IMG/VR virus record: IMGVR_UViG_3300033124_000732 | Source: a virus | Taxonomy: Duplodnaviria > Heunggongvirae > Uroviricota > Caudoviricetes | Direction: 5' to 3' (one strand) | DNA: 64,000 nucleotides | Shown here: piece by piece, positions 1 to 64,000 of the stretch | Layout of the letters: every line of letters starts with the position of its first letter | How positions within the stretch are numbered: the first letter of the stretch is position 1 | Translations under genes and position numbers: made by a program | Notes under the pieces: generated by a model | What the model was told of the DNA's origin: nothing | What the model saw: the letters and a program-made list of their open reading frames with translations, nothing else | Databases searched by the model: none

Positions 1-178
1 ACAAGTAACATGGTGGATTACCGCAGTCCATGGCATGATGTTTGGCCAAACGATGTGGTTGTCTTAGGACTTTTGTACTGGCACCATGTGCTTTGGCAAT
101 CTTAACTTGCCGAGCAATGGCCACTTCTGTTTTGTGCCCACGACTTGAATTTTTAAATTTAGCAAATTCGTTAGCCAT
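1..178 (-). CDS. hypothetical small basic protein, N-terminal part only (gene runs off the window start)
   Basis: Minus-strand ATG at 176-178 shares a base with the stop of the upstream ORF (TGATG). Translation MANEFAKFKNSSRGHKTEVAIARQVKIAKAHG... stays open to position 1. No recognisable domain. Confidence 0.3.
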   Translation of the reverse strand, partial: MANEFAKFKNSSRGHKTEVAIARQVKIAKAHGASTKVLRQPHRLAKHHAMDCGNPPCYL

Positions 179-450
179 CAGCCACCTCTTCCACTGGCTT
201 TTCTAACAGGTACTCCTGTGATCATTGGCACGCCGTAGTTTTGTTTGACTTTGGTTTTTTTGTTTTTTGTTGTGGGACGAGTGGCTTCATGTTTTTTAGC
301 AAGAGCCTCTCGCACAGCGTCGGTTAGTTTGGAAGGTTTGGTTTCGTTCATATAACTATTTAACAATGTGTGATCAGTATAACACAGTTCTACATAGTTG
401 TCAACTAAACAGGCCGCGCAATAATGGTTCTTTGTAGAGCATTTGAGCAC
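178..450 (-). CDS. possible small Cys/His-rich protein (start uncertain)
   Basis: 90-aa ORF with a CxxC...C..H pattern. It overlaps the 3' end of the TerC-like gene by 50 nt if started at 450; an internal Met at 351 is the alternative start. No RBS seen. Confidence 0.2.
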   Translation of the reverse strand: MLKCSTKNHYCAACLVDNYVELCYTDHTLLNSYMNETKPSKLTDAVREALAKKHEATRPTTKNKKTKVKQNYGVPMITGVPVRKASGRGG

Positions 451-976
451 CCACTACTGCCAACACAGCTGAACCGATGTAGATAGCACGTGGCCACCGT
501 TCAAGGATTCGATTTACTATGGTAGAACCAAAAAGGATTATGGGAACAGAGACAAGCAGTCCAAATATGATCACCCACCAATTGCCATTGGCAGCGGCTG
601 CAATGCCTAATGCGTTATCTATGCCCATCACAGCATCGGCCATCATGATGGTACCCAACGCCCCCCAAAATGTGGTTGCGGTATGATCTGCATGTTCCGC
701 GTTGTCAGCGAACACCAGTTTCCAAGCAATGTAAAACAGTGCTAGGCCACCAACCAGTCTAAGCCCTGGGATGGTCAACAACCAAGTAAGCACAGCCACG
801 CTGGCAAATCGTATGCCTATAGCACCCACAGTGCCCCATAAGATAGCCTTGCGGCGTAAGTGGGGTGGCAACTTGTTAGCAACCATGCCAATGATCAAGG
901 CATTGTCGCCGGCTAACACTATGTCAATTAATATTACGGCCAGAACGGCCCATGCAGAAGCAAGAAAATACTCCAT
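401..976 (-). CDS. TerC-family integral membrane protein
   Basis: 191 aa with multiple TM segments and repeated GDNA / DNALG motifs typical of TerC/YjbE/Alx-family proteins. Confidence 0.6.
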   Translation of the reverse strand: MEYFLASAWAVLAVILIDIVLAGDNALIIGMVANKLPPHLRRKAILWGTVGAIGIRFASVAVLTWLLTIPGLRLVGGLALFYIAWKLVFADNAEHADHTATTFWGALGTIMMADAVMGIDNALGIAAAANGNWWVIIFGLLVSVPIILFGSTIVNRILERWPRAIYIGSAVLAVVGAQMLYKEPLLRGLFS

Positions 977-1107
977 TGGGAGTCTCCTAAAGAAACTGGT
1001 CTCGCCCGAGACCCATTCTCTCTACACACCGGATGCTGTGGCATCGTATTGACGACGTGTAAAACCTACTGATAGTAGGCAGGCTACTCCCCAATGGAGT
1101 ATTTATA

Positions 1108-1623
1108 TCAACTGTTTAGAACACGTGACACCGAAGTAACAACTGCGGCAATTCGTCCAATATCACGAAGTTGTTCTACTGTGTAGCCTTCCTTCTTGAG
1201 CGTTTCGTAGTGTGCTTTCACACAGAAGTGGCACTTGCCCACAATTGAAGCTGCCAAACTATACGCTTCAAACCGAGCCTTGGTTGTGCCACCGTGACTT
1301 GCAATAGCATTCATGCGCAACTGGGCTGGCAAGCCTTTGAGATTCTCATCATCGGCCATCTCAACATAAGGATACCAGATGTTGTTTTGTGCCATAATTG
1401 AACCGGCGGTGAGTGCCGCATCACGCTCTTTGATGTCCACAATACCGCTAGAAATAAACGTAACCAGTTTGCCATTGCCTGTTGCAAAGGCTGCTGCCAG
1501 AGCAACAGCTTCTGCTTCTTCAGGCGCCAAGGTACTGCGTTTGATCACAGCATCCAAGTTTAACTTGGTATCCTTGGCGTACTCGGGCAGACCTTCTTTG
1601 ATTTGATCTACCCATGCAGTCAT
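1108..1623 (-). CDS. ahpD: alkylhydroperoxidase AhpD (carboxymuconolactone decarboxylase family)
   Basis: CxxCxxxH motif (CHFCVKAH) characteristic of AhpD. The start ATG at 1621-1623 overlaps the ahpC stop (ATGA), mirroring the mycobacterial ahpC-ahpD arrangement. Confidence 0.75.
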   Translation of the reverse strand: MTAWVDQIKEGLPEYAKDTKLNLDAVIKRSTLAPEEAEAVALAAAFATGNGKLVTFISSGIVDIKERDAALTAGSIMAQNNIWYPYVEMADDENLKGLPAQLRMNAIASHGGTTKARFEAYSLAASIVGKCHFCVKAHYETLKKEGYTVEQLRDIGRIAAVVTSVSRVLNS

Positions 1624-2162
1624 TTCAGTGTGTCTCCGCCCACAGTGCGATTGCAAGCACACAGTTCACCAGTTTGCAAGGCATCAAGCACACGCAAAGT
1701 TTCTTCGGGTGAACGGCCAACGTTCAAGTTGTTCACAGTCACATGCTGTATCTCATTGCTGGGGTCAACAATGAATGTGGCACGAAGTGCAGCACCTGCT
1801 GGAGCATAGAACACACCCAGTTGTTCAATCAAGCTCAACTCACCGCGCTGAGTGTCAGCAAATTGATGATGAGTGATTTTTTGTAGATCGGCGTGTGCTT
1901 TTTGCCATGATACTTTGCAAAACTCATTGTCAGTTGAGCCTGTGAGCAACACAGCGTCACGGTCAGCAAAGTCTTGAGCCAGCTTGTCGTATGCAACAAT
2001 TTCAGTTGGGCACACAAAGGTAAAGTCTTTGGGGTAATACACAATCACTTTCCACTTGCCTTCAAAACTCTGTTCGTTGATGGTATAGAAAGCATCATCG
2101 GGTTGCCCGGGTTTTACGCCAGTGATTGCAAATGGTGTTAATTTATCGCCTACAGTTTTCAT
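1620..2162 (-). CDS. ahpC: peroxiredoxin AhpC (typical 2-Cys)
   Basis: FTFVCPTE peroxidatic-Cys motif and a resolving Cys near the C-terminus. AGGAGA RBS 7 nt upstream of the ATG at 2162. A TATAAT-like box (TGCTATATAAT) lies about 45 nt upstream. Confidence 0.85.
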   Translation of the reverse strand: MKTVGDKLTPFAITGVKPGQPDDAFYTINEQSFEGKWKVIVYYPKDFTFVCPTEIVAYDKLAQDFADRDAVLLTGSTDNEFCKVSWQKAHADLQKITHHQFADTQRGELSLIEQLGVFYAPAGAALRATFIVDPSNEIQHVTVNNLNVGRSPEETLRVLDALQTGELCACNRTVGGDTLK

Positions 2163-2285
2163 ATTTTCTCCTATGTTAATGAAACTCAGTGTTTGTACTG
2201 ATACGCTATTATATAGCATAGGAGATGTCTAAGTCAAGGCATTTTGCTATTGTATTTTTTTATGATGGCGTTTGGTATTTTTTAT

Positions 2286-2360
2286 TGGCCGGCCCTGAGA
2301 GGATCGAACTCCCACCACATGGTTCGAAGCCACGTATTCTATCCATTGAACTAAAGGCCG
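2286..2360 (-). tRNA. tRNA-Arg(UCG)
   Basis: Cloverleaf with T-loop GTTCGATCC, anticodon loop CTTCGAA and encoded CCA. Confidence 0.8.
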
Positions 2361-2442
2361 AAATTGGTGCTCCCAACTGGTAACGATCCAGTGTTTCTAC
2401 ATTACCAATGTAGTGTAATACCTTTATACTATGAGAGCTAAG

Positions 2443-2517
2443 TGGAGCAGGATATCGGGTTCGAACCGATGACATTCACGTTGGCAACGTGACATTCTAC
2501 CACTGAATTAATCCTGC
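2443..2517 (-). tRNA. tRNA-Gly(GCC)
   Basis: T-loop GGTTCGAACCC, anticodon loop TTGCCAA, encoded CCA. Confidence 0.85.
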
Positions 2518-2530
2518 GATCCTTTACTTA

Positions 2531-3001
2531 TTAAGCAGCTCGAAGACTTTTAAATCTATCTGCCGCGTATGATGCCGCAAATGCTTCAGGCTTCACAAAC
2601 GGAATCACATTGCATGTTCCTTTGATGTAGCCCACAGCTTGTGAGATCACACAGCTTGAACCGTACTGTTCGTCTGGGTTGATGTCCAGGTGAACTTCAA
2701 CTTGACGTCCTTCCAGCACATCGGCCAGCTTCAAATATAGTTCTGAAACCTTGTAAACTTCAGTCATCAAGCGCATGGCTGGCTTGCCTGGTTTCACGTC
2801 CCACACACGTTCGCGTTGAACTTCACCAAACAGTTTGCAACCATTGTTGCCGTTGATATGTACCACAATGGCCAACACATAGTCAGCATACCACACACCG
2901 TCAAGTTTGATTCGTTCAGAATCGCAGCCAAGGTAGATGCGAGTTTCCGGTGTTTGAGCCTGAATAAATTCTGCTACCGATGCTATGTTGAGCTTTTTCA
3001 T
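2531..3001 (-). CDS. hypothetical protein (156 aa)
   Basis: Clean minus-strand ORF between tRNAs. No motif recognised. Confidence 0.55.
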   Translation of the reverse strand: MKKLNIASVAEFIQAQTPETRIYLGCDSERIKLDGVWYADYVLAIVVHINGNNGCKLFGEVQRERVWDVKPGKPAMRLMTEVYKVSELYLKLADVLEGRQVEVHLDINPDEQYGSSCVISQAVGYIKGTCNVIPFVKPEAFAASYAADRFKSLRAA

Positions 3002-3044
3002 TTTTTACTTTCTATTTAACTCAAGAACTGTTACAGTTATATTA

Positions 3045-3124
3045 TGGTACCCTTGCTCAGATTCGAACTGAGAACATATACTCCCTTTTGAGGAGAGTGA
3101 CTTTACCAATTTGTCCACAAGGGC
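3045..3124 (-). tRNA. tRNA-Leu(CAA), type II
   Basis: 80 nt with a long variable arm. Anticodon stem CTCTC/GGGAG with loop CTCAAAA. Encoded CCA. Confidence 0.8.
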
Positions 3125-3129
3125 GTGGT

Positions 3130-3561
3130 TTAAAAATCTTCAGTTACAGCCGCAAAATCTGCAAGATCGCTTGTGTCTTCGTCGTAGCGCACACTTCCTC
3201 CGTAGTAGCCATTGTGGCTGTTACGAACTTCTATGTCTATGTACCCACGATCGGTACGTATGGTCCAAAACCCATCTTGCACAACTTCGTAGCCATCTTC
3301 GTCGTCACGATTTTCGCTCCAACCTTTGTCTTCTACGCTTACCACGGTTGCGCCGCGTAAGACATCAAACACGTCACTGTGACCAAACACAGTTTCCACA
3401 CCGTTAACGTGATTGAACCATACTGAGTTGCAACAATCGTTTTCGGTGTTAAAACGATAGTGCCGTCCGTGAATGTCGCGAAACACTAGGCTCCACCCAT
3501 CGTTACCTATCAAAAGACCATTGATGCGTTTGCCCACCAGTACATTAAATTCACTCATCAC
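3130..3561 (-). CDS. hypothetical protein (143 aa)
   Basis: ORF directly downstream of tRNA-Leu on the same strand. No motif recognised. Confidence 0.5.
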   Translation of the reverse strand: MMSEFNVLVGKRINGLLIGNDGWSLVFRDIHGRHYRFNTENDCCNSVWFNHVNGVETVFGHSDVFDVLRGATVVSVEDKGWSENRDDEDGYEVVQDGFWTIRTDRGYIDIEVRNSHNGYYGGSVRYDEDTSDLADFAAVTEDF

Positions 3562-3596
3562 AGTCTCCTTTCTTGGTTATAAGACAAATTAAAATT

Positions 3597-3673
3597 TGGT
3601 GCCCCAGAGGAGACTCGAACTCCTAAAATTTGGTTTCTAAGACCAACACGTATACCAATTCCGTCACCGGGGC
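3597..3673 (-). tRNA. tRNA with anticodon UAG (Leu-decoding), atypical type I (short variable loop)
   Basis: Perfect 5-bp anticodon stem TTGGT/ACCAA with loop CTTAGAA. Only 77 nt with a 5-nt variable loop. T-loop TTCGAGT, encoded CCA. Confidence 0.7.
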
Positions 3674-3684
3674 GTAAATACAAC

Positions 3685-3891
3685 ATGCAATCCAAACAAG
3701 ACTCCATTAAAAAAATAGAGCGTTTGCTTGCAATGGAAACATTGGGCAAAACGTTTGTGACCAAACAACAACAGTTGGCCTACGAGCGCGGATATCTAAC
3801 AGGGTTAGTGGCTACCCTAGCCTACAACGACAACTCAATCGAGCATGTTGTAAATCAACGCATCAAACAACTTACACCTAAAATTCTCTAA
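3685..3891 (+). CDS. possible small protein (68 aa) on plus strand between tRNAs
   Basis: Only plus-strand ORF in the tRNA array. No RBS or motif support. Confidence 0.2.
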   Translation: MQSKQDSIKKIERLLAMETLGKTFVTKQQQLAYERGYLTGLVATLAYNDNSIEHVVNQRIKQLTPKIL

Positions 3892-3893
3892 CT

Positions 3894-3968
3894 GGTACCA
3901 GGAGACGGGATCGAACCGCCCACACGCGGATTTTCAATCCGCTGCTCTACCGACTGAGCTATCCTGGC
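3894..3968 (-). tRNA. tRNA-Phe(GAA)
   Basis: Close match to bacterial tRNA-Phe (GCCAGGATAGCTCAGTCGGTAGAGCAG...GGATTGAAAATCC). Confidence 0.9.
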
Positions 3969-3973
3969 ATAAA

Positions 3974-4048
3974 TGGTGGGTGATGAGAGGATCGAACTCC
4001 CGACAAACTGCGTGTAAGGCAGCGACTCTACCGCTGAGCTAATCACCC
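3974..4048 (-). tRNA. tRNA-Val(UAC)
   Basis: GGGTGATTAGCTCAGCGGTAGAGT... with anticodon loop CTTACAC. Encoded CCA. Confidence 0.9.
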
Positions 4049-4053
4049 GTATA

Positions 4054-4145
4054 TGGTGGAAGTGGTGAGATTCGAACTCACGGACCCCTTTCGGAGCCGG
4101 CAGTTTTCAAGACTGCTGCCATAAACCGGACTCGGCCACACTTCC
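4054..4145 (-). tRNA. tRNA-Ser(UGA), type II
   Basis: 92 nt with a long variable arm. Anticodon loop CTTGAAA. Encoded CCA. Confidence 0.85.
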
Positions 4146-4338
4146 TAAAAAATTAAAAAAGATACTGCTTTGCGTTTAAAGGTACTGAACATCCTTTCGG
4201 GCAGCTCACATCCTTCCCGGCACATGGTTCGACTGTGACTAGCAGTCCTGAACTTAATCCCAGCGGTCCTGGATAACGTTAAGGTCCCTAGCAGTTGGGC
4301 CCATAGTCAATGAGTTTTTCACACATCTTTTCTAAACT

Positions 4339-4414
4339 TGGAGTAGGTGACAGGACTCGAACCTGCATTATACGGATTTGCAATCCGGCGCCTAGCCATT
4401 CGGCACACACCTAC
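4339..4414 (-). tRNA. tRNA-Cys(GCA)
   Basis: Anticodon stem CCGGA/TCCGG with loop TTGCAAA. T-loop GGTTCGAGTCC. Encoded CCA. Confidence 0.85.
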
Positions 4415-4415
4415 A

Positions 4416-5276
4416 TTAATACATTGAAGCTTCGTTGCTTCGATATTCATAATCATCGGGCAACACAACAGCCCGACTACGATCAATCAATTGATCAAAT
4501 CCTGCACCAGGAACGCCCATAACTCTTACCTGCCTACGCCGACTGGTAACTACTGGCACTCCGTGTAAAAAATAATCACTGCTGAGATACATCGAGTCAT
4601 CAGCAAACCGGGCAGTCTCGACGTCGTTGTCTAGTCCCCAGTACAGCGGTACTCCACCGTTGGTGATATTCAAAGTAACAACCACATAACCTTTGTGAGC
4701 CATACCGTTGTTTAAAATTGGATTAGAACCATGCGAGTACAACCGCATGCTGTCTCTGTGTATGATAGCACAACGACCTGGTTCAAGACTCACACAACTG
4801 ACCCAAACTATACGACTCAGGCACAGTTTGTTATAAATGAAGTCAATCAGTTTCAAATTTAATTTGGCAAATTCTGATTTTAACCGCCATTCTCTTTCGG
4901 GTGCAAAATTTCTAGCTGCCAGTAGACCTTTACTTCCGGCTTCTTTTAACACAGGCTCGTCACTATCGGTCACAATCATTTCAGTCATTATGGCCTGTAA
5001 CCAACTGGGGTTACCAAGATTCTGCAATGAAGTTCTATCAGTTGGGCGATCTGCCCAGCTAGGATGCAATGTACCATCTTGCTGAGTATACATGTCAGGA
5101 GGTATCATGCCCCATTGACGATTGAGTTCTGTTGTGGCATCTCTGCCTCTAGTGCTATTGTAGATAAGCCGGCTCCGGGGCATGATGTATCGATCGTATT
5201 CGTAAACAAAACGATCGCGATCATACTCCACAGTCATTGGCGCATAAGCAATATTGGCGTAAGGTGCTGTTGTCAT
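4416..5276 (-). CDS. hypothetical protein (286 aa)
   Basis: Long ORF. Start set at the second Met (5276) because the upstream extension overlaps tRNA-Pro. Confidence 0.55.
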   Translation of the reverse strand: MTTAPYANIAYAPMTVEYDRDRFVYEYDRYIMPRSRLIYNSTRGRDATTELNRQWGMIPPDMYTQQDGTLHPSWADRPTDRTSLQNLGNPSWLQAIMTEMIVTDSDEPVLKEAGSKGLLAARNFAPEREWRLKSEFAKLNLKLIDFIYNKLCLSRIVWVSCVSLEPGRCAIIHRDSMRLYSHGSNPILNNGMAHKGYVVVTLNITNGGVPLYWGLDNDVETARFADDSMYLSSDYFLHGVPVVTSRRRQVRVMGVPGAGFDQLIDRSRAVVLPDDYEYRSNEASMY

Positions 5277-5280
5277 AAAT

Positions 5281-5357
5281 TGGTCGGAGTACGAGGGTTC
5301 GAACCTCGGACCTCCTGGTCCCAAACCAGGCGCACTACCAGGCTGTGCTATACTCCG
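5281..5357 (-). tRNA. tRNA-Pro(UGG)
   Basis: CGGAGTATAGCACAGCCTGGTAGTGC... with anticodon loop TTTGGGA. Encoded CCA. Confidence 0.9.
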
Positions 5358-5363
5358 TGTGTT

Positions 5364-5582
5364 TTATTTTACTTTGGGTTCTTGACTTTTGTCAAGTTCA
5401 TGGGGTTCGGCAAATCTTGTGCCGTGACCCAAATTCCAACTGTCTGCTGTGAAAATTCTTACGGGCTTCCAGTAACGATGTATGATGTTGTTGATAGCAA
5501 CCACTGCTGCCACAATCACTACAAATCCTACTGCTGTCAAAATACTGCCAGCTAAGAATACAGCCGCTTGATCTATGTCCAT
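5364..5582 (-). CDS. small membrane protein (72 aa)
   Basis: One strongly hydrophobic segment (FLAGSILTAVGFVVIVAAVVAI). Exactly fills the gap between tRNA-Pro and tRNA-Gly. Confidence 0.4.
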   Translation of the reverse strand: MDIDQAAVFLAGSILTAVGFVVIVAAVVAINNIIHRYWKPVRIFTADSWNLGHGTRFAEPHELDKSQEPKVK

Positions 5583-5595
5583 TGTTTGTTCCTTG

Positions 5596-5669
5596 TGGAG
5601 CAGGGTAGGGGAATCGAACCCCTCGCTTTAGCTTGGAAGGCTAAGGTATTACCACTATACGAACCCTGC
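5596..5669 (-). tRNA. tRNA-Gly(UCC)
   Basis: Anticodon loop CTTCCAA. T-loop GGTTCGATTCC. Encoded CCA. Confidence 0.85.
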
Positions 5670-5717
5670 GTTAAAATACTTATTATACAACACTCAGGCA
5701 TTGTTGTAAAGATCATT

Positions 5718-5792
5718 TGGTTGCCATGGACAGTTTCGAAATGTCGACCTATCGCTTATCAAGCGATTGCTCTTCCTCTGAGCTACACGGCA
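5718..5792 (-). tRNA. tRNA-Ile(GAU)
   Basis: Anticodon stem CGC/GCG with loop TTGATAA. Slightly atypical T-arm (TTTCGAAA). Encoded CCA. Confidence 0.7.
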
Positions 5793-5798
5793 AAAACT

Positions 5799-5872
5799 TG
5801 GCACGGGTACTAGGGCTCGAACCTAGAATGACAGAGTCAAAGTCTGTAGTGTTACCATTACACTATACCCGA
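5799..5872 (-). tRNA. tRNA-Gln(UUG)
   Basis: Anticodon stem CAGA/TCTG with loop CTTTGAC. U1-U72 first pair. Encoded CCA. Confidence 0.7.
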
Positions 5873-6448
5873 ACAATTCTCATAAACATATTGAGCATAG
5901 GCCAAATGTGCGTCAAGATTAAAATGCCCCCATTCAGTGCAAGGATAACCCTGTTGTATTGACCAGTCGCAGAAATTTTTATTTACAGGCCACTTCACAG
6001 AAGCTGGCCATTCAAAACTCACAGGCCAAAAACTATCTATGTTTATGACCTTACACATGGCATTCATTGCCAGAATATTTTTTAACTTATTCAGTCGACC
6101 AGTGGTATCGTCTGTGCAATTTACCAACCATTGCTGTCTATATGCTTCAGCAGTGATAGATAAACCACCAGGCACAATAGGCTGCCAGGCACCGGAGCTC
6201 GGATCCCATACTTCACTGCGATTACAACCAGTCCAACATGCAATTACAATATCATACTCATGATGCTGTTGTTCACAAATTCTAAACATGGCATCATTTG
6301 AGCCACCTGTAATTGCACAATTGGTAGGATTGTATCCTAGCATTCTTGCCAGGTGCATGGCATAACTGTTGTTTTGATCGTCTTGACCCGGATGTGAAAT
6401 TTCATTGCCCGATGCATGACTACATCCTAAAATTAATGCTTTTTTCAT
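5858..6448 (-). CDS. GCSH-motif protein (SGNH-hydrolase-like?), paralog of 42035..42763
   Basis: 196 aa; its N-terminal LILGCSHASG matches the VNGCSHTAA motif of the 242-aa protein at 42035..42763. The 3' end overlaps the tRNA-Gln 5' end by about 15 nt. Confidence 0.55.
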   Translation of the reverse strand: MKKALILGCSHASGNEISHPGQDDQNNSYAMHLARMLGYNPTNCAITGGSNDAMFRICEQQHHEYDIVIACWTGCNRSEVWDPSSGAWQPIVPGGLSITAEAYRQQWLVNCTDDTTGRLNKLKNILAMNAMCKVINIDSFWPVSFEWPASVKWPVNKNFCDWSIQQGYPCTEWGHFNLDAHLAYAQYVYENCSGIV

Positions 6449-6461
6449 GCAATTACTTATA

Positions 6462-6536
6462 TGGTGGATGTAAGTAGAGTCGAACTACCACTTGACTCCG
6501 TATGAAGGAGGCGCACTACCATTATGCTATACATCC
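6462..6536 (-). tRNA. tRNA-Met/Ile2(CAU), elongator type
   Basis: Regular G1-C72 acceptor stem GGATGTA/TACATCC and anticodon loop TTCATAC. Encoded CCA. Confidence 0.8.
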
Positions 6537-6541
6537 ATGTT

Positions 6542-6633
6542 TGGTACCCCCACCGGGAGTCGAACCCAGATGAACCAATTATCTGTTGCTTACGGGATAT
6601 AAATCCGCCGTTTTACCATTAAACTATAGGGGC
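6542..6633 (-). tRNA. atypical 92-nt tRNA-like gene, type II length, anticodon arm unresolved
   Basis: Good acceptor stem, D-arm and T-arm (CTGGGTTCGACTCCCGG) with encoded CCA. About 40 nt between the D- and T-arms; the best anticodon stem is only 3-4 bp with loop TTTATAT or a 9-nt loop ATTTATATC. Confidence 0.45.
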
Positions 6634-6638
6634 ATGTC

Positions 6639-6713
6639 TGGGGTGTCGTATGAGAATCGAACTCATGACAGCGGAATCACAACCCGCGGTTTTGCCACTA
6701 AACTAACGTCACC
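6639..6713 (-). tRNA. tRNA-His(GUG)
   Basis: Extra G-1 pairing with C73. Anticodon stem CGGG/TCCG with loop TTGTGAT. Encoded CCA. Confidence 0.85.
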
Positions 6714-6796
6714 ATATAGGAACACACTCAGGCGTAGTAGTTCGTTAGCCCACTAAGATACACGGCTACCACCCGTGTCATTAGTTGAGTGTGTTT

Positions 6797-6873
6797 TTAT
6801 ATAATGAAATAGTGAACAGGATTTGCACCTGTGCCCACAGCCAACGACTGCACTCTACTACTAAGCTATCACC
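6797..6873 (-). other. tRNA-like remnant / structured spacer element
   Basis: Carries the same flanking motifs as neighbouring tRNAs (GTGTTTTTATAT on one side, TCACCATATAGGAACACACT on the other). T-loop is non-canonical (TGCAAAT) and the acceptor stem cannot be closed. Confidence 0.2.
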
Positions 6874-6940
6874 ATATAGGAACACACTAATTACGTATTG
6901 CCGCCTCCAGCAACAGTCGCTACTTCAATGTGTTTTTATA

Positions 6941-7015
6941 TGGTAGGGGCGCCGGGATTCGAACCCGAAATTGGCAGATTAAAAGTCTGCTGTGATACCG
7001 TTTCACCACACCCCC
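6941..7015 (-). tRNA. tRNA-Lys(UUU)
   Basis: Anticodon stem GCAGA/TCTGC with loop CTTTTAA. T-loop GGTTCGAATCC. Encoded CCA. Confidence 0.85.
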
Positions 7016-7115
7016 GGTATCTTATCACTCTTGTCACTACTCATGACAGTTCTCCTTTTGTAAAAATAAAAATAACCAGGGACCTAACTCGTCAAGGGAG
7101 AGTATGGCTATGAGT

Positions 7116-7193
7116 TGGTACCACCTGAGAGATTCGAACTCCCCGCCCCTGCGTTCGTAGCACAGTGCTCTAATCCAAATGAGCTAAGGTGGC
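7116..7193 (-). tRNA. tRNA-Arg(ACG)
   Basis: Anticodon loop CTACGAA. T-loop AGTTCGAATCT. Encoded CCA. Confidence 0.8.
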
Positions 7194-7404
7194 ATATTGA
7201 ATTTGAGAGTAGTAGCATCACTGTTATTGCTACCATTGACCCGTGTAATAAAGCCGGCCGGGAGGGTGATACGCCACTTGGGATACTTAACACACAGATT
7301 GATAACTTAGTTGTGTACGGAATCACGCCGCCCGTGCTTTACACTAGGTTGACCTTCGAAGAATCTTCCTAGCGTGTCTTTCTCTTGCTGACACTCTCAA
7401 AACT

Positions 7405-7478
7405 TGGTGCCCCACGACAGAATCGAACTGCCATCACAGGATTACAAAACCAGTGTACTACCATTGTACTAGTAGGGC
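7405..7478 (-). tRNA. tRNA-Thr(UGU) (probable)
   Basis: Clean acceptor, D- and T-arms. The anticodon arm has U-U mispairs; the best fold gives loop TTTGTAA. Confidence 0.6.
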
Positions 7479-7484
7479 GAATTG

Positions 7485-7574
7485 TGGTGGAAGACTAGGG
7501 AGTCGAACCCTATGACCCTATTACTAGAATCTACAGATTAGCAATCTGCTGCATTACCGTCCTGCCCGTCTTCC
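7485..7574 (-). tRNA. tRNA-Ser(GCU), type II
   Basis: 90 nt with a long variable arm. Anticodon stem CAGA/TCTG with loop TTGCTAA. Encoded CCA. Confidence 0.75.
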
Positions 7575-7579
7575 TGACT

Positions 7580-7655
7580 TGGCTCCCCAGCGTGGGATCG
7601 AACCACGGACACCTTGATTAACAGTCAAGTGCAACTACCGCTGTGCTACTGGGGA
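7580..7655 (-). tRNA. tRNA-Asn(GUU)
   Basis: Anticodon stem CTTGA/TCAAG with loop CTGTTAA. T-loop GGTTCGATCCC. Encoded CCA. Confidence 0.85.
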
Positions 7656-7695
7656 ATAATCTACTTAGTAGGCACTTGAGCCTACTACAAAAATA

Positions 7696-7788
7696 TGGTG
7701 GAGCAACTTGGAGTCGAACCAAGAATGTTTACCACGAGGGGACGGATTTACAGTCCGCCGATGCACACGCCATAGCATCAATTGCTCC
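7696..7788 (-). tRNA. tRNA-Tyr(GUA), type II
   Basis: 93 nt. Anticodon stem CGGA/TCCG with loop CTGTAAA. Long variable region. Encoded CCA. Confidence 0.7.
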
Positions 7789-7793
7789 ATATT

Positions 7794-7867
7794 TGGTGGA
7801 CCGAGGGAGAATCGAACTCCCAACTGAGGCTTGCAAAGCCACCGTTATCCCATTTAACTACCAGCCC
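7794..7867 (-). tRNA. tRNA-Ala(UGC)
   Basis: Anticodon loop TTTGCAA. T-loop AGTTCGATTCT. Encoded CCA. Confidence 0.75.
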
Positions 7868-7873
7868 AAATTT

Positions 7874-7947
7874 TGGCGTCCAGGGAGGGACTCGAACCCC
7901 CACAAACGGTTTTGGAGACCGTTGTGCTGCCATTACACCACCCAGAC
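7874..7947 (-). tRNA. tRNA-Trp(CCA)
   Basis: Anticodon stem ACGGT/ACCGT with loop CTCCAAA. T-loop GGTTCGAGTCC. Encoded CCA. Confidence 0.85.
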
Positions 7948-7959
7948 ATTAAATACAGC

Positions 7960-8571
7960 ATGAACATTACATTCACACCTGCGTCTAAAATTCTTTACTT
8001 TGCTGACATTCAAGATCCGCCATTTGACTGGCACACTTTGTGTCAAGCCTGCCAGGATCTCGCCTGGAATGTTGAACCCACAATTGGCAATCAAGATCAA
8101 TTTGCTGTGATGTGCTTGGCACCACACTGTGCTGCATTTGACCACCGACTCAATGCGTTTCAACAATATTTTGATGAAGATTTCAAACAACGTCTGTTGA
8201 ACCTGTTGTTTGACAACCCAGAGTTCATGATGACCTGGTGCATGCCTGACCGTAAACACTTTGACCGCATCACCAAACTCAATTGTAACTGGATAGGCAC
8301 TCCGGCCCGCTATGATCATCATCCCTGGCACCTTGACAGTCGCAATCAAGTGGCCTTTGGCATGATCTACTTTACTGAACAAGACAATCCATTGCACAGC
8401 ACTTGGTTTGACACTGGACTTTACGGCCACTTGTTGCGTGTACCTTCAGGTCCAGGACAAGGCTGGCTGGTGATCAATACCGATCAAGCTCGCCATTGCG
8501 GAATGAACAATACTGACAACATTCGCTACAGCTTCAAGTTCAGTCTTGACTTACTGACCAAACAAATCTAA
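7960..8571 (+). CDS. hypothetical protein (203 aa), plus strand
   Basis: ORF track 7873..8571, trimmed to the internal Met at 7960 because the 5' extension overlaps tRNA-Trp. No motif recognised. Confidence 0.45.
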   Translation: MNITFTPASKILYFADIQDPPFDWHTLCQACQDLAWNVEPTIGNQDQFAVMCLAPHCAAFDHRLNAFQQYFDEDFKQRLLNLLFDNPEFMMTWCMPDRKHFDRITKLNCNWIGTPARYDHHPWHLDSRNQVAFGMIYFTEQDNPLHSTWFDTGLYGHLLRVPSGPGQGWLVINTDQARHCGMNNTDNIRYSFKFSLDLLTKQI

Positions 8572-8760
8572 CACACTGTCTGCGGCATTTCAGCCCATGC
8601 CAGCTCAATGTGTGTATTAAAGCACTCTAAAATACTTAGGCTGCCTGTTCTTAAAGAACGCTTTAATACGCTCGGATTTTTTTATGTACAAGAACATAAG
8701 CCATCCCCGAGGCCGCCCATTTGTAGTTTAGAGTGATACAGGCTCGCGTTGCCGTTGCAC

Positions 8761-8792
8761 TAAATGAAAAACCCAGGGTTTTTACGCCTGGG
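8761..8792 (-). terminator. rho-independent terminator (minus strand)
   Basis: On the minus strand, stem CCCAGG/CCTGGG followed by TTTTTCATTTA, about 210 nt downstream of tRNA-fMet. Confidence 0.4.
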
Positions 8793-9001
8793 TCCTTGGG
8801 TAAGATACGGTTGTATACTACTTAGGACCCTCTGCCTCCTGGAATGCTATTCATGCGACCATAGGCGTGTGACCAAACTGGTGTCTGGGCAAACTTGGGT
8901 AGCAGTGAACAGAATTGTATTTTCATCATAAGTCCTATTGTACAGTATTTACCTTTCAAGGTCAACCACTGTGTTAAAGTTATTTAGCCTTTTGGCAAAA
9001 T

Positions 9002-9076
9002 TGGTTGCGGGAGACGGATTCGAACCGCCGATCTCTAGGTTATGAGCCTAGTGAGTTGCCGCTTCTCTATCCCGCG
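9002..9076 (-). tRNA. initiator tRNA-fMet(CAU)
   Basis: 5' CGCGGG... and 3' ...CCCGCAACCA as in E. coli tRNA-fMet. C1 opposite A72 is unpaired (the bacterial initiator hallmark). Anticodon loop CTCATAA. Confidence 0.85.
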
Positions 9077-10494
9077 ATATTTTATTTATATAGAAACACA
9101 TTCTATGCTTTGGGAATGACATTACTGTCAAGCGACCATCAACGGGTACGGAATGCGTTTGTATATAAAGTGGCGGACTGAGAATACATCCTAACCTAAT
9201 AGTGCCTCGAGCATTATTACAAACCTTGCGAGTCTGCTTTCTCTCGACTTCCACTAAGACCATATTGCTATGTATCCTAGTCCACTATCAGTATCGCCGT
9301 TTTTAAAGACAGGCAGTAGTCTTGTCATCACATGCTACTCTACACCATCTATCCCGTTGACCTTTAGAGCCATTCACTGTCGCTAAACAGTTACGAAACT
9401 TCCAGTATAAACAGATTTCACCTTGCGAGTTACGTCTGACTGTATTGCCTTGCGGCTACAGCATTAGATACTTTTCACACATGACCGAGTCAGTCTTTGC
9501 TTTTTTGTTAGATAGTGGTTATGAAGCCACAGCCTATTCCTTAACAGGGAATTGCTCTACGATGAGCTATATCAACCTACTGCGATGTGCTGACTCAGTT
9601 GCTTCATACTCTTTTGGAATACAAAATACAACACACCACGTTCCTTTTGTCTTGCGAACTACTCAGACGTCTTTTGCGATCAGTGTCGGGTCTCGGCTTT
9701 CGCGTACCTCCACCAACCACTAAAACTGCATACGAGCCCTTGGGTGCAACCCCTCGGACAAATACGCTACCCTTTCTCATACCAATTAACTGGGCTGGTT
9801 TTGTATAGAAGTCAGCACCACCTGTTACTTTCCACTGACTCCGGTTACCCTTGCGGGCCGGTAAGTCATTGTTCTTTCCTATACTCCCAGCGTCATTGTT
9901 ACAACCACCGGTCTTATCAGTGATCGGATCCTCACGGACCTGAGCAGGCTTGTTTACACGAACCATTGCTGGCGGAGTTGCGTAGGCTTACCTCCTTTGG
10001 CTGGGTCACCCCAGTTATTCTTCGTACAGCTGGGCGAACCATACTGCACAGGACAATAAACTGCCCTAAGTATCTATTGTATGACAAACGTCTTTTGTTG
10101 TCAAACTATTTTGGATAAACTGCCAAACAATCTATCCAAAATAGTTTCTATAGTCAAGCACCGAGAGCTACCCAATTTATGCGTCCTCCGCTAAGAGTGC
10201 AAAAGCCGATGGCGGTTATGTTAGGATCCGTTCCCGGCCGGTTGGACCCGAATAGTGATTGATCAGACCACGATACCCTTATCGATGCTTGACTATAAAA
10301 ACTAAAAGTTCGGATTTAAAAATCAAATCCTCCCACTGCTAACTACTGCTTCCCAATTTATCGTCCATCGGCACCCGTGGTAGGGCTTGCGATGCTCATC
10401 GGCCCTGAGTTCTAGCTCAGGTGATCCTTGGGATAGGACTGCTGGGCCTTAGCCTGCCCAGCATCAGGAAAATTAAATTCTCTGTATCGCTATG
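9077..10494. ncRNA. 1.4-kb non-coding region; candidate large structured RNA (GOLLD/ROOL-like?) next to tRNA-fMet
   Basis: No ORF above 120 aa in any frame. Higher GC than flanking genes. Numerous GC-rich hairpins (for example CCTGAG..CTCAGG, CTGGGC..GCCCAG, CCGGCCGG). Confidence 0.3.
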
Positions 10495-11310
10495 TTATTC
10501 ACATTTCTGCAATAACTTGGCAACTGCTATTCTAAACACACTTTCTTTCTCAGGCCAAGCATAAATGTATTGTCCTGCAAAGTCATTGACCAACAACCAC
10601 GTAATGCCTGAGGCTGTATACATGTGTGTCTCTGCCTCATAACCTGGGATGGACCTATCAAAGTCGATGCTGCCATTGCCATAGTCCTGACCATGCTCTC
10701 TAACCCAATCTGCCACACTTTGTACTTCTCTATCAGTGTTAGGGCCCATACCACCCAAATTAGCTACTACAAAGATTTTGTTAGTGGGTGTAACGGTCAT
10801 AGTCTTAAACACACTACGTCCCAGCTGTCTAATTTGGTCTTTAATGTTGCCAGGTAGTGCCGCTACTTGGTGAAAGTCTGGTACCAAGTATCCTGCCTTA
10901 CGTAGTGCATATTTTGCTGTGGTTGCCAATGTGGTAGTCTTAACTAACACTGTGGGCAAGGTCTCAGGTGGCCGGGGCTCAACACTACTAGTATGTTTTT
11001 GTGTAAACTTTACAGGCTGTTGCTCAATACTAGCGTCATATGACGGCAGGTCGGCATCAAGTTTGATGTCCAATATCTTACCCAGCATATCCTGCATGGC
11101 CCGAGTAGGTTTAATCTTACCTGCGGCCGCCAATGTTTTACTAACACTGACCTTGTTAACCTTTACAACTTTAGATTGGTCTTGTTTAACCTCAGGTTTA
11201 CCCTTGGGTTTTTCTGTGTGCTTGACAATGGGACGGGCTGTGCCGGTCTTAAAGATGTTGTCAAGATCTATGTTAATCTGCGTTTGAGTTTGTGTTTTTC
11301 TTGTTGCCAT
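10495..11310 (-). CDS. hypothetical protein (271 aa), Lys/Thr-rich N-terminus
   Basis: Clean ORF ending 4 nt before the next gene's start. Confidence 0.55.
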   Translation of the reverse strand: MATRKTQTQTQINIDLDNIFKTGTARPIVKHTEKPKGKPEVKQDQSKVVKVNKVSVSKTLAAAGKIKPTRAMQDMLGKILDIKLDADLPSYDASIEQQPVKFTQKHTSSVEPRPPETLPTVLVKTTTLATTAKYALRKAGYLVPDFHQVAALPGNIKDQIRQLGRSVFKTMTVTPTNKIFVVANLGGMGPNTDREVQSVADWVREHGQDYGNGSIDFDRSIPGYEAETHMYTASGITWLLVNDFAGQYIYAWPEKESVFRIAVAKLLQKCE

Positions 11311-11314
11311 TATA

Positions 11315-12433
11315 TCACCATGATGGAAGTTTCTTCATTTTGGCTGTAAGTTTAATACCAATAGTCTTTAACACTTCCTTACGCATCTTGTCTCTTGCTG
11401 TACGACCTTCTTTTGTCATATTGTTAGTGCCCAAGATCTCTCTACTGTACATTGTCCAACTTACTGCGTGTTTAGCAATAAGAGGTTCTTGTTCTGGCCA
11501 TCTAGCTTTTTTAATGTACATAGCATATTCCTGGCTACTACGTGGGCCCAAGGCCATCTGTGGTTCTATTAGGTCATATTTCTTGTCTAACAAGTCTTTA
11601 CAAAAGCCTTCCATACCACCAGGATAGGACTTGATCTTTTTAACGTGCTTAACGTTAATGCCTGTTTCATCCAAGACATATTTGGTCATGTCGTAGAGCC
11701 TGTCTTGCTCATGCTGGGCCTGCTTCTGCTTAAACAGATAATCTGTGTATGCTTTTATTTGATTTTTTATAATCTGGCCAAGTACAGGATGTTGTTCAAA
11801 TTTTTGTTGCTCTGCCCAATCTAAAACTCTATCTCGGGCATCATATAATGTAATTCTGTTGGCATAGTCATGTTGGATCTGATATTGATACTTGCTACCA
11901 TTGCGGTCTCTCCAAACATATAAATCACTGTGTTCAGTATAGTCTTTAAAGAAACCTGCCTGTGTAGTACACCACTTTGTGCCTGCACCCAAATGTCTTG
12001 CTGCCGCAGGTGTTTGCGGACTGGCCAACTGTCCAAAAGGACCATTGTACAATATCTTTGTGCCTTTAATAATTGGGAAGGCACCCGCTTCTTTTTTAGT
12101 TTTGGTTACTAGTACTTCTTTAATAACAGGATTAAGAACTTGATCGATGGTCTCGTCTAGTTCATAAAAACTAAATTGGTTAATGTCTCGTTTTTCCAAA
12201 CGAGGTTTTAGCTTGTCAAAGTTTTCTAATACAGTCCTAACTCTGGTTGTATCTTCAAACTTGAATTGTTTGTTTATTAGTTGTTTGGCCAACCAAGGAA
12301 CGTACTGCAAGTTCTTGGTAGGATCCATTTTCTCTAAGGCAATGACGATGTCCACCACTTCCATTTTGGTATGGCGGACAACGTCTGTAAATTTGGTTTT
12401 AAATTTTTCTACAGTTATTTCACGTTTGGACAT
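11315..12433 (-). CDS. hypothetical protein (372 aa)
   Basis: Long minus-strand ORF. No confident domain assignment. Confidence 0.55.
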   Translation of the reverse strand: MSKREITVEKFKTKFTDVVRHTKMEVVDIVIALEKMDPTKNLQYVPWLAKQLINKQFKFEDTTRVRTVLENFDKLKPRLEKRDINQFSFYELDETIDQVLNPVIKEVLVTKTKKEAGAFPIIKGTKILYNGPFGQLASPQTPAAARHLGAGTKWCTTQAGFFKDYTEHSDLYVWRDRNGSKYQYQIQHDYANRITLYDARDRVLDWAEQQKFEQHPVLGQIIKNQIKAYTDYLFKQKQAQHEQDRLYDMTKYVLDETGINVKHVKKIKSYPGGMEGFCKDLLDKKYDLIEPQMALGPRSSQEYAMYIKKARWPEQEPLIAKHAVSWTMYSREILGTNNMTKEGRTARDKMRKEVLKTIGIKLTAKMKKLPSW

Positions 12434-12908
12434 TGTATCTCCTTGTGTAAAGATTACAGTATACTATAGAACTTGTTTTGTGTCAACTAAATTAGTTGCT
12501 CTGCATCCCCCGGCGGTAATTATACCATAGTTACTTGCGTACCCAAGGCTTCCACCCGCTTCCCGACAGGGACCGCTATCGTGTTGCTAACGGCCTTTCG
12601 GTAAGAAGACTACCACCCTTGAGAGTCACCTCACTTCTTATCCTGCGGGTCACAGTATCCGCTAACCAAGCGGAACGTTAGGGGAGAGCCACGGTTGCAG
12701 GACCTAGTGCTCCGAAGAGGAAGTATCCAGGCGATGTGGCTCTCAAACTTGGTGCACCTAACAGGAATCAAACCTGTCTGCGTTTAGCTTCAAATCCAAC
12801 TCGCAATGGCAATCCAGCGCATAAACTTGGCGGTCCCAGGGGGTAACGATCCCCCTCCTCAGCAGTGACAGTGCTGTGTGCGTCCATGAACACCTTGAGA
12901 CCAAAACA
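12434..12908. ncRNA. non-coding structured region with a tRNA-like 3' module (T-arm plus ACCA at 12750-12790)
   Basis: No ORFs. On the minus strand, ACAGG-TTTGATT-CCTGT followed by TAGGTGC-A-CCA, but no complementary 5' acceptor strand within 400 nt. Many GC-rich helices upstream. Confidence 0.3.
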
Positions 12909-12983
12909 TGGAAGAGCGTAGGGGAGTCGAACCCCTCTTCTCAGGATGAAAACCTGATGTCCTAACCGATAGACGAACGCTCC
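12909..12983 (-). tRNA. tRNA-Glu(UUC)
   Basis: Acceptor stem GGAGCGT/ACGCTCT. Anticodon stem TCAGG/CCTGA with loop TTTTCAT. T-loop GGTTCGACTCC. Encoded CCA. Confidence 0.8.
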
Positions 12984-13653
12984 ATAGTTTCACTATATGA
13001 AAACACATTAGGATGTTTGATAGAGATCGCAGTTTCGAACCTGCCCTACTGTGTCGTCCACAGACTTGTCTATCAACCACATTACGGGCCAACTGGATCC
13101 GGCGTGCTTCGTCCTCTCAGAGGCTCTGAGTGATCTGCTTTCGTGTAGTCCAAGTAGAGCCTAGCCGTCACTAGGATTTAGTTCTCTACTTGGGTACCTA
13201 CCGGAGTTGGTAACCCAATGCGTTTACATATAGTGCCCAGAACTGAATCTGGGACACTATACAAAATTAAATTTTTAATGAAACCTCGCTAACTAGTCTC
13301 GATCGACTGCGTTATTAGATGGGCTGGAGCGGTCGTCTCCATTTAATGTTCTCCGCCTCGCCCTTAAGCATATTTCAGCGCGGTCTGGCCTTTAGAACAA
13401 CCCTAAAATTTTGCTTAGGCCGAGTCTCCAAACTCGCTTCGAATCCCTTGGTTACAACCCTTTTTGCATTTCTGCTGGGTTCTTACATTCGAGGATCGCC
13501 TTGCTTTCTAACTAGTCTCTAGTATAGCATCTTCTGCTTTACCGGTCAACTTGTTTTGTAAATGCCCCGCCTTGTTGCAGGGTCTTTACAAACTCGGCTG
13601 TTTCTCTAACTTGTATCTAGTATAACACCGATACATTTATTGGTCTACCGCCA

Positions 13654-13686
13654 TAAAAAAACCCGCCTACTTGGCGGGTTTTTTGG
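13654..13686. terminator. bidirectional rho-independent terminator
   Basis: AAAAAAA-CCCGCC-TACTT-GGCGGG-TTTTTT, 18 nt downstream of the porin stop codon. Confidence 0.8.
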
Positions 13687-13703
13687 TTTGTACTACTTCT
13701 GTT

Positions 13704-14585
13704 TTAGAACTGTACGACCAACCCGCCTGCTACTTGTCTAATATCACTGGCTGCTGAGGTTCCCTCAACATTGCGATACAGAACTTGTGCATAGGTCTTT
13801 TTGCTGAAAGCATACTCGGCACCTACGTTGTAGCTCTTGATGCCATTCTCAATGCGACCATAGCTGGCCTTCACTGTGATTGGACCACCAAGGTTGTGTG
13901 CCGCACCAACCAATTGACCACGGTTGGTATTGGCAGTTGCGCCTTTGTTGTCGCTGGCAATGCCATAAACTGTGGTTGCACCAAACTTGGCACGAGCAGC
14001 CACTACGTCACTGGTTTCTGCACCAGCTTCGTAACGAGCATAAGTTACCACTGCTGGACCCACTGCGGCAACCAATGAAGCAGCATAAGGATCGGTCGTA
14101 GCACCAGTGCTACGATCAAAACTAGCAGTCACATTGCCAAGGTTCACAGAAGTGAAAGCGGCATTACTGAAACGCAAACCACGCAGGTTATGCACGTCAG
14201 CGGCTGAGCTACCAATCAATGTGCCAAACGGATCATTGTTGCTGATGGCCAAGAAGTGAGTGTGAACGCTACGGCCTAGATCAACACTTCCCATTTTGTG
14301 AGCAATACCCACAGTGCTTTGACGATCGCCAAATGCAGTGGTGCTGGTTTCTGGGCTGTTGGCCTGGATATAGGTTTCGTATGTGGCACGAGCCTTCAAT
14401 CCGCCACCCAAGTCTTCGGTGGCACGAATGCCAAAGTGACTCAAATCATTTGCCATGCCTTGAACAGCAGCGGCTGTGCCAGTCTTGGTGTTGTCAAGGT
14501 AAGTGCCAACACGACCATAGATACCAACTTGTGCGCTTGCGACACCAGCAACTGCCAGGGTCAACGCAACTAGAACTTTCTTCAT
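13704..14585 (-). CDS. outer-membrane porin (Gram-negative general porin, Betaproteobacterial Omp32-like)
   Basis: Signal peptide MKKVLVALTLAVAGVASAQ. Alternating amphipathic beta-strand pattern, Gly/Ala/Thr-rich, C-terminal Phe (...LVVQF). Own terminator downstream. Confidence 0.75.
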   Translation of the reverse strand: MKKVLVALTLAVAGVASAQVGIYGRVGTYLDNTKTGTAAAVQGMANDLSHFGIRATEDLGGGLKARATYETYIQANSPETSTTAFGDRQSTVGIAHKMGSVDLGRSVHTHFLAISNNDPFGTLIGSSAADVHNLRGLRFSNAAFTSVNLGNVTASFDRSTGATTDPYAASLVAAVGPAVVTYARYEAGAETSDVVAARAKFGATTVYGIASDNKGATANTNRGQLVGAAHNLGGPITVKASYGRIENGIKSYNVGAEYAFSKKTYAQVLYRNVEGTSAASDIRQVAGGLVVQF

Positions 14586-14659
14586 GAATAATTTTCCTTG
14601 TTAAAATAAATGATCAAATGTCGATCATAGAGTAGTATATAGCACAAACACTAAGAATG

Positions 14660-15781
14660 TCAACTATTTTCGGTAAATTCTACAGGATTTTTAAAAGATT
14701 TAAACTGTTGTCCTGTAACTCTAGTGATATCAGCTAGTTCTTCTTCTAGTCGATGTTGGAATTCAGGTTGACAATATGGCTGATACTGATAATCTAATAA
14801 ATTTCTATAGCTGGTGCCCATGCGGTACAACAGGCGATTCTTTACATCGCCCAGTCTGCGATGCTGAGTGATTGAATTATCAAACAGCAACAAATCACCA
14901 TGTTGTGTTTTGTACCAATGATCGTACACATTATTTTCGGCAAACAGTTCAGTTTTGAGCTTGATCAACAATGCATCACTTTCCGGTTGGCTCATGCCCA
15001 CAAATCCTACCACTGTGTTTGGACTAAAATGCAAACCAGCAATTCCGCCGGGACTATTGATCCGCAACGGTAACTGATTGGGAGTTGGACAAAAGTTATG
15101 TTTGAACATGTGGTCTTGAACTAGATTCAATCCAGGATTGATTTTGCCTGGTTGGAATTCATGTTGGCAAACAAGCTCATCTAACTCACTGCGAAATGCT
15201 TCAGACTGATCTTGGTACCATCGAGCAGTGGTACTAAATCCGGTGCTACTGCCAATCACATGATCGATGGCCAACAAGCCCACGCCAGGAGTAAATGCTA
15301 GATGTCCAGATTCATTGCTGTGCCATAACAATTCTCCTTCAGCAAAAATTCCTAATCTACGACCTTGTTCATCTCGTTGTCCGCTAACTCGTTGAGCTTG
15401 TCCTGTACTAACTGGAGCACGAGTATAATCGCTTTCGGTAACAAATGACTGATCCTCAGGAGTTAGTGGATATACACCAGCCTTGAGATCTCTCCACATT
15501 TTATCAAATGCTTGATGTACTGGAAGATTGCTGTCCAGTTGTAGATTGTATTTTTTTAAAAATGTATAAGGACTAAGACTGTTACTTCTACCTAAAGCCA
15601 ACATCAATTCAGACCACCTATCTGGTGTAAGGTTGGTGCCTCTAAAAATTGTAACCAATGTGTCTAAGTGCAGTTTGCCATATACTGTTTGCCATTCTTC
15701 AATGCTGATATTTTCTAAATCAGCGCCGTCGACGAACACGCCGTAGTCACCTAAGCCGGGAATTTTTGTGATAGTTACCAT
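14660..15781 (-). CDS. TauD/TfdA-like Fe(II)/2-oxoglutarate dioxygenase (putative)
   Basis: 373 aa. The WHSNESGH...H pattern resembles the TauD-family HxD/E...H iron-binding site. Assignment from motif memory only. Confidence 0.45.
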   Translation of the reverse strand: MVTITKIPGLGDYGVFVDGADLENISIEEWQTVYGKLHLDTLVTIFRGTNLTPDRWSELMLALGRSNSLSPYTFLKKYNLQLDSNLPVHQAFDKMWRDLKAGVYPLTPEDQSFVTESDYTRAPVSTGQAQRVSGQRDEQGRRLGIFAEGELLWHSNESGHLAFTPGVGLLAIDHVIGSSTGFSTTARWYQDQSEAFRSELDELVCQHEFQPGKINPGLNLVQDHMFKHNFCPTPNQLPLRINSPGGIAGLHFSPNTVVGFVGMSQPESDALLIKLKTELFAENNVYDHWYKTQHGDLLLFDNSITQHRRLGDVKNRLLYRMGTSYRNLLDYQYQPYCQPEFQHRLEEELADITRVTGQQFKSFKNPVEFTENS

Positions 15782-16153
15782 ATGAGATACTTTTTAAGAT
15801 GTGGTAGCTTATTCTGTTACGAGGAAAGCTACCGAAACCCTAAGCAGTGTTTAGGCTGCTAATGCGAACTGTTCGTCGTTTGCGTTTACGTTTTTTGCTT
15901 CTACGGCCAGGAGACCCCAACCCTAACGGCTTCTGCTTTGCCGAGCTGTCCACTCTGTTACTCTTTGCCCTGTCGAAACTATGCAGGCCCATCAAAAACA
16001 TTTTGTAGTTAGAGCCGTTTTCATTCTAACCTTATGGTATTTGACGCATCTTTCGATGGTTACAAAATGTTTATGGTGGACCTGGGGGGATTCGCACCCC
16101 CGTCCAGAACACTTTTCTCTCGGCTTCATACAGCAATAACTTACAGTATATAT

Positions 16154-16342
16154 TTATTCTCGAGGTTTGTCAATAGCTTTGGAGATGATGTCATATACTT
16201 GGGAGTATGCATCTGTTATTTTGTCTAGCTGTTGTTCTGAAACCAAATCTGTATCTTCCAGACTAACCAAGTCCTGGGCCAGATTTTCCTGTAGTTTCTT
16301 TAGTTGATTAATCACATACCTATTTATAGAACAAACGGGCAA
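16154..16342 (-). CDS. possible small acidic protein (62 aa)
   Basis: ORF only. Its start lies inside the terminator hairpin at 16333-16353, so this is doubtful. Confidence 0.25.
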   Translation of the reverse strand: MPVCSINRYVINQLKKLQENLAQDLVSLEDTDLVSEQQLDKITDAYSQVYDIISKAIDKPRE

Positions 16343-16353
16343 AAGCCCGTTTG
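16333..16353. terminator. rho-independent terminator hairpin
   Basis: AAACGGGC-AAAA-GCCCGTTT followed by T-rich sequence, 25 nt downstream of the DctP-like gene's stop codon. Confidence 0.6.
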
Positions 16354-16377
16354 ATGTTTAGGTTGCTTGACGAGTAA

Positions 16378-17322
16378 TTAGGCGTTTTGAATCTTGCCAA
16401 CTAACCCAGCTGTAAAGGTATCTGCAAATTGCTCGTACACTTTGGCTGTTGCCTTGCGGAAAGTTTGCTCATCAGCGTCGCTAAATTTGATAACACGAAT
16501 GCCATCTTGTTCACAACGAGCTTTGGTTGGCTCAACTTCAGCCACAGCAACGGCACGTTCAAAACGACCAGCTTCTAATGCAGCTTCTTTCATGACTTCT
16601 TGCAGATTTTCAGGCAAGCTGGCCAAGAAGTTCTTGTTTACAATAATGTTGGTCAACAGCAAACGATGGTTGGGTTCTAAAATAGTTTCAGCAACTTCGT
16701 TTTGTTGGCAAGCATAGATACGTGGCCATGAGCTTTCGCCACCATCAATAGCACCATCTCGGATGCCTTCAGCCACACGCTCCACATCCATCACAACAGG
16801 ATCTGCGCCCAATGCACTCCATGTAGCAGCCGCCACTGGTGAATTTGACACACGAACTTTGACGCCAGCCATTTCGCTTAGGCTAGCAACTTCACGGTTC
16901 ATGGGCATGTTCATAAAGCCACCTGAGTATGTAAACGCCATACCTTTGATATTGCTGTTTTTGGTGTAGCCATCCAACAAGCTCTCGCCAATTTCACTTT
17001 CAAACACACGTGCCGCATGATTGTGATCACGGAACAAGAAAGGCAAATCAAGTGCGTCAAGGTCATTGTTGTACTTGCTGAGCACATAGGTATACATCTG
17101 ACTCATTTCAATGGCGCCTGAATCCATGATGTCCAACAGGTTGTGTTTGGTGATTGGTTCACCATGATTGTACTTGCTGGTGTACTCGCTCAGAGTCAGC
17201 ACTTCAATGTTGAATTGACCGGGTGCTCGGGCTTCTACTACCTCAGTAAATTTTTCAGCGGCACGAATAAAAATGTCGATAGGTTCATGGGCTAATACCC
17301 ATTTGATGTGGATAGGTTTCAT
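16378..17322 (-). CDS. TRAP-transporter DctP-family solute-binding protein homolog (no signal peptide)
   Basis: GVKVRVSNSPV...ALGADPVVMDVERVAEGIRDGAIDGGE matches the DctP consensus (LKIRV..SP...ALGA.PVPM...EVY.ALQ.GVVDG.EN). 314 aa. N-terminus is not hydrophobic. Confidence 0.6.
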   Translation of the reverse strand: MKPIHIKWVLAHEPIDIFIRAAEKFTEVVEARAPGQFNIEVLTLSEYTSKYNHGEPITKHNLLDIMDSGAIEMSQMYTYVLSKYNNDLDALDLPFLFRDHNHAARVFESEIGESLLDGYTKNSNIKGMAFTYSGGFMNMPMNREVASLSEMAGVKVRVSNSPVAAATWSALGADPVVMDVERVAEGIRDGAIDGGESSWPRIYACQQNEVAETILEPNHRLLLTNIIVNKNFLASLPENLQEVMKEAALEAGRFERAVAVAEVEPTKARCEQDGIRVIKFSDADEQTFRKATAKVYEQFADTFTAGLVGKIQNA

Positions 17323-17452
17323 AATATTTTTCCTTGAGTAATAGCTTGCATGTGTATGCTACGGTGGGCGTTCTAGGCATGTGCTAGTAAAGGGCATTGC
17401 CCAAGCGTCCAGTGTTTCCGACGTCAGCCCCTGCTGGCGTTGCTATTTTTAT

Positions 17453-18376
17453 TTAGCTTCCGCGGGCATCTTGTATTTGTTTGCTGTAGTGCTTTCTTAG
17501 TGTTTTTAAGGATTCTATGCGAGATCGGTAAAATTGCTGTGCGCTTACTCCGTCAAATACAGGACTCCGCATGTCGCTAAGGTGTTGTATTTCTTTTAAT
17601 CCCACGTCTTTTGTTGCTTGGTCAAGAATACGACCAATAGCCGCTTGTTTTTCTGCAGGCATTGACTGATGAGCCATTACAATGTTTATAACCCCGGGTA
17701 AATTTACCCCTTGTTCTTTTAAGGTAGCAACATTCATGTTATCATATCTTGTAGGGCAACTCATGCCCACCACTCTAATGTTGGGATTTTTTTCACGAAA
17801 TTGATCAATTATTGAATATCGTTCAATAGCAAAGTTTACCCCGTGATTACCTACCAAGTTTACCAGCGCATCGTAGTTGCTTTTAAATAATACTACTCGA
17901 ACTGGAACTCCAACCCGCTCGCCAATTGCCAACCCTGTTAAATGTGTGACGTTCCCTACGCCAACAGTTCCTACAGTAATTTCTTGGATGTTTTTTAAAC
18001 TGGAAATTCCCTGAGATTCGTTACCGCCTAATGTAATTACAGCCCAGCATGCTTCACCAATAGCATGAACTGGTTTCCAGTCATTTTCCTGTACTAGATT
18101 GTTTTCTACAAGCTCTACAAAAGCAGCGTTAATTATAGCCAATCGTTGTTCACTGTTCTCGCTTGCTGTCTTTAACGCAATTAGTCCTTGCGCTCCGGGT
18201 TTAAGATCAAATTGAAACCGATACTGAGATTGTGATTGGTTAGCTTTGTCGACTACTCGTTGGAAGGCTGCATTACCGCCATGACTAGCACTGTATGGTG
18301 TATACACCGTGACAGTTTCTTGCGAGTGCGCAAGGCTAGCACAGCACACTAGAATAGTAGTTAAGAGTTTTTTCAT
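17453..18376 (-). CDS. Bug/TctC-family periplasmic binding protein (1 of 3)
   Basis: Signal peptide MKKLLTTILVCCASLAHSQ. YTPYSASHGGN resembles the TctC PFxxGGxxD motif. About 307 aa. Start ATG at 18376, 2 nt after the upstream gene's stop. Confidence 0.65.
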   Translation of the reverse strand: MKKLLTTILVCCASLAHSQETVTVYTPYSASHGGNAAFQRVVDKANQSQSQYRFQFDLKPGAQGLIALKTASENSEQRLAIINAAFVELVENNLVQENDWKPVHAIGEACWAVITLGGNESQGISSLKNIQEITVGTVGVGNVTHLTGLAIGERVGVPVRVVLFKSNYDALVNLVGNHGVNFAIERYSIIDQFREKNPNIRVVGMSCPTRYDNMNVATLKEQGVNLPGVINIVMAHQSMPAEKQAAIGRILDQATKDVGLKEIQHLSDMRSPVFDGVSAQQFYRSRIESLKTLRKHYSKQIQDARGS

Positions 18377-18377
18377 G

Positions 18378-19562
18378 TTAAAATTTATAATGGTTGTTAA
18401 TACCTGAGCTTTCAAAGTCGGCTTCTCCCAGGTAATAAAAGGGCGATAAAAACCCCACAAAGCCGACTGGTTGTCCTATTTCTTTGTTAAAATATTTGTT
18501 GTCAATAGTTTTTACTAGATGTGCAAGGCCTGCTTGCCACTTGGCATACTGTGCAGTTTCTTTGAAGTTGGTGTAAAACCAATGATCCATCTCGTTGTAA
18601 AAGCTATTGGTTGGCTTGCTGGTTTGAAATGTTTCTTGATTGTACTGTGGATAGATCAAGGGTTTGATCAAGTGCTCGTATGTTGTGCGATGGGTGTAGC
18701 TGTAGTTTGGCCAACGGCACACATACTGCATGTGTTTGTTGTGCTCCAGCATAAACCAGTTCTTGACCATGTGGCATTGTTTAATAAACATTTCTGGCAA
18801 GTCAGGGGTCCAGTAAAAATATTCATTAGTCATGTTGGTGTAATCACCAAAATCGCCCATGCTATGGTTGGCCATAACATCGATAAAATAAGCGTACCAC
18901 TTTTTATCCTTGATGCATAGCTTGGGTTTGTCTACCCCGTATAAAATACAAATACGTTGACCAGTGTCTGCTAGTTTTTTGTGGCCTTCGTAACCAGTTG
19001 CTGAATGTTTGAATGCATGTCCAGGTTGGAAATAATCTTTAGTTTTCATGACCCAAGACTCGTCATACACTTGAGTTAGCATGTTTTCACTATAGTCGTG
19101 CGTGGTAATTTTTGTGCGCGGCGACGCAGTAGTTAACCAGTCCAGCACAGGATACGCTGCATACTTTGCTTCGCTTAGAGTGTTCTCAGGTTTACAGTTA
19201 AACGGATCATCGCTAACATTTTTTTCACCAGTCTTAGGATAACGAAACACAACTTCATCAAGGTGTATGCCGTTGTTGATAAAACTATACAATGCAGTAG
19301 TTGAATCTCCCCCGCCAGAAAATTCTAAACGAATATAATCGTACTTGTCTCGTAATTGTTGCGCACGAATTCGATACAGATCTAGGATATTGATATTGGG
19401 TTCAACCAACCAATTTTCAGCGCCAAATACTTCATTGTTGAAATTCCATTCGGGGAATTGATTAGTTTCAGTAGCCTTAGTCAGTGCCATTGGTTTACTG
19501 TAAAATTTTTCTTGTCCCACAGTGTAGTATCCTAATTTGGGATTTTGTTCAATTTTTATCAT
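18378..19562 (-). CDS. PP-loop ATP pyrophosphatase-family protein, paralog A (394 aa)
   Basis: SGGGDS PP-loop motif (LEFSGGGDSTTAL) preceded by YRIRAQQLRDKYDY. Paralogous to 19564..20712 and 24959..26119. Confidence 0.7.
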   Translation of the reverse strand: MIKIEQNPKLGYYTVGQEKFYSKPMALTKATETNQFPEWNFNNEVFGAENWLVEPNINILDLYRIRAQQLRDKYDYIRLEFSGGGDSTTALYSFINNGIHLDEVVFRYPKTGEKNVSDDPFNCKPENTLSEAKYAAYPVLDWLTTASPRTKITTHDYSENMLTQVYDESWVMKTKDYFQPGHAFKHSATGYEGHKKLADTGQRICILYGVDKPKLCIKDKKWYAYFIDVMANHSMGDFGDYTNMTNEYFYWTPDLPEMFIKQCHMVKNWFMLEHNKHMQYVCRWPNYSYTHRTTYEHLIKPLIYPQYNQETFQTSKPTNSFYNEMDHWFYTNFKETAQYAKWQAGLAHLVKTIDNKYFNKEIGQPVGFVGFLSPFYYLGEADFESSGINNHYKF

Positions 19563-19563
19563 G

Positions 19564-20712
19564 CTAGGTTCCTATATCATATGCACGACTGCTCAATACT
19601 TTAAATCCTTTTTTGATGTCTGCTGGATTTCTTTTTAAAAATACTGGAGTCTGATTCCACCGGTATTCTAATCCGGTCTGCCACGTGTGTTTGGCTATGT
19701 CATTGTCTGGTAACGAAAAGAACCAACTGTCTCTGTTACTAAAAATCAAGCTAGACGGCTTGAATTGATATGGTAGAGGCTTCCAGTTTGGATAGAGTGC
19801 AGTATGTATACCATTGGAGGTTACCCAGTAAATTTTGCCGTCGATAGACACTACAGGATTTCTATCATTGTAGATTGTCGACACAAACGGTGAATTAGGC
19901 CTAAGTTGTTTCATAAATTTTTTTAACACATGGGCTTGTTTAATGACCAATGTTGGCATGTCAGGAGTCCAATAAAACATTTCATCAAACAATCCAGGGA
20001 AGCCGTCAATTTGATTATGTGTTACTGTGGCGGCATCCAAAATGTCTCTGAACACCAAACTCCATTTTCCGTTGATACCTACTATCTTGGGTTTGTCAAT
20101 TCCGTGTATAAATCCCACTTTCTTGCCAGCGTTGATCATATCCATCCAGTGAGGTTGTGTTTTTACAACCAATGTTCTTGCATGGTAATTGGGATTCACG
20201 TATTGATTTACTTTATGTACCCAATCAAATTTATTTTGTTGGTTGGCAAAGTAGTCTATAGTGAGTTGACAAATATCAATCAGTGTGTGCCGAATCCATG
20301 GTTGAGATGTTTCTTGCAAATGTTGAATCTTGGGCACTGTGAGATTGAAAATTTCACCGTTGAGATAGTCGTTGGTGTCGCCAGTAGCAGCCACGTTAAT
20401 TAACCCAGCGGCTTCATCAAGTTTGATATTATTTTCTACAAATGTATTGAGAATATTGTCGCAATCCGAGCCTCCTGAATACCATAACACCAGATAATCA
20501 TAGGTATCTCTTAGCTGTTGAGCACGTTCACGGTACAGTTCAGACAGACTTTGTGTGGATGGTCGAGCCCAATCATAAGCACTGAATATTTCATCGTTGT
20601 AGTGCCAAGTTAGTGGTTGATTGATTTTTTCTGCAACCAATGCCGCGTCAAACTTGCTATAAAATTTTAAGTTACCAACGCGATAAAATCCAAACTTATC
20701 TTTATCTTGCAT
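19564..20712 (-). CDS. PP-loop ATP pyrophosphatase-family protein, paralog B (382 aa)
   Basis: LWYSGGSDCDNIL PP-loop and YRERAQQLRDTYDY. Shares motifs with paralog A (FYWTPD, GxDKPK). Confidence 0.7.
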   Translation of the reverse strand: MQDKDKFGFYRVGNLKFYSKFDAALVAEKINQPLTWHYNDEIFSAYDWARPSTQSLSELYRERAQQLRDTYDYLVLWYSGGSDCDNILNTFVENNIKLDEAAGLINVAATGDTNDYLNGEIFNLTVPKIQHLQETSQPWIRHTLIDICQLTIDYFANQQNKFDWVHKVNQYVNPNYHARTLVVKTQPHWMDMINAGKKVGFIHGIDKPKIVGINGKWSLVFRDILDAATVTHNQIDGFPGLFDEMFYWTPDMPTLVIKQAHVLKKFMKQLRPNSPFVSTIYNDRNPVVSIDGKIYWVTSNGIHTALYPNWKPLPYQFKPSSLIFSNRDSWFFSLPDNDIAKHTWQTGLEYRWNQTPVFLKRNPADIKKGFKVLSSRAYDIGT

Positions 20713-21643
20713 CTATGTTTGCTCGATTAAGTATCTTCTTGAACTTTCGAAACTCAATAGACAAAAAAGATCGTGGAATTTGTTTTCCAATACTCTGCAA
20801 GCCTGCGTCTTTCAATTGCTCTCGAACATCAGCTCGTTGCATTAATCGACGTAACGCTTCTCGAACTTGTGTGATTTCTACAGCAGGTGCTGAAGTATTA
20901 ACTACCAACACAAACCAATTGTAAAAATCATAATCGTTATTGCCAATGTCTGTCATACTGGGTAAGTTGGGAAAATCTGAATTACGCATGCGATCCACAC
21001 TTAGCAATGGTCGAAATAATTGAGTATCAATATAAGGTCGAACACTGGTTACAAAATCTGTAACTATATCAATGTGTCGACCTTGCAGATCAACAAGTGC
21101 TGGGCCTACGCCCTTGTATGGTACATGTGTGCTTGAACACTGCAAAGTTTCCATCACAATTGACGATGAAATGTGTGTGGCAGACCCAATGCCTGCGCTG
21201 CCGTATGCGATTGGTCTTCGGCGACATTCACGTTGAAGATCTTGAATGGTGTGTATACTGCTGGCAGCATTTACAACCAACAACATGGGAATGTGTCCAA
21301 GATATTCCAATGGAACAAAATCTGTTTCTAAATTGTAATTCACAGCTGATGCATTTACAATTGATGCAGTGACTACTGCATTTGGAGCCATGAGTATTTG
21401 TAATTTGTCAGACCGTGCTACCATAGATGCCGCAAGAGTACTGCCACCGCCGGGACGATAGCTCAACACAGGATTAAAATTATAATTGGCCAATTCTTCG
21501 CGCATGGGACCGATAAGGCTTACTGCAAGTCGGTCCGCAGTACCACCGGGTGCAAAAGGAACAACAAACTCAATGTTACGTTGAGCTTGTGCTACTGTAG
21601 CTAAAAAAACTAAAGCCAGAGCAAGTAATTTACTTTTGATCAT
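20702..21643 (-). CDS. Bug/TctC-family periplasmic binding protein (2 of 3)
   Basis: VVPFAPGGTADRLAR, YGSAGIGSATHIS and VPYKGVGPALVDLQGRHID match TctC/Bug signatures. Signal peptide MIKSKLLALALVFLATVAQAQ from the ATG at 21643; the ORF-track first codon at 21670 is TTG. Confidence 0.8.
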   Translation of the reverse strand: MIKSKLLALALVFLATVAQAQRNIEFVVPFAPGGTADRLAVSLIGPMREELANYNFNPVLSYRPGGGSTLAASMVARSDKLQILMAPNAVVTASIVNASAVNYNLETDFVPLEYLGHIPMLLVVNAASSIHTIQDLQRECRRRPIAYGSAGIGSATHISSSIVMETLQCSSTHVPYKGVGPALVDLQGRHIDIVTDFVTSVRPYIDTQLFRPLLSVDRMRNSDFPNLPSMTDIGNNDYDFYNWFVLVVNTSAPAVEITQVREALRRLMQRADVREQLKDAGLQSIGKQIPRSFLSIEFRKFKKILNRANIDAR

Positions 21644-21676
21644 AGTACTCTGGTTTGTTGTTGTTTTCAAATTGAA

Positions 21677-23308
21677 TCATGCTATTCCTGCACTGTGATA
21701 TCCGCGATGTATTGTACGTGAATCATCTAAGAATTCTTGCCAACGATCAGCGTATTTGACGCTTAACGCATGATTGGAAAACACTTCTCTAAGAATTTGG
21801 TTGACCACGCGAGGCGATACAGAACCACTATTATACAAGTTCAACAGTAGTTGTGTAAAGTATTTTTTTTCCCAAAGTGGTGGAATACTTTTGTTAAACT
21901 CATCAAACTCTTCCAAAGTTACTCCAAACCATGATAGCATTTTGTAAGTAATTTGAGTGAAGTTAAAATACGCTATGTCCAGCTCGTTAAAACTAAAACT
22001 ACCACTGATCATGCTGTGCTTGTTATTTTTGATTTCTCGTGTGCGTATTTGAAATTTTTTCATATACTCGGGATCATACACCGCTGGCGAATTGGGTATG
22101 ATGATCCAGGTGTAAAACTCCAGGCACAAATTCAATTGGTATGCCTCACGCAACAAATGCTGCCAAGTTTTGCGTGTTTGTCCAGGTAGACCTTTGATTC
22201 CTTCTAACGAAAATGTTCGATCAGGAAACCGTGACTTCAAATGGCGGATGTATGTTTTGTGTTCTTCCCAAGAAATATCTGGACGGTCTATGTTGGCCAG
22301 GATTGTGGGATCTATGTCTTGTACTGCAAATTTGCCACCTTCGCACACTCCTGCGTCTATCCAAATTTCTAAAATTTCGTATGCTCGGTCTTTTTTGTTT
22401 TTGCTGAGGTTGGGGCTTTGTGTTTTGATTCCACGTGGCGGCAAAATTTCAGCCATGAGCCGAGCAATTTCTACATCCACTGGCCATTGTCCAAAGTTGG
22501 CATCACTAATGTGTAGTTGTGTAATGCCTAACTCAGCAATCATTTCCAGTTCCGCTCTGTAATCTACCTTGCGTTTGACTGTGGTTGGCCCAAGCCCCGA
22601 AGTCCAGTCACAGAAACTGCAACTGTAGGGACACCCTCTTGAAGTTTCGTAACTGAGCTCAAACTCATATCCATGATATTCTGGATCACCTACCATTTGT
22701 TTTAGTAGATGTTGACTTTCTAAATATGGACTATACTCGGTATTTTTGATGTAGGCTGCTGGAGCCTTTTGCAGTTGATCGTTTTTGACCCACAGCAAGT
22801 TATGAGTGTTTAGAATATTTAAACTTCTGTCATAAAAATGATGACACAATATGTCGTGGAATGCTTGCTCGCCATCAGAGAACACAGCGTAGTCTGCATC
22901 TTCGTAGTCTTGTCTCCAGTCATACGTGCCATGTGCTTCAATACTAGGGCCGCCCACAATCACAATCACATCATGATTGATTTGACTTTTGAGATTGCGT
23001 GTGAGATTGATAATTGTTGGCCGGTTCCAGTTGTAAACACTAAAACATATCACATTGCACTTGTGTTGATTCACATAGTCCACAACTTGTTGTTGTGTCC
23101 AGGTGTTTACACTGATCTTGTTCCAGGTCAGATCTTCGTACAGTGTGGGATTTTTTATTTTAATGTAACTATCAAGATAGCACGGAACAGTACTGAGATA
23201 CACGCTATAGTCATATTCAAATTCTTGGTCCAATAAATTTGTTTCAGCACGATATCTTGCACCGTGAACTACACTTGGACAACTGAAGAATATTTGAATC
23301 TTTGACAT
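21677..23308 (-). CDS. radical SAM enzyme with N-terminal cobalamin-binding-like domain (543 aa)
   Basis: CxxxCxxC in ETSRGCPYSCSFCDW. N-terminal Rossmann-like B12-binding region (VIVIVGGPSIEAHG). Confidence 0.75.
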   Translation of the reverse strand: MSKIQIFFSCPSVVHGARYRAETNLLDQEFEYDYSVYLSTVPCYLDSYIKIKNPTLYEDLTWNKISVNTWTQQQVVDYVNQHKCNVICFSVYNWNRPTIINLTRNLKSQINHDVIVIVGGPSIEAHGTYDWRQDYEDADYAVFSDGEQAFHDILCHHFYDRSLNILNTHNLLWVKNDQLQKAPAAYIKNTEYSPYLESQHLLKQMVGDPEYHGYEFELSYETSRGCPYSCSFCDWTSGLGPTTVKRKVDYRAELEMIAELGITQLHISDANFGQWPVDVEIARLMAEILPPRGIKTQSPNLSKNKKDRAYEILEIWIDAGVCEGGKFAVQDIDPTILANIDRPDISWEEHKTYIRHLKSRFPDRTFSLEGIKGLPGQTRKTWQHLLREAYQLNLCLEFYTWIIIPNSPAVYDPEYMKKFQIRTREIKNNKHSMISGSFSFNELDIAYFNFTQITYKMLSWFGVTLEEFDEFNKSIPPLWEKKYFTQLLLNLYNSGSVSPRVVNQILREVFSNHALSVKYADRWQEFLDDSRTIHRGYHSAGIA

Positions 23309-24268
23309 TTATTTTGGTAACAGATGCTGATATTTTTTATACAGTCGTTCTCGACTGTCATAGTATGTGTTGTAAAACTGTCTAGCTCGAACTAAGTCAC
23401 CGCCTAATGGCACATTGCCGCGACGCACTAAAGAGGCAGCAGTGTCTGAATCAACAACTGCTTGGTGCCATGCCCAGTTGAGATATTCAAGTACATGAAC
23501 AGGTGTGCCACGAGGCGCAAACAAGCCATTGTAATTTACAGTAACAACTCCATTGTAGATTTCTGCTAATGCAGGAATGTTAGGATGTTGTGCAGAGCGT
23601 GTGCGACTGCCTACTGCTAGTACTTTGACCTTTTTAGCGTCTATCAATCCTTGTGCATCTCCAATGGCTGATAACACAAATGCTGTTTCGTTAGCAGCCA
23701 CTGATCGTAAAGTCTCTGCTTGACTTTTGTACGCCACTGGTTGAATATCTTGCACCCGCGCAGTTTCTAAGAACGCCTCAGTCATCAGTGTTTGAATGCC
23801 GCCCACTGTGGCGTAACTCAATCGTTTTTGTTGTTGAAGATACGCAACAAACTCTTGCACAGTACTAGCTGGTGTGTCTGCACCAACAATCAACGCAAGG
23901 CTGCTTTCTATGCTGGCCGACACTGGTACTAATTGATCTCTTGATGGTGCATTTGGTAACCCTTGAATGGCGTTCACCATGGCTGGACCAGTTTCAAATT
24001 GCCCTAGGGTCAGCCCATTGGGTTCTGATTGCGTCAACGCCTGAGTACCAATGGTGCCACTGGCACCTGGACGATTGGATACTATGATGTTTACCCCAGT
24101 GATTTGTTCCACAGTCTTGGCCAATTGCCTTGCGGTAATATCGCTGTTGCCTCCAGGGCCGTACGGCACAATAACAGTGATGGTCTTGCCTGTCAGTTCA
24201 GCAGGAATGTCTCGTGCGTGTGTGGTCACGCACAGTGATAATAGCAGTAGTGTTAGTAGTTTCTTCAT
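23309..24268 (-). CDS. Bug/TctC-family periplasmic binding protein (3 of 3)
   Basis: Signal peptide MKKLLTLLLLSLCVTTHA. IVPYGPGGNSDITAR motif. 319 aa. Confidence 0.75.
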   Translation of the reverse strand: MKKLLTLLLLSLCVTTHARDIPAELTGKTITVIVPYGPGGNSDITARQLAKTVEQITGVNIIVSNRPGASGTIGTQALTQSEPNGLTLGQFETGPAMVNAIQGLPNAPSRDQLVPVSASIESSLALIVGADTPASTVQEFVAYLQQQKRLSYATVGGIQTLMTEAFLETARVQDIQPVAYKSQAETLRSVAANETAFVLSAIGDAQGLIDAKKVKVLAVGSRTRSAQHPNIPALAEIYNGVVTVNYNGLFAPRGTPVHVLEYLNWAWHQAVVDSDTAASLVRRGNVPLGGDLVRARQFYNTYYDSRERLYKKYQHLLPK

Positions 24269-24269
24269 A

Positions 24270-24965
24270 TTAATATTTCAATTCAAATTGTCCACCAGCT
24301 GAGAACCAGCGGTGCCAGCGATCAGTGGTCATTCCACTCAAACGCAATAATGGTCTGGACCAGTAGCCGTTGTTAAACGTACCATGCACTTCCGTGGGCC
24401 AATTCCAAGCATATACATCACCACGCCGCCAATTGTCCAGCAAGCCGTGTTCAGTTGTAAAGCCTTGGCCAATGCGCCAATCTTCCAGCATGATCAACAC
24501 TCTTGTGGCTGTTTGAGGATCTTGCGCAAATCGCTGTCGATCTTCATCAGTAATTGCAGCCTGATAATAGTGTTCAATCTCGCTGACTTCTCCCAGGTAA
24601 CTGGTAGACAGATCATCTCTGTGTGGCATGACCATTTGTCCTGAGCGTTGCACTTGTACTCTGCCCAGTGTCAGTTTTAATCCAAGGCGTTCTCCAATGC
24701 GTTCAACCACACTGTGATCAGTTATGGCCCACTTCTCAAAGTCCAGTACATCTGCTCCAAATACATCTGTGTCTGTGTTGGTATAGCCATACTTGGCAGC
24801 CATGTCGGCAGCGCATTTGCTACGTACACGAACCCGTAATGCATGAGATGCAGGTGCTTGTTTCACTGTGTGTACATTTTCTGGCTTGGTTCGTAATTCT
24901 GACCATTTGAGATAATCGGGAATGCCAGAAATGTTACCGACGCAACGAAAGGTATTATTTACCAT
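24270..24965 (-). CDS. hypothetical protein, possible cupin/2OG-oxygenase-like (231 aa)
   Basis: MPHRDD...H pattern suggests an HxD...H metal site. Low-confidence call. Confidence 0.4.
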   Translation of the reverse strand: MVNNTFRCVGNISGIPDYLKWSELRTKPENVHTVKQAPASHALRVRVRSKCAADMAAKYGYTNTDTDVFGADVLDFEKWAITDHSVVERIGERLGLKLTLGRVQVQRSGQMVMPHRDDLSTSYLGEVSEIEHYYQAAITDEDRQRFAQDPQTATRVLIMLEDWRIGQGFTTEHGLLDNWRRGDVYAWNWPTEVHGTFNNGYWSRPLLRLSGMTTDRWHRWFSAGGQFELKY

Positions 24966-26119
24966 GGTATGGTTCCTATTGGGTGGAAATTGTCAAAGAC
25001 AGTCATATCACTTTTTACTGATTTCTTGTCATTGAATGCGATTGCAGGATCTAATTGGCGTATTGTATTTATTGCACATGACGCCCAACTTTGATAAAAT
25101 CGTTCTTTCTGGAACTGTTGGGTAAGTTTGTCAAAGTGATTGTTGGCAAAAATACCGCTTTTGTCTACTTGTATTTTGTTAAAGTCCCAGTGTGGGTAGC
25201 AAATTTTCTTTATGGTATGGTCAAACCATTTTTTGCGTTGTTGCCATTCTGCGCCTTTAAGATCCAGCATGGCTTGTGTGCCTGTGGGATCTAACAGTAG
25301 ACTATCCCAAACCAAGTGTGCTTGTTCAGTTACGATAGCAGGAAAGTCTGGTGTCCAGTAGAAGTATTCAATGTTGCGATATTCGTTGCCTTGTGCGTGT
25401 GTTTTAAAAATAGCCGCATTGTCAACAAATCGAAATCCGTACTGATTACCACGTCGAGCTGGATTGACTTTGTCCATGCCGGTGATCACAGCAACTCTTT
25501 GTCCGCGATCCACAAACTGTTGTAGATATCGTGTGATGTATCTGTAGCGTTTGATTGACGTGTATACTGTGGGCACAGAAATAACAGTCATGCTATCTTC
25601 AGCATCTTCTTCTGTTTGCCCAGCAAAGGTATCGCTTACGTGTACATGTATTTCGGGATTGGTAACTGCTAGTTCGTCTAATGCAGGTTTGATCACACGG
25701 AACCATTCTACAGGCATGTTCTCTGGATTGGTTGCATCACTGATTACATAGTTGCTTTTTTCAACAAGGCTAAGTGGCCAGTCACACCACACTTCATCCA
25801 AGTGTATTTTGTTTTGTTGAAAAACTTTTAAGATGTTGTCACTGTCAGCACCGCCACTATATCCTAAAATTAAGTAATCGTATCGGTCGCGAAGTTGCAA
25901 AGCACGTTGTTTGTACAATTCCATCAGTGGAATGCCTAGTCTAGGCATCTGTGCTTGTTGAGCAAACACTGCATGATTGAAATCCCAAGACACATGTTGA
26001 TGTGTACAACTGGCTTCTAGCAAGGCGTTGAGTTTTTTGTCAAATAGTTTTGTTCCTACTTGATAATAGCCTTGTTTGCTGTGTGCCGGATCAAGACTGC
26101 TGTCTTCAAACCTCGTCAT
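24959..26119 (-). CDS. PP-loop ATP pyrophosphatase-family protein, paralog C (386 aa)
   Basis: LGYSGGADSDNIL PP-loop and YKQRALQLRDRYDY. Shares FYWTPDFP and other blocks with paralogs A and B. Confidence 0.7.
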   Translation of the reverse strand: MTRFEDSSLDPAHSKQGYYQVGTKLFDKKLNALLEASCTHQHVSWDFNHAVFAQQAQMPRLGIPLMELYKQRALQLRDRYDYLILGYSGGADSDNILKVFQQNKIHLDEVWCDWPLSLVEKSNYVISDATNPENMPVEWFRVIKPALDELAVTNPEIHVHVSDTFAGQTEEDAEDSMTVISVPTVYTSIKRYRYITRYLQQFVDRGQRVAVITGMDKVNPARRGNQYGFRFVDNAAIFKTHAQGNEYRNIEYFYWTPDFPAIVTEQAHLVWDSLLLDPTGTQAMLDLKGAEWQQRKKWFDHTIKKICYPHWDFNKIQVDKSGIFANNHFDKLTQQFQKERFYQSWASCAINTIRQLDPAIAFNDKKSVKSDMTVFDNFHPIGTIPW

Positions 26120-26633
26120 TATCTACAGGGATCCACCCCAATTTAAAAAAGTCTTCGCGTATTTCTTCTGTGACTGTACCTTCGGGCACATAGCCTTTAG
26201 CACCATCGGCATCACCATTGCCCAATCCATCACCTATGCCCGAACAGTACCAATTGATGTAGTCACCCTCCTCACGCATGTCAGCCACAATGCCGCCGGC
26301 ATATCGCCAACTGCAACTGTAGGTCTCACCCTTCAACAATGGCCATACTTCGTTCTTTTGCCAGTCTTGATTGCACAAGGCAGCGTAGATGTTTTGAGCG
26401 TAGGTGTCACTGGCCTTGGCTTTGTTGCAAATCCACTCAGTACTGCGCAAATCGTATTCAAGATTGTTTTCTCGCCACTTTTCGTCGGCCTCACGTTGAG
26501 CATTGTGTTCGTTGATCATGCGTTCAAGATCTAAAGCTCGTTGAACATCTTCATCAGGGTTGCCTCCTTCCGCAATGACATCTTCAATTCTGCATTGGCT
26601 GTGAAAGGTTCCGCGGGCAGGACTTTTGTTCAT
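26106..26633 (-). CDS. hypothetical acidic protein (175 aa)
   Basis: ORF with ATG at 26631-26633. No motif recognised. Confidence 0.45.
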   Translation of the reverse strand: MNKSPARGTFHSQCRIEDVIAEGGNPDEDVQRALDLERMINEHNAQREADEKWRENNLEYDLRSTEWICNKAKASDTYAQNIYAALCNQDWQKNEVWPLLKGETYSCSWRYAGGIVADMREEGDYINWYCSGIGDGLGNGDADGAKGYVPEGTVTEEIREDFFKLGWIPVDNDEV

Positions 26634-26639
26634 AATATT

Positions 26640-26725
26640 TGGTACCAGAGACGGGTATCGAACCCGTATGCCCTTTCAAGCGGCAGATTTTAAGTCTGCT
26701 GTGTATACCATTCCACCACTCTGGC
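26640..26725 (-). tRNA. tRNA-Leu(UAA), type II
   Basis: 86 nt. Anticodon stem GCAGA/TCTGC with loop CTTAAAA. Long variable arm. Encoded CCA. Confidence 0.85.
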
Positions 26726-26743
26726 TTTGTGTTATTTACTGCA

Positions 26744-26818
26744 TGGTCCGGCCGCCAGGAATCGAACCTGGATTGATTGCTTAGAAGGCAACTGTATTAT
26801 CCATTATACTACGGCCAG
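26744..26818 (-). tRNA. tRNA-Arg(UCU)
   Basis: Anticodon stem TTGC/GCAA with loop CTTCTAA. T-loop GGTTCGATTCC. Encoded CCA. Confidence 0.8.
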
Positions 26819-26822
26819 TGTT

Positions 26823-26897
26823 TGGTGGGCCAACTTGGAATTGAACCAAGACTCGACCGATTATGAGTCGGTTGCTTTACCATTAAGCTATTGGCCC
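26823..26897 (-). tRNA. tRNA-Met/Ile2(CAU), third CAU tRNA
   Basis: Anticodon stem ACCGA/TCGGT with loop CTCATAA. T-loop GGTTCAATTCC. Encoded CCA. Confidence 0.8.
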
Positions 26898-26920
26898 TGT
26901 GCTACATTGTAGCAGGAAAA

Positions 26921-27301
26921 CTATTTAGTGTCAACTGTGCCGTCGGCCAAGTGGTCGTGTTTAATTTCCTTTACTGGATGCCCCAAAATAGTGGCAATGG
27001 AATTTTTGTAAGCAATGCGTTTGTTGTTGTGATCTCTAATGGCAATGGCACGCCGGCCAATTTCTTGTAGACTCAACATCTGTTCCACGCCTGATTTAAG
27101 TTGCCATTCCAAATCCCAGATAGCATGATGGATATCGGTCATGGCTTGAATGTCTGAATCCAGTTCGGGACTTTGTGGTAGTTGTTGAAACTTGTCCTCG
27201 TACCAATCAAGTTCAACTTGGTTGGCACCTTTGGTTCGTGCATGTTTTACTCTGGCAATGCAGAGTCTGTCAATTAGTTCTAATACTGGAAGAAATTCCA
27301 T
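26921..27301 (-). CDS. hypothetical protein (126 aa)
   Basis: ORF with AAGGG RBS. A TATAAT box (TTGTATAAT on the minus strand) sits 25-35 nt upstream of the ATG. Confidence 0.5.
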   Translation of the reverse strand: MEFLPVLELIDRLCIARVKHARTKGANQVELDWYEDKFQQLPQSPELDSDIQAMTDIHHAIWDLEWQLKSGVEQMLSLQEIGRRAIAIRDHNNKRIAYKNSIATILGHPVKEIKHDHLADGTVDTK

Positions 27302-27355
27302 AGCATACCCTTTCTATTTTGTATAGAATTATTATACAAAAATGCGAAGTGTTTG

Positions 27356-27481
27356 TCAACCTTCCATTTCGGCAATCAGCAGATCAGCAAATTGTTGACA
27401 GAAGATAGCAAACCAAAGTTCCGTCATGACTTCTTCGGGTGCGCCAGCGGCCCGCACCAGGCGTTCAAGTTCAGCGTTCAT
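27356..27481 (-). CDS. small protein (41 aa)
   Basis: ATG at 27479-27481 overlaps the upstream gene's stop (ATGA). Last gene of the SPFH operon chain. Confidence 0.3.
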   Translation of the reverse strand: MNAELERLVRAAGAPEEVMTELWFAIFCQQFADLLIAEMEG

Positions 27482-27774
27482 AGCCTGGAATCATAAGTGA
27501 AGGCAGCAAGATATCGCATGCTGGCACGGCTGGGAATGTGCTGGTCACAGAATCGCTGGTACGCCGCCCGCCACTGCGTTTGGACGGGTGCTGGTGCATG
27601 GCAAGCAAGATAATGCAAGTGGCCAAATCTGCGCCCAATGCTGATGTGATTGGGCTTCCAGCCTGCAGGATACCATTTGTTGCGAGTTTGCCAGTTGTAG
27701 TTTACCCAGATACCCATTCGGCGTTCTTGCATGATATACTTTTTAGATATATCTTGTGGTCTAAATCGATTCAT
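27478..27774 (-). CDS. hypothetical protein (98 aa)
   Basis: ORF in the overlapping-gene chain. Confidence 0.4.
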   Translation of the reverse strand: MNRFRPQDISKKYIMQERRMGIWVNYNWQTRNKWYPAGWKPNHISIGRRFGHLHYLACHAPAPVQTQWRAAYQRFCDQHIPSRASMRYLAAFTYDSRL

Positions 27775-28139
27775 TTTTCAACTTCCTCTACGGGTTGATT
27801 GGGAATGTTTTCTGTATCACCATCTTGTGCAGGTACAAAGCCCATGCCTAACATTGTTTCAGTTTCAAAAGGCGTGCAGTGCGGACGGAACACAAACAGT
27901 CGGCAAGTGAGATTATCTTGACTGTAGTAGATCCTATAACTCACACGTTCTACATTTAATACTTGAGCAAGATCGGGTCCATTAAAACTTTCAGGCCATG
28001 CCTCGGTCACACTGGCACGAGTCTTTTCAAAATAGAAATCCTGCATGTGCCGGATGGCCGCTGCCTTGGCTTCCGCTTGCTTTTGCTCACACCATGCAAT
28101 CTTGCGGTCAAGCATTGCCGCAGTGATTTTATTGCTCAT
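27771..28139 (-). CDS. hypothetical protein (122 aa)
   Basis: ORF in the overlapping-gene chain (ATGA overlaps at both ends). Confidence 0.45.
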   Translation of the reverse strand: MSNKITAAMLDRKIAWCEQKQAEAKAAAIRHMQDFYFEKTRASVTEAWPESFNGPDLAQVLNVERVSYRIYYSQDNLTCRLFVFRPHCTPFETETMLGMGFVPAQDGDTENIPNQPVEEVEK

Positions 28140-28312
28140 CTACGACTCCAAGCAATGTACCCACCGTTAGTGTCACTCCATGGGCAGTATCGTTCCCAAA
28201 GTGCTTGACTTGAGTCGGGATTTTCTTTCATCAAACGATCTAGGTCGGGACGAGTTTTATACCCATCCAGACTCCAGTCGTGATTTTTTAGTGCAGTTTC
28301 AAGATCGATCAT
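28136..28312 (-). CDS. small protein (58 aa)
   Basis: ATG 28310-28312 overlaps the SPFH gene's stop. Its stop 28136-28138 overlaps the next gene's ATG. Confidence 0.3.
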   Translation of the reverse strand: MIDLETALKNHDWSLDGYKTRPDLDRLMKENPDSSQALWERYCPWSDTNGGYIAWSRR

Positions 28313-29103
28313 TTTTGCATCATCAGCGCATTGAAGTTTGCAGGAACAACAATCGTTTGCACACGGCCGTTCTTGATACCTTCTGAGATATTCATCATAG
28401 CCTGCGCTTGCATGTAAGCAATTGACTGAGCACCTTGATTACTCAATGCTTGCATACGCTCTGCTTCCATCTTTGCAGTCTTAACTTCAACTTCTTTTTG
28501 TTTCAATTCATTCTTAGCACGAACCAACTCATTTGCACTTGCAACAACTGAATCGGCAGGTACAATATTCCGAATCAACACTTGACCAACAACCAAACTA
28601 CCGTCAAGTTTTTCATCAGCCAAACTCTTTTGAATTTGTTCTTTGATTGCCTGTTCCATCACTTGACGATTGTCAGCCATATCCAATGCCTCATACTTGC
28701 GAGCTTCTTTGTAGATAGCATTACGAGCAGTTTGGACAATATAATTAAACATCAAATAAATGTCGCCGTTTTGTCGAGCATGGAATGCTTGGCTCTTGGT
28801 TGAGTACAGCTCTGCAACCTGTGCTTGATTGATGTTATAGATAACCACAGCATCAAAGTCTTTCATTGTTGAGTTATCTTTGGCCACTGGGGTCATGTCG
28901 TCCAATCTAACATTCACATCCTTGATTGGAAATGTAAGAACATCACCCCAGAAAGTTTGATTAAACGAGCCAGGCAAAAGTTCACCTTGCTGTACTTGTT
29001 TATCAAAGCCAACACGGACACCAACTTCACCTGTTTCAATACGAGTACAACCTGTTGCCAGCACAGCCGCGGCAAGAACGGAGAGAGTCAAAATACGTTT
29101 CAT
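28309..29103 (-). CDS. SPFH/Band-7 (HflK/C, prohibitin-like) domain lipoprotein
   Basis: Lipobox LATGC after the signal peptide. SPFH-like core followed by a long coiled coil (ELVRAKNELKQKEVEVKTAKMEAERMQAL). Confidence 0.7.
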   Translation of the reverse strand: MKRILTLSVLAAAVLATGCTRIETGEVGVRVGFDKQVQQGELLPGSFNQTFWGDVLTFPIKDVNVRLDDMTPVAKDNSTMKDFDAVVIYNINQAQVAELYSTKSQAFHARQNGDIYLMFNYIVQTARNAIYKEARKYEALDMADNRQVMEQAIKEQIQKSLADEKLDGSLVVGQVLIRNIVPADSVVASANELVRAKNELKQKEVEVKTAKMEAERMQALSNQGAQSIAYMQAQAMMNISEGIKNGRVQTIVVPANFNALMMQK

Positions 29104-29112
29104 TTTATATCC

Positions 29113-29289
29113 TTAAAAAAGCACCACAAGGGCGATTAGACTACCAAAAGTAAGTATAGCACAAAATGCACTGTAAGTCAAGAGTTTTACCAAACTCCAT
29201 GTTTCTTTTCCGGACATGTTCCGCATGTACCGAATACCAAAAAAGAACATGCCAAACACCACAACAAAAGCTAGAATTATTCTAATCAT
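29113..29289 (-). CDS. small two-TM membrane protein (58 aa)
   Basis: MIRIILAFVVVFGMFFFGIRY...TFGSLIALVVLF. The ATG overlaps the upstream stop (ATGA). Confidence 0.35.
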   Translation of the reverse strand: MIRIILAFVVVFGMFFFGIRYMRNMSGKETWSLVKLLTYSAFCAILTFGSLIALVVLF

Positions 29290-29513
29290 TCTTCAACTCC
29301 GAAATGTTCTTTAATCTCGCTAATACATTGCGAACCACCATTCAACCAAGTGTCTACCGATTCGGGAACAGGATCACTAATCGCTTGCTCACAACAACCG
29401 ATACATTCTCTTACAATCAACAGGGCAAACTTTTCCAGCTTGGTTGGGATACCATCTGGATTGTATGTTGGTAATCCAGCCTCATGAGCAAGTTCTCTAA
29501 TTCGATCGTTCAT
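29286..29513 (-). CDS. small-protein family member (N-term MNDRIRELAHEAG, core FALLIVRECIG, C-term HFGVEE)
   Basis: Shares N-terminal, core and C-terminal blocks with 29697, 30815, 31822 and 32046. Start taken at the internal Met at 29513. Confidence 0.55.
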   Translation of the reverse strand: MNDRIRELAHEAGLPTYNPDGIPTKLEKFALLIVRECIGCCEQAISDPVPESVDTWLNGGSQCISEIKEHFGVEE

Positions 29514-29700
29514 TTTGTTCTTTCTCATAACAAGGAACACAATATGTATGTTGGGTACCGGGACCACCCATACCACTAATCCAACCACCGCAACAACCGC
29601 AAGTCATAACAGCCGCTGTATACATATAACCTTTAGGCTGAACAATTGATTGCCAATTATCTTTACCAGCTTTACGATAACCTAAAATTTCATCAGTCAC
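29497..29700 (-). CDS. small Cys-rich protein (67 aa)
   Basis: TCGCCGGW...CVPC cysteine cluster. ATGA overlap with the upstream gene. Confidence 0.4.
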   Translation of the reverse strand: MTDEILGYRKAGKDNWQSIVQPKGYMYTAAVMTCGCCGGWISGMGGPGTQHTYCVPCYEKEQNERSN

Positions 29701-29987
29701 TCTTCAACTCCGAAATGTTTCTTAATAAGTTTGGCGTTTTTCTTCAGCAAGAAACTGCCATAATGTTTAACGGCTTCTTCGTAGCCTTCCATCCAATCAG
29801 TGGTTTTGTTGTGTGATTCTGGTTCTACCGTTCTAATAGTAAATTGTTTGTTGCCATTTTCTATTAATATATCAGCACACTCCATAACAATCAATTCGGC
29901 AAACCTTTCTATTGCTTTGTGTCTGGCACCAGGATTATCAAATTCTTTGTCTACTTGTTCAGCAAATAGTTTAATCTTTTCATTCAT
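29697..29987 (-). CDS. small-protein family member (MNEKIKLFAEQ, FAELIVMECA, HFGVEE)
   Basis: Family motifs present. 96 aa. Confidence 0.55.
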   Translation of the reverse strand: MNEKIKLFAEQVDKEFDNPGARHKAIERFAELIVMECADILIENGNKQFTIRTVEPESHNKTTDWMEGYEEAVKHYGSFLLKKNAKLIKKHFGVEE

Positions 29988-30325
29988 ACATTCCTCAATC
30001 CTACTCTACTATAACCCAACTTTGATTTTATCTCTTTACGGCCTTGTTTGTCCAACGGACGAATCTCTGGATACTTTTTGGGTTTGTTTGGCCATCCTCT
30101 TGGTTCAACGGTTTCACCTGTCAATTCATAACGAAAGTCTGGATCGTAAACCATGTTGCCAGAACTCTTGGGCACAACCTTGCCGTCCTTGTGGACAAAG
30201 ATGACGCCTCGTTGCATACAGAAACACCAACCTTTGTCGGTCATTACATTACCATTTATGGTGCCTACATATTTGACAACATTGCCACGGTGCATTTCTT
30301 TAATTGCTTCGTGGTAGTCAATCAT
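29984..30325 (-). CDS. hypothetical protein (113 aa)
   Basis: ORF with ATGA overlaps. Confidence 0.45.
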   Translation of the reverse strand: MIDYHEAIKEMHRGNVVKYVGTINGNVMTDKGWCFCMQRGVIFVHKDGKVVPKSSGNMVYDPDFRYELTGETVEPRGWPNKPKKYPEIRPLDKQGRKEIKSKLGYSRVGLRNV

Positions 30326-30561
30326 TCTTTAACTCCAAACAATCTATTAAATTCGTCAATGATACCCGACCCCATACCACCCACCGCAAAGAAATAATCA
30401 AAATTGTCATAGTCATTGCCCTTTTGATAGTGTTCAGTTCTACCACCAATCACGGCATAGTCATTGGTAATGTATTCATTCCATTGCTTTGCCCATGACA
30501 ATGCTTTATCAGCATTCACTCTGGGAACGGTAACCCAATTCTTTACAATTTCTTCGTTCAT
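30322..30561 (-). CDS. small protein ending LFGVKE (79 aa), distant family member
   Basis: C-terminal FGVKE block and shared 3' nucleotide element. Confidence 0.45.
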   Translation of the reverse strand: MNEEIVKNWVTVPRVNADKALSWAKQWNEYITNDYAVIGGRTEHYQKGNDYDNFDYFFAVGGMGSGIIDEFNRLFGVKE

Positions 30562-30650
30562 TCTTCAACTCTGAAATGTTATATAAATCATTGGTCCAAA
30601 CATTATAACACATACCAAAAGAAAAAGCAAGGCCGATCTCCAATGCCAGA

Positions 30651-30818
30651 TCATTCTTTGCCACTGAAGTTTTGTTCGATCAGAAATTGAGTATGGTAAT
30701 AATCACCTTCAATTTCAACCGCCAGTTCATCGAGTTTTCTTTTAATCAGAGACTGAACCTGTTCGTAAGTTTGTCCAAACCTTGGGGTTGTGATAAAATC
30801 AATTTTGACTTCAATCAT
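30651..30818 (-). CDS. small protein (about 55 aa) ending in KE
   Basis: ATG overlaps the stop of 30815..31033. Ends GGCAAAGAATGA, a variant of the conserved 3' element. Confidence 0.3.
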   Translation of the reverse strand: MIEVKIDFITTPRFGQTYEQVQSLIKRKLDELAVEIEGDYYHTQFLIEQNFSGKE

Positions 30819-31033
30819 TCTTTAACTCCGAAATGTTTCAACATAAACTTTTTCTTGTATCCTGCCATATCCAGTTCATGTTCAGCATACTCGGCACATT
30901 CCCGAACAATCAACTCGGCGAACTTTTCCTGATCCAATGCTTTGATCTCAGTATATCCACCATCAAGGTATCCTACAATCTTTTGCGCCTGTTCAGCAAG
31001 TTTTTGAATTCGTTCGTTCATCACACTCTCCAA
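30815..31033 (-). CDS. small-protein family member (MNERIQKLAEQAQ, FAELIVRECAEYA, HFGVKE)
   Basis: Canonical family member. 72 aa. Confidence 0.55.
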   Translation of the reverse strand: MESVMNERIQKLAEQAQKIVGYLDGGYTEIKALDQEKFAELIVRECAEYAEHELDMAGYKKKFMLKHFGVKE

Positions 31034-31467
31034 ATTTCATCAAAGCCTTCCGACAAGTCTGGCTCTTCCCAGTCTTCAATCATGCGCTCGATCACATCGG
31101 GTGGAATGGTTTTGCCAGGACGGCTGGCCAATCGTCGTTCAAGTTCTGCCGGCTCGGGCGTGGGAAAGACCACAGCAATGGCCGAGTAGTCGGGCAACAA
31201 GCGAAACTTCTTGGCCCGGCTTGCCCGTGTGGTGCTGGTCTGATCCCAGATGATGTCGTTGTTGTTGGCCTGTGCAGTCAACGCATGGTTGGTCATGAGC
31301 CGCACTGCCACAGGCATGTATTCTTCAAACACTTCTGAATAGGTCTTGCCCTGCTGACGAGCATAATCTTCCACCCAGGGATCTGTGCTGACCACACTCA
31401 AGCCCAAGGCCCAGACCTGGTCTTTGATCCAGGTGCTTTTGCCTGATCCTGGCACTCCTACCAACAT
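31021..31467 (-). CDS. P-loop NTPase / kinase-like protein (about 148 aa)
   Basis: Walker A LVGVPGSGKSTW at the N-terminus from the internal Met at 31467. Nucleoside/polynucleotide-kinase-like size. Confidence 0.55.
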   Translation of the reverse strand: MLVGVPGSGKSTWIKDQVWALGLSVVSTDPWVEDYARQQGKTYSEVFEEYMPVAVRLMTNHALTAQANNNDIIWDQTSTTRASRAKKFRLLPDYSAIAVVFPTPEPAELERRLASRPGKTIPPDVIERMIEDWEEPDLSEGFDEIWRV

Positions 31468-31474
31468 GTACAAT

Positions 31475-31699
31475 TTAGGCACTGTGAACTCCAAAATGTT
31501 CTTTGAACAAATCTTTACCACTAATTGCTCTGCCCGTGGTATAAACAATGTCAAAACTATCATTCTCAATGTGATACCGATTGCGGTCGCAGTTTACATA
31601 CTCGCCCCGGTCATCAGTATACACTTGTCGCATCTGGGTAAAGGTACTATCCACAACACCATCAAAGATAACTCGGGTAGTGATTTTACGCTTGTTCAT
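31475..31699 (-). CDS. small protein (74 aa) ending FKEHFGVHSA
   Basis: Degenerate version of the family C-terminus. Confidence 0.4.
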   Translation of the reverse strand: MNKRKITTRVIFDGVVDSTFTQMRQVYTDDRGEYVNCDRNRYHIENDSFDIVYTTGRAISGKDLFKEHFGVHSA

Positions 31700-31821
31700 T
31701 CTTCAACCCCAAATCAATTTTTTAACAAAACTAAAAACGACCATAAAGATCACGAAGTAAGCAGCCGCACCTACCAAGAGTAGGTATACAATGGCCCACC
31801 AGCCTGCCCGCTCACCTGCCG

Positions 31822-32049
31822 TCATTCTTCAACTCCGAAATGTTGTCTAATCTCATTGTGGGCACTATCACCGAATTGATTATGAAACCCTAATACTGTA
31901 TCAGCACATTCCCGAACAATCAACTCGGCAAACTTTTCAACATATTCAGTCAAATCAACATAATCTTCCCACGAGTTGTATACTTTACCATCAGTGGTTT
32001 CATACACTAACTGCGATTGTAGAGCAAGTTGTTTAATTCGTTCATTCAT
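31822..32049 (-). CDS. small-protein family member (MNERIKQLALQ, FAELIVRECADTV, HFGVEE)
   Basis: Canonical family member. 75 aa. Confidence 0.55.
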   Translation of the reverse strand: MNERIKQLALQSQLVYETTDGKVYNSWEDYVDLTEYVEKFAELIVRECADTVLGFHNQFGDSAHNEIRQHFGVEE

Positions 32050-32285
32050 TCTTTAACTCCAAATTGTCGTGCAATCCGATATGCAACAATGCCCACTGCA
32101 TTTGATTCGCTGAGACTGTTGGCATTTTCAAGTTGATCCTGCCAATTTTTAGCAATATTCATACATTCCCGAACAATCAACTCGGCGAACTTTTCCTCGT
32201 CAAACCCAAATGTTAACAGTTCACCATTGACACCATAAGTTTCAATTCGACACTGTTCAGCAAGTTCTTGAATTCGTTCGTTCAC
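32046..32285 (-). CDS. small-protein family member (VNERIQELAEQ, FAELIVRECMN, QFGVKE), probable GTG start
   Basis: Family motifs begin at a GTG (32283-32285) that overlaps the upstream gene's stop (GTGA). The ORF track extends it to 32363 with a non-family leader. Confidence 0.45.
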   Translation of the reverse strand: MNERIQELAEQCRIETYGVNGELLTFGFDEEKFAELIVRECMNIAKNWQDQLENANSLSESNAVGIVAYRIARQFGVKE

Positions 32286-32560
32286 TTCAAGTCGCCTTTG
32301 AGGGTGTGCCACATGCGGGGATCGGTGCCCAAGTAGATGCGATACTTTTGATAATTGCGCCACTGGCTCAGACGGTTCACACCACGCTCAACCCAGTCAA
32401 ACATGGCACTGCGGAACCACAAGGGATTCACAATGGCCACAATCAAGGCTGTGGCCACAGGCACAATCAGCACAGCCACAACCAGCCAATGAAATGTCAT
32501 TGCACGGTAGTAACGGCCACCACCGGGCACCAGTTCAATTTCTTTGTTCATATTTGCCAT
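32282..32560 (-). CDS. small membrane protein (92 aa)
   Basis: Hydrophobic segment WLVVAVLIVPVATALIVAIV. Confidence 0.4.
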   Translation of the reverse strand: MANMNKEIELVPGGGRYYRAMTFHWLVVAVLIVPVATALIVAIVNPLWFRSAMFDWVERGVNRLSQWRNYQKYRIYLGTDPRMWHTLKGDLK

Positions 32561-32961
32561 TCCTTTCTTGTAAAGCGTTTTTTGAGAATCTTGTCAGCCA
32601 CTGCCAACAGGTCTTGCGTGACATCTTCCTCGAGGTCTGGGTCAGTGCTCTTTTTGAGACCCAGTGCAACCTTTTCTTCTGCTGTGAGTTTACGCAGGGC
32701 CGCCCGCCGCAGGCGCACACGCTCTTGTTTGCGTTCTTCCTTTTCGCGGGCCTTGCGGTCTGCTTCTTTGTGTTTGGCCCACCATTCACGCACTTCGTCA
32801 TCACGGAGCAACAGCATATCTTCAATCTTGTTGTTTTCCAGTTCAGTCATGGCCTTGCAGGCAATGCGAGCCAGCAGGTCAGCACGATCTTTGAGATCGC
32901 GATACTGCCTACTGTCAGTGGGGCTGGAATAACTGTCTGACGCATAGTCTCTACAGGGCAT
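32548..32961 (-). CDS. hypothetical basic coiled-coil protein (137 aa)
   Basis: Lys/Arg/Glu-rich ORF. Confidence 0.45.
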   Translation of the reverse strand: MPCRDYASDSYSSPTDSRQYRDLKDRADLLARIACKAMTELENNKIEDMLLLRDDEVREWWAKHKEADRKAREKEERKQERVRLRRAALRKLTAEEKVALGLKKSTDPDLEEDVTQDLLAVADKILKKRFTRKEWQI

Positions 32962-32962
32962 G

Positions 32963-33391
32963 TTACTCTCCTTGTGCCTGGCAGGCTTTCAAAAACTCCA
33001 CACATGCGGCTTCGGTGCGCTTGGTCACCACCACTCGACCACCCCAGAAGCCCACAAACAGATTGCGGTGCGGCACAAACTTCACCTCACCGTCCGCACC
33101 TGTATGCTTTTGACGAGCCACTGGCTTTGCAGGTGCGGCCTTTTTTGCAGGTGCTTTAGGCACTGCAACCACCACAGGCTTTACTGCCACTGCCTTTGCA
33201 GGTGCAGGCACTTTCAACGGTGTCGGCGCAAAGCCATGCTTGGCATCATAGCGGGCTATGGCTTTTTCATCCATGCCCCATGTGGCCAGCAGTCGTTTGA
33301 CTTCCGTGCCGGGCAGTTGATTCCAATGTATGATAGGGTCAGTCCAGTTGGTCATGTTGGGCTCCTTAATAAGATTGATGTGAATGTCCAA
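32963..33391 (-). CDS. hypothetical protein with Ala/Pro/Lys-rich linker (142 aa)
   Basis: ORF with a PAPAKAVAVKPVVVAVPKAPAKKAAPAKP low-complexity segment. Confidence 0.45.
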   Translation of the reverse strand: MDIHINLIKEPNMTNWTDPIIHWNQLPGTEVKRLLATWGMDEKAIARYDAKHGFAPTPLKVPAPAKAVAVKPVVVAVPKAPAKKAAPAKPVARQKHTGADGEVKFVPHRNLFVGFWGGRVVVTKRTEAACVEFLKACQAQGE

Positions 33392-33566
33392 TACGATACA
33401 CGGGTGCGCCTGGCGTCAAATCATTTTCCGGAGTATACACTTCCGGCAACATGATATCCGCAAACTCACTGTAGGAGTAATAACCAGACTCGGTCACTAC
33501 CAAGCGAGCATCAGCGGGCAGGGCACTGAGTGCCTCAATCATTTGTGCTACAGTTATAGTGGTCAT
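33366..33566 (-). CDS. hypothetical protein (66 aa)
   Basis: GGAG RBS and an upstream TGCTATAAT extended -10 (33586-33602). Confidence 0.5.
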   Translation of the reverse strand: MTTITVAQMIEALSALPADARLVVTESGYYSYSEFADIMLPEVYTPENDLTPGAPVYRIGHSHQSY

Positions 33567-33585
33567 ATCGGGCTCCTTTGTTGTC

Positions 33586-33602
33586 TATGTGTGTATTATA
33601 GC
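33586..33602 (-). promoter_or_regulatory. extended -10 promoter TGCTATAATACACACAT (copy 1)
   Basis: On the minus strand reads TGnTATAAT, about 25 nt upstream of the RBS/ATG of 33366..33566. An identical 17-mer is repeated at 33949-33965. Confidence 0.5.
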
Positions 33603-33619
33603 AAAACGGTGATTTGGTG

Positions 33620-33988
33620 TCAACCGTTTTGCTTCACGCGAACATCCGTGTTCAGCGCAGGTGCATACTTTTGTATTAACTCGCGCTCCAACTTGTGTGC
33701 GGCATCTTTGCCACGCACAATGTCGATGATGGTGTAGTTGATAGCCGATTCGCCAGCGGCACGAATTGCTTCGTACAGGTTCCAGGCTTTGTCTTCTGTA
33801 CGGCTACGGTAGATGTGCTTGTTCACACGGCTACGGAGCGACATGTTAATTGTGCGCTGGGTTTTTGCGGTAATACCAATGTAGTACTCAAATCCAATTT
33901 GGATACAGTACACTATGTGGCTTCGATCAGTACGTTTCTTTCGCATCATGTGTGTATTATAGCATTTCGGGCATTTTCCGTCAACCAA
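33620..33988 (-). CDS. GIY-YIG family endonuclease with N-terminal CxxC zinc-finger-like segment
   Basis: [14 protein letters not shown] (GIY...YIG) and downstream [11 protein letters not shown]. The Met-Met pair at 33944-33949 sits directly after the TGCTATAAT copy 2, so the transcript may be leaderless. Confidence 0.6.
33949..33965 (-). promoter_or_regulatory. extended -10 promoter TGCTATAATACACACAT (copy 2)
   Basis: Identical 17-mer. On the minus strand, TGCTATAAT-ACACAC-ATGATG. Confidence 0.45.
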
Positions 33989-34093
33989 AATGTCTGTTGC
34001 AAAAATACAACAAAAGTACTACCTTTTTTGGGTGTAAAAAGTACTACTTTTTGCTATTTTAGCCCAGGGTCATTGGTGTTACTAAGTATTGAC

Positions 34094-35176
34094 ATGACAG
34101 ATTTATACCATCAAATTTATCAGGGAGAAATATTTCAAAAGAGTCAATGTATTTGGCATGAAAATATGCTCATGAATTTCTTTCGAAGCAATTTGTTATC
34201 ACTTGGATATGAACCACTAAGCGACAATAATAAAGTTTATCAACGTGGCACACGCCAAGTTGTGATATGCCTGGTTGATGATTTTTCAACCTGTAGCACA
34301 AATCACAACACATCGTTGCCTTATCTTTTTGATAAAGACACAGTAGTCATCACAGACAATTACATTACTGTCCCAACTCAATATCAAGTGTGCCAACTAC
34401 CTCCTAGTTTTTTTGGCATATACAATCATACACCGTCTGACGCAAAATGGAACCCTGACAGACGTTTTAATTTTAGTGTAAACAGGTTGGATACTAAACG
34501 TATGTTGGTATTATTAGAAATATGGAACCGTGTTATGTTAATGGCACTTAACGGATTCAAGGTTGACAATTTGGATTATATTAATTTTAATTGTTGGTCC
34601 TGGTCTGGCGACAACGGTTCAGTCAATGGATTGAAAGAAAATTTTACACAGCAATGGCAACAATTGGAATTGCAGTATCAAGAAGTTTATCAACATGTAT
34701 ATGACGACTTGTTACCACACATGCCGTTTTGTAATCATGATCTCGAACACAAACAATCACATTTACAAGCCTGGGCTAATATTGTAATAGAAACTTACAG
34801 TTCGGATACCACTGTAGCCCTCAGTGAAAAAATGTTTAGAGCTTTGTGTTTGCCTGTGCCGTGGATTGTGTATTCGGGCAAACATACTGTGGCATACTTG
34901 CACAGTTTGGGATTTGATGTTTTACATGACTTAATCAATCATGACTATGATAGTATAATTGAAAATAAAACTGCTGACCCTGGAGATAAAATGGTAGTTT
35001 TTATCTTTGAAGGACATGATGCTGTCGAAAAGATTAAAGCTACGTCGTGGCCTGAACTATCTCAACGCTGTGAACAAGCCGCACAGCATAACCAAAATTT
35101 ATTAGCGCAAATGCAATCCAACTGGCCTACAGATTTTGCCAACTGGTGGCCCAGTGTAATTGAAAAAATAAAATAA
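34094..35176 (+). CDS. hypothetical protein (360 aa), paralog of 37377..38324
   Basis: ORF 33695..35176 trimmed to the Met at 34094 because the upstream part overlaps minus-strand genes. C-terminal block SEKMFRALCLPVPWIVYSGKHTVAYLHSLGFDVLHDLINHDYD aligns with the corresponding block of 37377..38324. Confidence 0.55.
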   Translation: MTDLYHQIYQGEIFQKSQCIWHENMLMNFFRSNLLSLGYEPLSDNNKVYQRGTRQVVICLVDDFSTCSTNHNTSLPYLFDKDTVVITDNYITVPTQYQVCQLPPSFFGIYNHTPSDAKWNPDRRFNFSVNRLDTKRMLVLLEIWNRVMLMALNGFKVDNLDYINFNCWSWSGDNGSVNGLKENFTQQWQQLELQYQEVYQHVYDDLLPHMPFCNHDLEHKQSHLQAWANIVIETYSSDTTVALSEKMFRALCLPVPWIVYSGKHTVAYLHSLGFDVLHDLINHDYDSIIENKTADPGDKMVVFIFEGHDAVEKIKATSWPELSQRCEQAAQHNQNLLAQMQSNWPTDFANWWPSVIEKIK

Positions 35177-36711
35177 TGTGCGGCATATTGTTTGTGAAAA
35201 GTCAGCGGCCTCTTGACCTTGACCTACACCTACAAGCAGTTGATAAAATACATGCTCGTGGCCCAGACTTCACACATTACCAGCATCATGACAATATTTT
35301 TATAGCGCAAACTGTGTTACATATCACAGGTGAAGATGAGTTTTATCATCGACCACGATCAGACTTCTTGGCCTACAATGGTGAAGTTTATAACTATCGT
35401 TGGTTTGGCCGATACACTACAGACACAGAATTAGTGTATCGCACTGTGCGAGAACAAAACTACAAAAAGATTCCGTACTTTGAAGGTCCTTGGGCTTGGG
35501 TGTACACTGATTTTGAGTCAGTGAGATTTGCAACAGATCCACAAGGCGAGCGTTGTTTGTATCGATATCAAGACGATGATATTTTGATTGTTAGTAGTGA
35601 AGTGTCGGCAATCTTGTGTTATACACAGCCCAAAATTCAAGTTGACGCATGGAGTCAAAAGCACTGGCCTACCATACGCCGCACACCTTATCAGGGCATT
35701 GAACGCTGTGAACCAGGTCGATTGTATACCGAAACTGGCTTGAGTTTTCAGCTTGACAGCATGTTTGACTGGGTCCAAGCACCACAGTCTATGAGTGACT
35801 CAGAAGCTCAAGAAGAATTTGATTGGATATTTAACAAGGTCATAGCAGACATGCGCCCTACGGAACCTGCAGGATTGACCTTTAGTGGTGGCGTGGACTC
35901 TGGAATCATACTGGCTGCCATGCCGGAGTTTGCGGGATTGTATACCACAGTGTGTGAAGGCAAAGACACTGTGAGCATGAGAATTAGAGATTTCTTAACT
36001 GATCAACAATGTCAAAATCTCACTGAGTTGCCCATGACCGAACGTGACTGGGCACAGGACTATGTTGACATCATTGAGTGTTCACAAATGCCTGTGCAGA
36101 GTTGGAGTTTTGTTGGCCAATGGCACATTGCTCATCACTGTCAACAACGTATCTTGTTTACTGGCATAGCCGCTGATGAATTATTTGGCGGATATCCTGT
36201 GTATCGCAACATGGCATTTGACATCAAAACATCTGCAAGTCCTTACAGTTGTTTTGATCCATCAGACACAGACAGTCAACGTCTTTGGGATCAGTGTGTG
36301 TCTGCGTCACAAGGGCATGCAGGTGCTGCCACACTACTAATGGATTACCTTGTGCAGATCACAGCAGTTGATGCACGTGGCGTAGATACCATGACCATGG
36401 CACACAGTATAGAACCGCGTTCGCCATTCATGCATCCTAAGATTATAAAGTTTGCTCTTAACTTACCTTGGCACTTGAGGCAAGGCAAACCATTATTACA
36501 AAACAAGTTTTTAGAAAAATGGCCTAGAGATTTACTGTTGCCCAAACAAGGATTTGCAGGACACTGCAACGACAGTTTGCCTTGGATGGGGGTACATGTG
36601 CCTGCATCTCTTGATCGATCTGAACAGTGGAAACAGATTCAGTTGGCTACTTTTTTACAATATTGTGGTATTGATTCCAGTCAATCACGTGATCAAACCA
36701 CTCAGGAGTAA
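35176..36711 (+). CDS. asparagine-synthetase-like glutamine amidotransferase (class II GATase plus PP-loop synthetase domain)
   Basis: N-terminal MCGI (catalytic Cys2). SGGVDSGI PP-loop in LTFSGGVDSGIILAAM. 511 aa. The ATG overlaps the upstream stop. Confidence 0.8.
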   Translation: MCGILFVKSQRPLDLDLHLQAVDKIHARGPDFTHYQHHDNIFIAQTVLHITGEDEFYHRPRSDFLAYNGEVYNYRWFGRYTTDTELVYRTVREQNYKKIPYFEGPWAWVYTDFESVRFATDPQGERCLYRYQDDDILIVSSEVSAILCYTQPKIQVDAWSQKHWPTIRRTPYQGIERCEPGRLYTETGLSFQLDSMFDWVQAPQSMSDSEAQEEFDWIFNKVIADMRPTEPAGLTFSGGVDSGIILAAMPEFAGLYTTVCEGKDTVSMRIRDFLTDQQCQNLTELPMTERDWAQDYVDIIECSQMPVQSWSFVGQWHIAHHCQQRILFTGIAADELFGGYPVYRNMAFDIKTSASPYSCFDPSDTDSQRLWDQCVSASQGHAGAATLLMDYLVQITAVDARGVDTMTMAHSIEPRSPFMHPKIIKFALNLPWHLRQGKPLLQNKFLEKWPRDLLLPKQGFAGHCNDSLPWMGVHVPASLDRSEQWKQIQLATFLQYCGIDSSQSRDQTTQE

Positions 36712-37357
36712 TAACAATTTCTGGATGAGCATGGGCATAGGCCACAAAGGCCTGCACACAATCTGATTCATTAGGTGTGACCCATCTGGTCTGGTCACTG
36801 TTGTATTCGTACCAGTACATGCCAAATGGTGCAGCGGAATCTGTCAGCCTAAAAGTAAACAACTGTCCAGGCCGTGCTCCGCATAATCGAGCAAACTGAT
36901 CCAACGTGGTCACAGGCTCAAGATGCTGATACTGATCGGCTCTGTTGACATGTGTGCTTATGAATGCTGGTACAGTTTGAATTTCTGGTATGCGTTCCAG
37001 ACATCTCAATCTACTGTCCCCGGTACCAGGGACTAGTGTACCATCTTGATCCAGCAACAACCAAGGTTTCACAATACCTTGTGTTCGAATATCATGTATC
37101 CACAGATTCAATTTGACCAAGTTAGCAATATCATAATGATTGCGAGCATCGGCAGCAAACCCATCTATGCCGTCGTGATCAAGCCATTCCATGGCCCATC
37201 TGCACAGTTCACCAAGTCGTTGGTTGGTTGGTAAGTTTTGAAATTCTGCGGTTGGATTCCAAAATAAACAATGTGTGCCATTGTGTAAACTGTCATGAAC
37301 AGGATCTTGGTCGCCGGGAAAATGTGCTTCAATTAACGGATTATTCCAGTACATCAA
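36647..37357 (-). CDS. hypothetical protein (236 aa)
   Basis: Convergent with the asnB-like gene (65-nt overlap). No motif recognised. Confidence 0.45.
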   Translation of the reverse strand: MMYWNNPLIEAHFPGDQDPVHDSLHNGTHCLFWNPTAEFQNLPTNQRLGELCRWAMEWLDHDGIDGFAADARNHYDIANLVKLNLWIHDIRTQGIVKPWLLLDQDGTLVPGTGDSRLRCLERIPEIQTVPAFISTHVNRADQYQHLEPVTTLDQFARLCGARPGQLFTFRLTDSAAPFGMYWYEYNSDQTRWVTPNESDCVQAFVAYAHAHPEIVITPEWFDHVIDWNQYHNIVKK

Positions 37358-37376
37358 ATACTTAGTAAATACTCCT

Positions 37377-38324
37377 GTGAACTATGCTGAATTAATTGCC
37401 CATACATTTGATCAATTGGGTGTAGAACTTGTGGCTGAATACAACTGTTTTCAACCCCCTTACAACTCACAATCTGGCTGGCCTCTTCGATTGCCCAATG
37501 TTGAGTTTGGTCCACGCACGTTGATACTGCTACACTTTCAAGACTTTGTTACTCCAGGATTAACAGAATTAGCACAAGTACAATCACACTATGGTCAGCA
37601 TTCTAATCAAGTGGTGGTAACATATTGGAGTCATGGGCTAGATCAGCTGTACTCTGGGCCTATCAATCTTATTGAGTTTAGCAATCATAATCTAGCAACC
37701 TGCGAGACTATTAGAAAACGACAAACAGAATGGCAATATCACTTTGAACAACCTAGATCCATGGCCTGGCAATGTCTGAATGGTAGAAAATGCAATCACA
37801 GATTGCAAGTAGTAAACATTCTTAAAACCTGGCCAGATGGTATTTTAAGTTATGGGGACGAAATATTACTTGACCAATGGAACTATTCTAGCTATCGCGG
37901 TACTGAAAATGACAAAAACTTTGTGCGTCTAGCACCATTGTATTCTCAGTGCTCTGTAAACATTGTTACAGAAACACAGTATGAAGACCGACCCGGCATA
38001 ATAACTGAAAAAACATTGCAGGCAATGATTGCCGGACAGATACCTATTTTGATTGGACATCCGGGTATTGTGCAAGACTGTCGAGAACTTGGATTTGATA
38101 TGTTTGAAGATTTAGTAAACACGTCGTATGATTGGTTGCCCAATGACCGTAGAGTCGAAGAAGCATTAAAACTTAATAAAGAGTTAATACTAGGCAATAT
38201 TGATCTCAAGCCATACCAAGAACGATTGCAACATCAAAAACAATTTGTGCTTGATGTGTACCCTAATTGGATACGAGCAAATTTTGTACGCCAGGCACAA
38301 TCATGTGCGATTAAGATACTTTAA
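37377..38324 (+). CDS. hypothetical protein (315 aa), paralog of 34094..35176
   Basis: C-terminal block TETQYEDRPGIITEKTLQAMIAGQIPILIGHPGIVQDCRELGFDMFEDLVNTSYD loosely resembles the EX7E nucleotide-sugar-binding region of GT-B glycosyltransferases. Confidence 0.5.
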   Translation: MNYAELIAHTFDQLGVELVAEYNCFQPPYNSQSGWPLRLPNVEFGPRTLILLHFQDFVTPGLTELAQVQSHYGQHSNQVVVTYWSHGLDQLYSGPINLIEFSNHNLATCETIRKRQTEWQYHFEQPRSMAWQCLNGRKCNHRLQVVNILKTWPDGILSYGDEILLDQWNYSSYRGTENDKNFVRLAPLYSQCSVNIVTETQYEDRPGIITEKTLQAMIAGQIPILIGHPGIVQDCRELGFDMFEDLVNTSYDWLPNDRRVEEALKLNKELILGNIDLKPYQERLQHQKQFVLDVYPNWIRANFVRQAQSCAIKIL

Positions 38325-38666
38325 CCATTTTTCCAAGTCGTTGTACATGGCTAACATCACTGCCTGCTGGCTGCCAAACAGAACAATTTGCGGATTCTTG
38401 CCAATTTTGATGTAGTAAGGACAATCCAACTTTTTGTCCAAGGTCAGCAAATGTCTAGCAATAGCAACTATGTTAGTCGGAACAGCAAATGAGTATGTTT
38501 CAAACTTCCATGTGCTCAAGGCCATGTATCCAGCATTGGTCAGTCTAAACCCGCCGCCTTCTCTAAAGTTCATCCACCATGATTTACACGCTTCTTCATA
38601 AGTGGGACGATCTTCTTCAGGAAGACCTTGGAGAATTTTCTGTGTAATTTCTTCTTTGGTGATCAC
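38301..38666 (-). CDS. hypothetical protein (121 aa)
   Basis: ORF only. Confidence 0.4.
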   Translation of the reverse strand: MITKEEITQKILQGLPEEDRPTYEEACKSWWMNFREGGGFRLTNAGYMALSTWKFETYSFAVPTNIVAIARHLLTLDKKLDCPYYIKIGKNPQIVLFGSQQAVMLAMYNDLEKWLKYLNRT

Positions 38667-38670
38667 CGAC

Positions 38671-39696
38671 TTACAAAGTAGGTTGATTGTGTTGTGCTTG
38701 GAACCGTTCGGGCCATGCTTCAGTCACTTGTTTTTGTTGCATTCGGTCCGGCCAATGGCCATTGCCACACATATTTTTGCAAATTTCCATGGGATTGGTT
38801 TCCCACCGATCACTCACACGATGAAATAATTCAAGAGCATGATCAAGTCCGTGACTGCTGTGATATTGAGAAAAATCTCCTAGCACTTCTTCAATTTCTT
38901 TTTGTGTTGAAGGCATAGCAGGACCGTATGCATTTTCGTTGATAAAACAACACGGCATATAAAGTCCGTTGGCACTTAAAAACAACTCATCAAATTGCTT
39001 GCCTATGCAATTAATTTTGACCGTGCCAGTGCCTTGATTTTCTTTCCAAGTTTTGGGTTGCTTGAGCCATTCAATTGGCCTAATAAGAGTTCGCTGACTG
39101 ACTTTGACCCCGAATGAATAAAATCCCATGCTCTTGGCCAACTTCCGCGCCTTCAACACTTGATGCTCGTTGTGTTCAAATACAATCATATCCCACACAG
39201 CCACCCCACCAGCATCAATGAATGCCTGAGCATTTTCCATGATCTTTTTCCACACAGTGCGTCGACGATATATGTGATTGGTATCTTCTATGCCATCCAA
39301 ACTAAAAGTCACTGTACTGCGTCGTTCCGGATTGTATTGAAAAAATTGTGCAAGCTCGCGCCACCATTCTTTATTTCTTGTACTACCATTGGTATGCAAT
39401 GCAAAGGTAACAGTGGGATTTACTTCTCTAAACCATCTGAGTATGTCAGTGCAATCTTTGGCCATGGTTGGTTCGCCATGAGTGCCTTCGAATTTAACAT
39501 GCTTGGCTTGTTTTAACCATTCATGATCTATCAAAGTTTTTAACACATCCAAGGTCAATGTGTTTTGTGGTAAGTTAGGATTTTCTACAATACCAAGTTC
39601 TGGATCATCATCTAGATATCTAGAACACTGCGGACAGGCTGCGTTACAGGCTGTTGACAACTCGATATTAAGTTTGGTCGGCCATTTGTCAAACAT
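38671..39696 (-). CDS. radical SAM enzyme (341 aa), possibly SPASM/twitch-type
   Basis: CxxxCxxC in LSTACNAACPQCSRY. Additional Cys cluster (PCCF...CKNMCGNGH) near the C-terminus. Confidence 0.65.
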   Translation of the reverse strand: MFDKWPTKLNIELSTACNAACPQCSRYLDDDPELGIVENPNLPQNTLTLDVLKTLIDHEWLKQAKHVKFEGTHGEPTMAKDCTDILRWFREVNPTVTFALHTNGSTRNKEWWRELAQFFQYNPERRSTVTFSLDGIEDTNHIYRRRTVWKKIMENAQAFIDAGGVAVWDMIVFEHNEHQVLKARKLAKSMGFYSFGVKVSQRTLIRPIEWLKQPKTWKENQGTGTVKINCIGKQFDELFLSANGLYMPCCFINENAYGPAMPSTQKEIEEVLGDFSQYHSSHGLDHALELFHRVSDRWETNPMEICKNMCGNGHWPDRMQQKQVTEAWPERFQAQHNQPTL

Positions 39697-39699
39697 ACG

Positions 39700-39987
39700 T
39701 TATGGATAAATTTTATCACCAGTAGTCAACAACACTACTGAAAACTTTGTGGTTTGAAACTGTGTGTTAAGTTTGCGAGCCAGATTTTTGGCATGTCCAG
39801 GATTTGAGAATGAGACTTTTTTGTACTTAGGACCAGGATACTGAGTAAGCATATTTGAAGTTTTTAAGTTGATTGGTTTGTTTTCGTAAAAAACTGCCCA
39901 TACGCCTTCCGAGGCCAACACTTGCTCGGTCTTGTAAGTTTGTTTGTTGGTGATTTCAATTAACACCTGTGGCTTGGGTCGTGACAT
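39700..39987 (-). CDS. hypothetical protein (95 aa)
   Basis: ORF only. Confidence 0.4.
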   Translation of the reverse strand: MSRPKPQVLIEITNKQTYKTEQVLASEGVWAVFYENKPINLKTSNMLTQYPGPKYKKVSFSNPGHAKNLARKLNTQFQTTKFSVVLLTTGDKIYP

Positions 39988-40018
39988 AGATAAACTCCGT
40001 GTTTATTTATCCCAATAA

Positions 40019-40231
40019 CTATGCAGATTTAAAACTGCCACCTGACAAAACTACCTCAATTGGCTCATTTTGCCTGGCCTGTTCTCTGCGTGATTGTTCT
40101 AGCGCCAACAACAACTTGGTTATATCACCATGCAAGTCTTTGGCATCACGCACGGACATGATAAGATCTTTCTGTCCACGGCTTTCTGCTGCCTTGATTG
40201 AGTCAATAAACCGATTGATGTGCAAACTCAT
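40019..40231 (-). CDS. hypothetical protein (70 aa)
   Basis: ORF with an ATGA overlap to the next gene. Confidence 0.3.
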   Translation of the reverse strand: MSLHINRFIDSIKAAESRGQKDLIMSVRDAKDLHGDITKLLLALEQSRREQARQNEPIEVVLSGGSFKSA

Positions 40232-40563
40232 TTTTTAAGATATGGTTCTAAATTAGGAGGAGTCCAGCCTACTGGCTTGAGTACCTTACCATCTTCGCGC
40301 TTGCGAACCTTGCCTGTTTCTTTGTCGATCTTGGCAAAGTTTGTGGTCATGACTTCCTTCCAGCCACCTTCGGCATCAGCACCATAGCTGTGTAATGCAC
40401 CAATTGTAACAACAAGGATATCCAGCAACGCATCGACTATTTCAACTTCGTCGTCCTCGGCAAGAGCAACCTTGAGCTCTTTGTGTTCTTCTTCGATGAG
40501 AGCACAGTACATATCAAACTGTGTGCCATTAAATTTGTCAACGCTTTGGTCACAAGCCTTCAT
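40228..40563 (-). CDS. MazG-like nucleoside triphosphate pyrophosphohydrolase (putative)
   Basis: All-alpha EExxE...D pattern (ALIEEEHKELKVALAEDDEVEIVDALLDIL). Start set at the internal Met; the ORF track extends to 40647. Confidence 0.5.
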   Translation of the reverse strand: MKACDQSVDKFNGTQFDMYCALIEEEHKELKVALAEDDEVEIVDALLDILVVTIGALHSYGADAEGGWKEVMTTNFAKIDKETGKVRKREDGKVLKPVGWTPPNLEPYLKK

Positions 40564-40576
40564 AAATTTTTCTTGA

Positions 40577-41023
40577 TCACGAAAGGGATTCACTAGCCAG
40601 CTCCTTGGTGTAAAATGGTCCTTGATACTTGTAACGATCAAGTGCAATCAGTTTAGGGTTGCGCACAATCTTCCATGAGCGATGTTGTTTTACTGTGTAC
40701 CATCCGGCTGCGAACCATGACTTGGATTTCTCTTGTTTGGTAAACAGCGGCAACTTCAGTCTCACATTCCACAATCCATTGTAGGTCTTACACCCGGTTT
40801 CATAACCGTGAACTGAATCATTAGGTGGTGGGGTGACTGTTTCGGAAGGTTCAAAAGTGATGTCAATCACTTCTCTAACCATGGGCATGGTCTTGTAATT
40901 GGATACTTGATTTTGTATTTTTACAACATAACCATCTGCACTGGCCTCAATGTTACCAATCTTTTGATTGTTTTGTTTGAGAATCCAGTATTGATTGTCA
41001 ATTACTGGTTTTGCTACTATCAT
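40577..41023 (-). CDS. hypothetical protein (148 aa)
   Basis: ORF only. Confidence 0.45.
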   Translation of the reverse strand: MIVAKPVIDNQYWILKQNNQKIGNIEASADGYVVKIQNQVSNYKTMPMVREVIDITFEPSETVTPPPNDSVHGYETGCKTYNGLWNVRLKLPLFTKQEKSKSWFAAGWYTVKQHRSWKIVRNPKLIALDRYKYQGPFYTKELASESLS

Positions 41024-42057
41024 TTTAACACTCCTTGATATGTTTGATTCAGCCAGCGACCAATTGGCTCTGCTTGGTCACTCAGCTTGGTGAGTTCATA
41101 CTTGCCACAGAATTTAAGAAAGTGTGCGCCCACCATGCCCGTGTCTTTAGCACTGACTTGTTCACTGATCACAGCATCCACAGTATCTTTCACTTCTTGT
41201 GGTTGTGCAGTGAGGTCAATCAGTGTGACATTACGTTCGTAGTCGTCAAGCACCTTGTGTTCTTTTTCTTCGTGGTCAGTCCAACGTTGCAACATGAGAT
41301 TGTTCCAATTGTAGCCTTTTTTGTTGCGATCTTCAAATGCTTCTGTAATGCCCACACGATTCTTTGTGCCTTTAACTGGTGCACCAGGGTATGCCGAGAA
41401 CACATTGTCGCCGGGATCACCGCGTACACATTTCAAGAACAACACCCACTTCTGATAGTCAGTTGGAGCCACAAAGTCTTTATCAGCTTTGCCTACTTTG
41501 ATCTTGGAATTGCTTTCAATTGTAAAGCTCAATTTGTTGCCTTTGGCATCTGTTACGCCATTAACACTGAACAGGTGATCGTTTATGCCATTGTACAATT
41601 GCACATTTGGTGCAACCAACTGAACGAAGTCTGAATCACTGCTAACGATAATATGTTCATCTTGGGGGTGTAGTGCAATCCAGCGGCCTATGATATCGTC
41701 CGCTTCTGCTGTTGCGCAACGGATCACGCTACAATTTGTTTTCTCAGACAAGTATTTAGTCAGTTCATCATAGGTTTCCCAAAACAACTTGTCCTCTTCT
41801 GCTTCAGTTTCGCTCATGGCACCACGTGCCACAGCACGATTGGCTTTGTAGGGTTTGTAGTGGTCTTTGCGCCAGCTGCGTCCTTCCAATGCAAAAACCA
41901 CATGGTCTACACCAAAACGTCTAGCTACTTTATTAGCACTCATCATGGTCAAGTGCAGTGCAAAGCCTAATTTAGTCCATGTGTCGCTAGCCCTGTGCGC
42001 CGAATGGCGGGCACGGAAGAACATGTTGGCAGTATCAATCAGTAGATATTTCATCAA
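41020..42057 (-). CDS. 5'-3' exonuclease / flap endonuclease (T4 RNase H-like, FEN family)
   Basis: YLLIDTANMFFRA N-terminal block, EADDIIG and SSDSDFVQL acidic clusters typical of PIN-like 5' nucleases. Confidence 0.75.
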   Translation of the reverse strand: MMKYLLIDTANMFFRARHSAHRASDTWTKLGFALHLTMMSANKVARRFGVDHVVFALEGRSWRKDHYKPYKANRAVARGAMSETEAEEDKLFWETYDELTKYLSEKTNCSVIRCATAEADDIIGRWIALHPQDEHIIVSSDSDFVQLVAPNVQLYNGINDHLFSVNGVTDAKGNKLSFTIESNSKIKVGKADKDFVAPTDYQKWVLFLKCVRGDPGDNVFSAYPGAPVKGTKNRVGITEAFEDRNKKGYNWNNLMLQRWTDHEEKEHKVLDDYERNVTLIDLTAQPQEVKDTVDAVISEQVSAKDTGMVGAHFLKFCGKYELTKLSDQAEPIGRWLNQTYQGVLK

Positions 42058-42763
42058 ATCGGTCCAGAAGTTTGTGTTGCTTTAAGTATTGTAACACATA
42101 TTCCGACCAAAATCTATGACCATTGGCTCCAAAGTGATAACTTTTGGGATTCACATGTTCGAATCCGTTGTTTTTTAGTATGGCATTCCAACTGTGTTCT
42201 CTTGAGTAAGGTTGGATGTAGTGATTTTGCCAATCTCTTTGATTTGGCATATCACTGAATGTGCTGTTACCGCTGTAGAAAAGATGCCGCACATTAAGGT
42301 CTTTTAGTCGACAATGCAGATGCCAGATTTTATTGTGCCACTCATCTGTTTTTTGATTCCAATTCACATCCAAAATGTACTGACGATATCTAGCTTCAAG
42401 TTCTGGTGGCACCATGTCTACACCACTGGCATTTACTTGATAGTGCTTGCCTTCGAACACCCATTCTTCTCGTTCCCATGTGGTCCATTGAATCACCATC
42501 ACAGTATCATACAAGCGGCTATAATTGTTGTGAATCCAATCTGTAGTAGTGCGCAGTATACGATCATTGCTGGCTGCTGTTTCGGCATCACAGTAAAATT
42601 CAGTGTTGAGCAATCGACTCAAATTCTTGCCCCAGCTGGCTTCCAAGTTGATGGGATGAGGGCGGCGGTCAATGCCGTATCGGCCATCATCCACAGCAAA
42701 CGCATCAGGAACCACTGCTTCTGCAGCCGCTGTGTGACTGCATCCATTTACATATAATATCAT
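42035..42763 (-). CDS. GCSH-motif protein, paralog of 5858..6448
   Basis: N-terminal YVNGCSHTAA, 242 aa. Confidence 0.55.
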   Translation of the reverse strand: MILYVNGCSHTAAAEAVVPDAFAVDDGRYGIDRRPHPINLEASWGKNLSRLLNTEFYCDAETAASNDRILRTTTDWIHNNYSRLYDTVMVIQWTTWEREEWVFEGKHYQVNASGVDMVPPELEARYRQYILDVNWNQKTDEWHNKIWHLHCRLKDLNVRHLFYSGNSTFSDMPNQRDWQNHYIQPYSREHSWNAILKNNGFEHVNPKSYHFGANGHRFWSEYVLQYLKQHKLLDRFDEISTD

Positions 42764-43236
42764 CGTTGTAGTAATACTTTTTCTGTTTCGGCAGCCACCA
42801 CACGCTTGCGCAGGCTTGAACTTGAGAATGAATGATCTCTGCTGTTAAACACATGCTCAATGTGTTGCCCAGCACCTTCATTGCGACCAGTAAAGTTAGT
42901 ATCTTCATATTCTCGACCAAGTATGCGTACATCGATTGGCAAGGTTAGTATCAAGTCAATTAGGTCTTGTTCGGTAGTGTACACAACAATTTCGTCTACA
43001 AATCTACATGCACTCAATTGTATCTGGCGTTCCACAATGCTTTGCACAGGGGGATTTTTAATTCCCGGTCGGTCAATGCTGGCATCTGTTTGCAGGCCTA
43101 CAATTAGATAATCGCAATGATTTTTTGCTTCAGCCAACATGGCAATGTGTCCTGCATGTAGCATGTCAAATTGACTGAATGTGATGCCGATTTTTTTACC
43201 TTCGGCTTTGAGGTCTTTAATGTGATTGAATATCAT
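42760..43236 (-). CDS. cytidylyltransferase-like nucleotidyltransferase (HIGH-motif; TagD/RfaE-domain-II-like)
   Basis: FSQFDMLHAGHIAMLAEA (HxGH motif), 158 aa. Confidence 0.6.
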   Translation of the reverse strand: MIFNHIKDLKAEGKKIGITFSQFDMLHAGHIAMLAEAKNHCDYLIVGLQTDASIDRPGIKNPPVQSIVERQIQLSACRFVDEIVVYTTEQDLIDLILTLPIDVRILGREYEDTNFTGRNEGAGQHIEHVFNSRDHSFSSSSLRKRVVAAETEKVLLQR

Positions 43237-43619
43237 CCTATTTCGCTCCGTCCGTCTCCGAGATCACGTTTTTGCACATACATGCCGGAGTTTTTAATTG
43301 CTTGTTCTTGTTCCCATGTTTCCATCACAACATGTCGGCACACATTTTGAAACCATCGATCCACAATCTCGCCGTCACTGTCAGCAGGTTTCAACATATA
43401 GCCAGCCTTGACCAGTCGTGCCACAAAGATTTCGTTCCAGTCTAGTTCAAATGCACCTTGATGCAGGTTGTTGGGATCCACATCCATACTAAGCACAGCC
43501 ACATAAGGCTCGCCCTTTTCTGTAGCAAGTTGCTTTTCTGTTTTTACCGGTACCTTGGGCTTGGTCTCGGCCTTGACCTTGGGCTCAGATTTCTTTTTAA
43601 ATCTATCAAAAAATCCCAT
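43233..43619 (-). CDS. hypothetical protein (128 aa)
   Basis: ORF with ATGA overlap. Confidence 0.45.
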   Translation of the reverse strand: MGFFDRFKKKSEPKVKAETKPKVPVKTEKQLATEKGEPYVAVLSMDVDPNNLHQGAFELDWNEIFVARLVKAGYMLKPADSDGEIVDRWFQNVCRHVVMETWEQEQAIKNSGMYVQKRDLGDGRSEIG

Positions 43620-43628
43620 ATAGTTTCC

Positions 43629-44729
43629 TTAGAATAAATCCACAGTTTCCCAAGGCAAATAGTCTTTGCCAAAATGCCCGTAGTTAGTTGTTGTACTATA
43701 GATAGGGCGGAACAAGTCAAAACGTTCAATAATACCCTTGGGTGTCAAGTCAACGTTATCCTGAATCCATTTAGTTAGATCACGTCCTTGTTGTGCGTCA
43801 GCTGTTTCCACGTAGAAACTCATGGGTTGTGCAAGTCCAATTGCGTAACTGATCTGCACTGTAGCCCACGGTGCTTGACCACTTGCCACAATGTTCTTGG
43901 CAATCCAGCGTGTTAAGTAGGCAGCACTGCGATCCACTTTAGTAGGATCTTTGCCGCTGAAGGCTCCGCCACCATGAGGACTATACCCGCCGTAAGTGTC
44001 AACAATAATCTTGCGGCCAGTAAGCCCAGTATCGCCATCAGGCCCACCAATAACAAATCTACCAGTAGGGTTAATATAAAATTCAGTTTTGTCATCAACA
44101 TATTTTTCAGGAAGAGTACCACGGATTACACTTTCAACAGACATTCGAACTTGGTCGATGTCCACGGACTCATGATGCTGAGTTGAGCAAACTACTTTGG
44201 CAATGCGTTTGGGAGTACCATTGTCGTTGTATTCAAACGTTACTTGACTTTTGGCGTCTGGTCCTAACCACGGCAGTGCTAAACTTTTTCGTACACGAGT
44301 CAAAGTTTCTACAATACGATGGCTCCAATAGATTGCACTGGGCATATGATTATCAGTTTCGTTGCAGGCATAACCAAACATCAAGCCCTGATCGCCTGCG
44401 CCAAACGTATCTGTACCCAGTGCAATATCTGCACTTTGCCCGTGTAACAAGTTGGTAATTTCTGCCGTACGCCAATCAAAACCTGACTGTTCGTAACCCA
44501 CATCCTTGATAACTTTTCTCACTGCTGATTCAACTTCCTCAGCATGTAAAACGCCTTTGTATTCTCCTGCCACCACCACACGATTGGTAGTAACCAACGT
44601 TTCGCATGCGCAACGTAGAGCGGGATCCTGTTTAGCCATCACAATGTCTAGCACTGCATCGCTAATAGCATCCGCGATTTTGTCCGGATGTCCTTCTGAC
44701 ACACTTTCACTTGTAAATAGATAACTCAT
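43629..44729 (-). CDS. metK: S-adenosylmethionine synthetase
   Basis: SEGHPDKIAD signature. GAGDQG and DxGxTGRKII blocks. 366 aa, full length. Confidence 0.9.
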   Translation of the reverse strand: MSYLFTSESVSEGHPDKIADAISDAVLDIVMAKQDPALRCACETLVTTNRVVVAGEYKGVLHAEEVESAVRKVIKDVGYEQSGFDWRTAEITNLLHGQSADIALGTDTFGAGDQGLMFGYACNETDNHMPSAIYWSHRIVETLTRVRKSLALPWLGPDAKSQVTFEYNDNGTPKRIAKVVCSTQHHESVDIDQVRMSVESVIRGTLPEKYVDDKTEFYINPTGRFVIGGPDGDTGLTGRKIIVDTYGGYSPHGGGAFSGKDPTKVDRSAAYLTRWIAKNIVASGQAPWATVQISYAIGLAQPMSFYVETADAQQGRDLTKWIQDNVDLTPKGIIERFDLFRPIYSTTTNYGHFGKDYLPWETVDLF

Positions 44730-44782
44730 TAATTCCTTTTAATTTTAAAAATAACATGTTTGTTTGCTTTGGAGACTGGTCA

Positions 44783-44986
44783 TTACTTGAGTCCCCATTT
44801 GATTTTCAACCATATACGTTCGTGTATGTAGTAATCAACACTCAACAGAATGTGTAATGCAGTAGCAAACCCTGCTGAGTTGCCTAGATTACCTGTAAAT
44901 AGGTATGTCCAAAAGATTGTGAACAGCCAGGCTGTCAATCTATATGTAAGCATCCTTGCTACTGTACGTTTTTTTGTTTCGGACAT
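44783..44986 (-). CDS. small membrane protein (67 aa)
   Basis: Two hydrophobic segments. Confidence 0.35.
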   Translation of the reverse strand: MSETKKRTVARMLTYRLTAWLFTIFWTYLFTGNLGNSAGFATALHILLSVDYYIHERIWLKIKWGLK

Positions 44987-45859
44987 TTATTTGCCCCAGC
45001 CATTGCCCCAGAGATCCACATGCAATCTTGGGCTATAGTTATAACCACGAGCCAGTGCCCAGTCAGCTACATTCACTCGGTTGCGTTCGTATGGAGTGAC
45101 CACACCGCCTTGTGGCATCACATAGGTAACACCACGGAAACCTGCTTCACGATATGCAGCCACAGCACGATCAACTTCTTCAAAGTGTGCCAGTGTTTCT
45201 ACCACAAATTTTAAATATACTGTGCCATGCATTTGATAGTCTGCCACAATCTCGGGCTTGATAGCATCCGACCACGATTCGCCTGACGCTGATAGCTTGG
45301 GACTTACTGAGAAAGTAATTTCTCGCGTGGGCACGGCCCCTAGTGCAGGGCGACGCCATTCGTGCAAAAATGTTCGAAATGCTGGCTGTAACTTTTGAGT
45401 GCCATTGGTTTCGAATGTGATGTTCTTTAAGTCACCCATACTGCCTTGCGACAGCAGTTCTTCGTATCCACGCTGCCAACCCAACAGCGGTTCACCACCT
45501 GTGATCACAAGATGCACATCATTGCCGTTGTCTTGTTGCCAGTGATGATTGGGTGTAAGAACCAACATCTTTTCAATCAGTTCATCATGTGTGAGTGTGT
45601 GACTTAGTTCCTTAAATGCAGGATGCCACGAAGCGTAGCTATCACATCCGGTGTTCACAAGCGGCAGTTCAAGAAAATCCTTGTACAGGTGTATGTTCTT
45701 TGCCACTTGGTCTGCTTCGGTAGACTGTACGCCCGGAGCGCAGCCAAAGCCTGAGCAAGTGAAGTTGCATCCGTATGTGCGTAGGAACACTGAAGGAACA
45801 CCAACAAAGCGTCCTTCGCCCTGTGCAGAATAAAATAACTCACTAACTTTTAATTTCAT
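44987..45859 (-). CDS. queE: 7-carboxy-7-deazaguanine synthase QueE (radical SAM)
   Basis: ELFYSAQGEGRFVGVPSVFLRTYGCNFTC matches the QueE N-terminal consensus (E.F.S.QGEG...G.P..F.R..GCN..C). Cys cluster C31/C35/C40. Confidence 0.75.
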   Translation of the reverse strand: MKLKVSELFYSAQGEGRFVGVPSVFLRTYGCNFTCSGFGCAPGVQSTEADQVAKNIHLYKDFLELPLVNTGCDSYASWHPAFKELSHTLTHDELIEKMLVLTPNHHWQQDNGNDVHLVITGGEPLLGWQRGYEELLSQGSMGDLKNITFETNGTQKLQPAFRTFLHEWRRPALGAVPTREITFSVSPKLSASGESWSDAIKPEIVADYQMHGTVYLKFVVETLAHFEEVDRAVAAYREAGFRGVTYVMPQGGVVTPYERNRVNVADWALARGYNYSPRLHVDLWGNGWGK

Positions 45860-46629
45860 ATTTTTGTTGCTTTAACCAGTAGATGCCAACCCAAGTATTC
45901 GCGAACTGCTTGACGCATTTCTTCGCTCATTGCCGCAAACCAAGGTTCCAGTTCATAGATACCTTGCTTGTACTTAGGTACATTATACATGAAACAATGC
46001 GCTTGTCTAATGCGTCCGATATGGAATTTGCCCTCTAGCAACTGATAGACTTCTTCTTTTGTGTAGGCTTTGGCATACGGACATCCGGCTTGTGCTTCGT
46101 ATTGGTCCAGACCTTTTTGGATCATGGCATACTTCCAACTGTCACGAGCATACACTAGCATTTTGAACTCGCCACCGTCCACGGTCAAACTGTGTATGTT
46201 TTCAATCACACGATCAATGTCTGGATAGTGATGTAACACACCACAACTGTAAACCAAATCAAATTTGCCCAAGTGTGACAAGTCATCATCGCCGCTACCT
46301 TGAATGAATTGACCTTCCAGTCCCAAAACTTCAAATCGTTTCCGGGCCAATGCAATGCTTTCACTGCTGAGATCGATACCAACATACTCGGCACCATGCT
46401 TGGCAAACTCAGCTGCATCGGCACCAATGCCACATCCAATTTCTAACACACGTTTGCCAGCATACAAATGAAACTGTGCTAGATCTTTGAGATGTGGTTC
46501 AACAAAGTAGCGTTTTTCGCTATTCTCGTTAAAGAATTGTTCAGTACCAACTTCACTGGCGCTGTGGTTGATGTTACAGGGCTGGCGATCCCAGTACTGC
46601 ACAATCTTGTCTATTAGTTCATTGCTCAA
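45856..46629 (-). CDS. class I SAM-dependent methyltransferase
   Basis: VLEIGCGIGADAAEF (motif I) and downstream DLVYSCGVLHH (motif II region). Confidence 0.7.
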   Translation of the reverse strand: MSNELIDKIVQYWDRQPCNINHSASEVGTEQFFNENSEKRYFVEPHLKDLAQFHLYAGKRVLEIGCGIGADAAEFAKHGAEYVGIDLSSESIALARKRFEVLGLEGQFIQGSGDDDLSHLGKFDLVYSCGVLHHYPDIDRVIENIHSLTVDGGEFKMLVYARDSWKYAMIQKGLDQYEAQAGCPYAKAYTKEEVYQLLEGKFHIGRIRQAHCFMYNVPKYKQGIYELEPWFAAMSEEMRQAVREYLGWHLLVKATKI

Positions 46630-47476
46630 AGGGACTGTCCTTCCATTGTCTTAATCGTTTGTGTGGATCTTGCAGGACCATTCTGGCCCAGATGTTTGGA
46701 TTTTTACCGGTCATTGAATCTCTAAACCACGTGGTATCGCGGCCTATGCTGTCAAGATAGTCTGCAATTTTTTCAGTTTCTTCAACCCTGCGTTTGCGCC
46801 AGGTAATGTGATTGAAATCTCTAGGATCATTGCCGGGCATGTTTTCCAACATGATACGTTCTTTGAATGTTTCATCCAAGTTCTCGCCAGTAAGATCATA
46901 GCGTTCATGGTGTACCATTACAGGAATTGTTTTCACAATATCCAACATCCAAGCCACTTGGCTGGTCCAGGCATCGTTGATTTGATGCGGACTCAAATGG
47001 CCAGTAATTTCCACCCACTTCTTTGGCAGGATAGGAAAGATAGCATAAGGGTGTTCGTGATTGGTTTCGGCACGGAGCAAATTGAATTCTTGCCCGTTGT
47101 CTCGAATCACCTGATCCCAATCCTGTGTTTTCATCACAGCATCGTCATTCCAAAAGAACAACCAAGAGCCTTGACTGTGCTTGGCCAACTCGTTAAGGTA
47201 CTCGTTTAGTCGCATGTACCCTAATCTTTCAAACTGTATGGCGCTGTATTCTACACCAAGGTCATCAAGATAAGGTTGTACGACATCCACAAAGTGTTTG
47301 ATGTTTTCACTATCATCATTATCAAATGCCAACATCACTTCTATTCGACTGGGGTCTTTGGCCCGGTCAAGTAGAGTGCGTAGGCATTGTTCTAGTGGTT
47401 TTGGTCTGCCACGAGTGGGCAATAAAATACTGATGTCGATGGGATTGTCAAGGGGTAATAAGTTCTCTGTTGTCAT
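46619..47476 (-). CDS. glycosyltransferase family 2-like protein
   Basis: ISILLPTRGRP...MLAFDNDDSE, a GT-A DxD-containing N-terminal fold. 285 aa. Confidence 0.6.
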   Translation of the reverse strand: MTTENLLPLDNPIDISILLPTRGRPKPLEQCLRTLLDRAKDPSRIEVMLAFDNDDSENIKHFVDVVQPYLDDLGVEYSAIQFERLGYMRLNEYLNELAKHSQGSWLFFWNDDAVMKTQDWDQVIRDNGQEFNLLRAETNHEHPYAIFPILPKKWVEITGHLSPHQINDAWTSQVAWMLDIVKTIPVMVHHERYDLTGENLDETFKERIMLENMPGNDPRDFNHITWRKRRVEETEKIADYLDSIGRDTTWFRDSMTGKNPNIWARMVLQDPHKRLRQWKDSPFEQ

Positions 47477-49421
47477 ATTCTATTTCAGGTAAGTTGGCTG
47501 AATTAGTTTTTGTTATTGTTGTTTTTCCAAAATTCCGCTTGCGAGCAAAATACATGTTCTCTAAGAACCGATCCATGCTCATGGTTTTATCTTCCACGCT
47601 GTCAAATTTGTACAAGCATGGTGTGTTGATGTCAGCATCGTCCAGTAGATATCCAAGAAAGTCATAGTCAAACTTTTGTTGAATTGGCAATGCTGGTAAA
47701 TCTTTGTAATCAATCACATAGTTTCTCTGAAACTGCAACAACTGATTTAGTATGTTGCTGTCAATAGTATACGTGGTTCTTACAAAGTTGTCAATGATAT
47801 CGAACACATGATTGATCTTTTGTTGCTGTTGCATATACAAAGTGGTTCGATGCACAAGATTCCATCCAAACACTTCGATGTTGCCAATTCGAGGATGATT
47901 GATACGACCGTCTGTGGTCCAGTTTCTAAAGTAACTGCGTGTCTCATCAAACTGTTGTTGAAACCATGCATCGCTTTCAATATACTTGTACAAACTGTCG
48001 TAGAACTCACTGTAGTCAATGTCATGAGCTTTGGCCAAGTATCTAGCAATGTACGTGGTCAACCCGTTGATGTGAAAAGTTTGAATAAAACTGTTCCATA
48101 CCAGTGTGTCCAACATCATTTCTCGTGGAATGTCTTTGGTTCCTACCACAACATCCACACACTCGTCCATGTCTACATCACCATAGCTGCCACTCATGTA
48201 GTCATACACTGGCACTGAATCCAGCTTCCACATTCGTTTTTGCAAGAGATTCATCTCGGCATTTTCCAACAACTGCGCTTGGAGAATGTTCACACCAGTA
48301 TGGTTACCTGCACGGAAGATTTGCCAAAAAGCATTTTTCCAAGTTTCCACAGTTTCACCTGGCAAGCCCAAGATAACTTCTGTGTACACAGGAATATTGT
48401 TGCGATCACACAAAGCAAAGATTTCGTCAATCTTGTGTTGATCAAGATTTCTACGCTTGATGTTTTCCAACACATCGTGGTCCATGCTTTGCACACTCAC
48501 AGTAAGGCCTTGACCAAAGTTGGGGCTTTCGTCGATCAATTTCTTTACAATGCCCACTACTTCGTTCTTTTGATTCTTGGCCCATGTCATAGAAAATGAC
48601 GCCAGCTTGGCCCATTGCTTTTGTACTTCAATCAACTTGTCCACAATCATGTTGTCACGTTCAATGAACATGCCAAAGTTGGCATCTGTGATTGTGACAA
48701 ATCCGCAATGGCGACCAATCCATTCTAATTCATGGAACACTCTAGTGAGTTCAAATTTCTTGACCTTGTTGTAAGTGAGACTGCCCCAGTCACAAAAGGT
48801 ACACTGATAAGGGCAACCGCGATTGGTTTCCAATGTAGCATTCCAAATTACATCAGGATTTTCAGCTATGATTCGATCAAAGATGCCGGCAAGGTAAGGA
48901 CTGGGGATTTGATCTAGATTGTCGATTCTGGCACAATCTCCAGTGTCTACTAGCCCTGCTGGTGTGTTAATCAACAAGCCAGGAATGTGCGTAAAGTCTG
49001 TGTCAAAATCTTCTAGGATGCGTTTGAATGTGATCTCGCCTTCCATCTTGCTCACAAGATCCATGAAAGGTTCTTTCACAAACAATTCAGGATCCGTAAT
49101 AGCAGGCTCGGGTCCACCAAATATAATTTTTACTTTGGGATTGAGTTCTTTGATTCGACGTGCTAGTTTGTAGTTGTATCTGTGATTCCATACATAGGCA
49201 CTAAACGCCACAATGTCATTGTGTTGCAATCTTGCGGCTGCTTCTTCAATGGGCTCTCTACGCCAAATTAATTCATCAATTTCCCAGGCATTTTTAATAT
49301 GCTCAAACCCAAAGGCGTAACTCAAAATCACACCTGCAGAATACGGCAAGTAGTAGGCATTGAATTCTTTAGGCCCTTGTTGAAAGTTGGGCTGTACAAA
49401 ACTTATTGTTTTTTTGTTCAT
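47448..49421 (-). CDS. cobalamin-binding-domain radical SAM enzyme (657 aa)
   Basis: N-terminal B12-binding-like Rossmann segment (KVKIIFGGPEP). CxxxCxxC in TNRGCPYQCTFCDWGS. Confidence 0.75.
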   Translation of the reverse strand: MNKKTISFVQPNFQQGPKEFNAYYLPYSAGVILSYAFGFEHIKNAWEIDELIWRREPIEEAAARLQHNDIVAFSAYVWNHRYNYKLARRIKELNPKVKIIFGGPEPAITDPELFVKEPFMDLVSKMEGEITFKRILEDFDTDFTHIPGLLINTPAGLVDTGDCARIDNLDQIPSPYLAGIFDRIIAENPDVIWNATLETNRGCPYQCTFCDWGSLTYNKVKKFELTRVFHELEWIGRHCGFVTITDANFGMFIERDNMIVDKLIEVQKQWAKLASFSMTWAKNQKNEVVGIVKKLIDESPNFGQGLTVSVQSMDHDVLENIKRRNLDQHKIDEIFALCDRNNIPVYTEVILGLPGETVETWKNAFWQIFRAGNHTGVNILQAQLLENAEMNLLQKRMWKLDSVPVYDYMSGSYGDVDMDECVDVVVGTKDIPREMMLDTLVWNSFIQTFHINGLTTYIARYLAKAHDIDYSEFYDSLYKYIESDAWFQQQFDETRSYFRNWTTDGRINHPRIGNIEVFGWNLVHRTTLYMQQQQKINHVFDIIDNFVRTTYTIDSNILNQLLQFQRNYVIDYKDLPALPIQQKFDYDFLGYLLDDADINTPCLYKFDSVEDKTMSMDRFLENMYFARKRNFGKTTITKTNSANLPEIEYDNRELITP

Positions 49422-49504
49422 GTCTTATTTAATCTGTTCTGTGCCCTGGATATAACTTGTTAAAAACCCAGAGTTACCTGGGTTTTTGTTATGGTCAATG
49501 TCCA

Positions 49505-50131
49505 TTAGTTAGGTTGTTTAATATCTTCTACTATTTTTTTCTGCAAGTGACTCAACAACAATCCATAAGCAGGTAGGATAACCAATAAGCTCACAATGAC
49601 TTTGCTGATTGAATTGTTGGTTGCAACAATGTGCCAGTTAGCAGCCATAAACTCATTGGCACCACCGGCAAATGCAGTAAAGAAGAACACATAGGTATCA
49701 AAGAATGTGCTCACAATTGAACTCAACGCAGGTGCAATCCACCAAGTAGCATACTTCTCACGAATGTATTGGAACACGTACACATCAAGCAAATTGCTCA
49801 CAAAGTATGCAACACCTGAACCAAGACCAATCCGGAAAGCCACTGAGTCAGGAGCACCGCCTAATTTGACTACCGCCATTGATACAATGATGGCAGGGAT
49901 GAATGCCAAGGCAATCACGGCACGACCAGTTTGTTTGCCTAACATTCGCACAGTCAAGTCGGTCAACACAACCACTAGTGGAAATGTGAACGCGGCTGCT
50001 GCCAATGGTGCACCAAACACTGAGAATTTAAATTGCACGATGTAATTGCTAACAGCAATAATAATGATATGTGCCAGCATGAGCTTGTAGGCCAATGCAC
50101 GGTCAACACCATTTAAGATTCGATCTAACAT
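49505..50131 (-). CDS. YhhQ/VUT-family queuosine-precursor (preQ0) transporter homolog
   Basis: 208 aa with about 6 TM segments. FPLVVVLTDLT resembles the DUF165/YhhQ FPLTYLLSD block. Sits among queuosine-precursor genes. Confidence 0.55.
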   Translation of the reverse strand: MLDRILNGVDRALAYKLMLAHIIIIAVSNYIVQFKFSVFGAPLAAAAFTFPLVVVLTDLTVRMLGKQTGRAVIALAFIPAIIVSMAVVKLGGAPDSVAFRIGLGSGVAYFVSNLLDVYVFQYIREKYATWWIAPALSSIVSTFFDTYVFFFTAFAGGANEFMAANWHIVATNNSISKVIVSLLVILPAYGLLLSHLQKKIVEDIKQPN

Positions 50132-50148
50132 GATTTTTCCTTGTTATA

Positions 50149-50646
50149 TTAAACGAACAGATCTTCCATCCACTCGCGATGGCCTTCTCGGAAAGCCATG
50201 TTGCTCTGTGTTTCACGCACTTCTACACGATAGCACCAGAGACGCTCTGCTTCACCCGGTCCCCACAGGTCCGGAATGTAAACACCGTTCACATACTTGT
50301 ACAGCATGTCTGCTAGGCCTTCACAGCCCAGCCGTGGTAGGATGGTGAGTTTGGCCATTTTCTTCTCTTGCAAGAGCTTGTATGTTTCCAGCTCTGGATC
50401 ATCTGCAGATACTAGTAAGGTATGATCAAATTGATCTTCCAATTGCTTCTTGAGTTCTTTGAGACCACCATAATCGGCTGCCCAATTGCGTACATCCAGG
50501 TTGTCTGTGCCAAAGTAAAACTTCATCGAAAAACTGTAACCATGAATTAGATTGCAGTGGCTGTCAGCCCTCCACTGTCTATACGCACATGGAAATGCGT
50601 CATGGTACTCTTTGGTTGAAGTAAATTTGTATGTTATCGGTTGCAT
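50149..50646 (-). CDS. queD: 6-carboxy-5,6,7,8-tetrahydropterin synthase QueD
   Basis: CxxxHGH zinc motif (SHCNLIHGYSF). AGGAGG RBS 7 nt upstream of the ATG at 50646. The ORF track's extension to 50814 is rejected. Confidence 0.75.
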   Translation of the reverse strand: MQPITYKFTSTKEYHDAFPCAYRQWRADSHCNLIHGYSFSMKFYFGTDNLDVRNWAADYGGLKELKKQLEDQFDHTLLVSADDPELETYKLLQEKKMAKLTILPRLGCEGLADMLYKYVNGVYIPDLWGPGEAERLWCYRVEVRETQSNMAFREGHREWMEDLFV

Positions 50647-50729
50647 TATTTGTCCTCCTATGACATTATAGCATAGGCAGCAGAGTTTGTATAGCGGGAT
50701 GATGCCGGACAGGCCGCTTAGAGAAATAC

Positions 50730-51125
50730 TTATGCAGGTTGTTGATAGCCTGTTGTTTTGTAGTTGGCTTGTCCGTGAATAACTCCACGTACCCCACCCA
50801 CAGGATCTGCACAATCGCCCACACGTCGTGGAATCAAATGCACATGCGGATACATTACAGTTTGCCCTGCTTCTCGCCCCATGTTGATGCCAATGTTGAA
50901 CGCATCACACTTGCCATCAGCTACCATACGCCGACCATGCAACATGGCTGATTCAAAACATTCCATGATTACATCATCAGTATTGTATTGTGGCACAAAC
51001 AACAAATGTCCTGAAGTTACTGGAAAGCGATCACGGAACGCAGCTACATGAAAGTCCGAAAGTTCTTCCACACGGTCGTCCCAGGGTGCAATGCCTTGTT
51101 GACGTGCAATTTCTAAATCAGTCAT
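50730..51125 (-). CDS. HIT-family (histidine triad) protein
   Basis: HVHLIP histidine-triad motif. 131 aa. Confidence 0.7.
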   Translation of the reverse strand: MTDLEIARQQGIAPWDDRVEELSDFHVAAFRDRFPVTSGHLLFVPQYNTDDVIMECFESAMLHGRRMVADGKCDAFNIGINMGREAGQTVMYPHVHLIPRRVGDCADPVGGVRGVIHGQANYKTTGYQQPA

Positions 51126-51955
51126 TTAACTCCTTTTAATACGTTGATTACATCTTGTTTGTTACCAAACTGGTGTGGTTGAGAATTTGGTACATGTGTA
51201 TACCAAAAGTCTAACATGCGAAACAGTCGTGTACTACTAGAAATCACTTGTTCTACCCAGGCAATTTTAGGCCTTGGCGACACATTATAAAATCTTAGTT
51301 TATTATACTGCTCATTTATTGCTGAATCAAACATTTTGATATATGCCAATGCTAATTCGGCAGTATACATAAAAAATCCTGTAGGGTGTTGACCGGATCT
51401 AAACACATCTAACGCAAAGTCCACAATGTTACAATAAAAGTGATCTTGATCTTGATCTTGATTGATATCACCCACACCATTTACATAGTATCCGCCAAGA
51501 GCTTGAATTTCGTCAGCTAGATATAAATTAGCTACAATACCAGTTTGGTGAGTGTTTCTTAACACTAACAAATACTTTTTAACAATGTCCTCATACTCAG
51601 AAATAGTTACTGTTTTAATTAACGGAGTTACGTTGTGTTGTTGGCACCAATATTCAGCATACCAAGACTCTGCGGCATTGAGATTGCTAACTTGAAGGAT
51701 CACTGGTGTAAATGAAATATGGTTTCTAACAAAAGTGTTGGCAATCAATTCACTGTCGAGTCCGCCACTAAGGCTGAGATATAGTGGCCGGTTGCTCCAC
51801 TCCTGGCATAGCATTTGTGCAGCAATGTCACATGCTGATTGAAAATCCAATTCTTCAGTAGCAGGATTGTTAACTCGAAATGAAAACTGTTCAGGTGTAA
51901 GATTTACACTGCACCAGCCATTATGGCCAGCTGGATGCCATGTGTTAACGCTCAT
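51122..51955 (-). CDS. PP-loop ATP pyrophosphatase-family protein (277 aa)
   Basis: LSLSGGLDSELIA (SGGxDS). No C-terminal Cys cluster, so not a canonical QueC. Confidence 0.6.
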   Translation of the reverse strand: MSVNTWHPAGHNGWCSVNLTPEQFSFRVNNPATEELDFQSACDIAAQMLCQEWSNRPLYLSLSGGLDSELIANTFVRNHISFTPVILQVSNLNAAESWYAEYWCQQHNVTPLIKTVTISEYEDIVKKYLLVLRNTHQTGIVANLYLADEIQALGGYYVNGVGDINQDQDQDHFYCNIVDFALDVFRSGQHPTGFFMYTAELALAYIKMFDSAINEQYNKLRFYNVSPRPKIAWVEQVISSSTRLFRMLDFWYTHVPNSQPHQFGNKQDVINVLKGVK

Positions 51956-52868
51956 CTACTACTAACTTTCCAGACTCATAGTAGCGACTAAAACACAATC
52001 TATTGGTTTGCAAACTGCCACGATTGTAGTGATCATATTTGTGCTCGGTGTCTATGCCAAACAGTACTGTATCACTTGGTTCAAGATCTAACTGATTGCA
52101 AAACTCCAATTGTTTAGAACGCCATTTGGTAAACGTGGTATCTGGATTTCTACTGGCCATTAATTTGAGACCAATTGCAGCCGATAACTTGTTTACGTAC
52201 TGAGTGCTGTGATAGATTTGCATGCCGTCTTCAAAATCTTCTCTAGCAAATCTAATACCAATACGCAAGGCATTTACCGGAAAACTTTTGCTAAGACTAA
52301 ACACCACCTCTTGAATAGCTGGATGAGAAAAGTCATAATGTTGATTTGCGCACACACCAAAGAAGGCAGCGTCAATCAGTACAGGCACGCCCAATTCATA
52401 ACACTTGTCCAAGAACTTCTGATTAAAATGTTCGTGTGTGTTTCCGGTATCAGCAAATGGCCAACTCACAATCACTGCATCATTTGTTTTGATATCATCA
52501 ACATCTATAAACGTCCATTGGTCTGCATAGTGACGCTGCCATATACGTTTGTGATAGATGTATTCTCCACGAAATACTCTAAACCGTCGATCATGATGTC
52601 GGATATAAAAATTATCAAAGGCTTCTGTAGTGCCTTGACTAAATGCCACAACTGGCAATGTATCCAACCCAGTCACAGTGTTTAGTTGGCTGCTCAAAAT
52701 CCAATTTTGAAATTGAGCACAGTAGTCGGGTACTACTGAATCGCCCAAGTTGTTAAGTGCAGTAGATTGCAACACTTGATGGGTTAGATCAAGTTGCTGT
52801 TGCTCCACAACACATTCAGCCGGCGCATAAGGCCGTCCAATCAATTCAGGCTGTAATGGTAGGGTCAT
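51945..52868 (-). CDS. PLP-dependent aminotransferase-like protein (class I/II-like)
   Basis: FSLSKSFPVNALRIGI resembles the SxSK...G.RxG PLP-lysine block. Low-to-moderate support. Confidence 0.45.
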   Translation of the reverse strand: MTLPLQPELIGRPYAPAECVVEQQQLDLTHQVLQSTALNNLGDSVVPDYCAQFQNWILSSQLNTVTGLDTLPVVAFSQGTTEAFDNFYIRHHDRRFRVFRGEYIYHKRIWQRHYADQWTFIDVDDIKTNDAVIVSWPFADTGNTHEHFNQKFLDKCYELGVPVLIDAAFFGVCANQHYDFSHPAIQEVVFSLSKSFPVNALRIGIRFAREDFEDGMQIYHSTQYVNKLSAAIGLKLMASRNPDTTFTKWRSKQLEFCNQLDLEPSDTVLFGIDTEHKYDHYNRGSLQTNRLCFSRYYESGKLVVDER

Positions 52869-53248
52869 GCTTGTTCCAGTTCCAGTTCACCGTAGAACCA
52901 GTATTCAGTATCATCATTGCTCCAGCCTAGACCTTCCATACCATCGTAAAAGTCTTCGTCCCAGGCTGCTTCGATTGCTTGTTGTTCTTCTTCAGTCATG
53001 TCATCTGGAAATGTCCAGTCTGCCCAACAGCCATCATCAAGATGGTCAAGTTCCCAGTCATACTCACTGTCGCCAAGTTCATAGCCATCTGGGTTGGCAA
53101 GATCCACATCAGGGCGCTCGTCGTTTTCGCAGTAGAACTTGCCCCAACGATAGCCTTCTTCACGGATGATAGTTCGCCCATCCTTGGTCCAAAACTGCTT
53201 TTCAACAGCGTTCTTTTTGGTCTTGGTAGTTAGCACCCAGGTGGACAT
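52865..53248 (-). CDS. hypothetical acidic protein (127 aa)
   Basis: Asp/Glu/Trp-rich ORF. Confidence 0.45.
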   Translation of the reverse strand: MSTWVLTTKTKKNAVEKQFWTKDGRTIIREEGYRWGKFYCENDERPDVDLANPDGYELGDSEYDWELDHLDDGCWADWTFPDDMTEEEQQAIEAAWDEDFYDGMEGLGWSNDDTEYWFYGELELEQA

Positions 53249-53574
53249 TAGTCTGCTCGCTCAATTTCAGTTGCTTCGCGAACCAACAACAACAGTTCTT
53301 CCACAGTGTCAACAATGATCTTGGCAGTCTTCCAGTTGTCTTCGTCGTCTCTGCCGCCCACCTCGATCATGTAGCCATTGTCATACATGTTGATGGTAAA
53401 GTTTTCATTGACCTTGGTCAACTTGTCGCTGAGTTTTTTAACAGACCCTGCGGCCTTTGTTTTTGATTTTGCCATTTGATTTTCCTCTGTAGTTAATGCT
53501 TCAAATTCCTGTTTCAACTCTTCAAGAGCTGCTGCCAGTTCTGCTTCGGATACCTTTGGTTTTTTTCGAGTCAT
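53248..53574 (-). CDS. hypothetical protein (108 aa)
   Basis: ORF with an ATG/stop overlap. Confidence 0.45.
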   Translation of the reverse strand: MTRKKPKVSEAELAAALEELKQEFEALTTEENQMAKSKTKAAGSVKKLSDKLTKVNENFTINMYDNGYMIEVGGRDDEDNWKTAKIIVDTVEELLLLVREATEIERAD

Positions 53575-53684
53575 TTAAATCTCCGCCAAGTGGTACTGAG
53601 AGTAGGGATAGGTTGCTTGCAACCATTCCAACAATCCTTCTTCAACTGGAAATTGAATGTTACCAGTTTTGTTAGATATAATAA

Positions 53685-54377
53685 TCATCGTGGTGCAAAG
53701 TCCTGTTGTAGTTTGATGTTGTCAAAGAATTCTTTCTTCACGCTTTGGTCTGACTTAAACGCACCGTGTAAAACTGTGGTTTGTGTAAGACTAGAGTGTG
53801 CCATGATACCGCGATTCTCACAACAACCATGGGTAGCTTGAATATAAACTGCGACATCTTTTGACCCGGTCGCAAATTCAATTTCGCGAGCAATATCCAT
53901 ACATAGTTCTTCTTGGAGAGTCCCACGTCTTGCACACCACTGCGCGATCCGCGTGTACTTGGATAGACCAATGAGCACGGGTCCAGCAATGATTCCAATA
54001 TAAGCCACACCCGTAACAGGTTGGTGATGATGGCTACACATGCTCTTAAGCTCTGAACGCACCACCAACATACCTTCGTACGCTCCTTCTGTGTCATTTG
54101 GAAACGCTGTAGCATTAGGGCTCTCCTCATAACGGCCAGCCATAATTTCATTGAAGTACATTTTGGCAAGACGCTGTGCGGTACCTTTTGAGTTTGGATC
54201 ATTTTCCCTGTCGATTAGTAATACATCAAGCACTTGTTCAAATGCGTTGGTAGCTTCGTTGATTAAACTGTGTTTGGTCTCTTCATCAACATACTCACTG
54301 ATGTTGTCTCCTGCCCAAAATCTTTTGCCTTCTGCCTTCATCTGTTCGCGAAGGACTTGTGATAAGTGTTTTTCCAA
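53685..54377 (-). CDS. folE: GTP cyclohydrolase I FolE
   Basis: CSHHHQP (CEHH-type zinc site) and HGCCENRG (HMCM-type) blocks. 230 aa. Confidence 0.85.
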   Translation of the reverse strand: MEKHLSQVLREQMKAEGKRFWAGDNISEYVDEETKHSLINEATNAFEQVLDVLLIDRENDPNSKGTAQRLAKMYFNEIMAGRYEESPNATAFPNDTEGAYEGMLVVRSELKSMCSHHHQPVTGVAYIGIIAGPVLIGLSKYTRIAQWCARRGTLQEELCMDIAREIEFATGSKDVAVYIQATHGCCENRGIMAHSSLTQTTVLHGAFKSDQSVKKEFFDNIKLQQDFAPR

Positions 54378-54429
54378 TTTTATTCTCCGAGTTTAGGTCG
54401 TGGATGACCTTTGTGTAATTGTAAAGTAT

Positions 54430-55026
54430 TTAGACGGAATCGTCAACGATTTTGATATTTCTCAAGTCAGGGTATGGCACATGTACGGGTTTGGGATTGT
54501 GTTCTTTGACACCTTGCAACAATGCCATACCTTGAACAGCATCTTCGATACTGGGTTTGTAATGATAGCCCACATGAAAAGTCTTTTGGTCTTGCCACGG
54601 AACCACAGTTAAGTCTCTGCCATCATAGCGTTGACGCAATATAGTTTCATATGCTATCTTGTCATCTAACAATATGGCACCACCATGCCCAATTGCCAAT
54701 GGCTTGTTATGGCCAAAGCTCAAACACTGCATGGTACCCAGGCGATACATGCCTGATTCGAGTCTACGAGCCGAGTCCCATATGCGGGTGCCATGGAACC
54801 GATATTCGCCGGTCCACTCCTCTTCTCGGTAGTAGTATTTGATACCCAATTTGTGCATGGTCATAGGTATGCTGAGATAGGTATATGGAGTCATTACAAC
54901 TTCTCTCACTCGATTATATCGCAAGCAAAGTTCAATGGCATGTGTACAGCAATCAGTCATGACAGCATACGGTGCTCCTGTGAACTCTGCTAGTTCGTCT
55001 TCAAACTTTTTTATCTTGTCGAACAT
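54430..55026 (-). CDS. DegT/DnrJ/EryC1-type aminotransferase-like protein, short form (198 aa)
   Basis: SFGHNKPLAIGHGGAIL resembles the DegT PLP-lysine block (SFHxxKxxxxGEGG). Only about half the normal length. Confidence 0.5.
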   Translation of the reverse strand: MFDKIKKFEDELAEFTGAPYAVMTDCCTHAIELCLRYNRVREVVMTPYTYLSIPMTMHKLGIKYYYREEEWTGEYRFHGTRIWDSARRLESGMYRLGTMQCLSFGHNKPLAIGHGGAILLDDKIAYETILRQRYDGRDLTVVPWQDQKTFHVGYHYKPSIEDAVQGMALLQGVKEHNPKPVHVPYPDLRNIKIVDDSV

Positions 55027-55963
55027 ACCAGTTCCATGCGTGTTGAATCATGTCATCTAAATCATGATGCCGCCAAGCCCCTGCAACCAGGTTAAACTTG
55101 TCTGGACTTGCAATCAGTTCAGGTGGATCGCCTGCTCGACGAGCCTCTGTGCCAATGTGAGGCATCTTGCCAGTGATAGTTTTTGCCTGCTCTATTACCT
55201 GTTTGACACTGAACCCTTGATTTGATCCAAGGTTGTAGACCCCTGCAGGGATTTTGTGATACAACGCCAAAGCGTGGGCTCGGGCGATATCATCCACATG
55301 CACATAATCGCGAATGCAAGTACCATCAGCAGTAGGGTAATCATCACCATATATTCTGAACTGTCCATCATCTCTTGTGGCCTCTAAAAATTTAGCAATC
55401 AAGTGTGTGGCACCTGGCTCTTGTCCGTGCCTACCTTCAGGATCGGCACCACAAGCATTGAAGTAACGAAAGCCCACATAGTCAAGACCGTATGCCCGGT
55501 GATAGCTTTCCAGCATCATGTCACTCATCAGATTAGATTCACCATACGGACTGACAGGCTCTTTAGGATCCACTTCGTGTATGGGATTCATGATAGGTTC
55601 GCCGTATGTGGCAGCACTAGAACTAAACACCAACTTACAACGAGGCATGCTTTGTTTAACAATGTCCAACAACTTCAATGTTTTGGCCACATTGTTGTTG
55701 TAGTATTCTGAAGGATTCTTTACTGAAGGACCCACAAGACTGGTGCCAGCACAATGGATAATAGCATTGGGTTGTTTTTGTATGATCCAACTTAGGGCAG
55801 TATCAGTAGAAAAATCTTCACACAAGAATCCGTCGGGCACACCTTGAAGATGCTTGGGAGGATCTCTACGGTCAATGCCGTACACTGTATGCCCAGCATC
55901 TTTCAATGTGAGCATGGTCTGACCACCAATATATCCAGCTGAGCCGGTTACAATTACAATCAT
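55001..55963 (-). CDS. NAD-dependent sugar epimerase (UDP-glucose 4-epimerase GalE-like)
   Basis: GSAGYIGG Rossmann motif and overall GalE-like blocks. The YxxxK catalytic motif aligns to PYGESNLMS with both lysines replaced; worth checking. Confidence 0.7.
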   Translation of the reverse strand: MIVIVTGSAGYIGGQTMLTLKDAGHTVYGIDRRDPPKHLQGVPDGFLCEDFSTDTALSWIIQKQPNAIIHCAGTSLVGPSVKNPSEYYNNNVAKTLKLLDIVKQSMPRCKLVFSSSAATYGEPIMNPIHEVDPKEPVSPYGESNLMSDMMLESYHRAYGLDYVGFRYFNACGADPEGRHGQEPGATHLIAKFLEATRDDGQFRIYGDDYPTADGTCIRDYVHVDDIARAHALALYHKIPAGVYNLGSNQGFSVKQVIEQAKTITGKMPHIGTEARRAGDPPELIASPDKFNLVAGAWRHHDLDDMIQHAWNWYVRQDKKV

Positions 55964-57174
55964 GCTTCGATCTTTACAACTTGATATTTTTCGTGAGAAG
56001 CGTGGTCACGATAGCGATTGCCCGCTCTATTCCATTGCTCACCCACACCGCTAATAATATCCACAACACGATCCACAGTGGAATTGTTCCAGTCGGAAAT
56101 AAGTCCCATGTTGTGGTGCGGCTCGCGAAGTAGGTTTTGCATTTTGTGATAAGCATCATCTATGCTCCAGGGAATATACAGTCTATTGGGATCGTTTGCG
56201 AAGGTTTCAGGAAAACTGCGATACGCTGGATATAACACATTGCATCCAAGAGTATCGGCCTCTGATACGGTGTTTGAAACCCAATCTTGTAAAGCACAAT
56301 TAAACAACACACGAGTATTGTTAAGATGAGCATAGTATTCATTTTTGCTTATGTTGTCGTAGATTTTGAGCTTGCCTTGTGCCTCCATACGGCGGGCACG
56401 TTCAATATACTCTGGATTGTTGGATCGGAGAGGTCCGCCACTGTATATTGCAAACTCACATGGCTCGCTGGTGAGCTCACCATACATCTCAATGAGGTCC
56501 ATAAAGAAGCCAGGTTGCTTCTCTTGATCGAACCTTGCTGCGAAACCCACCCTCCGCGGACGCGAAGCAAACGGCGTGATATTTCCCGTTCCGCCAATTC
56601 TCTCCAGAACTTCTGATTTGCCAAATGCCAGGCCGGAAATGTTGTAGATTGGAGCAGTCCATCCAGCGATGCGCATGTGCGCGACCATTTCTTCATTGGT
56701 AGCCAATACTGCACCCCCCGAGAAAGCCACCATCTCATTGACCATTTGTTCATACAAGTTCATCCACTTTGCCATTCCCCACACATGCACGAAGTCATCA
56801 GGATCAATGGCCTGTGCCAAACAACGAACATAGATCTTTGGACATTGTTCTTGTGGAATCTGGTTCATGATGTAGCCAAGACTTTCAAAGCCTGGTTGGA
56901 ACATGTCTTCAAAGTAGATCACATCATCACCAGTTACATCACCGTTCTTCATGAGCTGAACCAAGTTCATCATCTGGCTCATGGCAAAGTAACTGCGTCC
57001 GTGTGCGTCCAACACCTGGCCTACCGAGATGGCTTGTGTGTTGTCGATTGTGGTGCCAGGCACATACACAACATCTAGTCCTCTGCGGTCAAACACACGT
57101 CGATTCCATTCTGTCAGTTGCAGTGTGTAGCGGGCTTCATAACTTTCCAAGCCCATGTAGAATAGTTTTCTCAT
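55960..57174 (-). CDS. T4 alpha-glucosyltransferase (AGT)-like GT-B glycosyltransferase (about 404 aa)
   Basis: N-terminus MRKLFYMGLESYEARYTLQLTEWNRRVFDRRGLDVVYV parallels T4 AGT MRICIFMARGLEGCGVTKFSLEQRDWFIKNGHEVTLVY. Start at the ATG at 57174. Confidence 0.5.
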   Translation of the reverse strand: MRKLFYMGLESYEARYTLQLTEWNRRVFDRRGLDVVYVPGTTIDNTQAISVGQVLDAHGRSYFAMSQMMNLVQLMKNGDVTGDDVIYFEDMFQPGFESLGYIMNQIPQEQCPKIYVRCLAQAIDPDDFVHVWGMAKWMNLYEQMVNEMVAFSGGAVLATNEEMVAHMRIAGWTAPIYNISGLAFGKSEVLERIGGTGNITPFASRPRRVGFAARFDQEKQPGFFMDLIEMYGELTSEPCEFAIYSGGPLRSNNPEYIERARRMEAQGKLKIYDNISKNEYYAHLNNTRVLFNCALQDWVSNTVSEADTLGCNVLYPAYRSFPETFANDPNRLYIPWSIDDAYHKMQNLLREPHHNMGLISDWNNSTVDRVVDIISGVGEQWNRAGNRYRDHASHEKYQVVKIEA

Positions 57175-57395
57175 TAGTATCTTCCGGCAAAGCGACGAGT
57201 GTCTTCGTCCCACATGTTCTTGGCGTTTTTGCCTTGTGAGTATTTGTTAAACTGTTGCCACGCATAACTCTTAAAGTTGTACAAATCGGCCTCATTGTAA
57301 CGGTAACCATAGTCCTGACAGAACTCCAAAAGTTTTTCCAAGTCTTCTTGGATTTCAATCACGCGGGGATTAGATTTGTATGTAATTTTTGCCAT
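57174..57395 (-). CDS. hypothetical protein (73 aa)
   Basis: ORF only. Confidence 0.4.
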   Translation of the reverse strand: MAKITYKSNPRVIEIQEDLEKLLEFCQDYGYRYNEADLYNFKSYAWQQFNKYSQGKNAKNMWDEDTRRFAGRY

Positions 57396-57406
57396 TTTGT
57401 TTCCTA

Positions 57407-57883
57407 TTAGATAGCAATGTTGATATTGGGGCGGTGAGTTTCATATTTAATAAGGGCTCCATTTTCACCATCTTCAGAGACCTCAATCCAGACTGAGCGT
57501 CCGGGATACCTGCCAGCGATTTGCAAATACAAATCGTCCGACATCATTTCACATGACTTGTAGTCAAGTTGGATGGTTCCTTCTTTGTAGAGCTTTTCGA
57601 GCCATCGCTTGAACTGGATGAATTCAATGTCTCTATCATTGTGTACAACAGAAATCCACACCCGGAAGTGGAAGATATGACGGTGAGGAGTACCAAGGAA
57701 ACTAACGTCATACTCATCGCCCGTCTTAAGGGCTGGATCTGTTGCGGCTGCTGGGTAACAGTGGATGCCTTCTCTTTGGAAGGTAACCCAGATTTGTCTT
57801 TGAGCGGCATGCTTGATTCTTTCTACAGTGTCTCGTTCAGCTTGTATCATTTGATTACTTCGTCCTTTGTGTATTGATCCCAT
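57407..57883 (-). CDS. hypothetical protein (158 aa)
   Basis: ORF only. His-rich patch TPHRHIFHF. Confidence 0.45.
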   Translation of the reverse strand: MGSIHKGRSNQMIQAERDTVERIKHAAQRQIWVTFQREGIHCYPAAATDPALKTGDEYDVSFLGTPHRHIFHFRVWISVVHNDRDIEFIQFKRWLEKLYKEGTIQLDYKSCEMMSDDLYLQIAGRYPGRSVWIEVSEDGENGALIKYETHRPNINIAI

Positions 57884-58380
57884 GAGGTAAATGTTTTTCT
57901 ATCCAGCAAATTATGCAGGCTGTGACACCATACTCCGGGGTTGGTTGCTTTGAAATCTTTGTCGTCCAGTTTGATTGTGGTATTGTAACCTAGCAGTTTG
58001 ACGTAAGGTAGTTTTACAGATATCATTGGGATAAATTGTGACTGTTCGCACAAACTGCCTTCAGCTAGGCCTTCCACAGCACTGACATCAAGATCTAGTG
58101 TACACCAGTATCCTTTGTCCAACCACGGTTGAATCATGCGTTCCCACGCAGTCCAGGCTTCAGCATCATTGATAGTGGGATTTGGAAAACTTTGATTGGC
58201 ACCAAAATAGATGTGTGTGATTGGTAGTTTTGATCGTGCATCAATTTCGCCACGCTTCCAGTCAATATCTGATGCAGTTTGCAATCCTACCACAAACAAT
58301 GTGCGGTGTCCAGCAACAGGGCTGGCCTCAACTTCTGTACCTACAAAGAAGTTGGTGTCTGCGTGTCCTTGGCGATTCAT
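57847..58380 (-). CDS. hypothetical protein (177 aa)
   Basis: ORF only. Confidence 0.45.
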   Translation of the reverse strand: MNRQGHADTNFFVGTEVEASPVAGHRTLFVVGLQTASDIDWKRGEIDARSKLPITHIYFGANQSFPNPTINDAEAWTAWERMIQPWLDKGYWCTLDLDVSAVEGLAEGSLCEQSQFIPMISVKLPYVKLLGYNTTIKLDDKDFKATNPGVWCHSLHNLLDRKTFTSWDQYTKDEVIK

Positions 58381-59927
58381 TTGATTTGCTCACTTTCAAG
58401 CAGTTGTAATGCTTCTAATTGTAACTGGTCTTCGGGTTCTGTGTCAACTTCTGGTTGTTCGAAAGAGAACAGTGCGTTGAATTGTGTGCGAGCGTTTTTG
58501 GTCTTCTTACCTTTGAATCCTCGTGTGCCCACAATCTCCATCCAATAACTATCATATGTTTCAATAATAGCGTCAGCAGTTTCTCGATCTGGTGCGGCAA
58601 AGATTGCTTCCACAATGTCTTCAAATCGAGCATAATCGCCTGTGCTACGGCGCATCATGGCAGGATGTTCACCTGCATCAAATCGTCGATTGGCTTCTTG
58701 CACAGCAGTTAGATGCATCCAAACATTGTGCCCCATCAGCAGTGCATATGAGAATGAATCCCATGATGTCTTGCCTTCTTTGCCAATCTTATTTAGGTCG
58801 CCGGGCTTGTAAATGCAAATATCTTTCATCTGAAACAAGTCACTTAGTGGGCTGTCTTCCCAGCGTGGATAGATTCCATCTGCTACCACGCCAGTTGACC
58901 ACTTGCGTGTGTCTAGGCTGTATTTTTTATCGTCGGCACTAGGACCCATGCGATACGACCACTTTGAATCATGTTCAAATACATTTTCGTAATACACTTG
59001 TCCGTTGGCTGTGGCAAGGAATGGACTGGCACAATCAAAACTAATAGTAAAAGCCGGATTAACGTATTTTCTAACTGCTCGTTGAATTACGGTCAGTAGC
59101 ACAGCCCATTCTAACTTTGATGTGCCCAAGAAGTGCATCCAATCATGCACACCTTCTTGCAACAAATTGTCATAGCGCAGGGCTACCAGGCGACGTAGAA
59201 CCAAATGAACGTCACACATGTTTTGTCCACCCATTGACCAACCGTCAAAATGTGTGTCTGGATACTTGACAGGATCACAGTATTCTTTCATGGTTTCGTA
59301 CCATTGGTCTGCACTGCTGTGGTTGTCGCCTTGCAATACATTTAGAATCCTAGTACCACCATTACGAATACCCTTACGATGTTTCATAAAGTATTCGTTG
59401 TTGAACTTGGTAGCGTCTACTGCTTCTTGCAGTGTGGAGATTTGACAGGCCTTGCTGGCTTTTTTATCGTGAATGACCCAGGTTGGAATATCAAGTGTCA
59501 TGCAGTAATCAGACACATTGTCCAGCCAATTAAGCACAAGCTCGCGTTTCTTTTGAGCTTTAGCACAACCTGAGTTGGCCTTCCAATCACCTTCCCACAG
59601 ACCTTTGGCAATCTGGAAACCACCAGAGTCGCCCAGGAGAAATGTACCAGGCTCTCGGTTTCGTACCATGTCCTCAGACCAGTCTTGTTTTGAGAGATCG
59701 AGGTTAGCATGTCCTCCAGACGCAAGTGACCAACGATACGGAAATAAAGCCTTGGTGGAGTTGAGCCAATTAAGCTGTTCCATGTCTGTAAGGCCCTGTG
59801 GAAACCGTGCGGGATCTACATATTGTTCATTCCTTTGCTTGCCCACAAATGTGGAATAGAATCCGCTGATGGCTGGAAGAAACACAGCGTAATCCAATTG
59901 CTTGGTAGTTAAGTTATCTTGTGTCAT
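58377..59927 (-). CDS. tRNA-guanine-transglycosylase-like protein (DpdA-like candidate DNA 7-deazaguanine transglycosylase)
   Basis: FLLGDSGGFQIAKG matches the TGT catalytic-Asp block (xDSGGFQ). 516 aa. Lies within the FolE/QueD/QueE cluster. No obvious CxCxxC zinc site. Confidence 0.65.
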   Translation of the reverse strand: MTQDNLTTKQLDYAVFLPAISGFYSTFVGKQRNEQYVDPARFPQGLTDMEQLNWLNSTKALFPYRWSLASGGHANLDLSKQDWSEDMVRNREPGTFLLGDSGGFQIAKGLWEGDWKANSGCAKAQKKRELVLNWLDNVSDYCMTLDIPTWVIHDKKASKACQISTLQEAVDATKFNNEYFMKHRKGIRNGGTRILNVLQGDNHSSADQWYETMKEYCDPVKYPDTHFDGWSMGGQNMCDVHLVLRRLVALRYDNLLQEGVHDWMHFLGTSKLEWAVLLTVIQRAVRKYVNPAFTISFDCASPFLATANGQVYYENVFEHDSKWSYRMGPSADDKKYSLDTRKWSTGVVADGIYPRWEDSPLSDLFQMKDICIYKPGDLNKIGKEGKTSWDSFSYALLMGHNVWMHLTAVQEANRRFDAGEHPAMMRRSTGDYARFEDIVEAIFAAPDRETADAIIETYDSYWMEIVGTRGFKGKKTKNARTQFNALFSFEQPEVDTEPEDQLQLEALQLLESEQIK

Positions 59928-60916
59928 AGTAATTGTTTAAGACTCGATCCAATGGTTATGTGTTTATATGTTGAAATCTCGAGCAATTTTTGTACAGCCA
60001 ATTCATGATTTGGATGTTGCTTATTACCAATAACATCGTGACTATCAAAATCCTTGATATTCCATTTATCAATTTTAGTAACTTCTCCTAGAAATCCATA
60101 CTCAAGACACATATTAGAAAAGTTTTCAAGATCATTAAAGTTTTTTGATTGTAACACAAATTTTAATAGTACATTTGTGTTCGGTCTACGGTTTTTAGAT
60201 AACCAACTAAGATTATCCTGTAGTACATCAAACCGCCCAGGACGCCTGACTACTTCGTAAACTTCTTTACTACCAGCATCTACACTAATTAGAAATTCTT
60301 GAATGTTTGGTAATATACCACTGTCTGGTAATAATTTTTTCATCAACAATCCATTGGTAAAAAGTATAACACTTTGATTTGATTTTGGTTTCCAATTTAA
60401 CACCAATGGGCGCATGATCAAACTGGCCAATGGATCACCATTACCTGTCATAACGATTGACATCGGTTCTGTAAATTCATTAATCAGTTTAACAAAATGT
60501 TTAACCTGTGCAAGTTTACGTTCAAACACAGGGCCTTCGATATAGTTAATAGCACCGACGCGACAACTTGGACAGGCCAAATTGCAACTATCATCAATGG
60601 CAAAATTAATTCTGTAGTCCGGTGTTGTTATATTTCTGTCCATAACACCGCACGTATCTACAGCACAATAGGTAAATTTACGATCCTTGACAGTTTGTTG
60701 TAGTTTCTGTGCTATAGGATTGTTCCAAATATCACTCAGTGATTCAAAATCGAGTACGTTGCCTACACTAACCGGTAACCATGCATCACATATACATAAA
60801 AAACAATTTCCCTCAAGATTGACGGTCAAAGTTTTAAACGGTCGATCACAGTCGTGTGCAATCTCAGTACTTCCTCTTGAATAACTTGAAAAAATAAAAG
60901 GATTTACTTGTATCAT
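59924..60916 (-). CDS. radical SAM enzyme (330 aa)
   Basis: CxxxCxxC in DDSCNLACPSCRVG. A second Cys pair (GNCFLCICD) near the N-terminus. Confidence 0.6.
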   Translation of the reverse strand: MIQVNPFIFSSYSRGSTEIAHDCDRPFKTLTVNLEGNCFLCICDAWLPVSVGNVLDFESLSDIWNNPIAQKLQQTVKDRKFTYCAVDTCGVMDRNITTPDYRINFAIDDSCNLACPSCRVGAINYIEGPVFERKLAQVKHFVKLINEFTEPMSIVMTGNGDPLASLIMRPLVLNWKPKSNQSVILFTNGLLMKKLLPDSGILPNIQEFLISVDAGSKEVYEVVRRPGRFDVLQDNLSWLSKNRRPNTNVLLKFVLQSKNFNDLENFSNMCLEYGFLGEVTKIDKWNIKDFDSHDVIGNKQHPNHELAVQKLLEISTYKHITIGSSLKQLL

Positions 60917-60919
60917 CTA

Positions 60920-61642
60920 TTACTTGCTTTGTGCCGGTAAGATGTAGTTATAAACAACAATGCCTGAATCCACAGTGATCTTGGCAGCACCATCATCACT
61001 GATGCGAATGGTCTTGTCACCGGTGAGGGCCAAGATACTCATGACTTGTTGAGCAGGCCAAGACCATGCACGTTTCAACTGACCATTCACACCAGGGTGG
61101 AACACAAAGTTGCCAGAGTGTGTGCTATGGTCACCAAAGAAAAACTTCAAGTCGCCGTTTTCGGTCTTGGCTTGAAAATGTGGTTCCTCGGCATTGGCCT
61201 GTGCCTGCATACGCAATCGATTGATTGCAGCCACAGTGGGTTCAAATTCAATATGCCAGTTAACACCTTTGAACTTGGGCGTCTTGAGCTTTTCAGTCAC
61301 AATTGCTTCGGCCATAAACCGATAGTTGTTTTTAAAGTCGCCCACAGCATTTTCAAAGTTGATGCCATCGGGTTCTCCACCTGCACGACGACTCAAGCTG
61401 AGTTTGGCATTTTCTTTGTACTCTTGCAAGCTCAACAGAATTTTCAACTTGCTCAAGTTTGGCATGCCAAATGTGCCCACAAAATCAGGGTGTGGGTTTT
61501 TAAATTCACCTTCCACAACCACACTCATATCTTCGGCCAAGCCTACGATCTGTGTGGATTTGTCATCACCCACAATCTTGATCAAGTCAATGCAACCAAG
61601 GTCATGTGTGTGTTGTACTAAGTCTAATAGATAATCTCTCAT
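60920..61642 (-). CDS. possible sliding clamp (gp45-like), 240 aa
   Basis: Size and beta-rich, acidic composition like T4 gp45. Located between RNase H-like/pol genes. No sequence motif verified. Confidence 0.35.
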   Translation of the reverse strand: MRDYLLDLVQHTHDLGCIDLIKIVGDDKSTQIVGLAEDMSVVVEGEFKNPHPDFVGTFGMPNLSKLKILLSLQEYKENAKLSLSRRAGGEPDGINFENAVGDFKNNYRFMAEAIVTEKLKTPKFKGVNWHIEFEPTVAAINRLRMQAQANAEEPHFQAKTENGDLKFFFGDHSTHSGNFVFHPGVNGQLKRAWSWPAQQVMSILALTGDKTIRISDDGAAKITVDSGIVVYNYILPAQSK

Positions 61643-61691
61643 TGTATACTCCTAAGTGTTTAATTATAACAGATGTATTTAGAATTTGCAA

Positions 61692-62633
61692 TCATTCTTG
61701 GCGAATTACTTTTGCCAGAACTTGCCCGCCACGCAAGCTACGGACTTCTCCGGGCTTGTGCATTTCAAACCAAGCAATGTCACCAGTACCGGTACATTGT
61801 TCGATAATTTTATAGCCAAGATTTCTGGCTATTGTTTGTATCCGACTGCCTGGTGTATAACACATCCAAGCGTTTTCTACTGCTCCAACACCGTTCCAGT
61901 TGTCGCATTCATTGTAGGTAAACACTAATGCACCACCAGGACGTAGTTTTTGGTATATCTCTGTGAGAAACTTTTCAATCATCTCAATGGGTTTCCAATT
62001 AAAATAGTTGTAGGCAAAAACTAGTCCAAATTGGTTAGACGGAAGTGCTGTAAAAATTTCTGTGTTTTTCCAGTCGTTGATCACATAAGGTCTCAGTCGC
62101 CGTTGGTATTCTTGAGTAAACGGACTCATTGCAACGTTAATTAATTCTCGATCATGGTCCACAAGATACAGCGGATCCATAGGCACCATATCTTCTATAA
62201 ATGTTTCGCGTCTGGCACCAAGAACCATACCGGGTAATCTCCAATCGGTATAGTTTTTTATTGTGTTGCGCAGGCGTTCGTGATCGTCAAAATCAATATT
62301 CAACTTGCGATTGATCAGATGTTCTACTGTTTCAAAACACATCTCCTGCTCGTATCTCTTCCAACTTTCTGCATAATATTCAGGGGCCAAGCGATCAACG
62401 TCGTTTTGTAATTGTTGTTTTAATGCCTGAAGTGATTGATCAAATTTACCAATAGAATGTTTGACACCTGCAAGTTTTTCATCAAGATCTGAGTTTGCGG
62501 AATGATATTGCAAGTCTCGATTTTTTACCGCATGCAAAATGTTATCTAACTTGTCAGTTATATTACCATAAGAAGGATCCATGTCAGTACTGTCTAACAT
62601 GTTTAAGTATGCAACAACTTGGCTTAGCTTCAT
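61692..62633 (-). CDS. SAM-dependent methyltransferase with N-terminal coiled-coil region
   Basis: C-terminal LRPGGALVFTY (MTase post-I/II block). Start at the Met whose ATG overlaps the polymerase stop. Confidence 0.55.
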   Translation of the reverse strand: MKLSQVVAYLNMLDSTDMDPSYGNITDKLDNILHAVKNRDLQYHSANSDLDEKLAGVKHSIGKFDQSLQALKQQLQNDVDRLAPEYYAESWKRYEQEMCFETVEHLINRKLNIDFDDHERLRNTIKNYTDWRLPGMVLGARRETFIEDMVPMDPLYLVDHDRELINVAMSPFTQEYQRRLRPYVINDWKNTEIFTALPSNQFGLVFAYNYFNWKPIEMIEKFLTEIYQKLRPGGALVFTYNECDNWNGVGAVENAWMCYTPGSRIQTIARNLGYKIIEQCTGTGDIAWFEMHKPGEVRSLRGGQVLAKVIRQE

Positions 62634-64000
62634 TCGAATGAAAATAGTGATGTAAAAGTGTTTTCTGTGTTGGTAGCAGCCGCAAGGTCCCACTCCAACA
62701 CACCCAGCAAGTTATCGACCTTTTGATCCACAACAGTTGCTTCCATTAACCCATCGTCAAACGGCAGTTCAGTAAACCATGCAGGCAATCTTTGTTCATC
62801 GGTAGGATAGCCAATTGACGTCCATCCAAGTGCATTTGATTTGAGTTTGCACACAATGGTTTTCATACCATCCACGACCTGCATTGAGTAGTTGTCTGAA
62901 TTCATTCTACGCATTTGATTCCAGTTCATTGCGGCTCTAACGTGCCCGGGCATGTTTGCTTTGCCAAGACGTGCTTCTTCTGCCGCATACTTGGTCAAGT
63001 TGTTCACACGCTTGGGTGACCCTTTCTCCCAGCCTGGCCGCTCTTTGAATTCATACTTGAATTCTCTAATGCGTTCAATAATTTCATCTCGTTGTGTACC
63101 TGCCAGTACTTTATTTAGAATTTCTAGCAAGAAGTCTTGAATTACTTTGGGAGTATCACTGCGTTTCAAATCCAAGCCCATAGCCTTGGTCTTGCCAATC
63201 TTGCCATCCACATCCAATCGCTTGCCTTCCAAGTCAATGATGTTCACAGCATAACGCTTCTTGGTAATGAACAAACTGCGGTCAGCAACCAGTTCACGGC
63301 CAGCTTTGATCAAGGATCCCATGTCTCTGGGACAATGGAATGCCTGTTCCATAAACGCTGGAAAGCTCTCGTTTACCTGATCAGCAATTGAGTCATACAG
63401 TTGGATGCAAGTTTCTTTTGACCATTCCATACGTCCTTCTGCAACTTCTTTTTCCAGTATGGGCCACGCAGAGAAATAGCATGAGTCTGTATCACCATAG
63501 ATGATGGCCTTGCCTGTGTGATCATATTCGCCTGTGATACACTCGTTGATGTGAGCATCCATGTGCTTGGCAATTGATCTGCCTGCCAGTGTGGTTGACT
63601 GCCCAATGCGCTTGTCAAAGAATCTACAGCCTGGATTCAAAATAGCACCATACAAGGAGTTAAGGTTAATCTTCTTGACCAGCTGACGCTTGTCCCAGAA
63701 CGCAATCTCTTTGGGATCCTTGGTTTCTTTCTTCTTGGCCTGTAGCTCTTGTCGCTCACGATACCAGCGTTCTAGCAAGCCGGGGATGATACCTTTCTTC
63801 TCGTAAGTGAGAATGGTACCATTGGCAGTGAGGATCCAGGGCTGGTTGCTATCAAAGATCATGTGCCAGATTTCCATGGCCGAGTGGACTGACTCTTCGC
63901 CGCCTTCCCAGTCAATGGTAATTTCTGTGCCACGTTGCTGTTCCATTACGGCTGTGTATTCTAAGCTGGCAAACAGGCCTTCCCATGCAGCCGCAAAACT
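62630..64000 (-). CDS. family B DNA polymerase, C-terminal portion (gene continues beyond window end)
   Basis: Motif B KINLNSLYG and motif C IYGDTDS. The reading frame stays open upstream of 63946 through position 64000. Confidence 0.85.
   Translation of the reverse strand, partial: SFAAAWEGLFASLEYTAVMEQQRGTEITIDWEGGEESVHSAMEIWHMIFDSNQPWILTANGTILTYEKKGIIPGLLERWYRERQELQAKKKETKDPKEIAFWDKRQLVKKINLNSLYGAILNPGCRFFDKRIGQSTTLAGRSIAKHMDAHINECITGEYDHTGKAIIYGDTDSCYFSAWPILEKEVAEGRMEWSKETCIQLYDSIADQVNESFPAFMEQAFHCPRDMGSLIKAGRELVADRSLFITKKRYAVNIIDLEGKRLDVDGKIGKTKAMGLDLKRSDTPKVIQDFLLEILNKVLAGTQRDEIIERIREFKYEFKERPGWEKGSPKRVNNLTKYAAEEARLGKANMPGHVRAAMNWNQMRRMNSDNYSMQVVDGMKTIVCKLKSNALGWTSIGYPTDEQRLPAWFTELPFDDGLMEATVVDQKVDNLLGVLEWDLAAATNTENTFTSLFSFE

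Follow-up and report, generated by a model that had tools for sequence, protein, structure and literature searches.

The window analyzed here, a stretch of 64,000 nucleotides, contains two genes that match cobalamin-binding radical SAM enzymes, which we call rSAM1 and rSAM2. The source of the window is a large freshwater phage. Both genes lie on the minus strand, and their domains are arranged as follows.

21677..23308, minus strand: rSAM1, 543 aa, a predicted class B radical SAM enzyme similar to TokK and CysS
22850..23098, minus strand: B12-binding domain of rSAM1 (residues 71-153, by Pfam), with Trp94 (nt 23027-23029) aligned to TokK Trp76
22145..22651, minus strand: radical SAM core of rSAM1 (residues 220-388), with C226-x3-C230-x2-C233-D-W235 at about nt 22604-22633
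47448..49421, minus strand: rSAM2, 657 aa, a predicted class B radical SAM enzyme similar to TokK, CysS, and KedN5
49017..49256, minus strand: B12-binding domain of rSAM2 (residues 56-135, by Pfam), with Trp78 (nt 49188-49190) aligned to TokK Trp76
48333..48827, minus strand: radical SAM core of rSAM2 (residues 199-363), with C203-x3-C207-x2-C210-D-W212 at nt 48786-48815

The two open reading frames of the original prediction are real and exact, and both proteins score above the Pfam gathering thresholds for both domains. B12-binding (PF02310, threshold 32.1) is found at 43.1 bits in rSAM1 and at 43.4 bits in rSAM2, and Radical_SAM (threshold 29.5) at 40.4 and 39.1 bits, respectively. The original prediction had described each protein as an N-terminal B12-binding segment followed by CxxxCxxC, and that description holds. 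The N-terminal domains are recognized as cobalamin-binding, at about 43 bits each, and not as some other kind of domain, and the three cysteines (C226, C230, and C233 in rSAM1; C203, C207, and C210 in rSAM2) are invariant in the alignments of both phage families.

Some of the hardest methylations known are the work of cobalamin-dependent radical SAM methylases, which have been studied almost only in the cellular pathways for antibiotics, cofactors, and lipids. Searched by sequence against the PDB, both proteins have only TokK and CysS as strong matches. For rSAM2, TokK is matched with an E-value of 3e-77 over residues 23-481 and CysS with 2e-43, and the third match (9ccb, 4e-6) is weak; for rSAM1, the E-values are 3e-32 for TokK and 1e-18 for CysS. 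TokK and ThnK, the carbapenem C6 methylases of Streptomyces, are the best solved relatives and have the same three-domain layout, at about 20% identity between TokK and rSAM1. CysS, from the cystobactamid pathway, is the second-best PDB match of both. The AlphaFold model of rSAM1 (pLDDT 90.1) aligns with the cobalamin-bound TokK and CysS structures over about 550-571 columns that include all three domains (TM 0.72-0.74, E-value 5e-30). In the TokK/CysS branch the substrate channel is closed by a large helical domain at the C-terminus, which is seen in the rSAM1 model and, for rSAM2, is supported by a sequence alignment that reaches TokK residue 483. The best NCBIfam model for both proteins is the KedN5 family (NF033712). 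The scores, 106 bits for rSAM1 and 218 for rSAM2, are far below its curated cutoff of 700 bits, and the match is to the N-terminal part, up to about position 365 of 624. CysS, in cystobactamid, and KedN5, in kedarcidin, extend an O-methyl to an O-ethyl or isopropyl group.

The signature residues point to the same branch. The papers on TokK and CysS describe the residues at TokK Trp76 and Trp215 as specific to TokK, ThnK, and CysS, and the first of them (TokK W76, CysS W75) is a tryptophan in the loop after strand 3, beneath the cobalt. At this position rSAM1 has W94 and rSAM2 has W78, both invariant in their families, and the rSAM1 loop SVYNWN aligns with SCYVWN of TokK. The active-site tryptophan (TokK W215, in the Cys-Asp-Trp that follows the cluster motif) is also kept, as CSFCDW in rSAM1 and CTFCDW in rSAM2, and it is invariant in both families, as is the GGP motif. 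As judged from sequence and from the model, each gene is full-length and conserved and encodes a class B radical SAM enzyme of the TokK/ThnK/CysS/KedN5 branch, with a predicted N-terminal Rossmann cobalamin domain, a CxxxCxxC [4Fe-4S] core with Asp-Trp, and a C-terminal helical domain.

The substrate pocket is where the resemblance ends. TokK Arg280 and Tyr652 bind the C3 carboxylate of the carbapenam. The position of TokK Arg280 and CysS Trp271 is Ser or Thr in the phage families (Ser in both rSAM1 and rSAM2), and Tyr652 falls beyond the aligned region; the carboxylate contact of TokK and ThnK is not retained, and thus the substrate cannot be read from the homologs. The substrate of TokK is pantetheinylated, and there is no such sign here; nor do we see carbapenem genes such as CarB/ThnE with the phage enzymes. 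Likewise, the CysS gate residue Trp271 is not conserved, and no NRPS or PKS context is present.

Methylation of unactivated carbons, which the original prediction had proposed as class B chemistry, is what the closest characterized relatives, TokK and CysS, do, and we infer from this homology that rSAM1 and rSAM2 bind cobalamin and transfer methyl groups. By analogy with TokK and CysS, a first SAM would methylate cob(I)alamin, and a second SAM would be cleaved at the cluster to produce a 5′-deoxyadenosyl radical. An unactivated sp3 carbon would lose a hydrogen to that radical, and the substrate radical so formed would then pick up the methyl of methylcobalamin, in a step that may be repeated.

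As the case of AprD4 demonstrates, a B12-like domain is by itself no proof of cobalamin-dependent methyl transfer. Could the domains be vestigial, or serve a different chemistry, as in an AprD4-like dehydratase, an OxsB- or HpnJ-like ring contraction, or a BchE-like cyclization? The Pfam B12-binding match spans only profile columns ~40-120, the structural matches to the rSAM1 model include AprD4, OxsB, and TsrM together with MiaB, and there are weaker NCBIfam matches to HpnJ (for rSAM2 the second-best model, at 80 bits) and to BchE. However, all of these structural matches are far below TokK and CysS, with E-values of 1e-11 to 1e-15 for the non-methylases vs. 5e-30, and the two signature tryptophans and the GGP motif are invariant, so that we regard such a role as very improbable.

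The neighbors of rSAM1 are the following.

14660..15781, minus strand: TauD/TfdA-family 2-oxoglutarate dioxygenase, which co-occurs with rSAM1 in two related loci (L003, L004)
16378..18460, minus strand: DctP (TRAP) binding protein, together with a third TctC-like protein, which has a signal peptide when read from an internal start
18378..20712, minus strand: two PP-loop paralogs of 394 aa (18378-19562) and 382 aa (19564-20712), with an SGGxDS motif, 29-32% identical to the 386-aa protein below
20702..21670, minus strand: second TctC-family binding protein, 6 nt downstream of rSAM1
23309..24268, minus strand: TctC-family periplasmic binding protein with signal peptide, abutting the rSAM1 start, and also upstream of rSAM1 in L003, L004, and L006
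24270..24965, minus strand: 231-aa protein with an HRDD...H sequence pattern, possibly 2OG-oxygenase-like
24959..26119, minus strand: PP-loop synthetase paralog of 386 aa, with an AsnB/beta-lactam-synthetase-like predicted fold and no glutaminase domain

In all relatives that we inspected, the most distant of them at 45% identity, the gene immediately upstream of rSAM1 is TctC, and TauD and a PP-loop paralog accompany the pair; all TctC copies carry signal peptides. The cassette contains no nucleotide or sugar gene, and nothing in it points to a nucleobase. A profile search of the PDB with the 231-aa protein gave nothing. The three PP-loop paralogs would form a new AsnB/beta-lactam-synthetase-like family; when compared with AsnB, beta-lactam synthetase, and CarA, they show about 9% identity, they lack the glutaminase domain, and they have no match to Pfam Asn_synthase. 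The dioxygenase that accompanies them is closest to the scavenging enzymes TfdA, TauD, and alkylsulfatase, and unlike CarC or clavaminate synthase. PHROGs has no family for rSAM1, for rSAM2, or for the PP-loop paralogs. Elsewhere, a relative of the PP-loop family adjoins a 2OG-FeII_Oxy_3 gene.

The surroundings of rSAM2 are quite different. Here we have also counted neighbors, using 80 related viral loci in IMG/VR and a denominator that is given gene by gene.

42035..43236, minus strand: DUF6071 (N-terminal GDSH, an SGNH-hydrolase-like motif; in 47/60 loci) and a cytidylyltransferase-like protein
43629..44729, minus strand: MetK (SAM synthetase), present in 3 loci only
44987..45859, minus strand: phage-type QueE, a 7-carboxy-7-deazaguanine synthase-like radical SAM protein (phrog_2076 at 178 bits, QueE N-terminal motif; 56/72 loci)
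45856..46629, minus strand: class I SAM methyltransferase (MT), for which the best models are carboxyl or hydroxyl O-methyltransferases (52/78 loci)
46619..47476, minus strand: GT2 glycosyltransferase (Pfam GT2 and phrog_14945), overlapping the rSAM2 stop by 29 nt and beside rSAM2 in 61/78 loci
49505..50131, minus strand: Vut_1/YhhQ-type transporter of the queuosine-precursor transporter family (19/65 loci)
50149..50814, minus strand: QueD/PTPS, with its true start probably at an internal Met near 50649 (43/61 loci)
50730..51125, minus strand: HIT-family protein (40/59 loci)
51122..51955, minus strand: 277-aa protein with a PP-loop motif, SGGLDS (only 6/50 loci)
53685..54377, minus strand: FolE, GTP cyclohydrolase I (29/47 loci)
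54430..55963, minus strand: short DegT-type aminotransferase and NAD-dependent sugar epimerase/dehydratase (31/44 and 31/41 loci)

rSAM2, GT2, MT, and QueE, in this order, are a translationally coupled four-gene unit, with successive overlaps of 29, 11, and 4 nt. The unit lies between QueD/YhhQ/HIT/FolE and the nucleotide-sugar genes, an arrangement kept in dozens of IMG/VR contigs. With the QueE proteins of Vibrio phage nt-1 and of Synechococcus phage BUCT-ZZ01, the QueE here shares 37-45% identity. FolE, QueD, and QueE, for the deazaguanine core, are all present. No match to QueC is found in the window, and the 277-aa PP-loop protein is a possible replacement, for which a profile search of the PDB gave nothing; the same searches with DUF6071 and with a conserved 417-aa protein gave nothing either. 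MetK is a plausible supply of SAM, yet not a conserved neighbor.

rSAM1 and rSAM2 serve two unrelated cassettes, and not one pathway. The original prediction had read the two together, next to MetK and SAM methyltransferases, as a sign of unusual alkylation of a nucleobase or a sugar, and in that it went too far, since rSAM1 lies 24 kb away in its own conserved cassette of TctC, PP-loop paralogs, and TauD. The proximity to MetK and a SAM methyltransferase is true of rSAM2 and not of rSAM1, and the adjacency of MetK is not conserved (3 of the 80 related viral loci). A nucleobase or sugar as the alkylated group fits rSAM2, which shares its operon with QueE, GT2, and a SAM methyltransferase and has QueD/FolE on one side and nucleotide-sugar genes on the other, but it does not fit rSAM1; and the modification of a DNA base, in particular, finds no support from a QueC in the window or from a DpdA/TGT match among the ORFs scanned.

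Our leading interpretation, which we see as a roughly even call, is that the rSAM2 unit is a glycoconjugate tailoring module, and that rSAM1 is the methylase of a small carboxylate metabolite in a separate cassette. On the rSAM1 side, the enzyme would belong to a mobile core (PP-loop synthetase, TauD, TctC, and rSAM1): the periplasmic binding proteins would capture a carboxylate-bearing metabolite, the AsnB-like enzymes would adenylate or amidate it, and rSAM1 would methylate it. We know of no precedent for the coupling of a cytoplasmic Fe-S enzyme to periplasmic binding proteins.

The region of rSAM1 includes a porin, the DctP gene, and a tmRNA, and thus the genes there (porin, TctC/DctP uptake, TauD sulfur scavenging) could have come from hosts independently and form a mere island, to which rSAM1 has no functional link. 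The three TctC-like proteins and a TauD nearest to scavenging enzymes agree with such an island. Moreover, the PP-loop family is found elsewhere without rSAM1, and more distant relatives of rSAM1 lie between IscU and IscA and lack all of these neighbors. On the other hand, a phage with only 45-52% identity has the four-gene core too, with its genes overlapping and with flanks that are unrelated and on the opposite strand, and we consider the island a serious reading that is nonetheless somewhat unlikely.

For rSAM2, the leading interpretation is that GT2 would attach a sugar, MT would place a first methyl, and rSAM2 would add one or more carbon-bound methyls. It may extend the methyl or methoxy from MT, in the manner of CysS and KedN5, or it may act on a carbon of the sugar. 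An ordinary SAM methyltransferase followed by a B12 radical SAM enzyme has a precedent in CysF and then CysS, and here too an ordinary SAM methyltransferase is encoded beside rSAM2. A glycosylated 7-deazaguanine or a sugar is a plausible substrate.

How much do the 7-deazaguanine genes have to do with rSAM2? Members of the rSAM2 family at 50-76% identity include some without any 7-deazaguanine gene, so the link to QueD and QueE may be lineage synteny. In a pure glycan pathway, rSAM2, GT2, and MT would C- or O-methylate the sugar of a surface polysaccharide, of the host envelope, or of a virion glycan, and the 7-deazaguanine genes would be a separate module sharing the operon. Those members, which lack QueD and QueE, have as cluster neighbors an epimerase, DegT, many unknown paralogs, and additional paralogs of the B12 radical SAM enzyme. 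Distant members of the family, both phage and cellular, lie among epimerase/dehydratase and GT2 genes, and in cellular genomes the commonest neighbor families are Epimerase, GDP_Man_Dehyd, GT2, Polysacc_synt_2, and RmlD. The window also has a cytidylyltransferase, an asparagine synthase, the DegT-type aminotransferase, and the SGNH-like DUF6071. As a precedent, in the synthesis of the hopanoid side chain HpnJ, a B12-domain radical SAM enzyme, reworks the sugar that HpnI, a GT2, has attached. As in that system, rSAM2 has a GT2 encoded beside it, and HpnJ is its runner-up in NCBIfam, but the match is much weaker than those to TokK and KedN5 and no hopanoid genes are present. Against a pure glycan pathway, two sub-lineages of different gene order, one of them inverted, both keep rSAM2 and GT2 together between QueD and QueE, and QueE overlaps the stop codon of MT. 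We rate the pure glycan pathway as possible, if on the unlikely side. We also considered an ancestral pair of GT2 and radical SAM in common with Clostridia and rejected it: the phage GT2 has no detectable kinship to its counterpart ahead of the B12 radical SAM arrays in Clostridia MAGs.

In this lineage, the acceptor of the tailoring module would most likely be a 7-deazaguanine (CDG-derived) compound, by analogy with huimycin, in which preQ0 is O-methylated by HuiC and then glycosylated by HuiG. At the level of families, the gene content is alike: a SAM methyltransferase and a glycosyltransferase accompany FolE, QueD, and QueE, and the vicinity has no nucleic-acid transglycosylase. The differences are that the phage has no recognizable QueC, that huimycin has no B12 radical SAM step, and that its host is an actinomycete instead of a phage. 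In its full form, FolE/QueD/HIT/YhhQ with rSAM2/GT2/MT/QueE would make a new tailored 7-deazaguanine, that is, a glycosylated base or nucleoside with a radical-installed ethyl, isopropyl, or C-methyl group, either as a free metabolite or as a hypermodified base of DNA or tRNA. We think this unlikely as a whole. If true, deazapurine chemistry would gain its first cobalamin-dependent step, and a very abundant phage family of B12 radical SAM enzymes would have a first assigned function.

A narrower version, which we regard as decidedly improbable, has rSAM2, MT, and GT2 decorating a CDG-derived base in the DNA of the phage, as an anti-restriction hypermodification. Phages whose DNA is proven to contain 7-deazaguanine (such as nt-1, phi-Grn1, phi-ST2, and Cellulophaga phages) have a QueE of this type, and some known phage 7-deazaguanine systems are without QueC; Cellulophaga phage phiST, which has 7-deazaguanine in its DNA, carries FolE, QueD, and QueE but no QueC. 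The Dpd-type phage systems share FolE, QueD, and a phage-type QueE with our cassette, and in some of those phages a YhhQ homolog, but we find no DpdA1, DpdA2, or QueC here, and GT2, MT, and a B12 radical SAM enzyme are in no described system; none of the eight known phage derivatives needs a glycosyltransferase or a B12 enzyme. Among the larger ORFs scanned, a set with only some of those under ~200 aa, there is no Pfam or PHROG match to TGT or DpdA. A tblastn search with the nt-1 DpdA2 found none in the window nor within ~10 kb of the gene in ~250 related loci, and the same search did detect an unannotated DpdA2 homolog in phage BUCT-ZZ01. These negatives refer to a window that is part of a genome of probably 200-335 kb, and, for tblastn, to DpdA2 as the only query, DpdA3 and DpdA4 being divergent types. 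In nt-1 itself QueE is far from DpdA2, hence the absence of DpdA near the cassette is weak evidence.

Least probable of all is a decorated queuosine made by these genes on queuosine-family tRNAs of the phage or host: the window has 30 tRNAs that include all four with GUN anticodons (His, Asn, Tyr, and Asp), a YhhQ-type precursor transporter lies in the cassette, and glycosylated queuosines are described in animals, but none of Tgt, QueA, QueF, QueG, and QueH was seen, Hutinet et al. detected no Q-specific genes in viruses, and a C-methylated queuosine is without known precedent.

A search for cobalamin, SAM, or preQ1 riboswitches found none, and the GC content gives no sign of recent transfer. 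The enzyme class is already known; the cassettes and the phage setting are without description, and in the literature on B12 radical SAM enzymes in phages and on TctC in phages we found nothing on these genes. Judged from their sequences, phages appear to do difficult carbon methylation. Should their substrates prove to be nucleic-acid bases or nucleoside-like metabolites, the known range of phage DNA/RNA modification or small-molecule chemistry would be wider, and phage replication would also depend on the host supply of vitamin B12 and Fe-S, which would have ecological weight in B12-limited waters.

Neither region has a megablast match among 50,697 GenBank phages, and with tblastn rSAM2 has two weak matches, in gut phages, and rSAM1 none, which leaves no isolate to use as a model. 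TokK-like B12 radical SAM genes are found in more than 600 IMG/VR stretches of uncultured phages, and in no isolate phage. We observe at least three conserved settings: the 7-deazaguanine/sugar operon, the periplasmic binding proteins with the candidate new AsnB-like PP-loop family, and a position between IscU and IscA, in which many of these genes lie. The source annotations of the homologs, which are uninformative, call them "hypothetical," "YgiQ," or "MiaB."

We infer that the two B12-binding-domain radical SAM enzymes in the window, rSAM1 and rSAM2, most likely carry out radical C-methylation, each in a tailoring cassette of its own:

21677..23308, minus strand, rSAM1, 543 aa
47448..49421, minus strand, rSAM2, 657 aa

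Both open reading frames exist where the original prediction had placed them, and its assignment of both to the class B radical SAM enzymes holds. The N-terminal domain is of the cobalamin-binding type in both (Pfam B12-binding at 43 bits, gathering threshold 32.1), and Radical_SAM scores 39-40 bits (gathering threshold 29.5). For both, the top NCBIfam model is KedN5, a family of methylcobalamin-dependent C-methyltransferases, with scores (106 bits for rSAM1, 218 bits for rSAM2) far under the 700-bit cutoff and a match in the N-terminal part of the model only, to about position 365 of 624. In sequence searches of the PDB, the strong matches of both proteins are the carbapenem C6 methylase TokK and the cystobactamid enzyme CysS. 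For rSAM2, the TokK match covers residues 23-481 (E 3e-77), CysS follows at E 2e-43, and the third match, 9ccb, is weak (E 4e-6); for rSAM1 the values are 3e-32 for TokK and 1e-18 for CysS. An AlphaFold model of rSAM1 (pLDDT 90.1) aligns to TokK and CysS over ~550-570 columns with TM 0.72-0.74 and E ~1e-28 to 5e-30, and OxsB, MgmA, TsrM, AprD4, and MiaB are far weaker structural matches. Identity between rSAM1 and rSAM2 themselves is only ~21%.

The TokK and CysS papers describe two tryptophans specific to TokK, ThnK, and CysS. The first is 3.8 Å under the cobalt (TokK W76, CysS W75), and the second is in the active site, directly after the cluster motif (TokK W215). In our alignments both are present and invariant in the rSAM1 family (W94, W235) and in the rSAM2 family (W78, W212). 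On the other hand, the phage proteins have Ser or Thr at the substrate-contact position (TokK Arg280, CysS Trp271), which suggests that the TokK/CysS chemistry is probably kept and that the substrate is different.

TctC-family binding proteins with signal peptides flank rSAM1, with a gap of 0 nt upstream and 6 nt downstream. This tightly packed gene run also includes three PP-loop paralogs, a 231-aa unknown protein, a third TctC-like protein, DctP, a TauD/TfdA dioxygenase, and a porin:

18378-19562, 19564-20712, and 24959-26119, three PP-loop paralogs of ~390 aa
13704-14585, 16378-17322, 17453-18460, 20702-21670, and 23309-24268, uptake genes (porin, DctP, three TctC-type)

The PP-loop paralogs carry the SGGxDS motif and are 29-32% identical. 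Their family, with an AsnB/beta-lactam-synthetase-like fold, is not covered by Pfam, NCBIfam, or PHROG models; large phage contigs from metagenomes carry ~300 relatives of it. A fourth, shorter PP-loop protein (51122-51955) has only the PP-loop stretch in common with it. The uptake genes (a Gram-negative porin, a TRAP DctP, and the TctC-type proteins, all with signal peptides) are an unusually rich set for a phage.

TctC also lies directly upstream of rSAM1 relatives, at 65-68% and at 45% identity, with PP-loop paralogs nearby, and TauD accompanies them in two of the compared loci, L003 and L004. For the 45% relative, PP-loop, TauD, TctC, and rSAM1 form a four-gene island on a 362-kb contig, flanked by unrelated genes on the opposite strand. 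This recurrence argues for the rSAM1 cassette being a functional unit. The dioxygenase in it is like TfdA and TauD and unlike the carbapenem enzyme CarC, thus the similarity to carbapenem enzymes does not go beyond the fold.

The two enzymes do not share a pathway; rSAM2 belongs to a cassette of its own. There, rSAM2, a family 2 glycosyltransferase (GT2), a class I SAM methyltransferase (MT), and a phage-type QueE follow with successive overlaps of 29, 11, and 4 nt. Upstream of this unit lie the genes for a YhhQ/Vut_1 transporter, QueD, and a HIT protein, and beyond them those for a PP-loop protein of 277 aa, FolE, a DegT-type aminotransferase, and a sugar epimerase/dehydratase. On the downstream side are MetK, a cytidylyltransferase-like protein, DUF6071, and an exonuclease. 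Across 80 IMG/VR loci with enough flank (denominators vary per gene), rSAM2 has as neighbors GT2 (61/78), MT (52/78), QueE (56/72), QueD (43/61), HIT (40/59), FolE (29/47), DegT (31/44), the epimerase (31/41), and YhhQ (19/65). The predicted proximity to MetK is real in the window, but among relatives it is found in 3 loci only. At only 53% identity, one sub-lineage has the order QueD, GT2, rSAM2, an unknown gene, QueE, so the rSAM2-GT2 pair is still held between QueD and QueE.

The MT is similar to O-methyltransferases of the carboxyl or hydroxyl type (BchM, Mtf2, UbiG, BioC). DUF6071 (42035-42763, minus), a conserved neighbor in 47/60 loci, begins with a conserved NGDSHT (GDSH), has conserved Ser/Asn/Arg and His positions, and looks like an SGNH/GDSL hydrolase. 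An aminotransferase-fold protein (51945-52868, minus), found in few close relatives only, has as its top NCBIfam model the threonine-phosphate decarboxylase CobD, a cobalamin biosynthesis enzyme, with a weak score (37.6 bits vs. a 290-bit cutoff).

A nucleobase or sugar target, as originally proposed, is plausible for rSAM2, given the GT2/MT/QueE unit, QueD, and the sugar genes; it is not for rSAM1. Two known pathways are precedents that fit the rSAM2 gene set. In huimycin, HuiC puts an O-methyl group on preQ0 and HuiG then glycosylates the product, and the cluster has no nucleic-acid insertion enzyme. In cystobactamid, a methoxy group comes from an ordinary methyltransferase, CysF, and the B12 radical SAM enzyme CysS extends it to ethoxy, isopropoxy, or butoxy.

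The main rival to tailoring with a deazapurine component is that rSAM2 acts in a pure glycan pathway. Members of its family at 50-76% identity are in clusters that lack QueD and QueE and contain, besides an epimerase and DegT, additional B12 radical SAM paralogs and a radical SAM gene of the twitch type; this counts against a strict deazapurine reading. The nearest cellular relatives (Clostridia, Nitrosopumilales, Saccharibacteria, 26-35% identity) have mostly epimerase/dehydratase and GT2 as neighbors. What the family has in common is thus sugar chemistry, and the deazaguanine link is particular to this phage lineage. In gut Clostridia (Acutalibacteraceae and Clostridia MAGs, loci L097-L116), tandem arrays of 3-5 TokK-like B12 radical SAM paralogs of ~640 aa follow a GT2 of 240-275 aa, in what looks like an uncharacterized cellular system.

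Hypermodification of DNA or tRNA by the rSAM2 cassette is possible. The QueE is of the type present in phages with proven 7-deazaguanine DNA (nt-1, phi-Grn1, Cellulophaga phages), but no insertion enzyme is found: Pfam and PHROG scans of the larger ORFs and a tblastn search with nt-1 DpdA2 detect no DpdA in the window, and this tblastn finds nothing within ~10 kb of the gene in any related locus. The window has no recognizable QueC either. The same tblastn did detect an unannotated DpdA2 adjoining FolE in Synechococcus phage BUCT-ZZ01 (ON615601.1; "hypothetical protein", L251:13108-14358, 33% identical to nt-1 DpdA2, E 2e-43), in whose cluster a xanthine-guanine phosphoribosyltransferase lies between QueE and QueD.

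TokK-like enzymes are a common, unannotated phage gene family, as indicated by scanning IMG/VR for the motifs of the rSAM1-family alignment (at least 599 matching stretches, 562 confirmed) and by a survey of 84 loci. The latter are 80 loci from the scan and four rSAM1-relative loci on metagenome and MAG contigs. In most of them the enzyme is 28-36% identical to rSAM1 and lies between IscU (59/84) and IscA (54/84), among L170-L249 (for example, L213:831-1208 and L177:9680-10006). These look like small phage contigs; downstream are a ~238-aa protein, provisionally nuclease-like by sequence, and a tail-fibre-like protein. Neither B12 enzyme is found in any GenBank phage isolate.

The window is a portion of a large phage. 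Identical or near-identical copies of rSAM2 occur on IMG/VR contigs, and relatives are on contigs of 226-335 kb. The window holds a 5'-3' exonuclease and, of a T4-type DNA polymerase, the C-terminal half: a family B ORF (62630-63946, minus) matching only positions 439-852 of 856 of phrog_262 (T4 gp43-type), which may reflect a split polymerase or a 5' part beyond the window end. Radical SAM genes number five, including QueE, a twitch-type gene (38671-39696, minus), whose relatives recur adjoining rSAM2-family genes in other phages, and a SPASM-type gene (59924-60916, minus), in which the SPASM match precedes the radical SAM core.

The window has 30 tRNA genes, in three blocks (2286-9076, 12828-12983, 26640-26897, minus), with all four queuosine-family (GUN anticodon) tRNAs: His 6639-6712, Asn 7580-7655, Tyr 7696-7788, and Asp 12828-12902. 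Two other RNAs are present:

9175-9639, minus strand, GOLLD RNA (RF02032, 203.8 bits, threshold 150)
15760-16187, minus strand, permuted two-piece tmRNA of betaproteobacterial type (RF01850 108.8 bits, RF04321 119.4 bits)

The GOLLD RNA is at one edge of the tRNA array, and a tRNA-like match is embedded in it (9506-9576). The tmRNA, with tag peptide ANDEQFALAA, is between TauD and DctP within the rSAM1 gene run; its type hints at a betaproteobacterial host, consistent with the TctC/Bug-type binding proteins.

Follow-up and report, generated by a model that had tools for sequence, protein, structure and literature searches.

The window, which is the whole stretch of 64,000 nucleotides analysed here and derives from a large, uncultured and probably freshwater phage, contains a string of small co-oriented genes in which one short DNA element recurs at the gene junctions. 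The explanation that we favour, with moderate confidence and from sequence comparison, is that this string is a mosaic array of accessory genes whose DNA-conserved blocks act as recombination points, and that the block found at the junctions is also a portable module for translation initiation and coupling. According to this model, a hyperplastic array would be filled by a huge unannotated family of three-helix proteins of 70-100 aa, and the three conserved blocks of their genes would serve as crossover or gene-conversion points at which the variable segments between them (V1 and V2) and the neighbouring genes are combinatorially reassorted. The last of the three (the C block) would double as a gene junction, ending the upstream ORF (usually with ...HFGVEE*) and starting the next one, with its last 15 nt (GGAGTTGAAGAATGA) providing a Shine-Dalgarno (SD) sequence GGAG, an A-rich spacer of 7 nt and an ATG overlapping the TGA. 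The small genes may then be translated by termination-reinitiation coupling, and unrelated small genes would have acquired the junction module, which is present in leaders as well.

The junction element in the window

A search with the 21-mer CATTTCGGAGTTGAAGAATGA, allowing up to 3 mismatches, yields six matches, all on the minus strand (29286, 29697, 30558, 30815, 31822, and 32046); shuffled sequence gives a mean of 0.01, and none of 100 shuffles reaches six. The 15-nt core with up to 1 mismatch adds the copies at 30322 and 31696, so that the roughly eightfold repetition on this strand described in a previous sequence-only reading is borne out. All eight core copies are confined to about 29286-32066, and the remainder of the 64 kb contains none of equal quality, the nearest outlying copy (27771) having 2 mismatches. 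A ninth copy, CATTTTGGAGTTCACAGTG (31480-31498), is degenerate.

At each of the eight copies, an ORF of 40-113 codons begins on the ATG or GTG of the element itself, with a stop/start overlap (ATGA, GTGA or TAATG being counted as such). This agrees with the same reading, which had the next gene start on the element and had recognized copies read in a different frame, as is the case of 31696. It had placed the ATG 8 nt after the GGAG, a spacing that has to be corrected to 7 nt (GGAG-N7-ATG, within the 5-10 nt considered for an SD located inside the upstream ORF). The GGAG-N6-GTG of the degenerate junction is probably the start of a P-loop kinase gene (31021-31482), the product of which matches PF13671 (AAA_33) with an E value of 2.5e-21.

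The two consensus promoters listed in Table 1 probably drive the co-oriented gene string. At the eight junction elements the promoter scan detected none, no terminator-like sites were found at the junctions, and RNA folding gave z scores of about 0 for seven of the eight, with no stem-loop. Upstream of the copy at 30558..30578, a putative extended -10 promoter (30630-30602) can be read from the sequence, with TTGCTT at 30630-30625 and TATAAT at 30607-30602; it is under the threshold of the scan.

Table 1. Features of the array and its surroundings, from upstream to downstream on the minus strand
Feature	Coordinates	Strand	Description
Second consensus sigma-70-type promoter copy	33956-33984		
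Consensus sigma-70-type promoter	33595..33623	-	TTGACA-17-TATAAT, with TG; upstream of array
Family member 5 (79 aa)	32046..32285	-	GTG start on TGA of upstream 92-aa ORF; ends QFGVKE*
N block, member 5	32253..32285	-	GTG/ATG AAC GAA CGA ATT CAA GAA CTT GCT GAA CAG
N block, other members	32017-32049, 30989-31021, 29955-29987, 29481-29513		
Core block, member 5	32163..32195	-	GAAAAGTTCGCCGAGTTGATTGTTCGGGAATGT; codes EKFAELIVREC
Core block, other members	31906-31938, 30896-30928, 29877-29909, 29401-29435		
Junction copy	32046..32066	-	CAATTTGGAGTTAAAGAATGA; codes QFGVKE*; ATG is start of member 4
Family member 4 (75 aa)	31822..32049	-	MNERIKQLALQ...HFGVEE*; ATG inside junction element of member 5
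Junction copy, exact 21-mer	31822..31842	-	Codes HFGVEE*; ATG is start of 40-aa membrane-type ORF 31703-31825
Junction copy, other frame	31696..31713	-	TTTGGGGTTGAAGAATGA; 40-aa ORF (...LIWG*) ends at internal TGA
74-aa ORF	31475..31699	-	Starts on ATG of junction copy 31696..31713; unrelated to family, only HFGV tail in common
Degenerate junction	31475..31498	-	CATTTTGGAGTTCACAGTGCCTAA; codes HFGVHSA*
Family member 3 (68 aa)	30815..31021	-	MNERIQKLAEQ...HFGVKE*
Junction copy	30815..30835	-	Codes HFGVKE*; ATG is start of 55-aa ORF 30651-30818
Non-coding junction copy	30558..30578	-	CATTTCAGAGTTGAAGAATGA; TAA directly upstream; within leader of 79-aa ORF 30322-30561
79-aa ORF	30322..30561	-	Unrelated to family; only tail and MNE start in common
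Junction copy on non-family protein	30322..30342	-	Codes LFGVKE*; ATG is start of 113-aa ORF 29984-30325
Family member 2 (96 aa)	29697..29987	-	MNEKIKLFAEQ...HFGVEE*; ATG on TGA of 113-aa ORF
Junction copy, GTG for ATG	29697..29717	-	GAAGAGTGA; starts 67-aa Cys-rich ORF 29497-29700
Family member 1 (75 aa)	29286..29513	-	MNDRIRELAHE...HFGVEE*
Junction copy, exact 21-mer	29286..29306	-	ATG is start of 58-aa membrane-type ORF 29113-29289

A large family of three-block proteins

Five paralogs in the window have MNERI..LAEQ, FAELIVREC, and FGV(E/K)E in common, and their alignment agrees with the three shared blocks proposed earlier, although the gene limits had to be corrected. The layout of the family (70-100 aa) is N block, V1, core block, V2, and C block. 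Each block spans ~24-36 nt and is conserved as DNA, down to its synonymous sites, in hundreds of phage contigs, whereas V1 and V2 cannot be aligned between most members. The ORFs 30322-30561 and 31475-31699, which the sequence-only reading took for distant members, were rejected as such, with hhalign probabilities of 16% and 11%, respectively, against the family profile, to which only their last 11-16 residues align. A homolog of the first of these two proteins, in another locus (L045), ends in HFGVEE.

This family reaches far beyond the present genome, a spread on which the earlier claim had been made to depend. At least 7,968 matches were obtained in the metagenome protein search, and the family comprises 7,448 clusters at 50% identity, all of them metagenomic. 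More than 120 viral contigs contain the exact 21-mer, often in several copies each, but it occurs only 17 times in 596 Gb of prokaryote genomes, in all cases in MAG bins. The array-bearing contigs range from 34 to 52% GC, and the family members of one locus all have the same orientation. Member 1 represents the most widespread subtype (IGCCEQ...), while a protein identical to member 5 (P0022) is present in metagenomes.

The view that the family and its cassette are undescribed is upheld by the databases consulted. No family match above the cut-off was obtained in Pfam, none in NCBIfam, and none in PHROGs, either for seven proteins of the window or for 87 members of the family. The best hit of the PDB sequence search (E 0.006) was a spurious Pumilio match, Foldseek against the PDB gave no fold match (best E 0.87), and BFVD returned only uncharacterized proteins of uncultured phages. 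No Rfam covariance model matched in 27500-34000 at E ≤0.1, and no description of the protein family or the element was found in the literature. Member 1 is modelled as a three-helix bundle (pLDDT 79, pTM 0.69), in line with the helical structure anticipated from the sequence. In this model the predicted helices comprise residues 3-11, 22-46, and 55-71, each of the three blocks would fall within one of them, and H70 and F71 form the end of helix 3. The family proteins may be diversified binders acting early in infection.

Mosaicism and breakpoints at the blocks

In the comparison set, which consists only of metagenome assemblies, so that some mosaics could be assembly chimeras, 24 of the 26 V2 clusters with several members are paired with more than one V1 cluster, and all 31 V1 clusters with more than one V2 cluster. 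One protein, P0034, combines the N-terminal half of member 4 with the C-terminal half of member 5, joined at the core block. Reassortment also affects the downstream genes, as 25 of 122 inter-contig pairs with V2 segments at least 85% identical switch to unrelated sequence at the ATG. Breakpoints between unrelated genes therefore lie at the repeat, as described for the promoter-early stem-loop (PeSL) cassettes discussed below, at the ATG junction and, for V1/V2, at the core block. Because the blocks are the points at which V1, V2 and downstream genes are reassorted, recombination or gene conversion is taken as the main explanation for the conservation at the DNA level, and homologous recombination would be the mechanism of shuffling. 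For homologous recombination to proceed efficiently, the blocks are short. A role of V1 and V2 as targets of a diversity-generating retroelement was also considered, and is argued against by the fact that they vary in length and cannot be aligned, instead of showing point mutations.

Codon usage, coupling and alternative explanations

Tail codons were counted at loci picked only by their N and core peptides, and the remainder of these proteins served as background. In these deduplicated counts, which ignore phylogeny and hence do not represent independent events, Gly is encoded by GGA in 202 of 212 cases (95%, against 27% in the background), Val by GTT in 181 of 198 (background 41%), and Glu by GAA in 293 of 300 (98%), while the stop is TGA in 181 of 212 (85%). 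Synonymous sites of the tail are thus strongly constrained towards GGAG-N7-ATGA. The other two blocks are biased as well. Compared with the background, the core block uses AAG (95% versus 37%), GCC (91% versus 28%), GAG (91% versus 23%), and TTG (88% versus 32%), and the N block CGA (93% versus 28%), CTT (89% versus 18%), and CAG (88% versus 32%). Non-preferred codons reach ~90% in both the core block (AAG TTC GCC GAG TTG ATT .. GAA TGT) and the N block (ATG AAC GAA CGA ATT .. CTT GCT .. CAG). The frequency of the commonest third-position base is 0.76-0.98 in most block codons and 0.35-0.5 in V1/V2, with F72 (0.52), V35 (0.45), and R36 (0.54) among the block codons below that range.

The bias of the tail is what would be expected if the 20-mer were purely a translational-coupling cassette, selected in the RNA as SD, spacer and start, with recombination having no special role. 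The same can be said of the ORFs behind all eight window copies and of the genes whose stop codon overlaps the start of a following ORF of 30 codons or more, which make up 210 of 261 family genes (80%, rising to 92% with a relaxed window) and 21% of control ORFs. Moreover, the exact 15-mer is also found directly behind foreign stop codons or in a different reading frame; of its 364 unique sites, 88% encode GVEE*, 4% are stopped in frame 3, and a further 4%, among them copies immediately after a TAA, are non-coding or short. To this extent, the RNA-level cassette of the sequence-only reading is supported. Nevertheless, the N and core blocks, which are off the gene junctions (the core being mid-gene), are equally conserved at synonymous sites, and since they also hold ~90% non-preferred codons, coupling cannot be the general cause. 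In addition, 14 of 16 members that lack a coupled downstream ORF retain GGA, the conservation extends upstream (AAA CAT TTC) past what an SD requires, and the reassortment of V1/V2 is left unexplained, so a conservation specific to the junction is not supported and coupling as the whole explanation seems rather unlikely. Of the long ORFs in the window, only 35% have an SD-like motif in front of them (10% at random positions), indicating a moderate SD dependence in the host.

The tail might instead be a functional C-terminal peptide tag, I-K-x-H-F-G-V-E-E (recognized, for instance, by a partner, a protease or in packaging), its DNA identity reflecting recent spread. The element is found at the 3' end of 42 non-family ORFs, in 38 unrelated sequence clusters, and is mostly read in frame. 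The wobble position of the tail Phe is free (TTC 116, TTT 96) and the third position of Ile68 relaxed, as under protein selection, which makes a peptide function possible; the modelled position of H70 and F71 at the end of helix 3 would be compatible with it. However, in some members of the family the intact block is translated in frame 3 (...RTFRS*), there are non-coding copies, copy 31696 lies in a different frame, Gly, Val, and Glu show an extreme codon bias, and GGAG-N7-ATG stays constant although the last residues of the tail vary (E, K, S, L, or none). As the cause of the conservation, a tag is improbable.

Even less probable is an operator of a single regulator, that is, a RegB-like endoribonuclease cutting at GGAG, a RegA-like repressor or an sRNA, which would place the genes in one post-transcriptional regulon by analogy with RegB and RegA of T4. 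Exact conservation of the entire 15-mer, including the spacer, in non-coding contexts would suit such a target, as would its restriction to a single array whose genes are probably early and lie behind consensus sigma-70 promoters, but the lack of conserved RNA structure at the junctions and of Rfam matches does not, and neither the core block nor the mosaicism would be accounted for. Ordinary recent tandem duplication or assembly artefacts, with no DNA-level selection, would fit adjoining paralogs in the same orientation and the low coverage (2x) of L198, the single close relative of the window, which could be chimeric, but are highly improbable given unalignable V1/V2 beside near-identical blocks in hundreds of contigs of different GC content, thousands of family clusters, and a block length presumably below that of the final k-mers used by common assemblers.

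Relation to known systems

The proposed mosaic array resembles in several respects the PeSL cassettes of T4-type phages (Arbiol et al. 2010, PMC2839356; Comeau et al. 2014, PMC4122927). In both cases, short conserved repeats are located in hyperplastic regions rich in small ORFan genes, PeSLs serve gene expression as well as homologous exchange between otherwise unrelated sequences, as the blocks of the array would do, and breakpoints of indels or replacements lie at the repeats. PeSLs, however, are intergenic promoter and terminator units, whereas the repeats described here are inside coding sequence, with three blocks per gene, the junction block corresponds to a ribosome-binding site with a start/stop overlap and is devoid of promoter, terminator or stem-loop, and shuffling also takes place within the protein (V1/V2).

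Conserved motifs that part variable segments and give homology for swapping are also known from the VENN motif of CdiA-CT and from pilin minicassettes. The arrangement is alike, but those systems involve pilins or large toxins that are secreted, and include immunity genes or silent cassettes, while the proteins of the array are predicted to be cytoplasmic-looking three-helix bundles of 70-100 aa, in which no signature of toxins or immunity was detected.

In classical translational coupling, the stop and start codons overlap as ATGA and the SD is within the upstream gene, each junction normally having its own sequence. The array shares with it the GGAG 7 nt before an ATG overlapping the TGA and the dense packing of co-oriented genes, and ribosomes may be coupled at its junctions in the same manner. 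It differs in that one module of 15-21 nt is repeated verbatim at many junctions in hundreds of phages, gives unrelated proteins a fixed C-terminal peptide, and occurs as a free-standing leader as well. Finally, the modular theory of lambdoid phages proposed that short boundary or linker homologies at gene borders guide module exchange. Those boundary sequences are few, weakly conserved and debated, in contrast to the block reported here, which is exact, highly repeated and associated with many breakpoint pairs.

A repeated junction element in the small-gene array

The array consists of an unbroken run of about 16 small ORFs, five of which (members 1 to 5) are paralogs that share an N block (MNERI..LAEQ), a core block ((K)FAELIVREC) and a C block (FGV(E/K)E), separated by two variable segments, V1 and V2. 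These blocks had been recognized in a sequence-only reading of the window, which also described the C block as a repeated minus-strand element on which the next gene starts, and which is present even where the protein frame differs. All of these points have been confirmed. The 21-mer CATTTCGGAGTTGAAGAATGA is found in six copies in the window with up to three mismatches (0.01 expected), and the 15-nt core GGAGTTGAAGAATGA in eight copies with at most one mismatch, all of them on the minus strand between 29286 and 32060. No core copy of such quality appears elsewhere in the 64 kb, which rules out that the element is the general ribosome-binding site of this genome. In all eight cases an ORF of 40-113 codons begins on the ATG or GTG of the element. 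At 31696 the copy is read in a different frame, by a 40-aa ORF that stops at the internal TGA, and the copy at 30558 is non-coding, being directly preceded by a TAA, with a probable extended -10 promoter 25 nt further up. A ninth, degenerate copy (CATTTTGGAGTTCACAGTG) lies 5' of a P-loop kinase gene.

Two further ORFs had been regarded as distant members of the family. Their match to the family profile is confined to the last 11-16 residues, and the profile comparison shows that they are different proteins holding the same tail.

Degenerate junctions are also found at the end of other ORFs. A 55-aa ORF ends in FSGKE on GGCAAAGAATGA. The overlapping ATG there opens just a hydrophobic mini-ORF of 17 codons (MIWHWRSALLFLLVCVI), after which comes a probable extended -10 promoter. 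Similarly, a 122-aa ORF ends in ...PVEEVEK on GAAGTTGAAAAATGA, and its homolog in the viral contig L024 (6966-7329) ends with the exact element (...PVEEGVEE). As these two sequences show, this unrelated family has acquired the junction or is losing it.

Coordinates of the features discussed in the window
Feature	Position	Strand
Array of small ORFs	32560 to 29100	-
Member 1	29286-29513	-
Member 2	29697-29987	-
Member 3	30815-31021	-
Member 4	31822-32049	-
Member 5	32046-32285	-
Different proteins with the family tail	30322-30561; 31475-31699	
Degenerate junction at the end of the 55-aa ORF, mini-ORF and probable promoter	30601-30673	-
122-aa ORF	27771-28139	-
Degenerate element of the 122-aa ORF	27771-27785	-
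SPFH/Band 7 domain protein	28309-29103	-
ORF with low-complexity stretch	32963-33391	-
Short direct repeats in that ORF	33117-33214	-
Sigma-70-type promoters	33623; 33984	
39-nt direct repeat	33587-33625; 33948-33986	-
GIY-YIG-like ORF	33620-33988	
TauD-like dioxygenase	14660-15781	
tmRNA	15760-16166	-
B12-binding radical-SAM paralogs	21677-23308; 47448-49421	-
SAM synthetase	43629-44729	
tRNA genes (30)	between 2286 and 26897	

Proposed translational coupling at the junction

In order to avoid circularity, the loci used for comparison were chosen without the tail: 80 viral loci were fetched via N-terminal and core peptides only, and members were then called with a tail-less HMM. After deduplication, 212 members, which are not phylogenetically independent, end in FG[VI] plus 0-3 residues, and their tail codons have been set against those in the remainder of each protein (see the codon table). 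GGA is kept even in 14 of the 16 members without a coupled downstream ORF, a small sample. Of 261 family genes, 210 (80%) have a stop codon that overlaps the start of a downstream ORF of 30 codons or more. Among the controls, ORFs of 100 codons or more from the same loci that lie outside the family, the figure is 21%. With a slightly wider margin, the overlap is present in 195 of 211 family genes.

At 88% of the 364 unique 15-mer sites the encoded end is ...GVEE plus stop, while 4% stop one to three codons early (HFGVE followed by TAATG). In another 4% the internal TGA ends an ORF in frame 3, and several such ORFs are family members with the ending ...RTFRS. The last 4% are non-coding or short, some of them lying directly after a foreign TAA (viral contigs L030, L106, L002 and L004). 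The element is also present at the 3' end of 42 non-family ORFs in 38 sequence clusters, including homologs of two ORFs of the window. In six viral contigs (L005, L039, L061, L074, L090 and L106), members read an intact CATTTCGGAGTTGA in frame 3 and end in ...RTFRS; the nucleotide block is preserved there although HFGVEE is not encoded.

Codon choice, overlaps and the out-of-frame or non-coding copies fit a portable module made up of a Shine-Dalgarno (SD) sequence, a 7-nt spacer and an ATG overlapping the TGA. The proposal that part of the conservation reflects an RNA-level coupling cassette fits the C block, where it is favored by the GGA preference, the frequency of overlaps and the copies outside the usual frame, but not the array motifs as a whole, because the N and core blocks are equally conserved. 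A junction RNA fold, either a sequestered SD or a CAU/AUG hairpin, has been ruled out, as the junctions show no conserved structure or common fold and MFE z-scores of about 0, except for -2.15 at 30558. SD-like motifs precede only 35% of the long window ORFs, versus 10% of random positions.

Coupling through an ATGA overlap, with the SD lying within the upstream ORF, is textbook knowledge. Two aspects are unusual here: one junction of 15-21 nt is reused verbatim by many genes in hundreds of phages, and intragenic blocks permit half-gene reassortment.

Conservation of the N and core blocks

The motifs of the family are conserved as DNA, and not solely as protein. The N block (ATG AAC GAA CGA ATT .. 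CTT GCT .. CAG) and the core block (AAG TTC GCC GAG TTG ATT GTK MGG GAA TGT) match the C block in synonymous-site conservation, and they do so through codons that the family otherwise avoids. Throughout the three blocks, the commonest third-position base of most codons has a frequency of 0.76-0.98, versus 0.35-0.5 in V1 and V2; exceptions in the blocks include F72 (0.52), V35 (0.45), R36 (0.54) and A9 (0.50). Since the core block lies in the middle of the gene, translation initiation cannot explain its conservation. In the tail, the wobble of Phe is free and Ile68 and Lys69 are relaxed at the third position, which shows that it is also under protein-level selection; the peptide may have a role of its own.

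Codon choice in the three blocks
Block	Codon	In the block	Elsewhere in the family
N	CGA	93%	28%
N	CTT	89%	18%
N	CAG	88%	32%
Core	AAG	95%	37%
Core	GCC	91%	28%
Core	GAG	91%	23%
Core	TTG	88%	32%
C (tail)	GGA (Gly)	202/212	27%
C (tail)	GTT (Val)	181/198	41%
C (tail)	CAT (His)	163/171	66%
C (tail)	GAA (Glu)	293/300	77%
C (tail)	TGA (stop)	181/212	
C (tail)	TTC or TTT (Phe)	116 and 96; wobble free	

Mosaicism and breakpoints

V1, V2 and the downstream genes assort independently. When V1 and V2 were clustered separately at 80% nucleotide identity, 240 unique members yielded 200 V1 and 204 V2 clusters. Among the clusters with several members, 24 of 26 for V2 pair with two or more V1 clusters, and all 31 for V1 pair with two or more V2 clusters. 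The core block is the switch point, and a V1 segment (...TTIEEHKWGVSYDNFNKE) occurs with three unrelated V2 segments. In 25 of 122 inter-contig pairs with V2 at least 85% identical, unrelated sequence starts exactly from the junction ATG. The metagenome protein P0034 consists of the N half of member 4 and the C half of member 5, fused at the core block. The contig that encodes it, L198, is related to the window but rearranged, and all of its breakpoints fall in a block or junction.

In L198 (ENA contig NODE_23047, 1904 bp, coverage 2x), the 40-aa ORF is joined directly to a 58-aa ORF and the Band_7 gene, followed by the member 4/member 5 chimera, and the join corresponds to a 2.4-kb deletion between the junction copies at 31696 and 29286. 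This arrangement could be a real recombination or, at 2x coverage, an assembly chimera.

Members are co-oriented within every locus (none of 187 loci has them on both strands), with a median of three and a maximum of 12 members in loci of up to about 15 kb, and the GC content of these loci ranges from 34 to 52%.

Distribution and predicted structure of the family

At least 7,968 proteins, all unnamed or annotated as "hypothetical" and nearly all from metagenome collections, match a profile built from the five paralogs, and an exhaustive HMMER search (E up to 1e-3) gives 7,448 clusters at 50% identity. The family is therefore not private to this genome, and it represents one of the larger unannotated families of small proteins of environmental phages. 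The exact 21-mer, with two wobble positions free, is present in at least 120 IMG/VR viral contigs, often in two to six copies per contig. Prokaryotic genomes (596 Gb) contain it just 17 times, always in metagenome bins, and among GenBank phages it is limited to two metagenomic "Manatee Spring" records. The comparison sequences are metagenome assemblies throughout, and the counts drawn from them, although deduplicated, are not phylogenetically independent. Member 5 has an identical copy among them, P0022.

The suggestion that family and element are undescribed agrees with the searches: Pfam, PHROG and NCBIfam hold no family or informative match for these proteins, the PDB sequence search and Rfam gave no relative, and the motifs HFGVEE, FAELIVRE and MNERI... 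were not found in the literature, where only the papers on promoter-early stem-loops (PeSLs) were relevant. The helical fold anticipated for the family is also predicted by the AlphaFold model of member 1 (87 homologs, pLDDT 79, pTM 0.69), a three-helix bundle in which helix 1 holds the N block, helix 2 has the core block at its middle and helix 3 ends with I-K-x-H-F. A Foldseek search of the PDB with this model gave no solved analogue, and in BFVD the matches were only uncharacterized proteins of uncultured phages.

A model for the array

The best-supported interpretation is a hyperplastic accessory-gene array of a mosaic family, in which crossover or gene conversion takes place at the three blocks conserved as DNA and the C block is in addition a translation junction. 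According to this model, V1, V2 and neighboring genes would be swapped at the blocks by homologous recombination and not by a dedicated recombinase, termination-reinitiation would take place between genes, and the proteins would be early-expressed, diversified binders that combine a conserved helical scaffold with variable surfaces. The array would offer a concrete, testable case of how hyperplastic phage regions stay expressible while being shuffled, with a 15-nt module of stop, ribosome site and start as plug-in junction and intragenic homology blocks that permit the reassortment of half-genes.

By analogy of function, the closest counterpart of the junction element is the PeSL cassette of T4-type phages; these small expression signals recur in hyperplastic regions and mediate the shuffling of modules (PMC2839356, PMC4122927). 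However, the junction element is coding and lacks promoter, terminator and stem-loop, so it is not a PeSL.

A more far-reaching explanation, which we regard as unlikely, is that the blocks function as components of a dedicated system for combinatorial diversification, in which phages carry arrays of V1 and V2 half-cassettes that are continually reassorted at fixed crossover sites, both within a genome and between co-infecting ones. Such a system would supply a small three-helix binder in thousands of variants for the arms race with hosts, its junction block would ensure the immediate translation of any new combination or captured foreign gene, and it would parallel, in phages, the cassette systems of antigenic variation, perhaps with a recombinase of its own.

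The hyperplastic-array model also bears on annotation, as it explains the HFGVEE tail and the MN... start on unrelated ORFans, a likeness that should not be taken as homology. If shuffling is active, the family would be a natural scaffold to study or engineer combinatorial protein diversification in phages.

Genomic surroundings of the array

The window appears to be a section of a large phage genome. Nearly all of its genes are on the minus strand, and it encodes a family-B DNA polymerase, an asparagine synthase, 30 tRNAs and a tmRNA. The tRNA set is near-complete in this phage-like genome, and the tag peptide of the tmRNA is ANDEQFALAA. The two B12-binding radical-SAM paralogs, the SAM synthetase and the TauD-like dioxygenase may belong to a nucleotide or DNA modification pathway, or to other auxiliary metabolism. 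The window has no close relatives among 50,697 GenBank phage records, where megablast with the region and tblastn with two family proteins retrieved only two records, both metagenomic and labeled "Caudoviricetes sp.", from Manatee Spring; hence, no cultured relative is available.

Two near-consensus sigma-70-type promoters (TTGACA/TTGACG-17-TATAAT, with TG) are located upstream of the array, inside the copies of a 39-nt direct repeat that are 79% identical, and they flank a weak GIY-YIG-like ORF. Directly downstream of the array, the SPFH/Band 7 protein (Pfam E 1.4e-18), an unusual phage cargo, shows a lipoprotein-like N-terminus. The short direct repeats inside the ORF at 32963-33391 encode an Ala/Pro/Lys/Val-rich low-complexity stretch (PAPAKAVAVKPVVVAVPKAPAKKAAPAKP).

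Follow-up and report, generated by a model that had tools for sequence, protein, structure and literature searches.

A route to 7-deazaguanine that does without QueC was described in 2023, with the QueD paralogue DpdL as its hallmark (PMC10516641). Decarboxylase activity was proposed for DpdL, and an attempted reconstitution failed; the DNA of Cellulophaga phage phiST was found by mass spectrometry to be fully substituted with 2'-deoxy-7-deazaguanine (dDG) (PMC10516641). A deazaguanine system has also been noted in the Pseudomonas jumbo phage PA5oct (Wroclawvirus) (PMC7824862, PMC12191111), whose DNA resists restriction enzymes with G-containing sites and is a target of modified-G-specific nucleases (PMC12191111). 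In the literature searched, we found no publication that identifies the PA5oct modification chemically.

Here we analyzed a 64,000-nucleotide stretch of DNA (hereafter the window) from an uncultured, very abundant lake jumbo phage; related contigs reach ~350 kb, and the window represents about one fifth of a genome of roughly 350 kb. The original prediction, a 7-deazaguanine system centred on a DpdA-like transglycosylase, was borne out, but its description as one dedicated cluster of about 28 kb was not. The 26.8-kb region is a replication module, with genes for PolB, a sliding clamp and RNase H/FEN, among which the modification genes are interleaved. The RNase H/FEN 5'-3' exonuclease (41020..42054, minus strand, like all genes below with coordinates in this form unless stated otherwise; 5_3_exonuc_N, 6.1e-20) shares 47% identity with its PA5oct counterpart, and the probable sliding clamp (60920..61642; phrog_12062, 6.8e-32) has a homologue in phage Phosso (1.1e-34) labelled 'DNA polymerase III sliding clamp beta'; both belong to the replication backbone rather than to the modification genes. 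Several open reading frames in the program-made list were over-extended at their 5' ends. On balance, we think it likely that the locus encodes a DpdL-type 7-deazaguanine DNA modification that is tailored by sugar and methyl enzymes and interleaved with replication genes.

The gene inventory given earlier proved largely real: HMM searches confirmed FolE, QueD, QueE, YhhQ, the AsnB-like protein, MetK, GalE, HIT, MazG, GT2, one SAM methyltransferase, the cytidylyltransferase and all four radical-SAM enzymes. It had overlooked DpdL itself (57407..57883; phrog_17812, 4e-35), the real start of which is probably at 57850. The motif FLGTPHRHIFHF of this QueD paralogue conforms to LxxxHRHxF, the signature set out in PMC10516641, and tblastn showed 54% identity to ACP17 (3e-39) and 32.5% identity to CGPG_00067, the DpdL of phiST (2e-9). 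DpdL is near-universal in the lineage (70/82 loci). No QueC was present among the ORFs scanned in the window, about one fifth of the ~350-kb genome, or among 58 further gene families surveyed on the downstream side of DpdA in relatives; we attribute its absence from the window to the presence of DpdL. An AsnB-like enzyme had been suggested to amidate 7-carboxy-7-deazaguanine (CDG) directly and so bypass QueC. Since the DpdL route needs no QueC, such a bypass is unnecessary.

The remaining core genes resemble those of the described systems. FolE, GTP cyclohydrolase I (53685..54377), matches its families at 1.3e-38 (Pfam) and 5.4e-41 (NCBIfam FolE). QueD, 6-carboxytetrahydropterin synthase (50149..50646; PTPS 5.5e-16, above cutoff; TIGR03367 4.3e-9), is the phage variant whose CxxxHGY motif is also found in the QueD proteins of phiST and ACP17. 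QueE, 7-carboxy-7-deazaguanine synthase (44987..45859; TIGR03365 1.1e-11), is a long variant whose cluster-binding motif is interrupted by an insertion. Its earlier assignment holds with the qualification that QueE models match only the N-terminal 50 residues; the sole significant PDB sequence matches are three QueE structures, and the protein is 45% identical to QueE of cyanophage BUCT-ZZ01, with QueE also present in PA5oct, X1, ACP17 and phiST. PhiST, ACP17 and the window have in common FolE, CxxxHGY-type QueD, QueE, DpdL bearing the LxxxHRHxF signature and a distantly related TGT/DpdA protein, with no QueC in view; in each a MazG gene lies nearby, and the system adjoins the DNA polymerase gene. 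The MazG-like pyrophosphohydrolase of the window maps at 40228..40593 (PRA-PH 2.5e-9), and phiST, too, has a MazG gene, located beside DpdL. By homology, FolE, QueD and the radical-SAM enzyme QueE would convert GTP to CDG, and DpdL would decarboxylate CDG to 7-deazaguanine without QueC.

The 516-aa protein encoded at 58377..59927 had been called TGT-like on account of a DSGGFQ block. The sequence LLGDSGGFQ is indeed present, and although the protein gave no match in family libraries, its structure places it in the TGT/DpdA fold as a long, divergent subfamily of DpdA-like DNA-guanine transglycosylases. The eight best Foldseek matches of its AF2 model (pLDDT 90) in the PDB are all TGT or ArcTGT, and in BFVD it matched TGT/DpdA proteins of viruses, among them phages Motura, nt-1 and Bella96. 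The TIM-barrel TGT fold is common to this protein, bacterial DpdA (the DNA preQ0 insertase, PDB 7ui4) and tRNA-guanine transglycosylases. Across 55 sequences sharing 26-60% identity with the window protein, D100 of DSGGFQ and D298 of SFDC are invariant; bacterial DpdA and TGTs also carry the DSGG(F)Q aspartate, and the FDC-type aspartate aligns with the TGT nucleophile. Unlike bacterial DpdA and TGTs, the family lacks the conserved CxCxxC zinc site, is longer by about 100 residues at its C terminus, where the tail is acidic, and escapes Pfam TGT, which does not match the window protein and finds 2 of the 55 homologues at E 0.04. The system also differs from bacterial DpdA in having no DpdB or DpdC partners and in its predicted substrate, 7-deazaguanine or CDG rather than preQ0. 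Its relation to phiST DpdA3 is marginal (HMM E 0.017; hhalign probability 64% over 83 columns), and the closest cultured carrier of the family is PA5oct (35% identity over 80% of the protein). Between the DpdA-like gene and DpdL lies a gene for a conserved 177-aa protein (57847..58380), present in 77/82 related loci. A profile search of PDB sequences gave no match for it; its ACP17 homologue is gp122 (4e-11), directly upstream of ACP17 DpdA.

A TGT-like enzyme might instead place 7-deazaguanine in the GUN-anticodon tRNAs of the phage itself. The window holds 30 tRNA genes, among them the complete queuosine-family set of four (His-GTG, Asn-GTT, Tyr-GTA and Asp-GTC), and YhhQ is a salvage transporter for queuosine precursors. 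However, mass spectrometry in phiST and restriction resistance in PA5oct link the DpdL-type module to DNA, and the DpdA-like gene lies in the interval from the clamp/PolB genes to RNase H. QueA, QueG and QueF were not detected in the window, and the family has not kept the zinc subdomain motif that characterizes tRNA TGTs. We therefore consider a tRNA target highly improbable.

The glycosyltransferase next to DpdL (55960..57174) had been described as a T4 AGT-like GT-B enzyme. The GT-B part of this description stands: the family profile matches GT-B/GT4 structures only (best E 3.1e-7 over 267 residues), marking it as GT4-like. A specific kinship with T4 AGT, or with BGT, found no support (hhalign probability <1% against both). 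GT-B homologues adjoin DpdL in PA5oct, Phosso, ACP17, Xanthomonas phage X1 and cyanophage BUCT-ZZ01, and a DpdA-like/GT-B/DpdL/QueE module is common to these phages and the window; in Phosso the DpdA-like gene lies elsewhere in the genome, away from GT-B and DpdL. The occurrence of GT-B beside DpdL in six phage lineages, with the DpdA gene adjoining in five of the six, appears to be new. ACP17 and the window have a whole five-gene string in common (177-aa protein, DpdA, GT-B, DpdL and QueE), whereas phiST has no GT-B protein. As phiST makes plain dDG without it, GT-B is not needed for the known product. PA5oct preserves the order PolB, clamp, DpdA-like, GT-B, DpdL, QueE, 128-aa protein and RNase H; only small ORFs separate its DpdL and QueE, and it lacks the genes for sugar, methyl and radical-SAM enzymes that fill ~11 kb in the window.

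Within the lineage several of these additional genes are conserved. The block PolB, DpdA-like, DpdL, GT-B, GalE, DegT-like and FolE is kept in 80 related loci, and the order HIT, QueD, B12-radical-SAM, GT2, methyltransferase and QueE in a second set of 80 loci (GT2 61/79, methyltransferase 52/78, QueE 60/78). UDP-glucose 4-epimerase GalE (55001..55963; TIGR01179, 297.7 bits against a cutoff of 262.3) occurs in 36/48 eligible related loci, and the HIT-family gene adjoining QueD (50730..51125; Pfam HIT 1.1e-10) in 43/61. The two PLP aminotransferases reported earlier are in fact a half-length, 198-aa DegT/DnrJ-like protein (54430..55026; Pfam DegT_DnrJ_EryC1 1.7e-16 in two short stretches; 38/53 related loci) and a weak CobD/HisC-like protein discussed below. 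Between QueD and QueE lies the cobalamin-dependent, class B radical-SAM enzyme (47448..49421; B12-binding 3.6e-11, Radical_SAM 1.1e-9), which is closest to KedN5-type C-methyltransferases (NF033712 2.1e-64, below cutoff). It is the only one of the two predicted cobalamin-binding radical-SAM enzymes within the region, the second mapping outside at 21677-23308. Its neighbour in 61/79 loci is a GT2-family glycosyltransferase gene (46619..47476; Glycos_transf_2 4.1e-6), and the class I SAM-dependent methyltransferase is encoded at 45856..46629 (Methyltransf_12 2.7e-20, with several related families also matching); a second proposed methyltransferase, at 61692-62633, is weak (E 4e-5) and lies beyond the end of the region. 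Conservation of the B12-radical-SAM/GT2/methyltransferase trio between QueD and QueE in this abundant lineage appears new. Also encoded here are a DUF6071 protein conserved in the lineage (42035..42763; PF19547 1.1e-6; 57/70 loci) and a twitch-type radical-SAM enzyme (38671..39696; Radical_SAM 1.3e-9, NF033640 5.3e-17). The claim that the locus carries far more chemistry than described systems is upheld, and part of it (GT-B, GalE, DegT-like, HIT, B12-radical-SAM, GT2 and methyltransferase) is position-conserved within the Que operon across the lineage. None of the described systems has the B12-radical-SAM enzyme, GT2, SAM methyltransferase, GalE, DegT-like protein, HIT, YhhQ, MetK or PP-loop/PLP/AsnB proteins.

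Alternatively, the DpdA-like protein, DpdL, FolE, QueD and QueE could yield plain dDG as in phiST, which reaches full substitution without any sugar or methyl genes. The radical-SAM enzymes, GT2, GalE, DegT-like protein, methyltransferase and nucleotidyltransferase would then build an unusual sugar, say for virion proteins or the host envelope, and would have only their place among the early genes in common with the Que genes. Homologues of the B12-radical-SAM enzyme (51-58% identity) are indeed found in other, Que-less viral contigs, adjoining a SPASM-type (SPASM-first) radical-SAM enzyme, an SDR, a DegT-like and a DUF6071-like protein; such contigs also hold a twitch radical-SAM enzyme and a relative of the protein encoded at 37377. 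These cassettes weaken the reading of the locus as a single pathway, and the tailoring set may be an independent sugar or glycan module. In relatives, moreover, the slot downstream of DpdA is hypervariable and filled with classical NDP-sugar tailoring enzymes (sugar C-methyltransferase, UDP-glucose dehydrogenase, hexapeptide acetyltransferase, sulfotransferase and PfkB kinase), a pattern typical of glycan diversification. Against this, in most of the 80 loci the B12-radical-SAM, GT2 and methyltransferase genes form a tightly packed, co-directional group inserted between QueD and QueE, and GT-B travels with DpdL, and mostly with DpdA too, in six unrelated phage lineages, one of them a T4-like cyanophage in which the neighbours of GT-B are Que genes. 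We regard plain dDG beside an unrelated glycan module as unlikely, though worth serious consideration.

Other genes of the region are distributed sporadically: the AsnB-like, MetK, PP-loop/PLP pair, YhhQ and cytidylyltransferase genes are strain-level additions, not core steps. MetK, a SAM synthetase (43629..44729) with all three S-AdoMet_synt domains (E 3e-58 to 4e-33), is rare (3/72 loci), and the HxGH cytidylyltransferase of the RfaE-domain-II/TagD type (42760..43236; CTP_transf_like 2.7e-10; TIGR02199 3.2e-22, below cutoff) occurs in 17/70. An accessory radical-SAM enzyme (59924..60916), in which SPASM/twitch (SPASM residues 23-89, 2.2e-8) precedes Radical_SAM (110-264), is found in 8/82 loci, and the same architecture recurs in Que-less cassettes. 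The queuosine-precursor transporter YhhQ is encoded at 49505..50131 (Vut_1 1.3e-21; TIGR00697 100.4 bits, cutoff 51; NF008406 6.9e-49). A 307-aa CobD/HisC-like PLP enzyme (51945..52868; Aminotran_1_2 2.2e-5; TIGR01140 CobD 1.3e-9, below cutoff) is always paired with the gene for a stand-alone PP-loop ATP pyrophosphatase of the NadE/Asn-synthase type (51122..51955). The earlier PP-loop ATPase call for this protein stands on its SGGLDS motif and weak NadE/GMP-synthase profile matches: the family profile matched NadE, GMP synthase, TtuA and TilS at E 0.005-2, and two homologues carry PF00733. It was rejected as QueC, the family profile giving no QueC match. Finally, an accessory module set apart from these genes (34076..38324), most of it plus-strand, encodes a 366-aa protein, the AsnB-like amidotransferase (35176-36711, plus; Asn_synthase 2.8e-22 and GATase_7), a 236-aa ORF (gene call; 36647-37357, minus) and a 315-aa protein (37377-38324, plus) that looks, by eye from the translations, like a paralogue of the 366-aa protein; homologues of both occur in one cluster of relatives.

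These sporadic genes bear on the possibility of an amide or preQ0-type product, in which the PP-loop or AsnB-like enzyme amidates CDG to give dADG or an N-substituted amide, or preQ0/preQ1, imported by YhhQ or finished by host QueC, is inserted. YhhQ scores above its family cutoff, the PP-loop protein resembles carboxylate-amidating enzymes of the NadE and Asn-synthase types and is paired with a CobD-like enzyme that could supply the amine, and the AsnB-like protein has both glutaminase and synthetase domains. Natural products of the 7-deazapurine class provide a precedent for tailoring CDG by amide formation (bioRxiv 10.64898/2026.04.15.718813). The distribution of the genes nevertheless argues otherwise: PP-loop occurs in 8/54 loci, PLP in 4/50, YhhQ in 19/63 and the AsnB-like gene in only 5 related loci, against 70/82 for DpdL, the AsnB-like gene lies on the strand opposite to the Que genes in its own small module, and the PP-loop profile does not extend to QueC. 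Such a product seems improbable to us.

Returning to the DpdL route with tailoring, the DpdA-type transglycosylase would, by homology, swap guanine in phage DNA for 7-deazaguanine after replication, and this exchange would shield the DNA from restriction. Two G-containing palindromes are avoided in the window (AAGCTT, 1 observed against 11 expected; GTGCAC, 3 against 13), which argues against protection of every G-containing site. Conserved gene position suggests further obligatory or tailoring partners: GT-B beside DpdL, the 177-aa protein beside DpdA and, in this lineage between DpdL and QueE, GalE, the DegT-like protein, HIT, the B12-dependent radical-SAM C-methyltransferase-like enzyme, GT2 and the SAM methyltransferase. 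The tailoring enzymes could build a sugar and attach it, methylate a carbon of the electron-rich pyrrole ring, or do both. For huimycin and dapiramicin, glycosylated and methylated 7-deazapurine natural products, the 7-deazaguanine core genes are likewise joined by those for a glycosyltransferase and a SAM methyltransferase, and these compounds show that N-glycosylation and methylation of the ring are feasible. Those compounds are free small molecules made from preQ0 in actinomycetes, with no transglycosylase, whereas in this phage the core genes are accompanied by a DNA-type transglycosylase and lie within a replication module. Additional amidation, methylation or glycosylation of the base is best seen as plausible from the gene content, and our best guess is that the phage would carry in its DNA a 7-deazaguanine derivative not yet described.

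ORFs were called over the whole window and about 70 of them were scanned against Pfam, NCBIfam and PHROGs, an assignment being accepted when the HMM score was at or above the curated cutoff or clearly significant. From 33.7 to 64 kb, nearly all genes lie on the minus strand and are tightly packed. The enzymes listed for this region in the original prediction were mostly right. HMMs recovered FolE (53685-54377, minus strand), QueD/PTPS (50149-50646, minus), YhhQ (49505-50131, minus; TIGR00697 at 100.4 bits for a cutoff of 50.95, and NF008406 at 166 bits, below its cutoff of 252), an AsnB-like amidotransferase (35176-36711, plus), MetK (43629-44729, minus), GT2 (46619-47476, minus), GalE (55001-55963, minus; 298 bits, cutoff 262), a HIT protein, MazG and, for the predicted cytidylyltransferase, an RfaE/TagD-like nucleotidyltransferase. 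The QueE-like radical-SAM protein (44987-45859, minus) was identified through NCBIfam QueE models, five of which match its residues 2-51, and through its three significant PDB sequence matches, all of them QueE structures with the GGEP motif aligned. Its best score, 44.7 bits, is below the curated cutoff of 206, and inspection of the sequence showed an insertion of about 36 residues that separates the CxxxC pair from the third cysteine.

Four radical-SAM enzymes had been predicted and four were found, the others being a twitch-type enzyme (38671-39696, minus), one with a SPASM domain ahead of the core (59924-60916, minus) and a B12-binding, KedN5-like enzyme (47448-49421, minus). Only the last carries a cobalamin domain within the region; the second such enzyme lies at 21677-23308, where it is flanked by two TctC/Bug binding proteins. 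The 47448-49421 protein has both the B12-binding and the Radical_SAM Pfam domains above cutoff and a CxxxCxxC motif that reads CPYQCTFC, as in class B enzymes. Its best family matches are KedN5-type, at 218 bits against a subfamily cutoff of 700, and, weakly, tryptophan 2-C-methyltransferase. Of the two supposed PLP aminotransferases, one turned out to be a DegT-like protein of half length and the other a weak CobD/HisC-like protein. As for the two SAM methyltransferases, the class I enzyme at 45856-46629 (minus) was confirmed by HMM, while the second (61692-62633, minus) is weak and lies beyond the end of the proposed cluster. In 74 of 82 related loci this fast-evolving protein, which matches SAM methyltransferases at its C terminus with E 4e-5, keeps its place between the PolB and clamp genes, at a median identity of only 36%.

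These genes had been read as a hypermodification cluster of approximately 28 kb. Because PolB (62630-63946), a probable sliding clamp (60920-61642, minus; 240 aa) and RNase H/FEN (41020-42054, minus) are interleaved with them, the region is a replication module and not a dedicated island. Nor can the whole 26.8 kb be taken as one operon, as the genes for PolB, clamp and RNase H, along with several small conserved ORFs, form a replication backbone shared with Pseudomonas jumbo phage PA5oct. The 60920-61642 protein is annotated as a 'structural protein' in PA5oct, from mass spectrometry, and as 'DNA polymerase III sliding clamp beta' in Sinorhizobium phage Phosso; the latter fits its position adjoining PolB.

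Elsewhere, the window holds 30 tRNA genes covering all 20 amino acids (2286-9076, 12828-12983 and 26640-26897, minus). A full-length GOLLD RNA (9175-9639, minus; RF02032 at 203.8 bits, gathering score 150) sits at the edge of the tRNA array and encloses a tRNA-like element (9506-9576). A phage tmRNA of the Betaproteobacteria type (15783-16187, minus; RF01850 at 108.8 bits, permuted-tmRNA RF04321 at 119 bits) has the tag peptide ANDEQFALAA, and its type hints at a betaproteobacterial host. The 400-29100 stretch is dense in host-like metabolic and envelope genes, including TerC, CMD, AhpC, TauD, a Gram-negative porin (13704-14585), a DctP TRAP-transporter binding protein and an SPFH/Band7 protein. 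For the porin and DctP, searches of GTDB genomes gave no close relatives in bacteria. The same phage, with 100% identical proteins, was assembled independently from several public metagenomes (IMGVR_UViG_3300042900_000355, SRR15557810, ERR1823953 and ERR1823954).

The predicted TGT-like protein (58377-59927, minus; 516 aa) indeed carries the DSGGFQ block, within LLGDSGGFQ. Domain searches, by which its identity was to be confirmed, did not do so: the protein has no match in Pfam, NCBIfam, PHROGs or PDB sequences, the Pfam TGT model PF01702 does not match it at E <=0.1, and the same model matches just 2 of 55 homologues, at E 0.04. Structure prediction, however, revealed the fold. An AlphaFold model built with 55 diverse representatives (pLDDT 90.2, pTM 0.89) showed a TIM-barrel TGT fold, and Foldseek searches against PDB and viral models agreed, the viral matches including annotated transglycosylases of phages Motura and Bella96; AF2 with a shallow alignment of 26 close homologues gave a pLDDT of 52. 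Both catalytic aspartates, D100 of DSGGFQ and D298 of 'SFDC', are invariant in the 55 homologues, as are S101, G103, H265 and G268, and D146, Q105 and N196 are nearly so. The family profile aligned D100 with Asp102 of the Z. mobilis TGT, in a match to bacterial TGTs that is itself marginal (E ~1). D298 aligns with 'ISYDS' of the DpdA of Acidovorax phage ACP17, and from the motif we infer that it is the likely counterpart of TGT Asp280. No conserved cysteine triad of the TGT zinc site (CxCxxC...H) was present across the 55 homologues, and H400, 85% conserved, alone aligns with the 'EHN' histidine region.

The DpdA-like family is linked more firmly to ACP17 DpdA (gp123; HMM 6e-8, hhalign probability 96.6%, E 6e-10) than to phiST DpdA3 (CGPG_00065; HMM E 0.017, marginal, with an hhalign probability of 64% over 83 columns), the DpdA3 subfamily being founded on this protein and on those of Campylobacter phages. 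Its HMM also recognises a BUCT-ZZ01 protein and the 'queuine tRNA-ribosyltransferase' of Xanthomonas phage X1. We conclude that the 516-aa protein is a true, though divergent, enzyme of the DpdA type. Its matches among metagenome proteins number more than 7,300, the closest being 82-98% identical and encoded on contigs of up to ~350 kb, and an exhaustive search yielded 930 clusters at 50% identity.

The key gene of the region had been overlooked in the original prediction. It is a 158-aa ORF (57407-57883, minus) with the signature LxxxHRHxF, homologous to CGPG_00067, the DpdL of Cellulophaga phage phiST; its sole match in the family libraries is one unnamed PHROG. DpdL was defined, in the 2023 paper on four new 7-deazaguanines of phages, as a T-fold paralogue of QueD in which CxxxHGH has become LxxxHRHxF, and it occurs in phages with DpdA, FolE, QueD and QueE and without QueC (PMC10516641). 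It was proposed to decarboxylate 7-carboxy-7-deazaguanine (CDG) to 7-deazaguanine, and mass spectrometry showed that all G in phiST DNA is replaced by 2'-deoxy-7-deazaguanine (dDG) (PMC10516641). The window segment FLGTPHRHIFHF aligns with the DpdL proteins of phiST, ACP17, Phosso, X1 and BUCT-ZZ01, every aligned member having the LxxxHRHxF motif, and the phage QueD proteins all share the variant CxxxHGY. With the window DpdL, tblastn found ACP17 at 54% identity (3e-39) and Cellulophaga phages phiST, phi13:1 and phi19:2 at 2e-9, exactly on CGPG_00067, which phmmer matched at 2.7e-14. The DpdA-like gene, FolE, QueD and QueE all accompany DpdL in the window. The predicted lack of a canonical QueC was borne out for the window, none turning up among its ~70 scanned ORFs; nor did a census that covered, in relatives, 58 further families of genes located downstream of DpdA contain one. 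Since DpdL is present and phiST DNA is fully dDG without QueC, this absence is the expected signature of the pathway.

To separate core from accessory genes, we compared two sets of 80 IMG/VR loci, one centred on the transglycosylase (67-94% identity; 10-sequence query) and the other on the B12-binding radical-SAM enzyme. In the first set a block recurs that comprises PolB, the methyltransferase-like protein, clamp, DpdA-like protein, a 177-aa protein, DpdL, a 73-aa protein, a GT-B protein, GalE, the DegT-like protein, FolE, HIT and QueD. The second set keeps the order HIT, QueD, radical-SAM enzyme, GT2, methyltransferase, QueE, a 128-aa protein, DUF6071 and RNase H. Among the eligible loci of this second set, GT2 is present in 61 of 79, the SAM methyltransferase in 52 of 78, QueE in 60 of 78, QueD in 46 of 63 and FolE in 40 of 54. 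Sporadic genes are MetK (3/72), the CobD-like PLP enzyme (4/50), the PP-loop enzyme (8/54), the nucleotidyltransferase (17/70), YhhQ (19/63) and the AsnB-like gene (5 loci). The last had been proposed to amidate CDG and thereby bypass QueC; it was rejected as a core bypass on account of its rarity, its location on the other strand and the presence of DpdL. The PP-loop protein (51122-51955), the only stand-alone one, was likewise rejected as a QueC, having no cysteine cluster of the kind that forms the C-terminal zinc motif of QueC. Its small family (63 proteins, two with Pfam Asn_synthase) gives a profile that matches NadE, GMP synthase, TtuA and TilS and not QueC. The gene is always paired with that of the PLP enzyme, and one may speculate that the pair would be suited to coupling a carboxylate, as an amide, to an amine produced by decarboxylation. 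The slot downstream of DpdA is hypervariable and rich in sugar-tailoring enzymes, the census including 2OG oxygenases, OYE, sugar C-methyltransferase, UDP-glucose dehydrogenase, hexapeptide acetyltransferase, sulfotransferase, PfkB kinase and phosphoribosyltransferase.

The glycosyltransferase of the recurrent block (55960-57174, minus; 404 aa) was examined with a profile made from homologues of six lineages. All 10 of its PDB matches are GT-B/GT4 enzymes, the best being 7ec1 (E 3.1e-7, 267 residues), and the similarity spans the C-terminal nucleotide-sugar domain, including the R..EK.P and E motifs. The predicted GT-B assignment was thus upheld, and the proposed kinship with T4 AGT was rejected (hhalign probability 0.6%, and 0.3% for T4 BGT). 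Homologue searches with the window protein returned only sequences above 86% identity, and diversity came from the loci of cultured phages. The GT-B gene adjoins DpdL in six lineages, namely that of the window, PA5oct, Phosso, ACP17 (gp124), X1 and BUCT-ZZ01 (64% identical to the window GT-B), and a DpdA-family gene lies alongside in five of the six. In Phosso, whose authors annotated the protein as a glycosyltransferase, the DpdA-like gene is elsewhere in the genome. Synechococcus phage BUCT-ZZ01 (ON615601, 56.7-75.9 kb) is a T4-like freshwater cyanophage with Que genes in the order QueE, XGPRT, QueD, FolE, 447-aa and 416-aa unknowns, DpdL-like and GT-B; its 416-aa protein is weakly DpdA-like and the last four genes of the string are annotated as hypothetical.

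PA5oct is the closest cultured carrier of the DpdA-like transglycosylase (35% identity) and shares with the window the series PolB, clamp, DpdA-like protein, 353-aa protein, DpdL, QueE, 128-aa protein and RNase H, its 353-aa protein being the counterpart of the window GT-B. An earlier survey noted a deazaguanine system in this phage (PMC7824862), and nucleases that recognise modified G restrict PA5oct (PMC12191111). No near relative of the window phage is in culture, since megablast of 12 kb of the window against 50,697 phage records gave no match. The 177-aa protein (57847-58380, minus), encoded between the DpdA-like and DpdL genes, has a homologue directly upstream of ACP17 DpdA and its family has no match among PDB sequences; a Phosso 'glycosylase' was discarded as a homologue (17% identity, no HMM match). 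The 2023 authors did not succeed in reconstituting dDG from DpdL and DpdA, and they suggested that other enzymes may be required (PMC10516641). The GT-B and 177-aa proteins are obvious candidates for what was missing from this pathway.

By homology, FolE, QueD and QueE would convert GTP to CDG, DpdL would act on CDG, and the DpdA-type enzyme would swap the resulting base for guanine; we consider this core route very probable. That the exchange takes place on DNA and not on tRNA is suggested indirectly through the linkage to DpdL (dDG in phiST) and the restriction resistance of PA5oct. The window tRNA genes do include all four queuosine-family tRNAs (His-GTG, Asn-GTT, Tyr-GTA and Asp-GTC), which would favour tRNA as the destination of the 7-deazaguanine, but the link of DpdL to DNA and the replication-module context make this unlikely. 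Experiments on relatives have established dDG in the DNA of phiST and a modified G in that of PA5oct (PMC10516641, PMC12191111). Within the 64-kb window, the observed counts of several palindromes containing G fall below expectation (AAGCTT, 1 against 11.3; GTGCAC, 3 against 12.9; CTGCAG, 7 against 17.6), a weak hint that DNA protection may be incomplete or limited to certain motifs. The window also avoids GCGC, AGCT, TGCA and GTAC; GATC, CCGG, TCGA and AT-only palindromes occur as often as expected.

From its conserved position, GT-B may join the same pathway, with a UDP-sugar supplied via GalE and perhaps the DegT-like and HIT proteins, and GT2, the SAM methyltransferase and the B12-binding radical-SAM enzyme may also belong to it. 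Class B radical-SAM methylases act on unactivated and aromatic carbons, and C-methylation is chemically reasonable because 7-deazaguanine offers a pyrrole ring that resembles indole as a target; glycosylated 7-deazapurines are known among natural products, for example huimycin. We therefore hold additional decoration of the DNA base as a tentative proposal, a little short of even. The radical-SAM/sugar set could be an independent cassette with a target other than DNA. Distant homologues of the B12-binding enzyme (51-58% identity) occur in other viral contigs in which no Que gene lies within 10 kb of them, and since they have the same types of partner there (SPASM-first and twitch radical-SAM enzymes, a homologue of the 315-aa protein at 37377, SDR, DegT-like and DUF6071-like proteins and a second B12 enzyme), the set can stand alone. 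In the IMG/VR contigs concerned (our labels L164-L168, L170, L152 and L160; for example L166, 700-20600) the cassette comprises two B12-binding and two SPASM-before-core radical-SAM enzymes, a twitch enzyme, an SDR epimerase and DegT-like and DUF6071-like proteins, all homologous to window genes. Decoration of the base, in its fullest and rather doubtful form, would mean that the DNA of this abundant lineage of lake jumbo phages, and probably that of PA5oct, ACP17, X1 and BUCT-ZZ01, contains a 7-deazaguanine glycosylated by GT-B, with a C-methyl group placed on the pyrrole ring by the B12-binding radical-SAM enzyme and a tailored sugar in the lineage itself, and that GT-B and the 177-aa protein are the 'missing enzymes' whose lack prevented reconstitution in E. 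coli. If true, this would make it the first purine in natural DNA of any kind to bear a sugar.

Taken together, the system works like the DpdL-type dDG system of phiST and ACP17, is filed as a variant of it, and is not categorically new. It differs in its transglycosylase subfamily, which is long, has no zinc site and escapes detection by Pfam, and in a tailoring set found across the lineage, a cobalamin-dependent radical-SAM enzyme among its members; unlike phiST, which has no GT-B, the window lineage has a conserved GT-B partner. The literature searched on DpdL, recent DpdA work and hexose-bearing deazaguanine yielded nothing beyond the 2023 paper (PMC10516641), and no discussion of a GT-B partner of DpdL systems.

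The success of restriction enzymes, CRISPR nucleases and modification-sensing defences against a phage depends on the hypermodifications of its DNA, which also supply new chemistry for biotechnology. The significance of the present system lies in the abundance of the lineage, in concrete candidates for the DpdL pathway and in a prediction open to mass spectrometry in four cultured phages, namely that PA5oct, ACP17, X1 and BUCT-ZZ01 should carry a base other than plain dDG. Should the base be plain dDG, the results would still usefully extend the 2023 discovery to a major group of environmental phages. Through this locus a large DpdA-like family comes to light that goes unnoticed by standard annotation and, given its more than 7,300 proteins in 930 clusters, deazaguanine-modified jumbo phages may be far commoner in lakes than catalogued.
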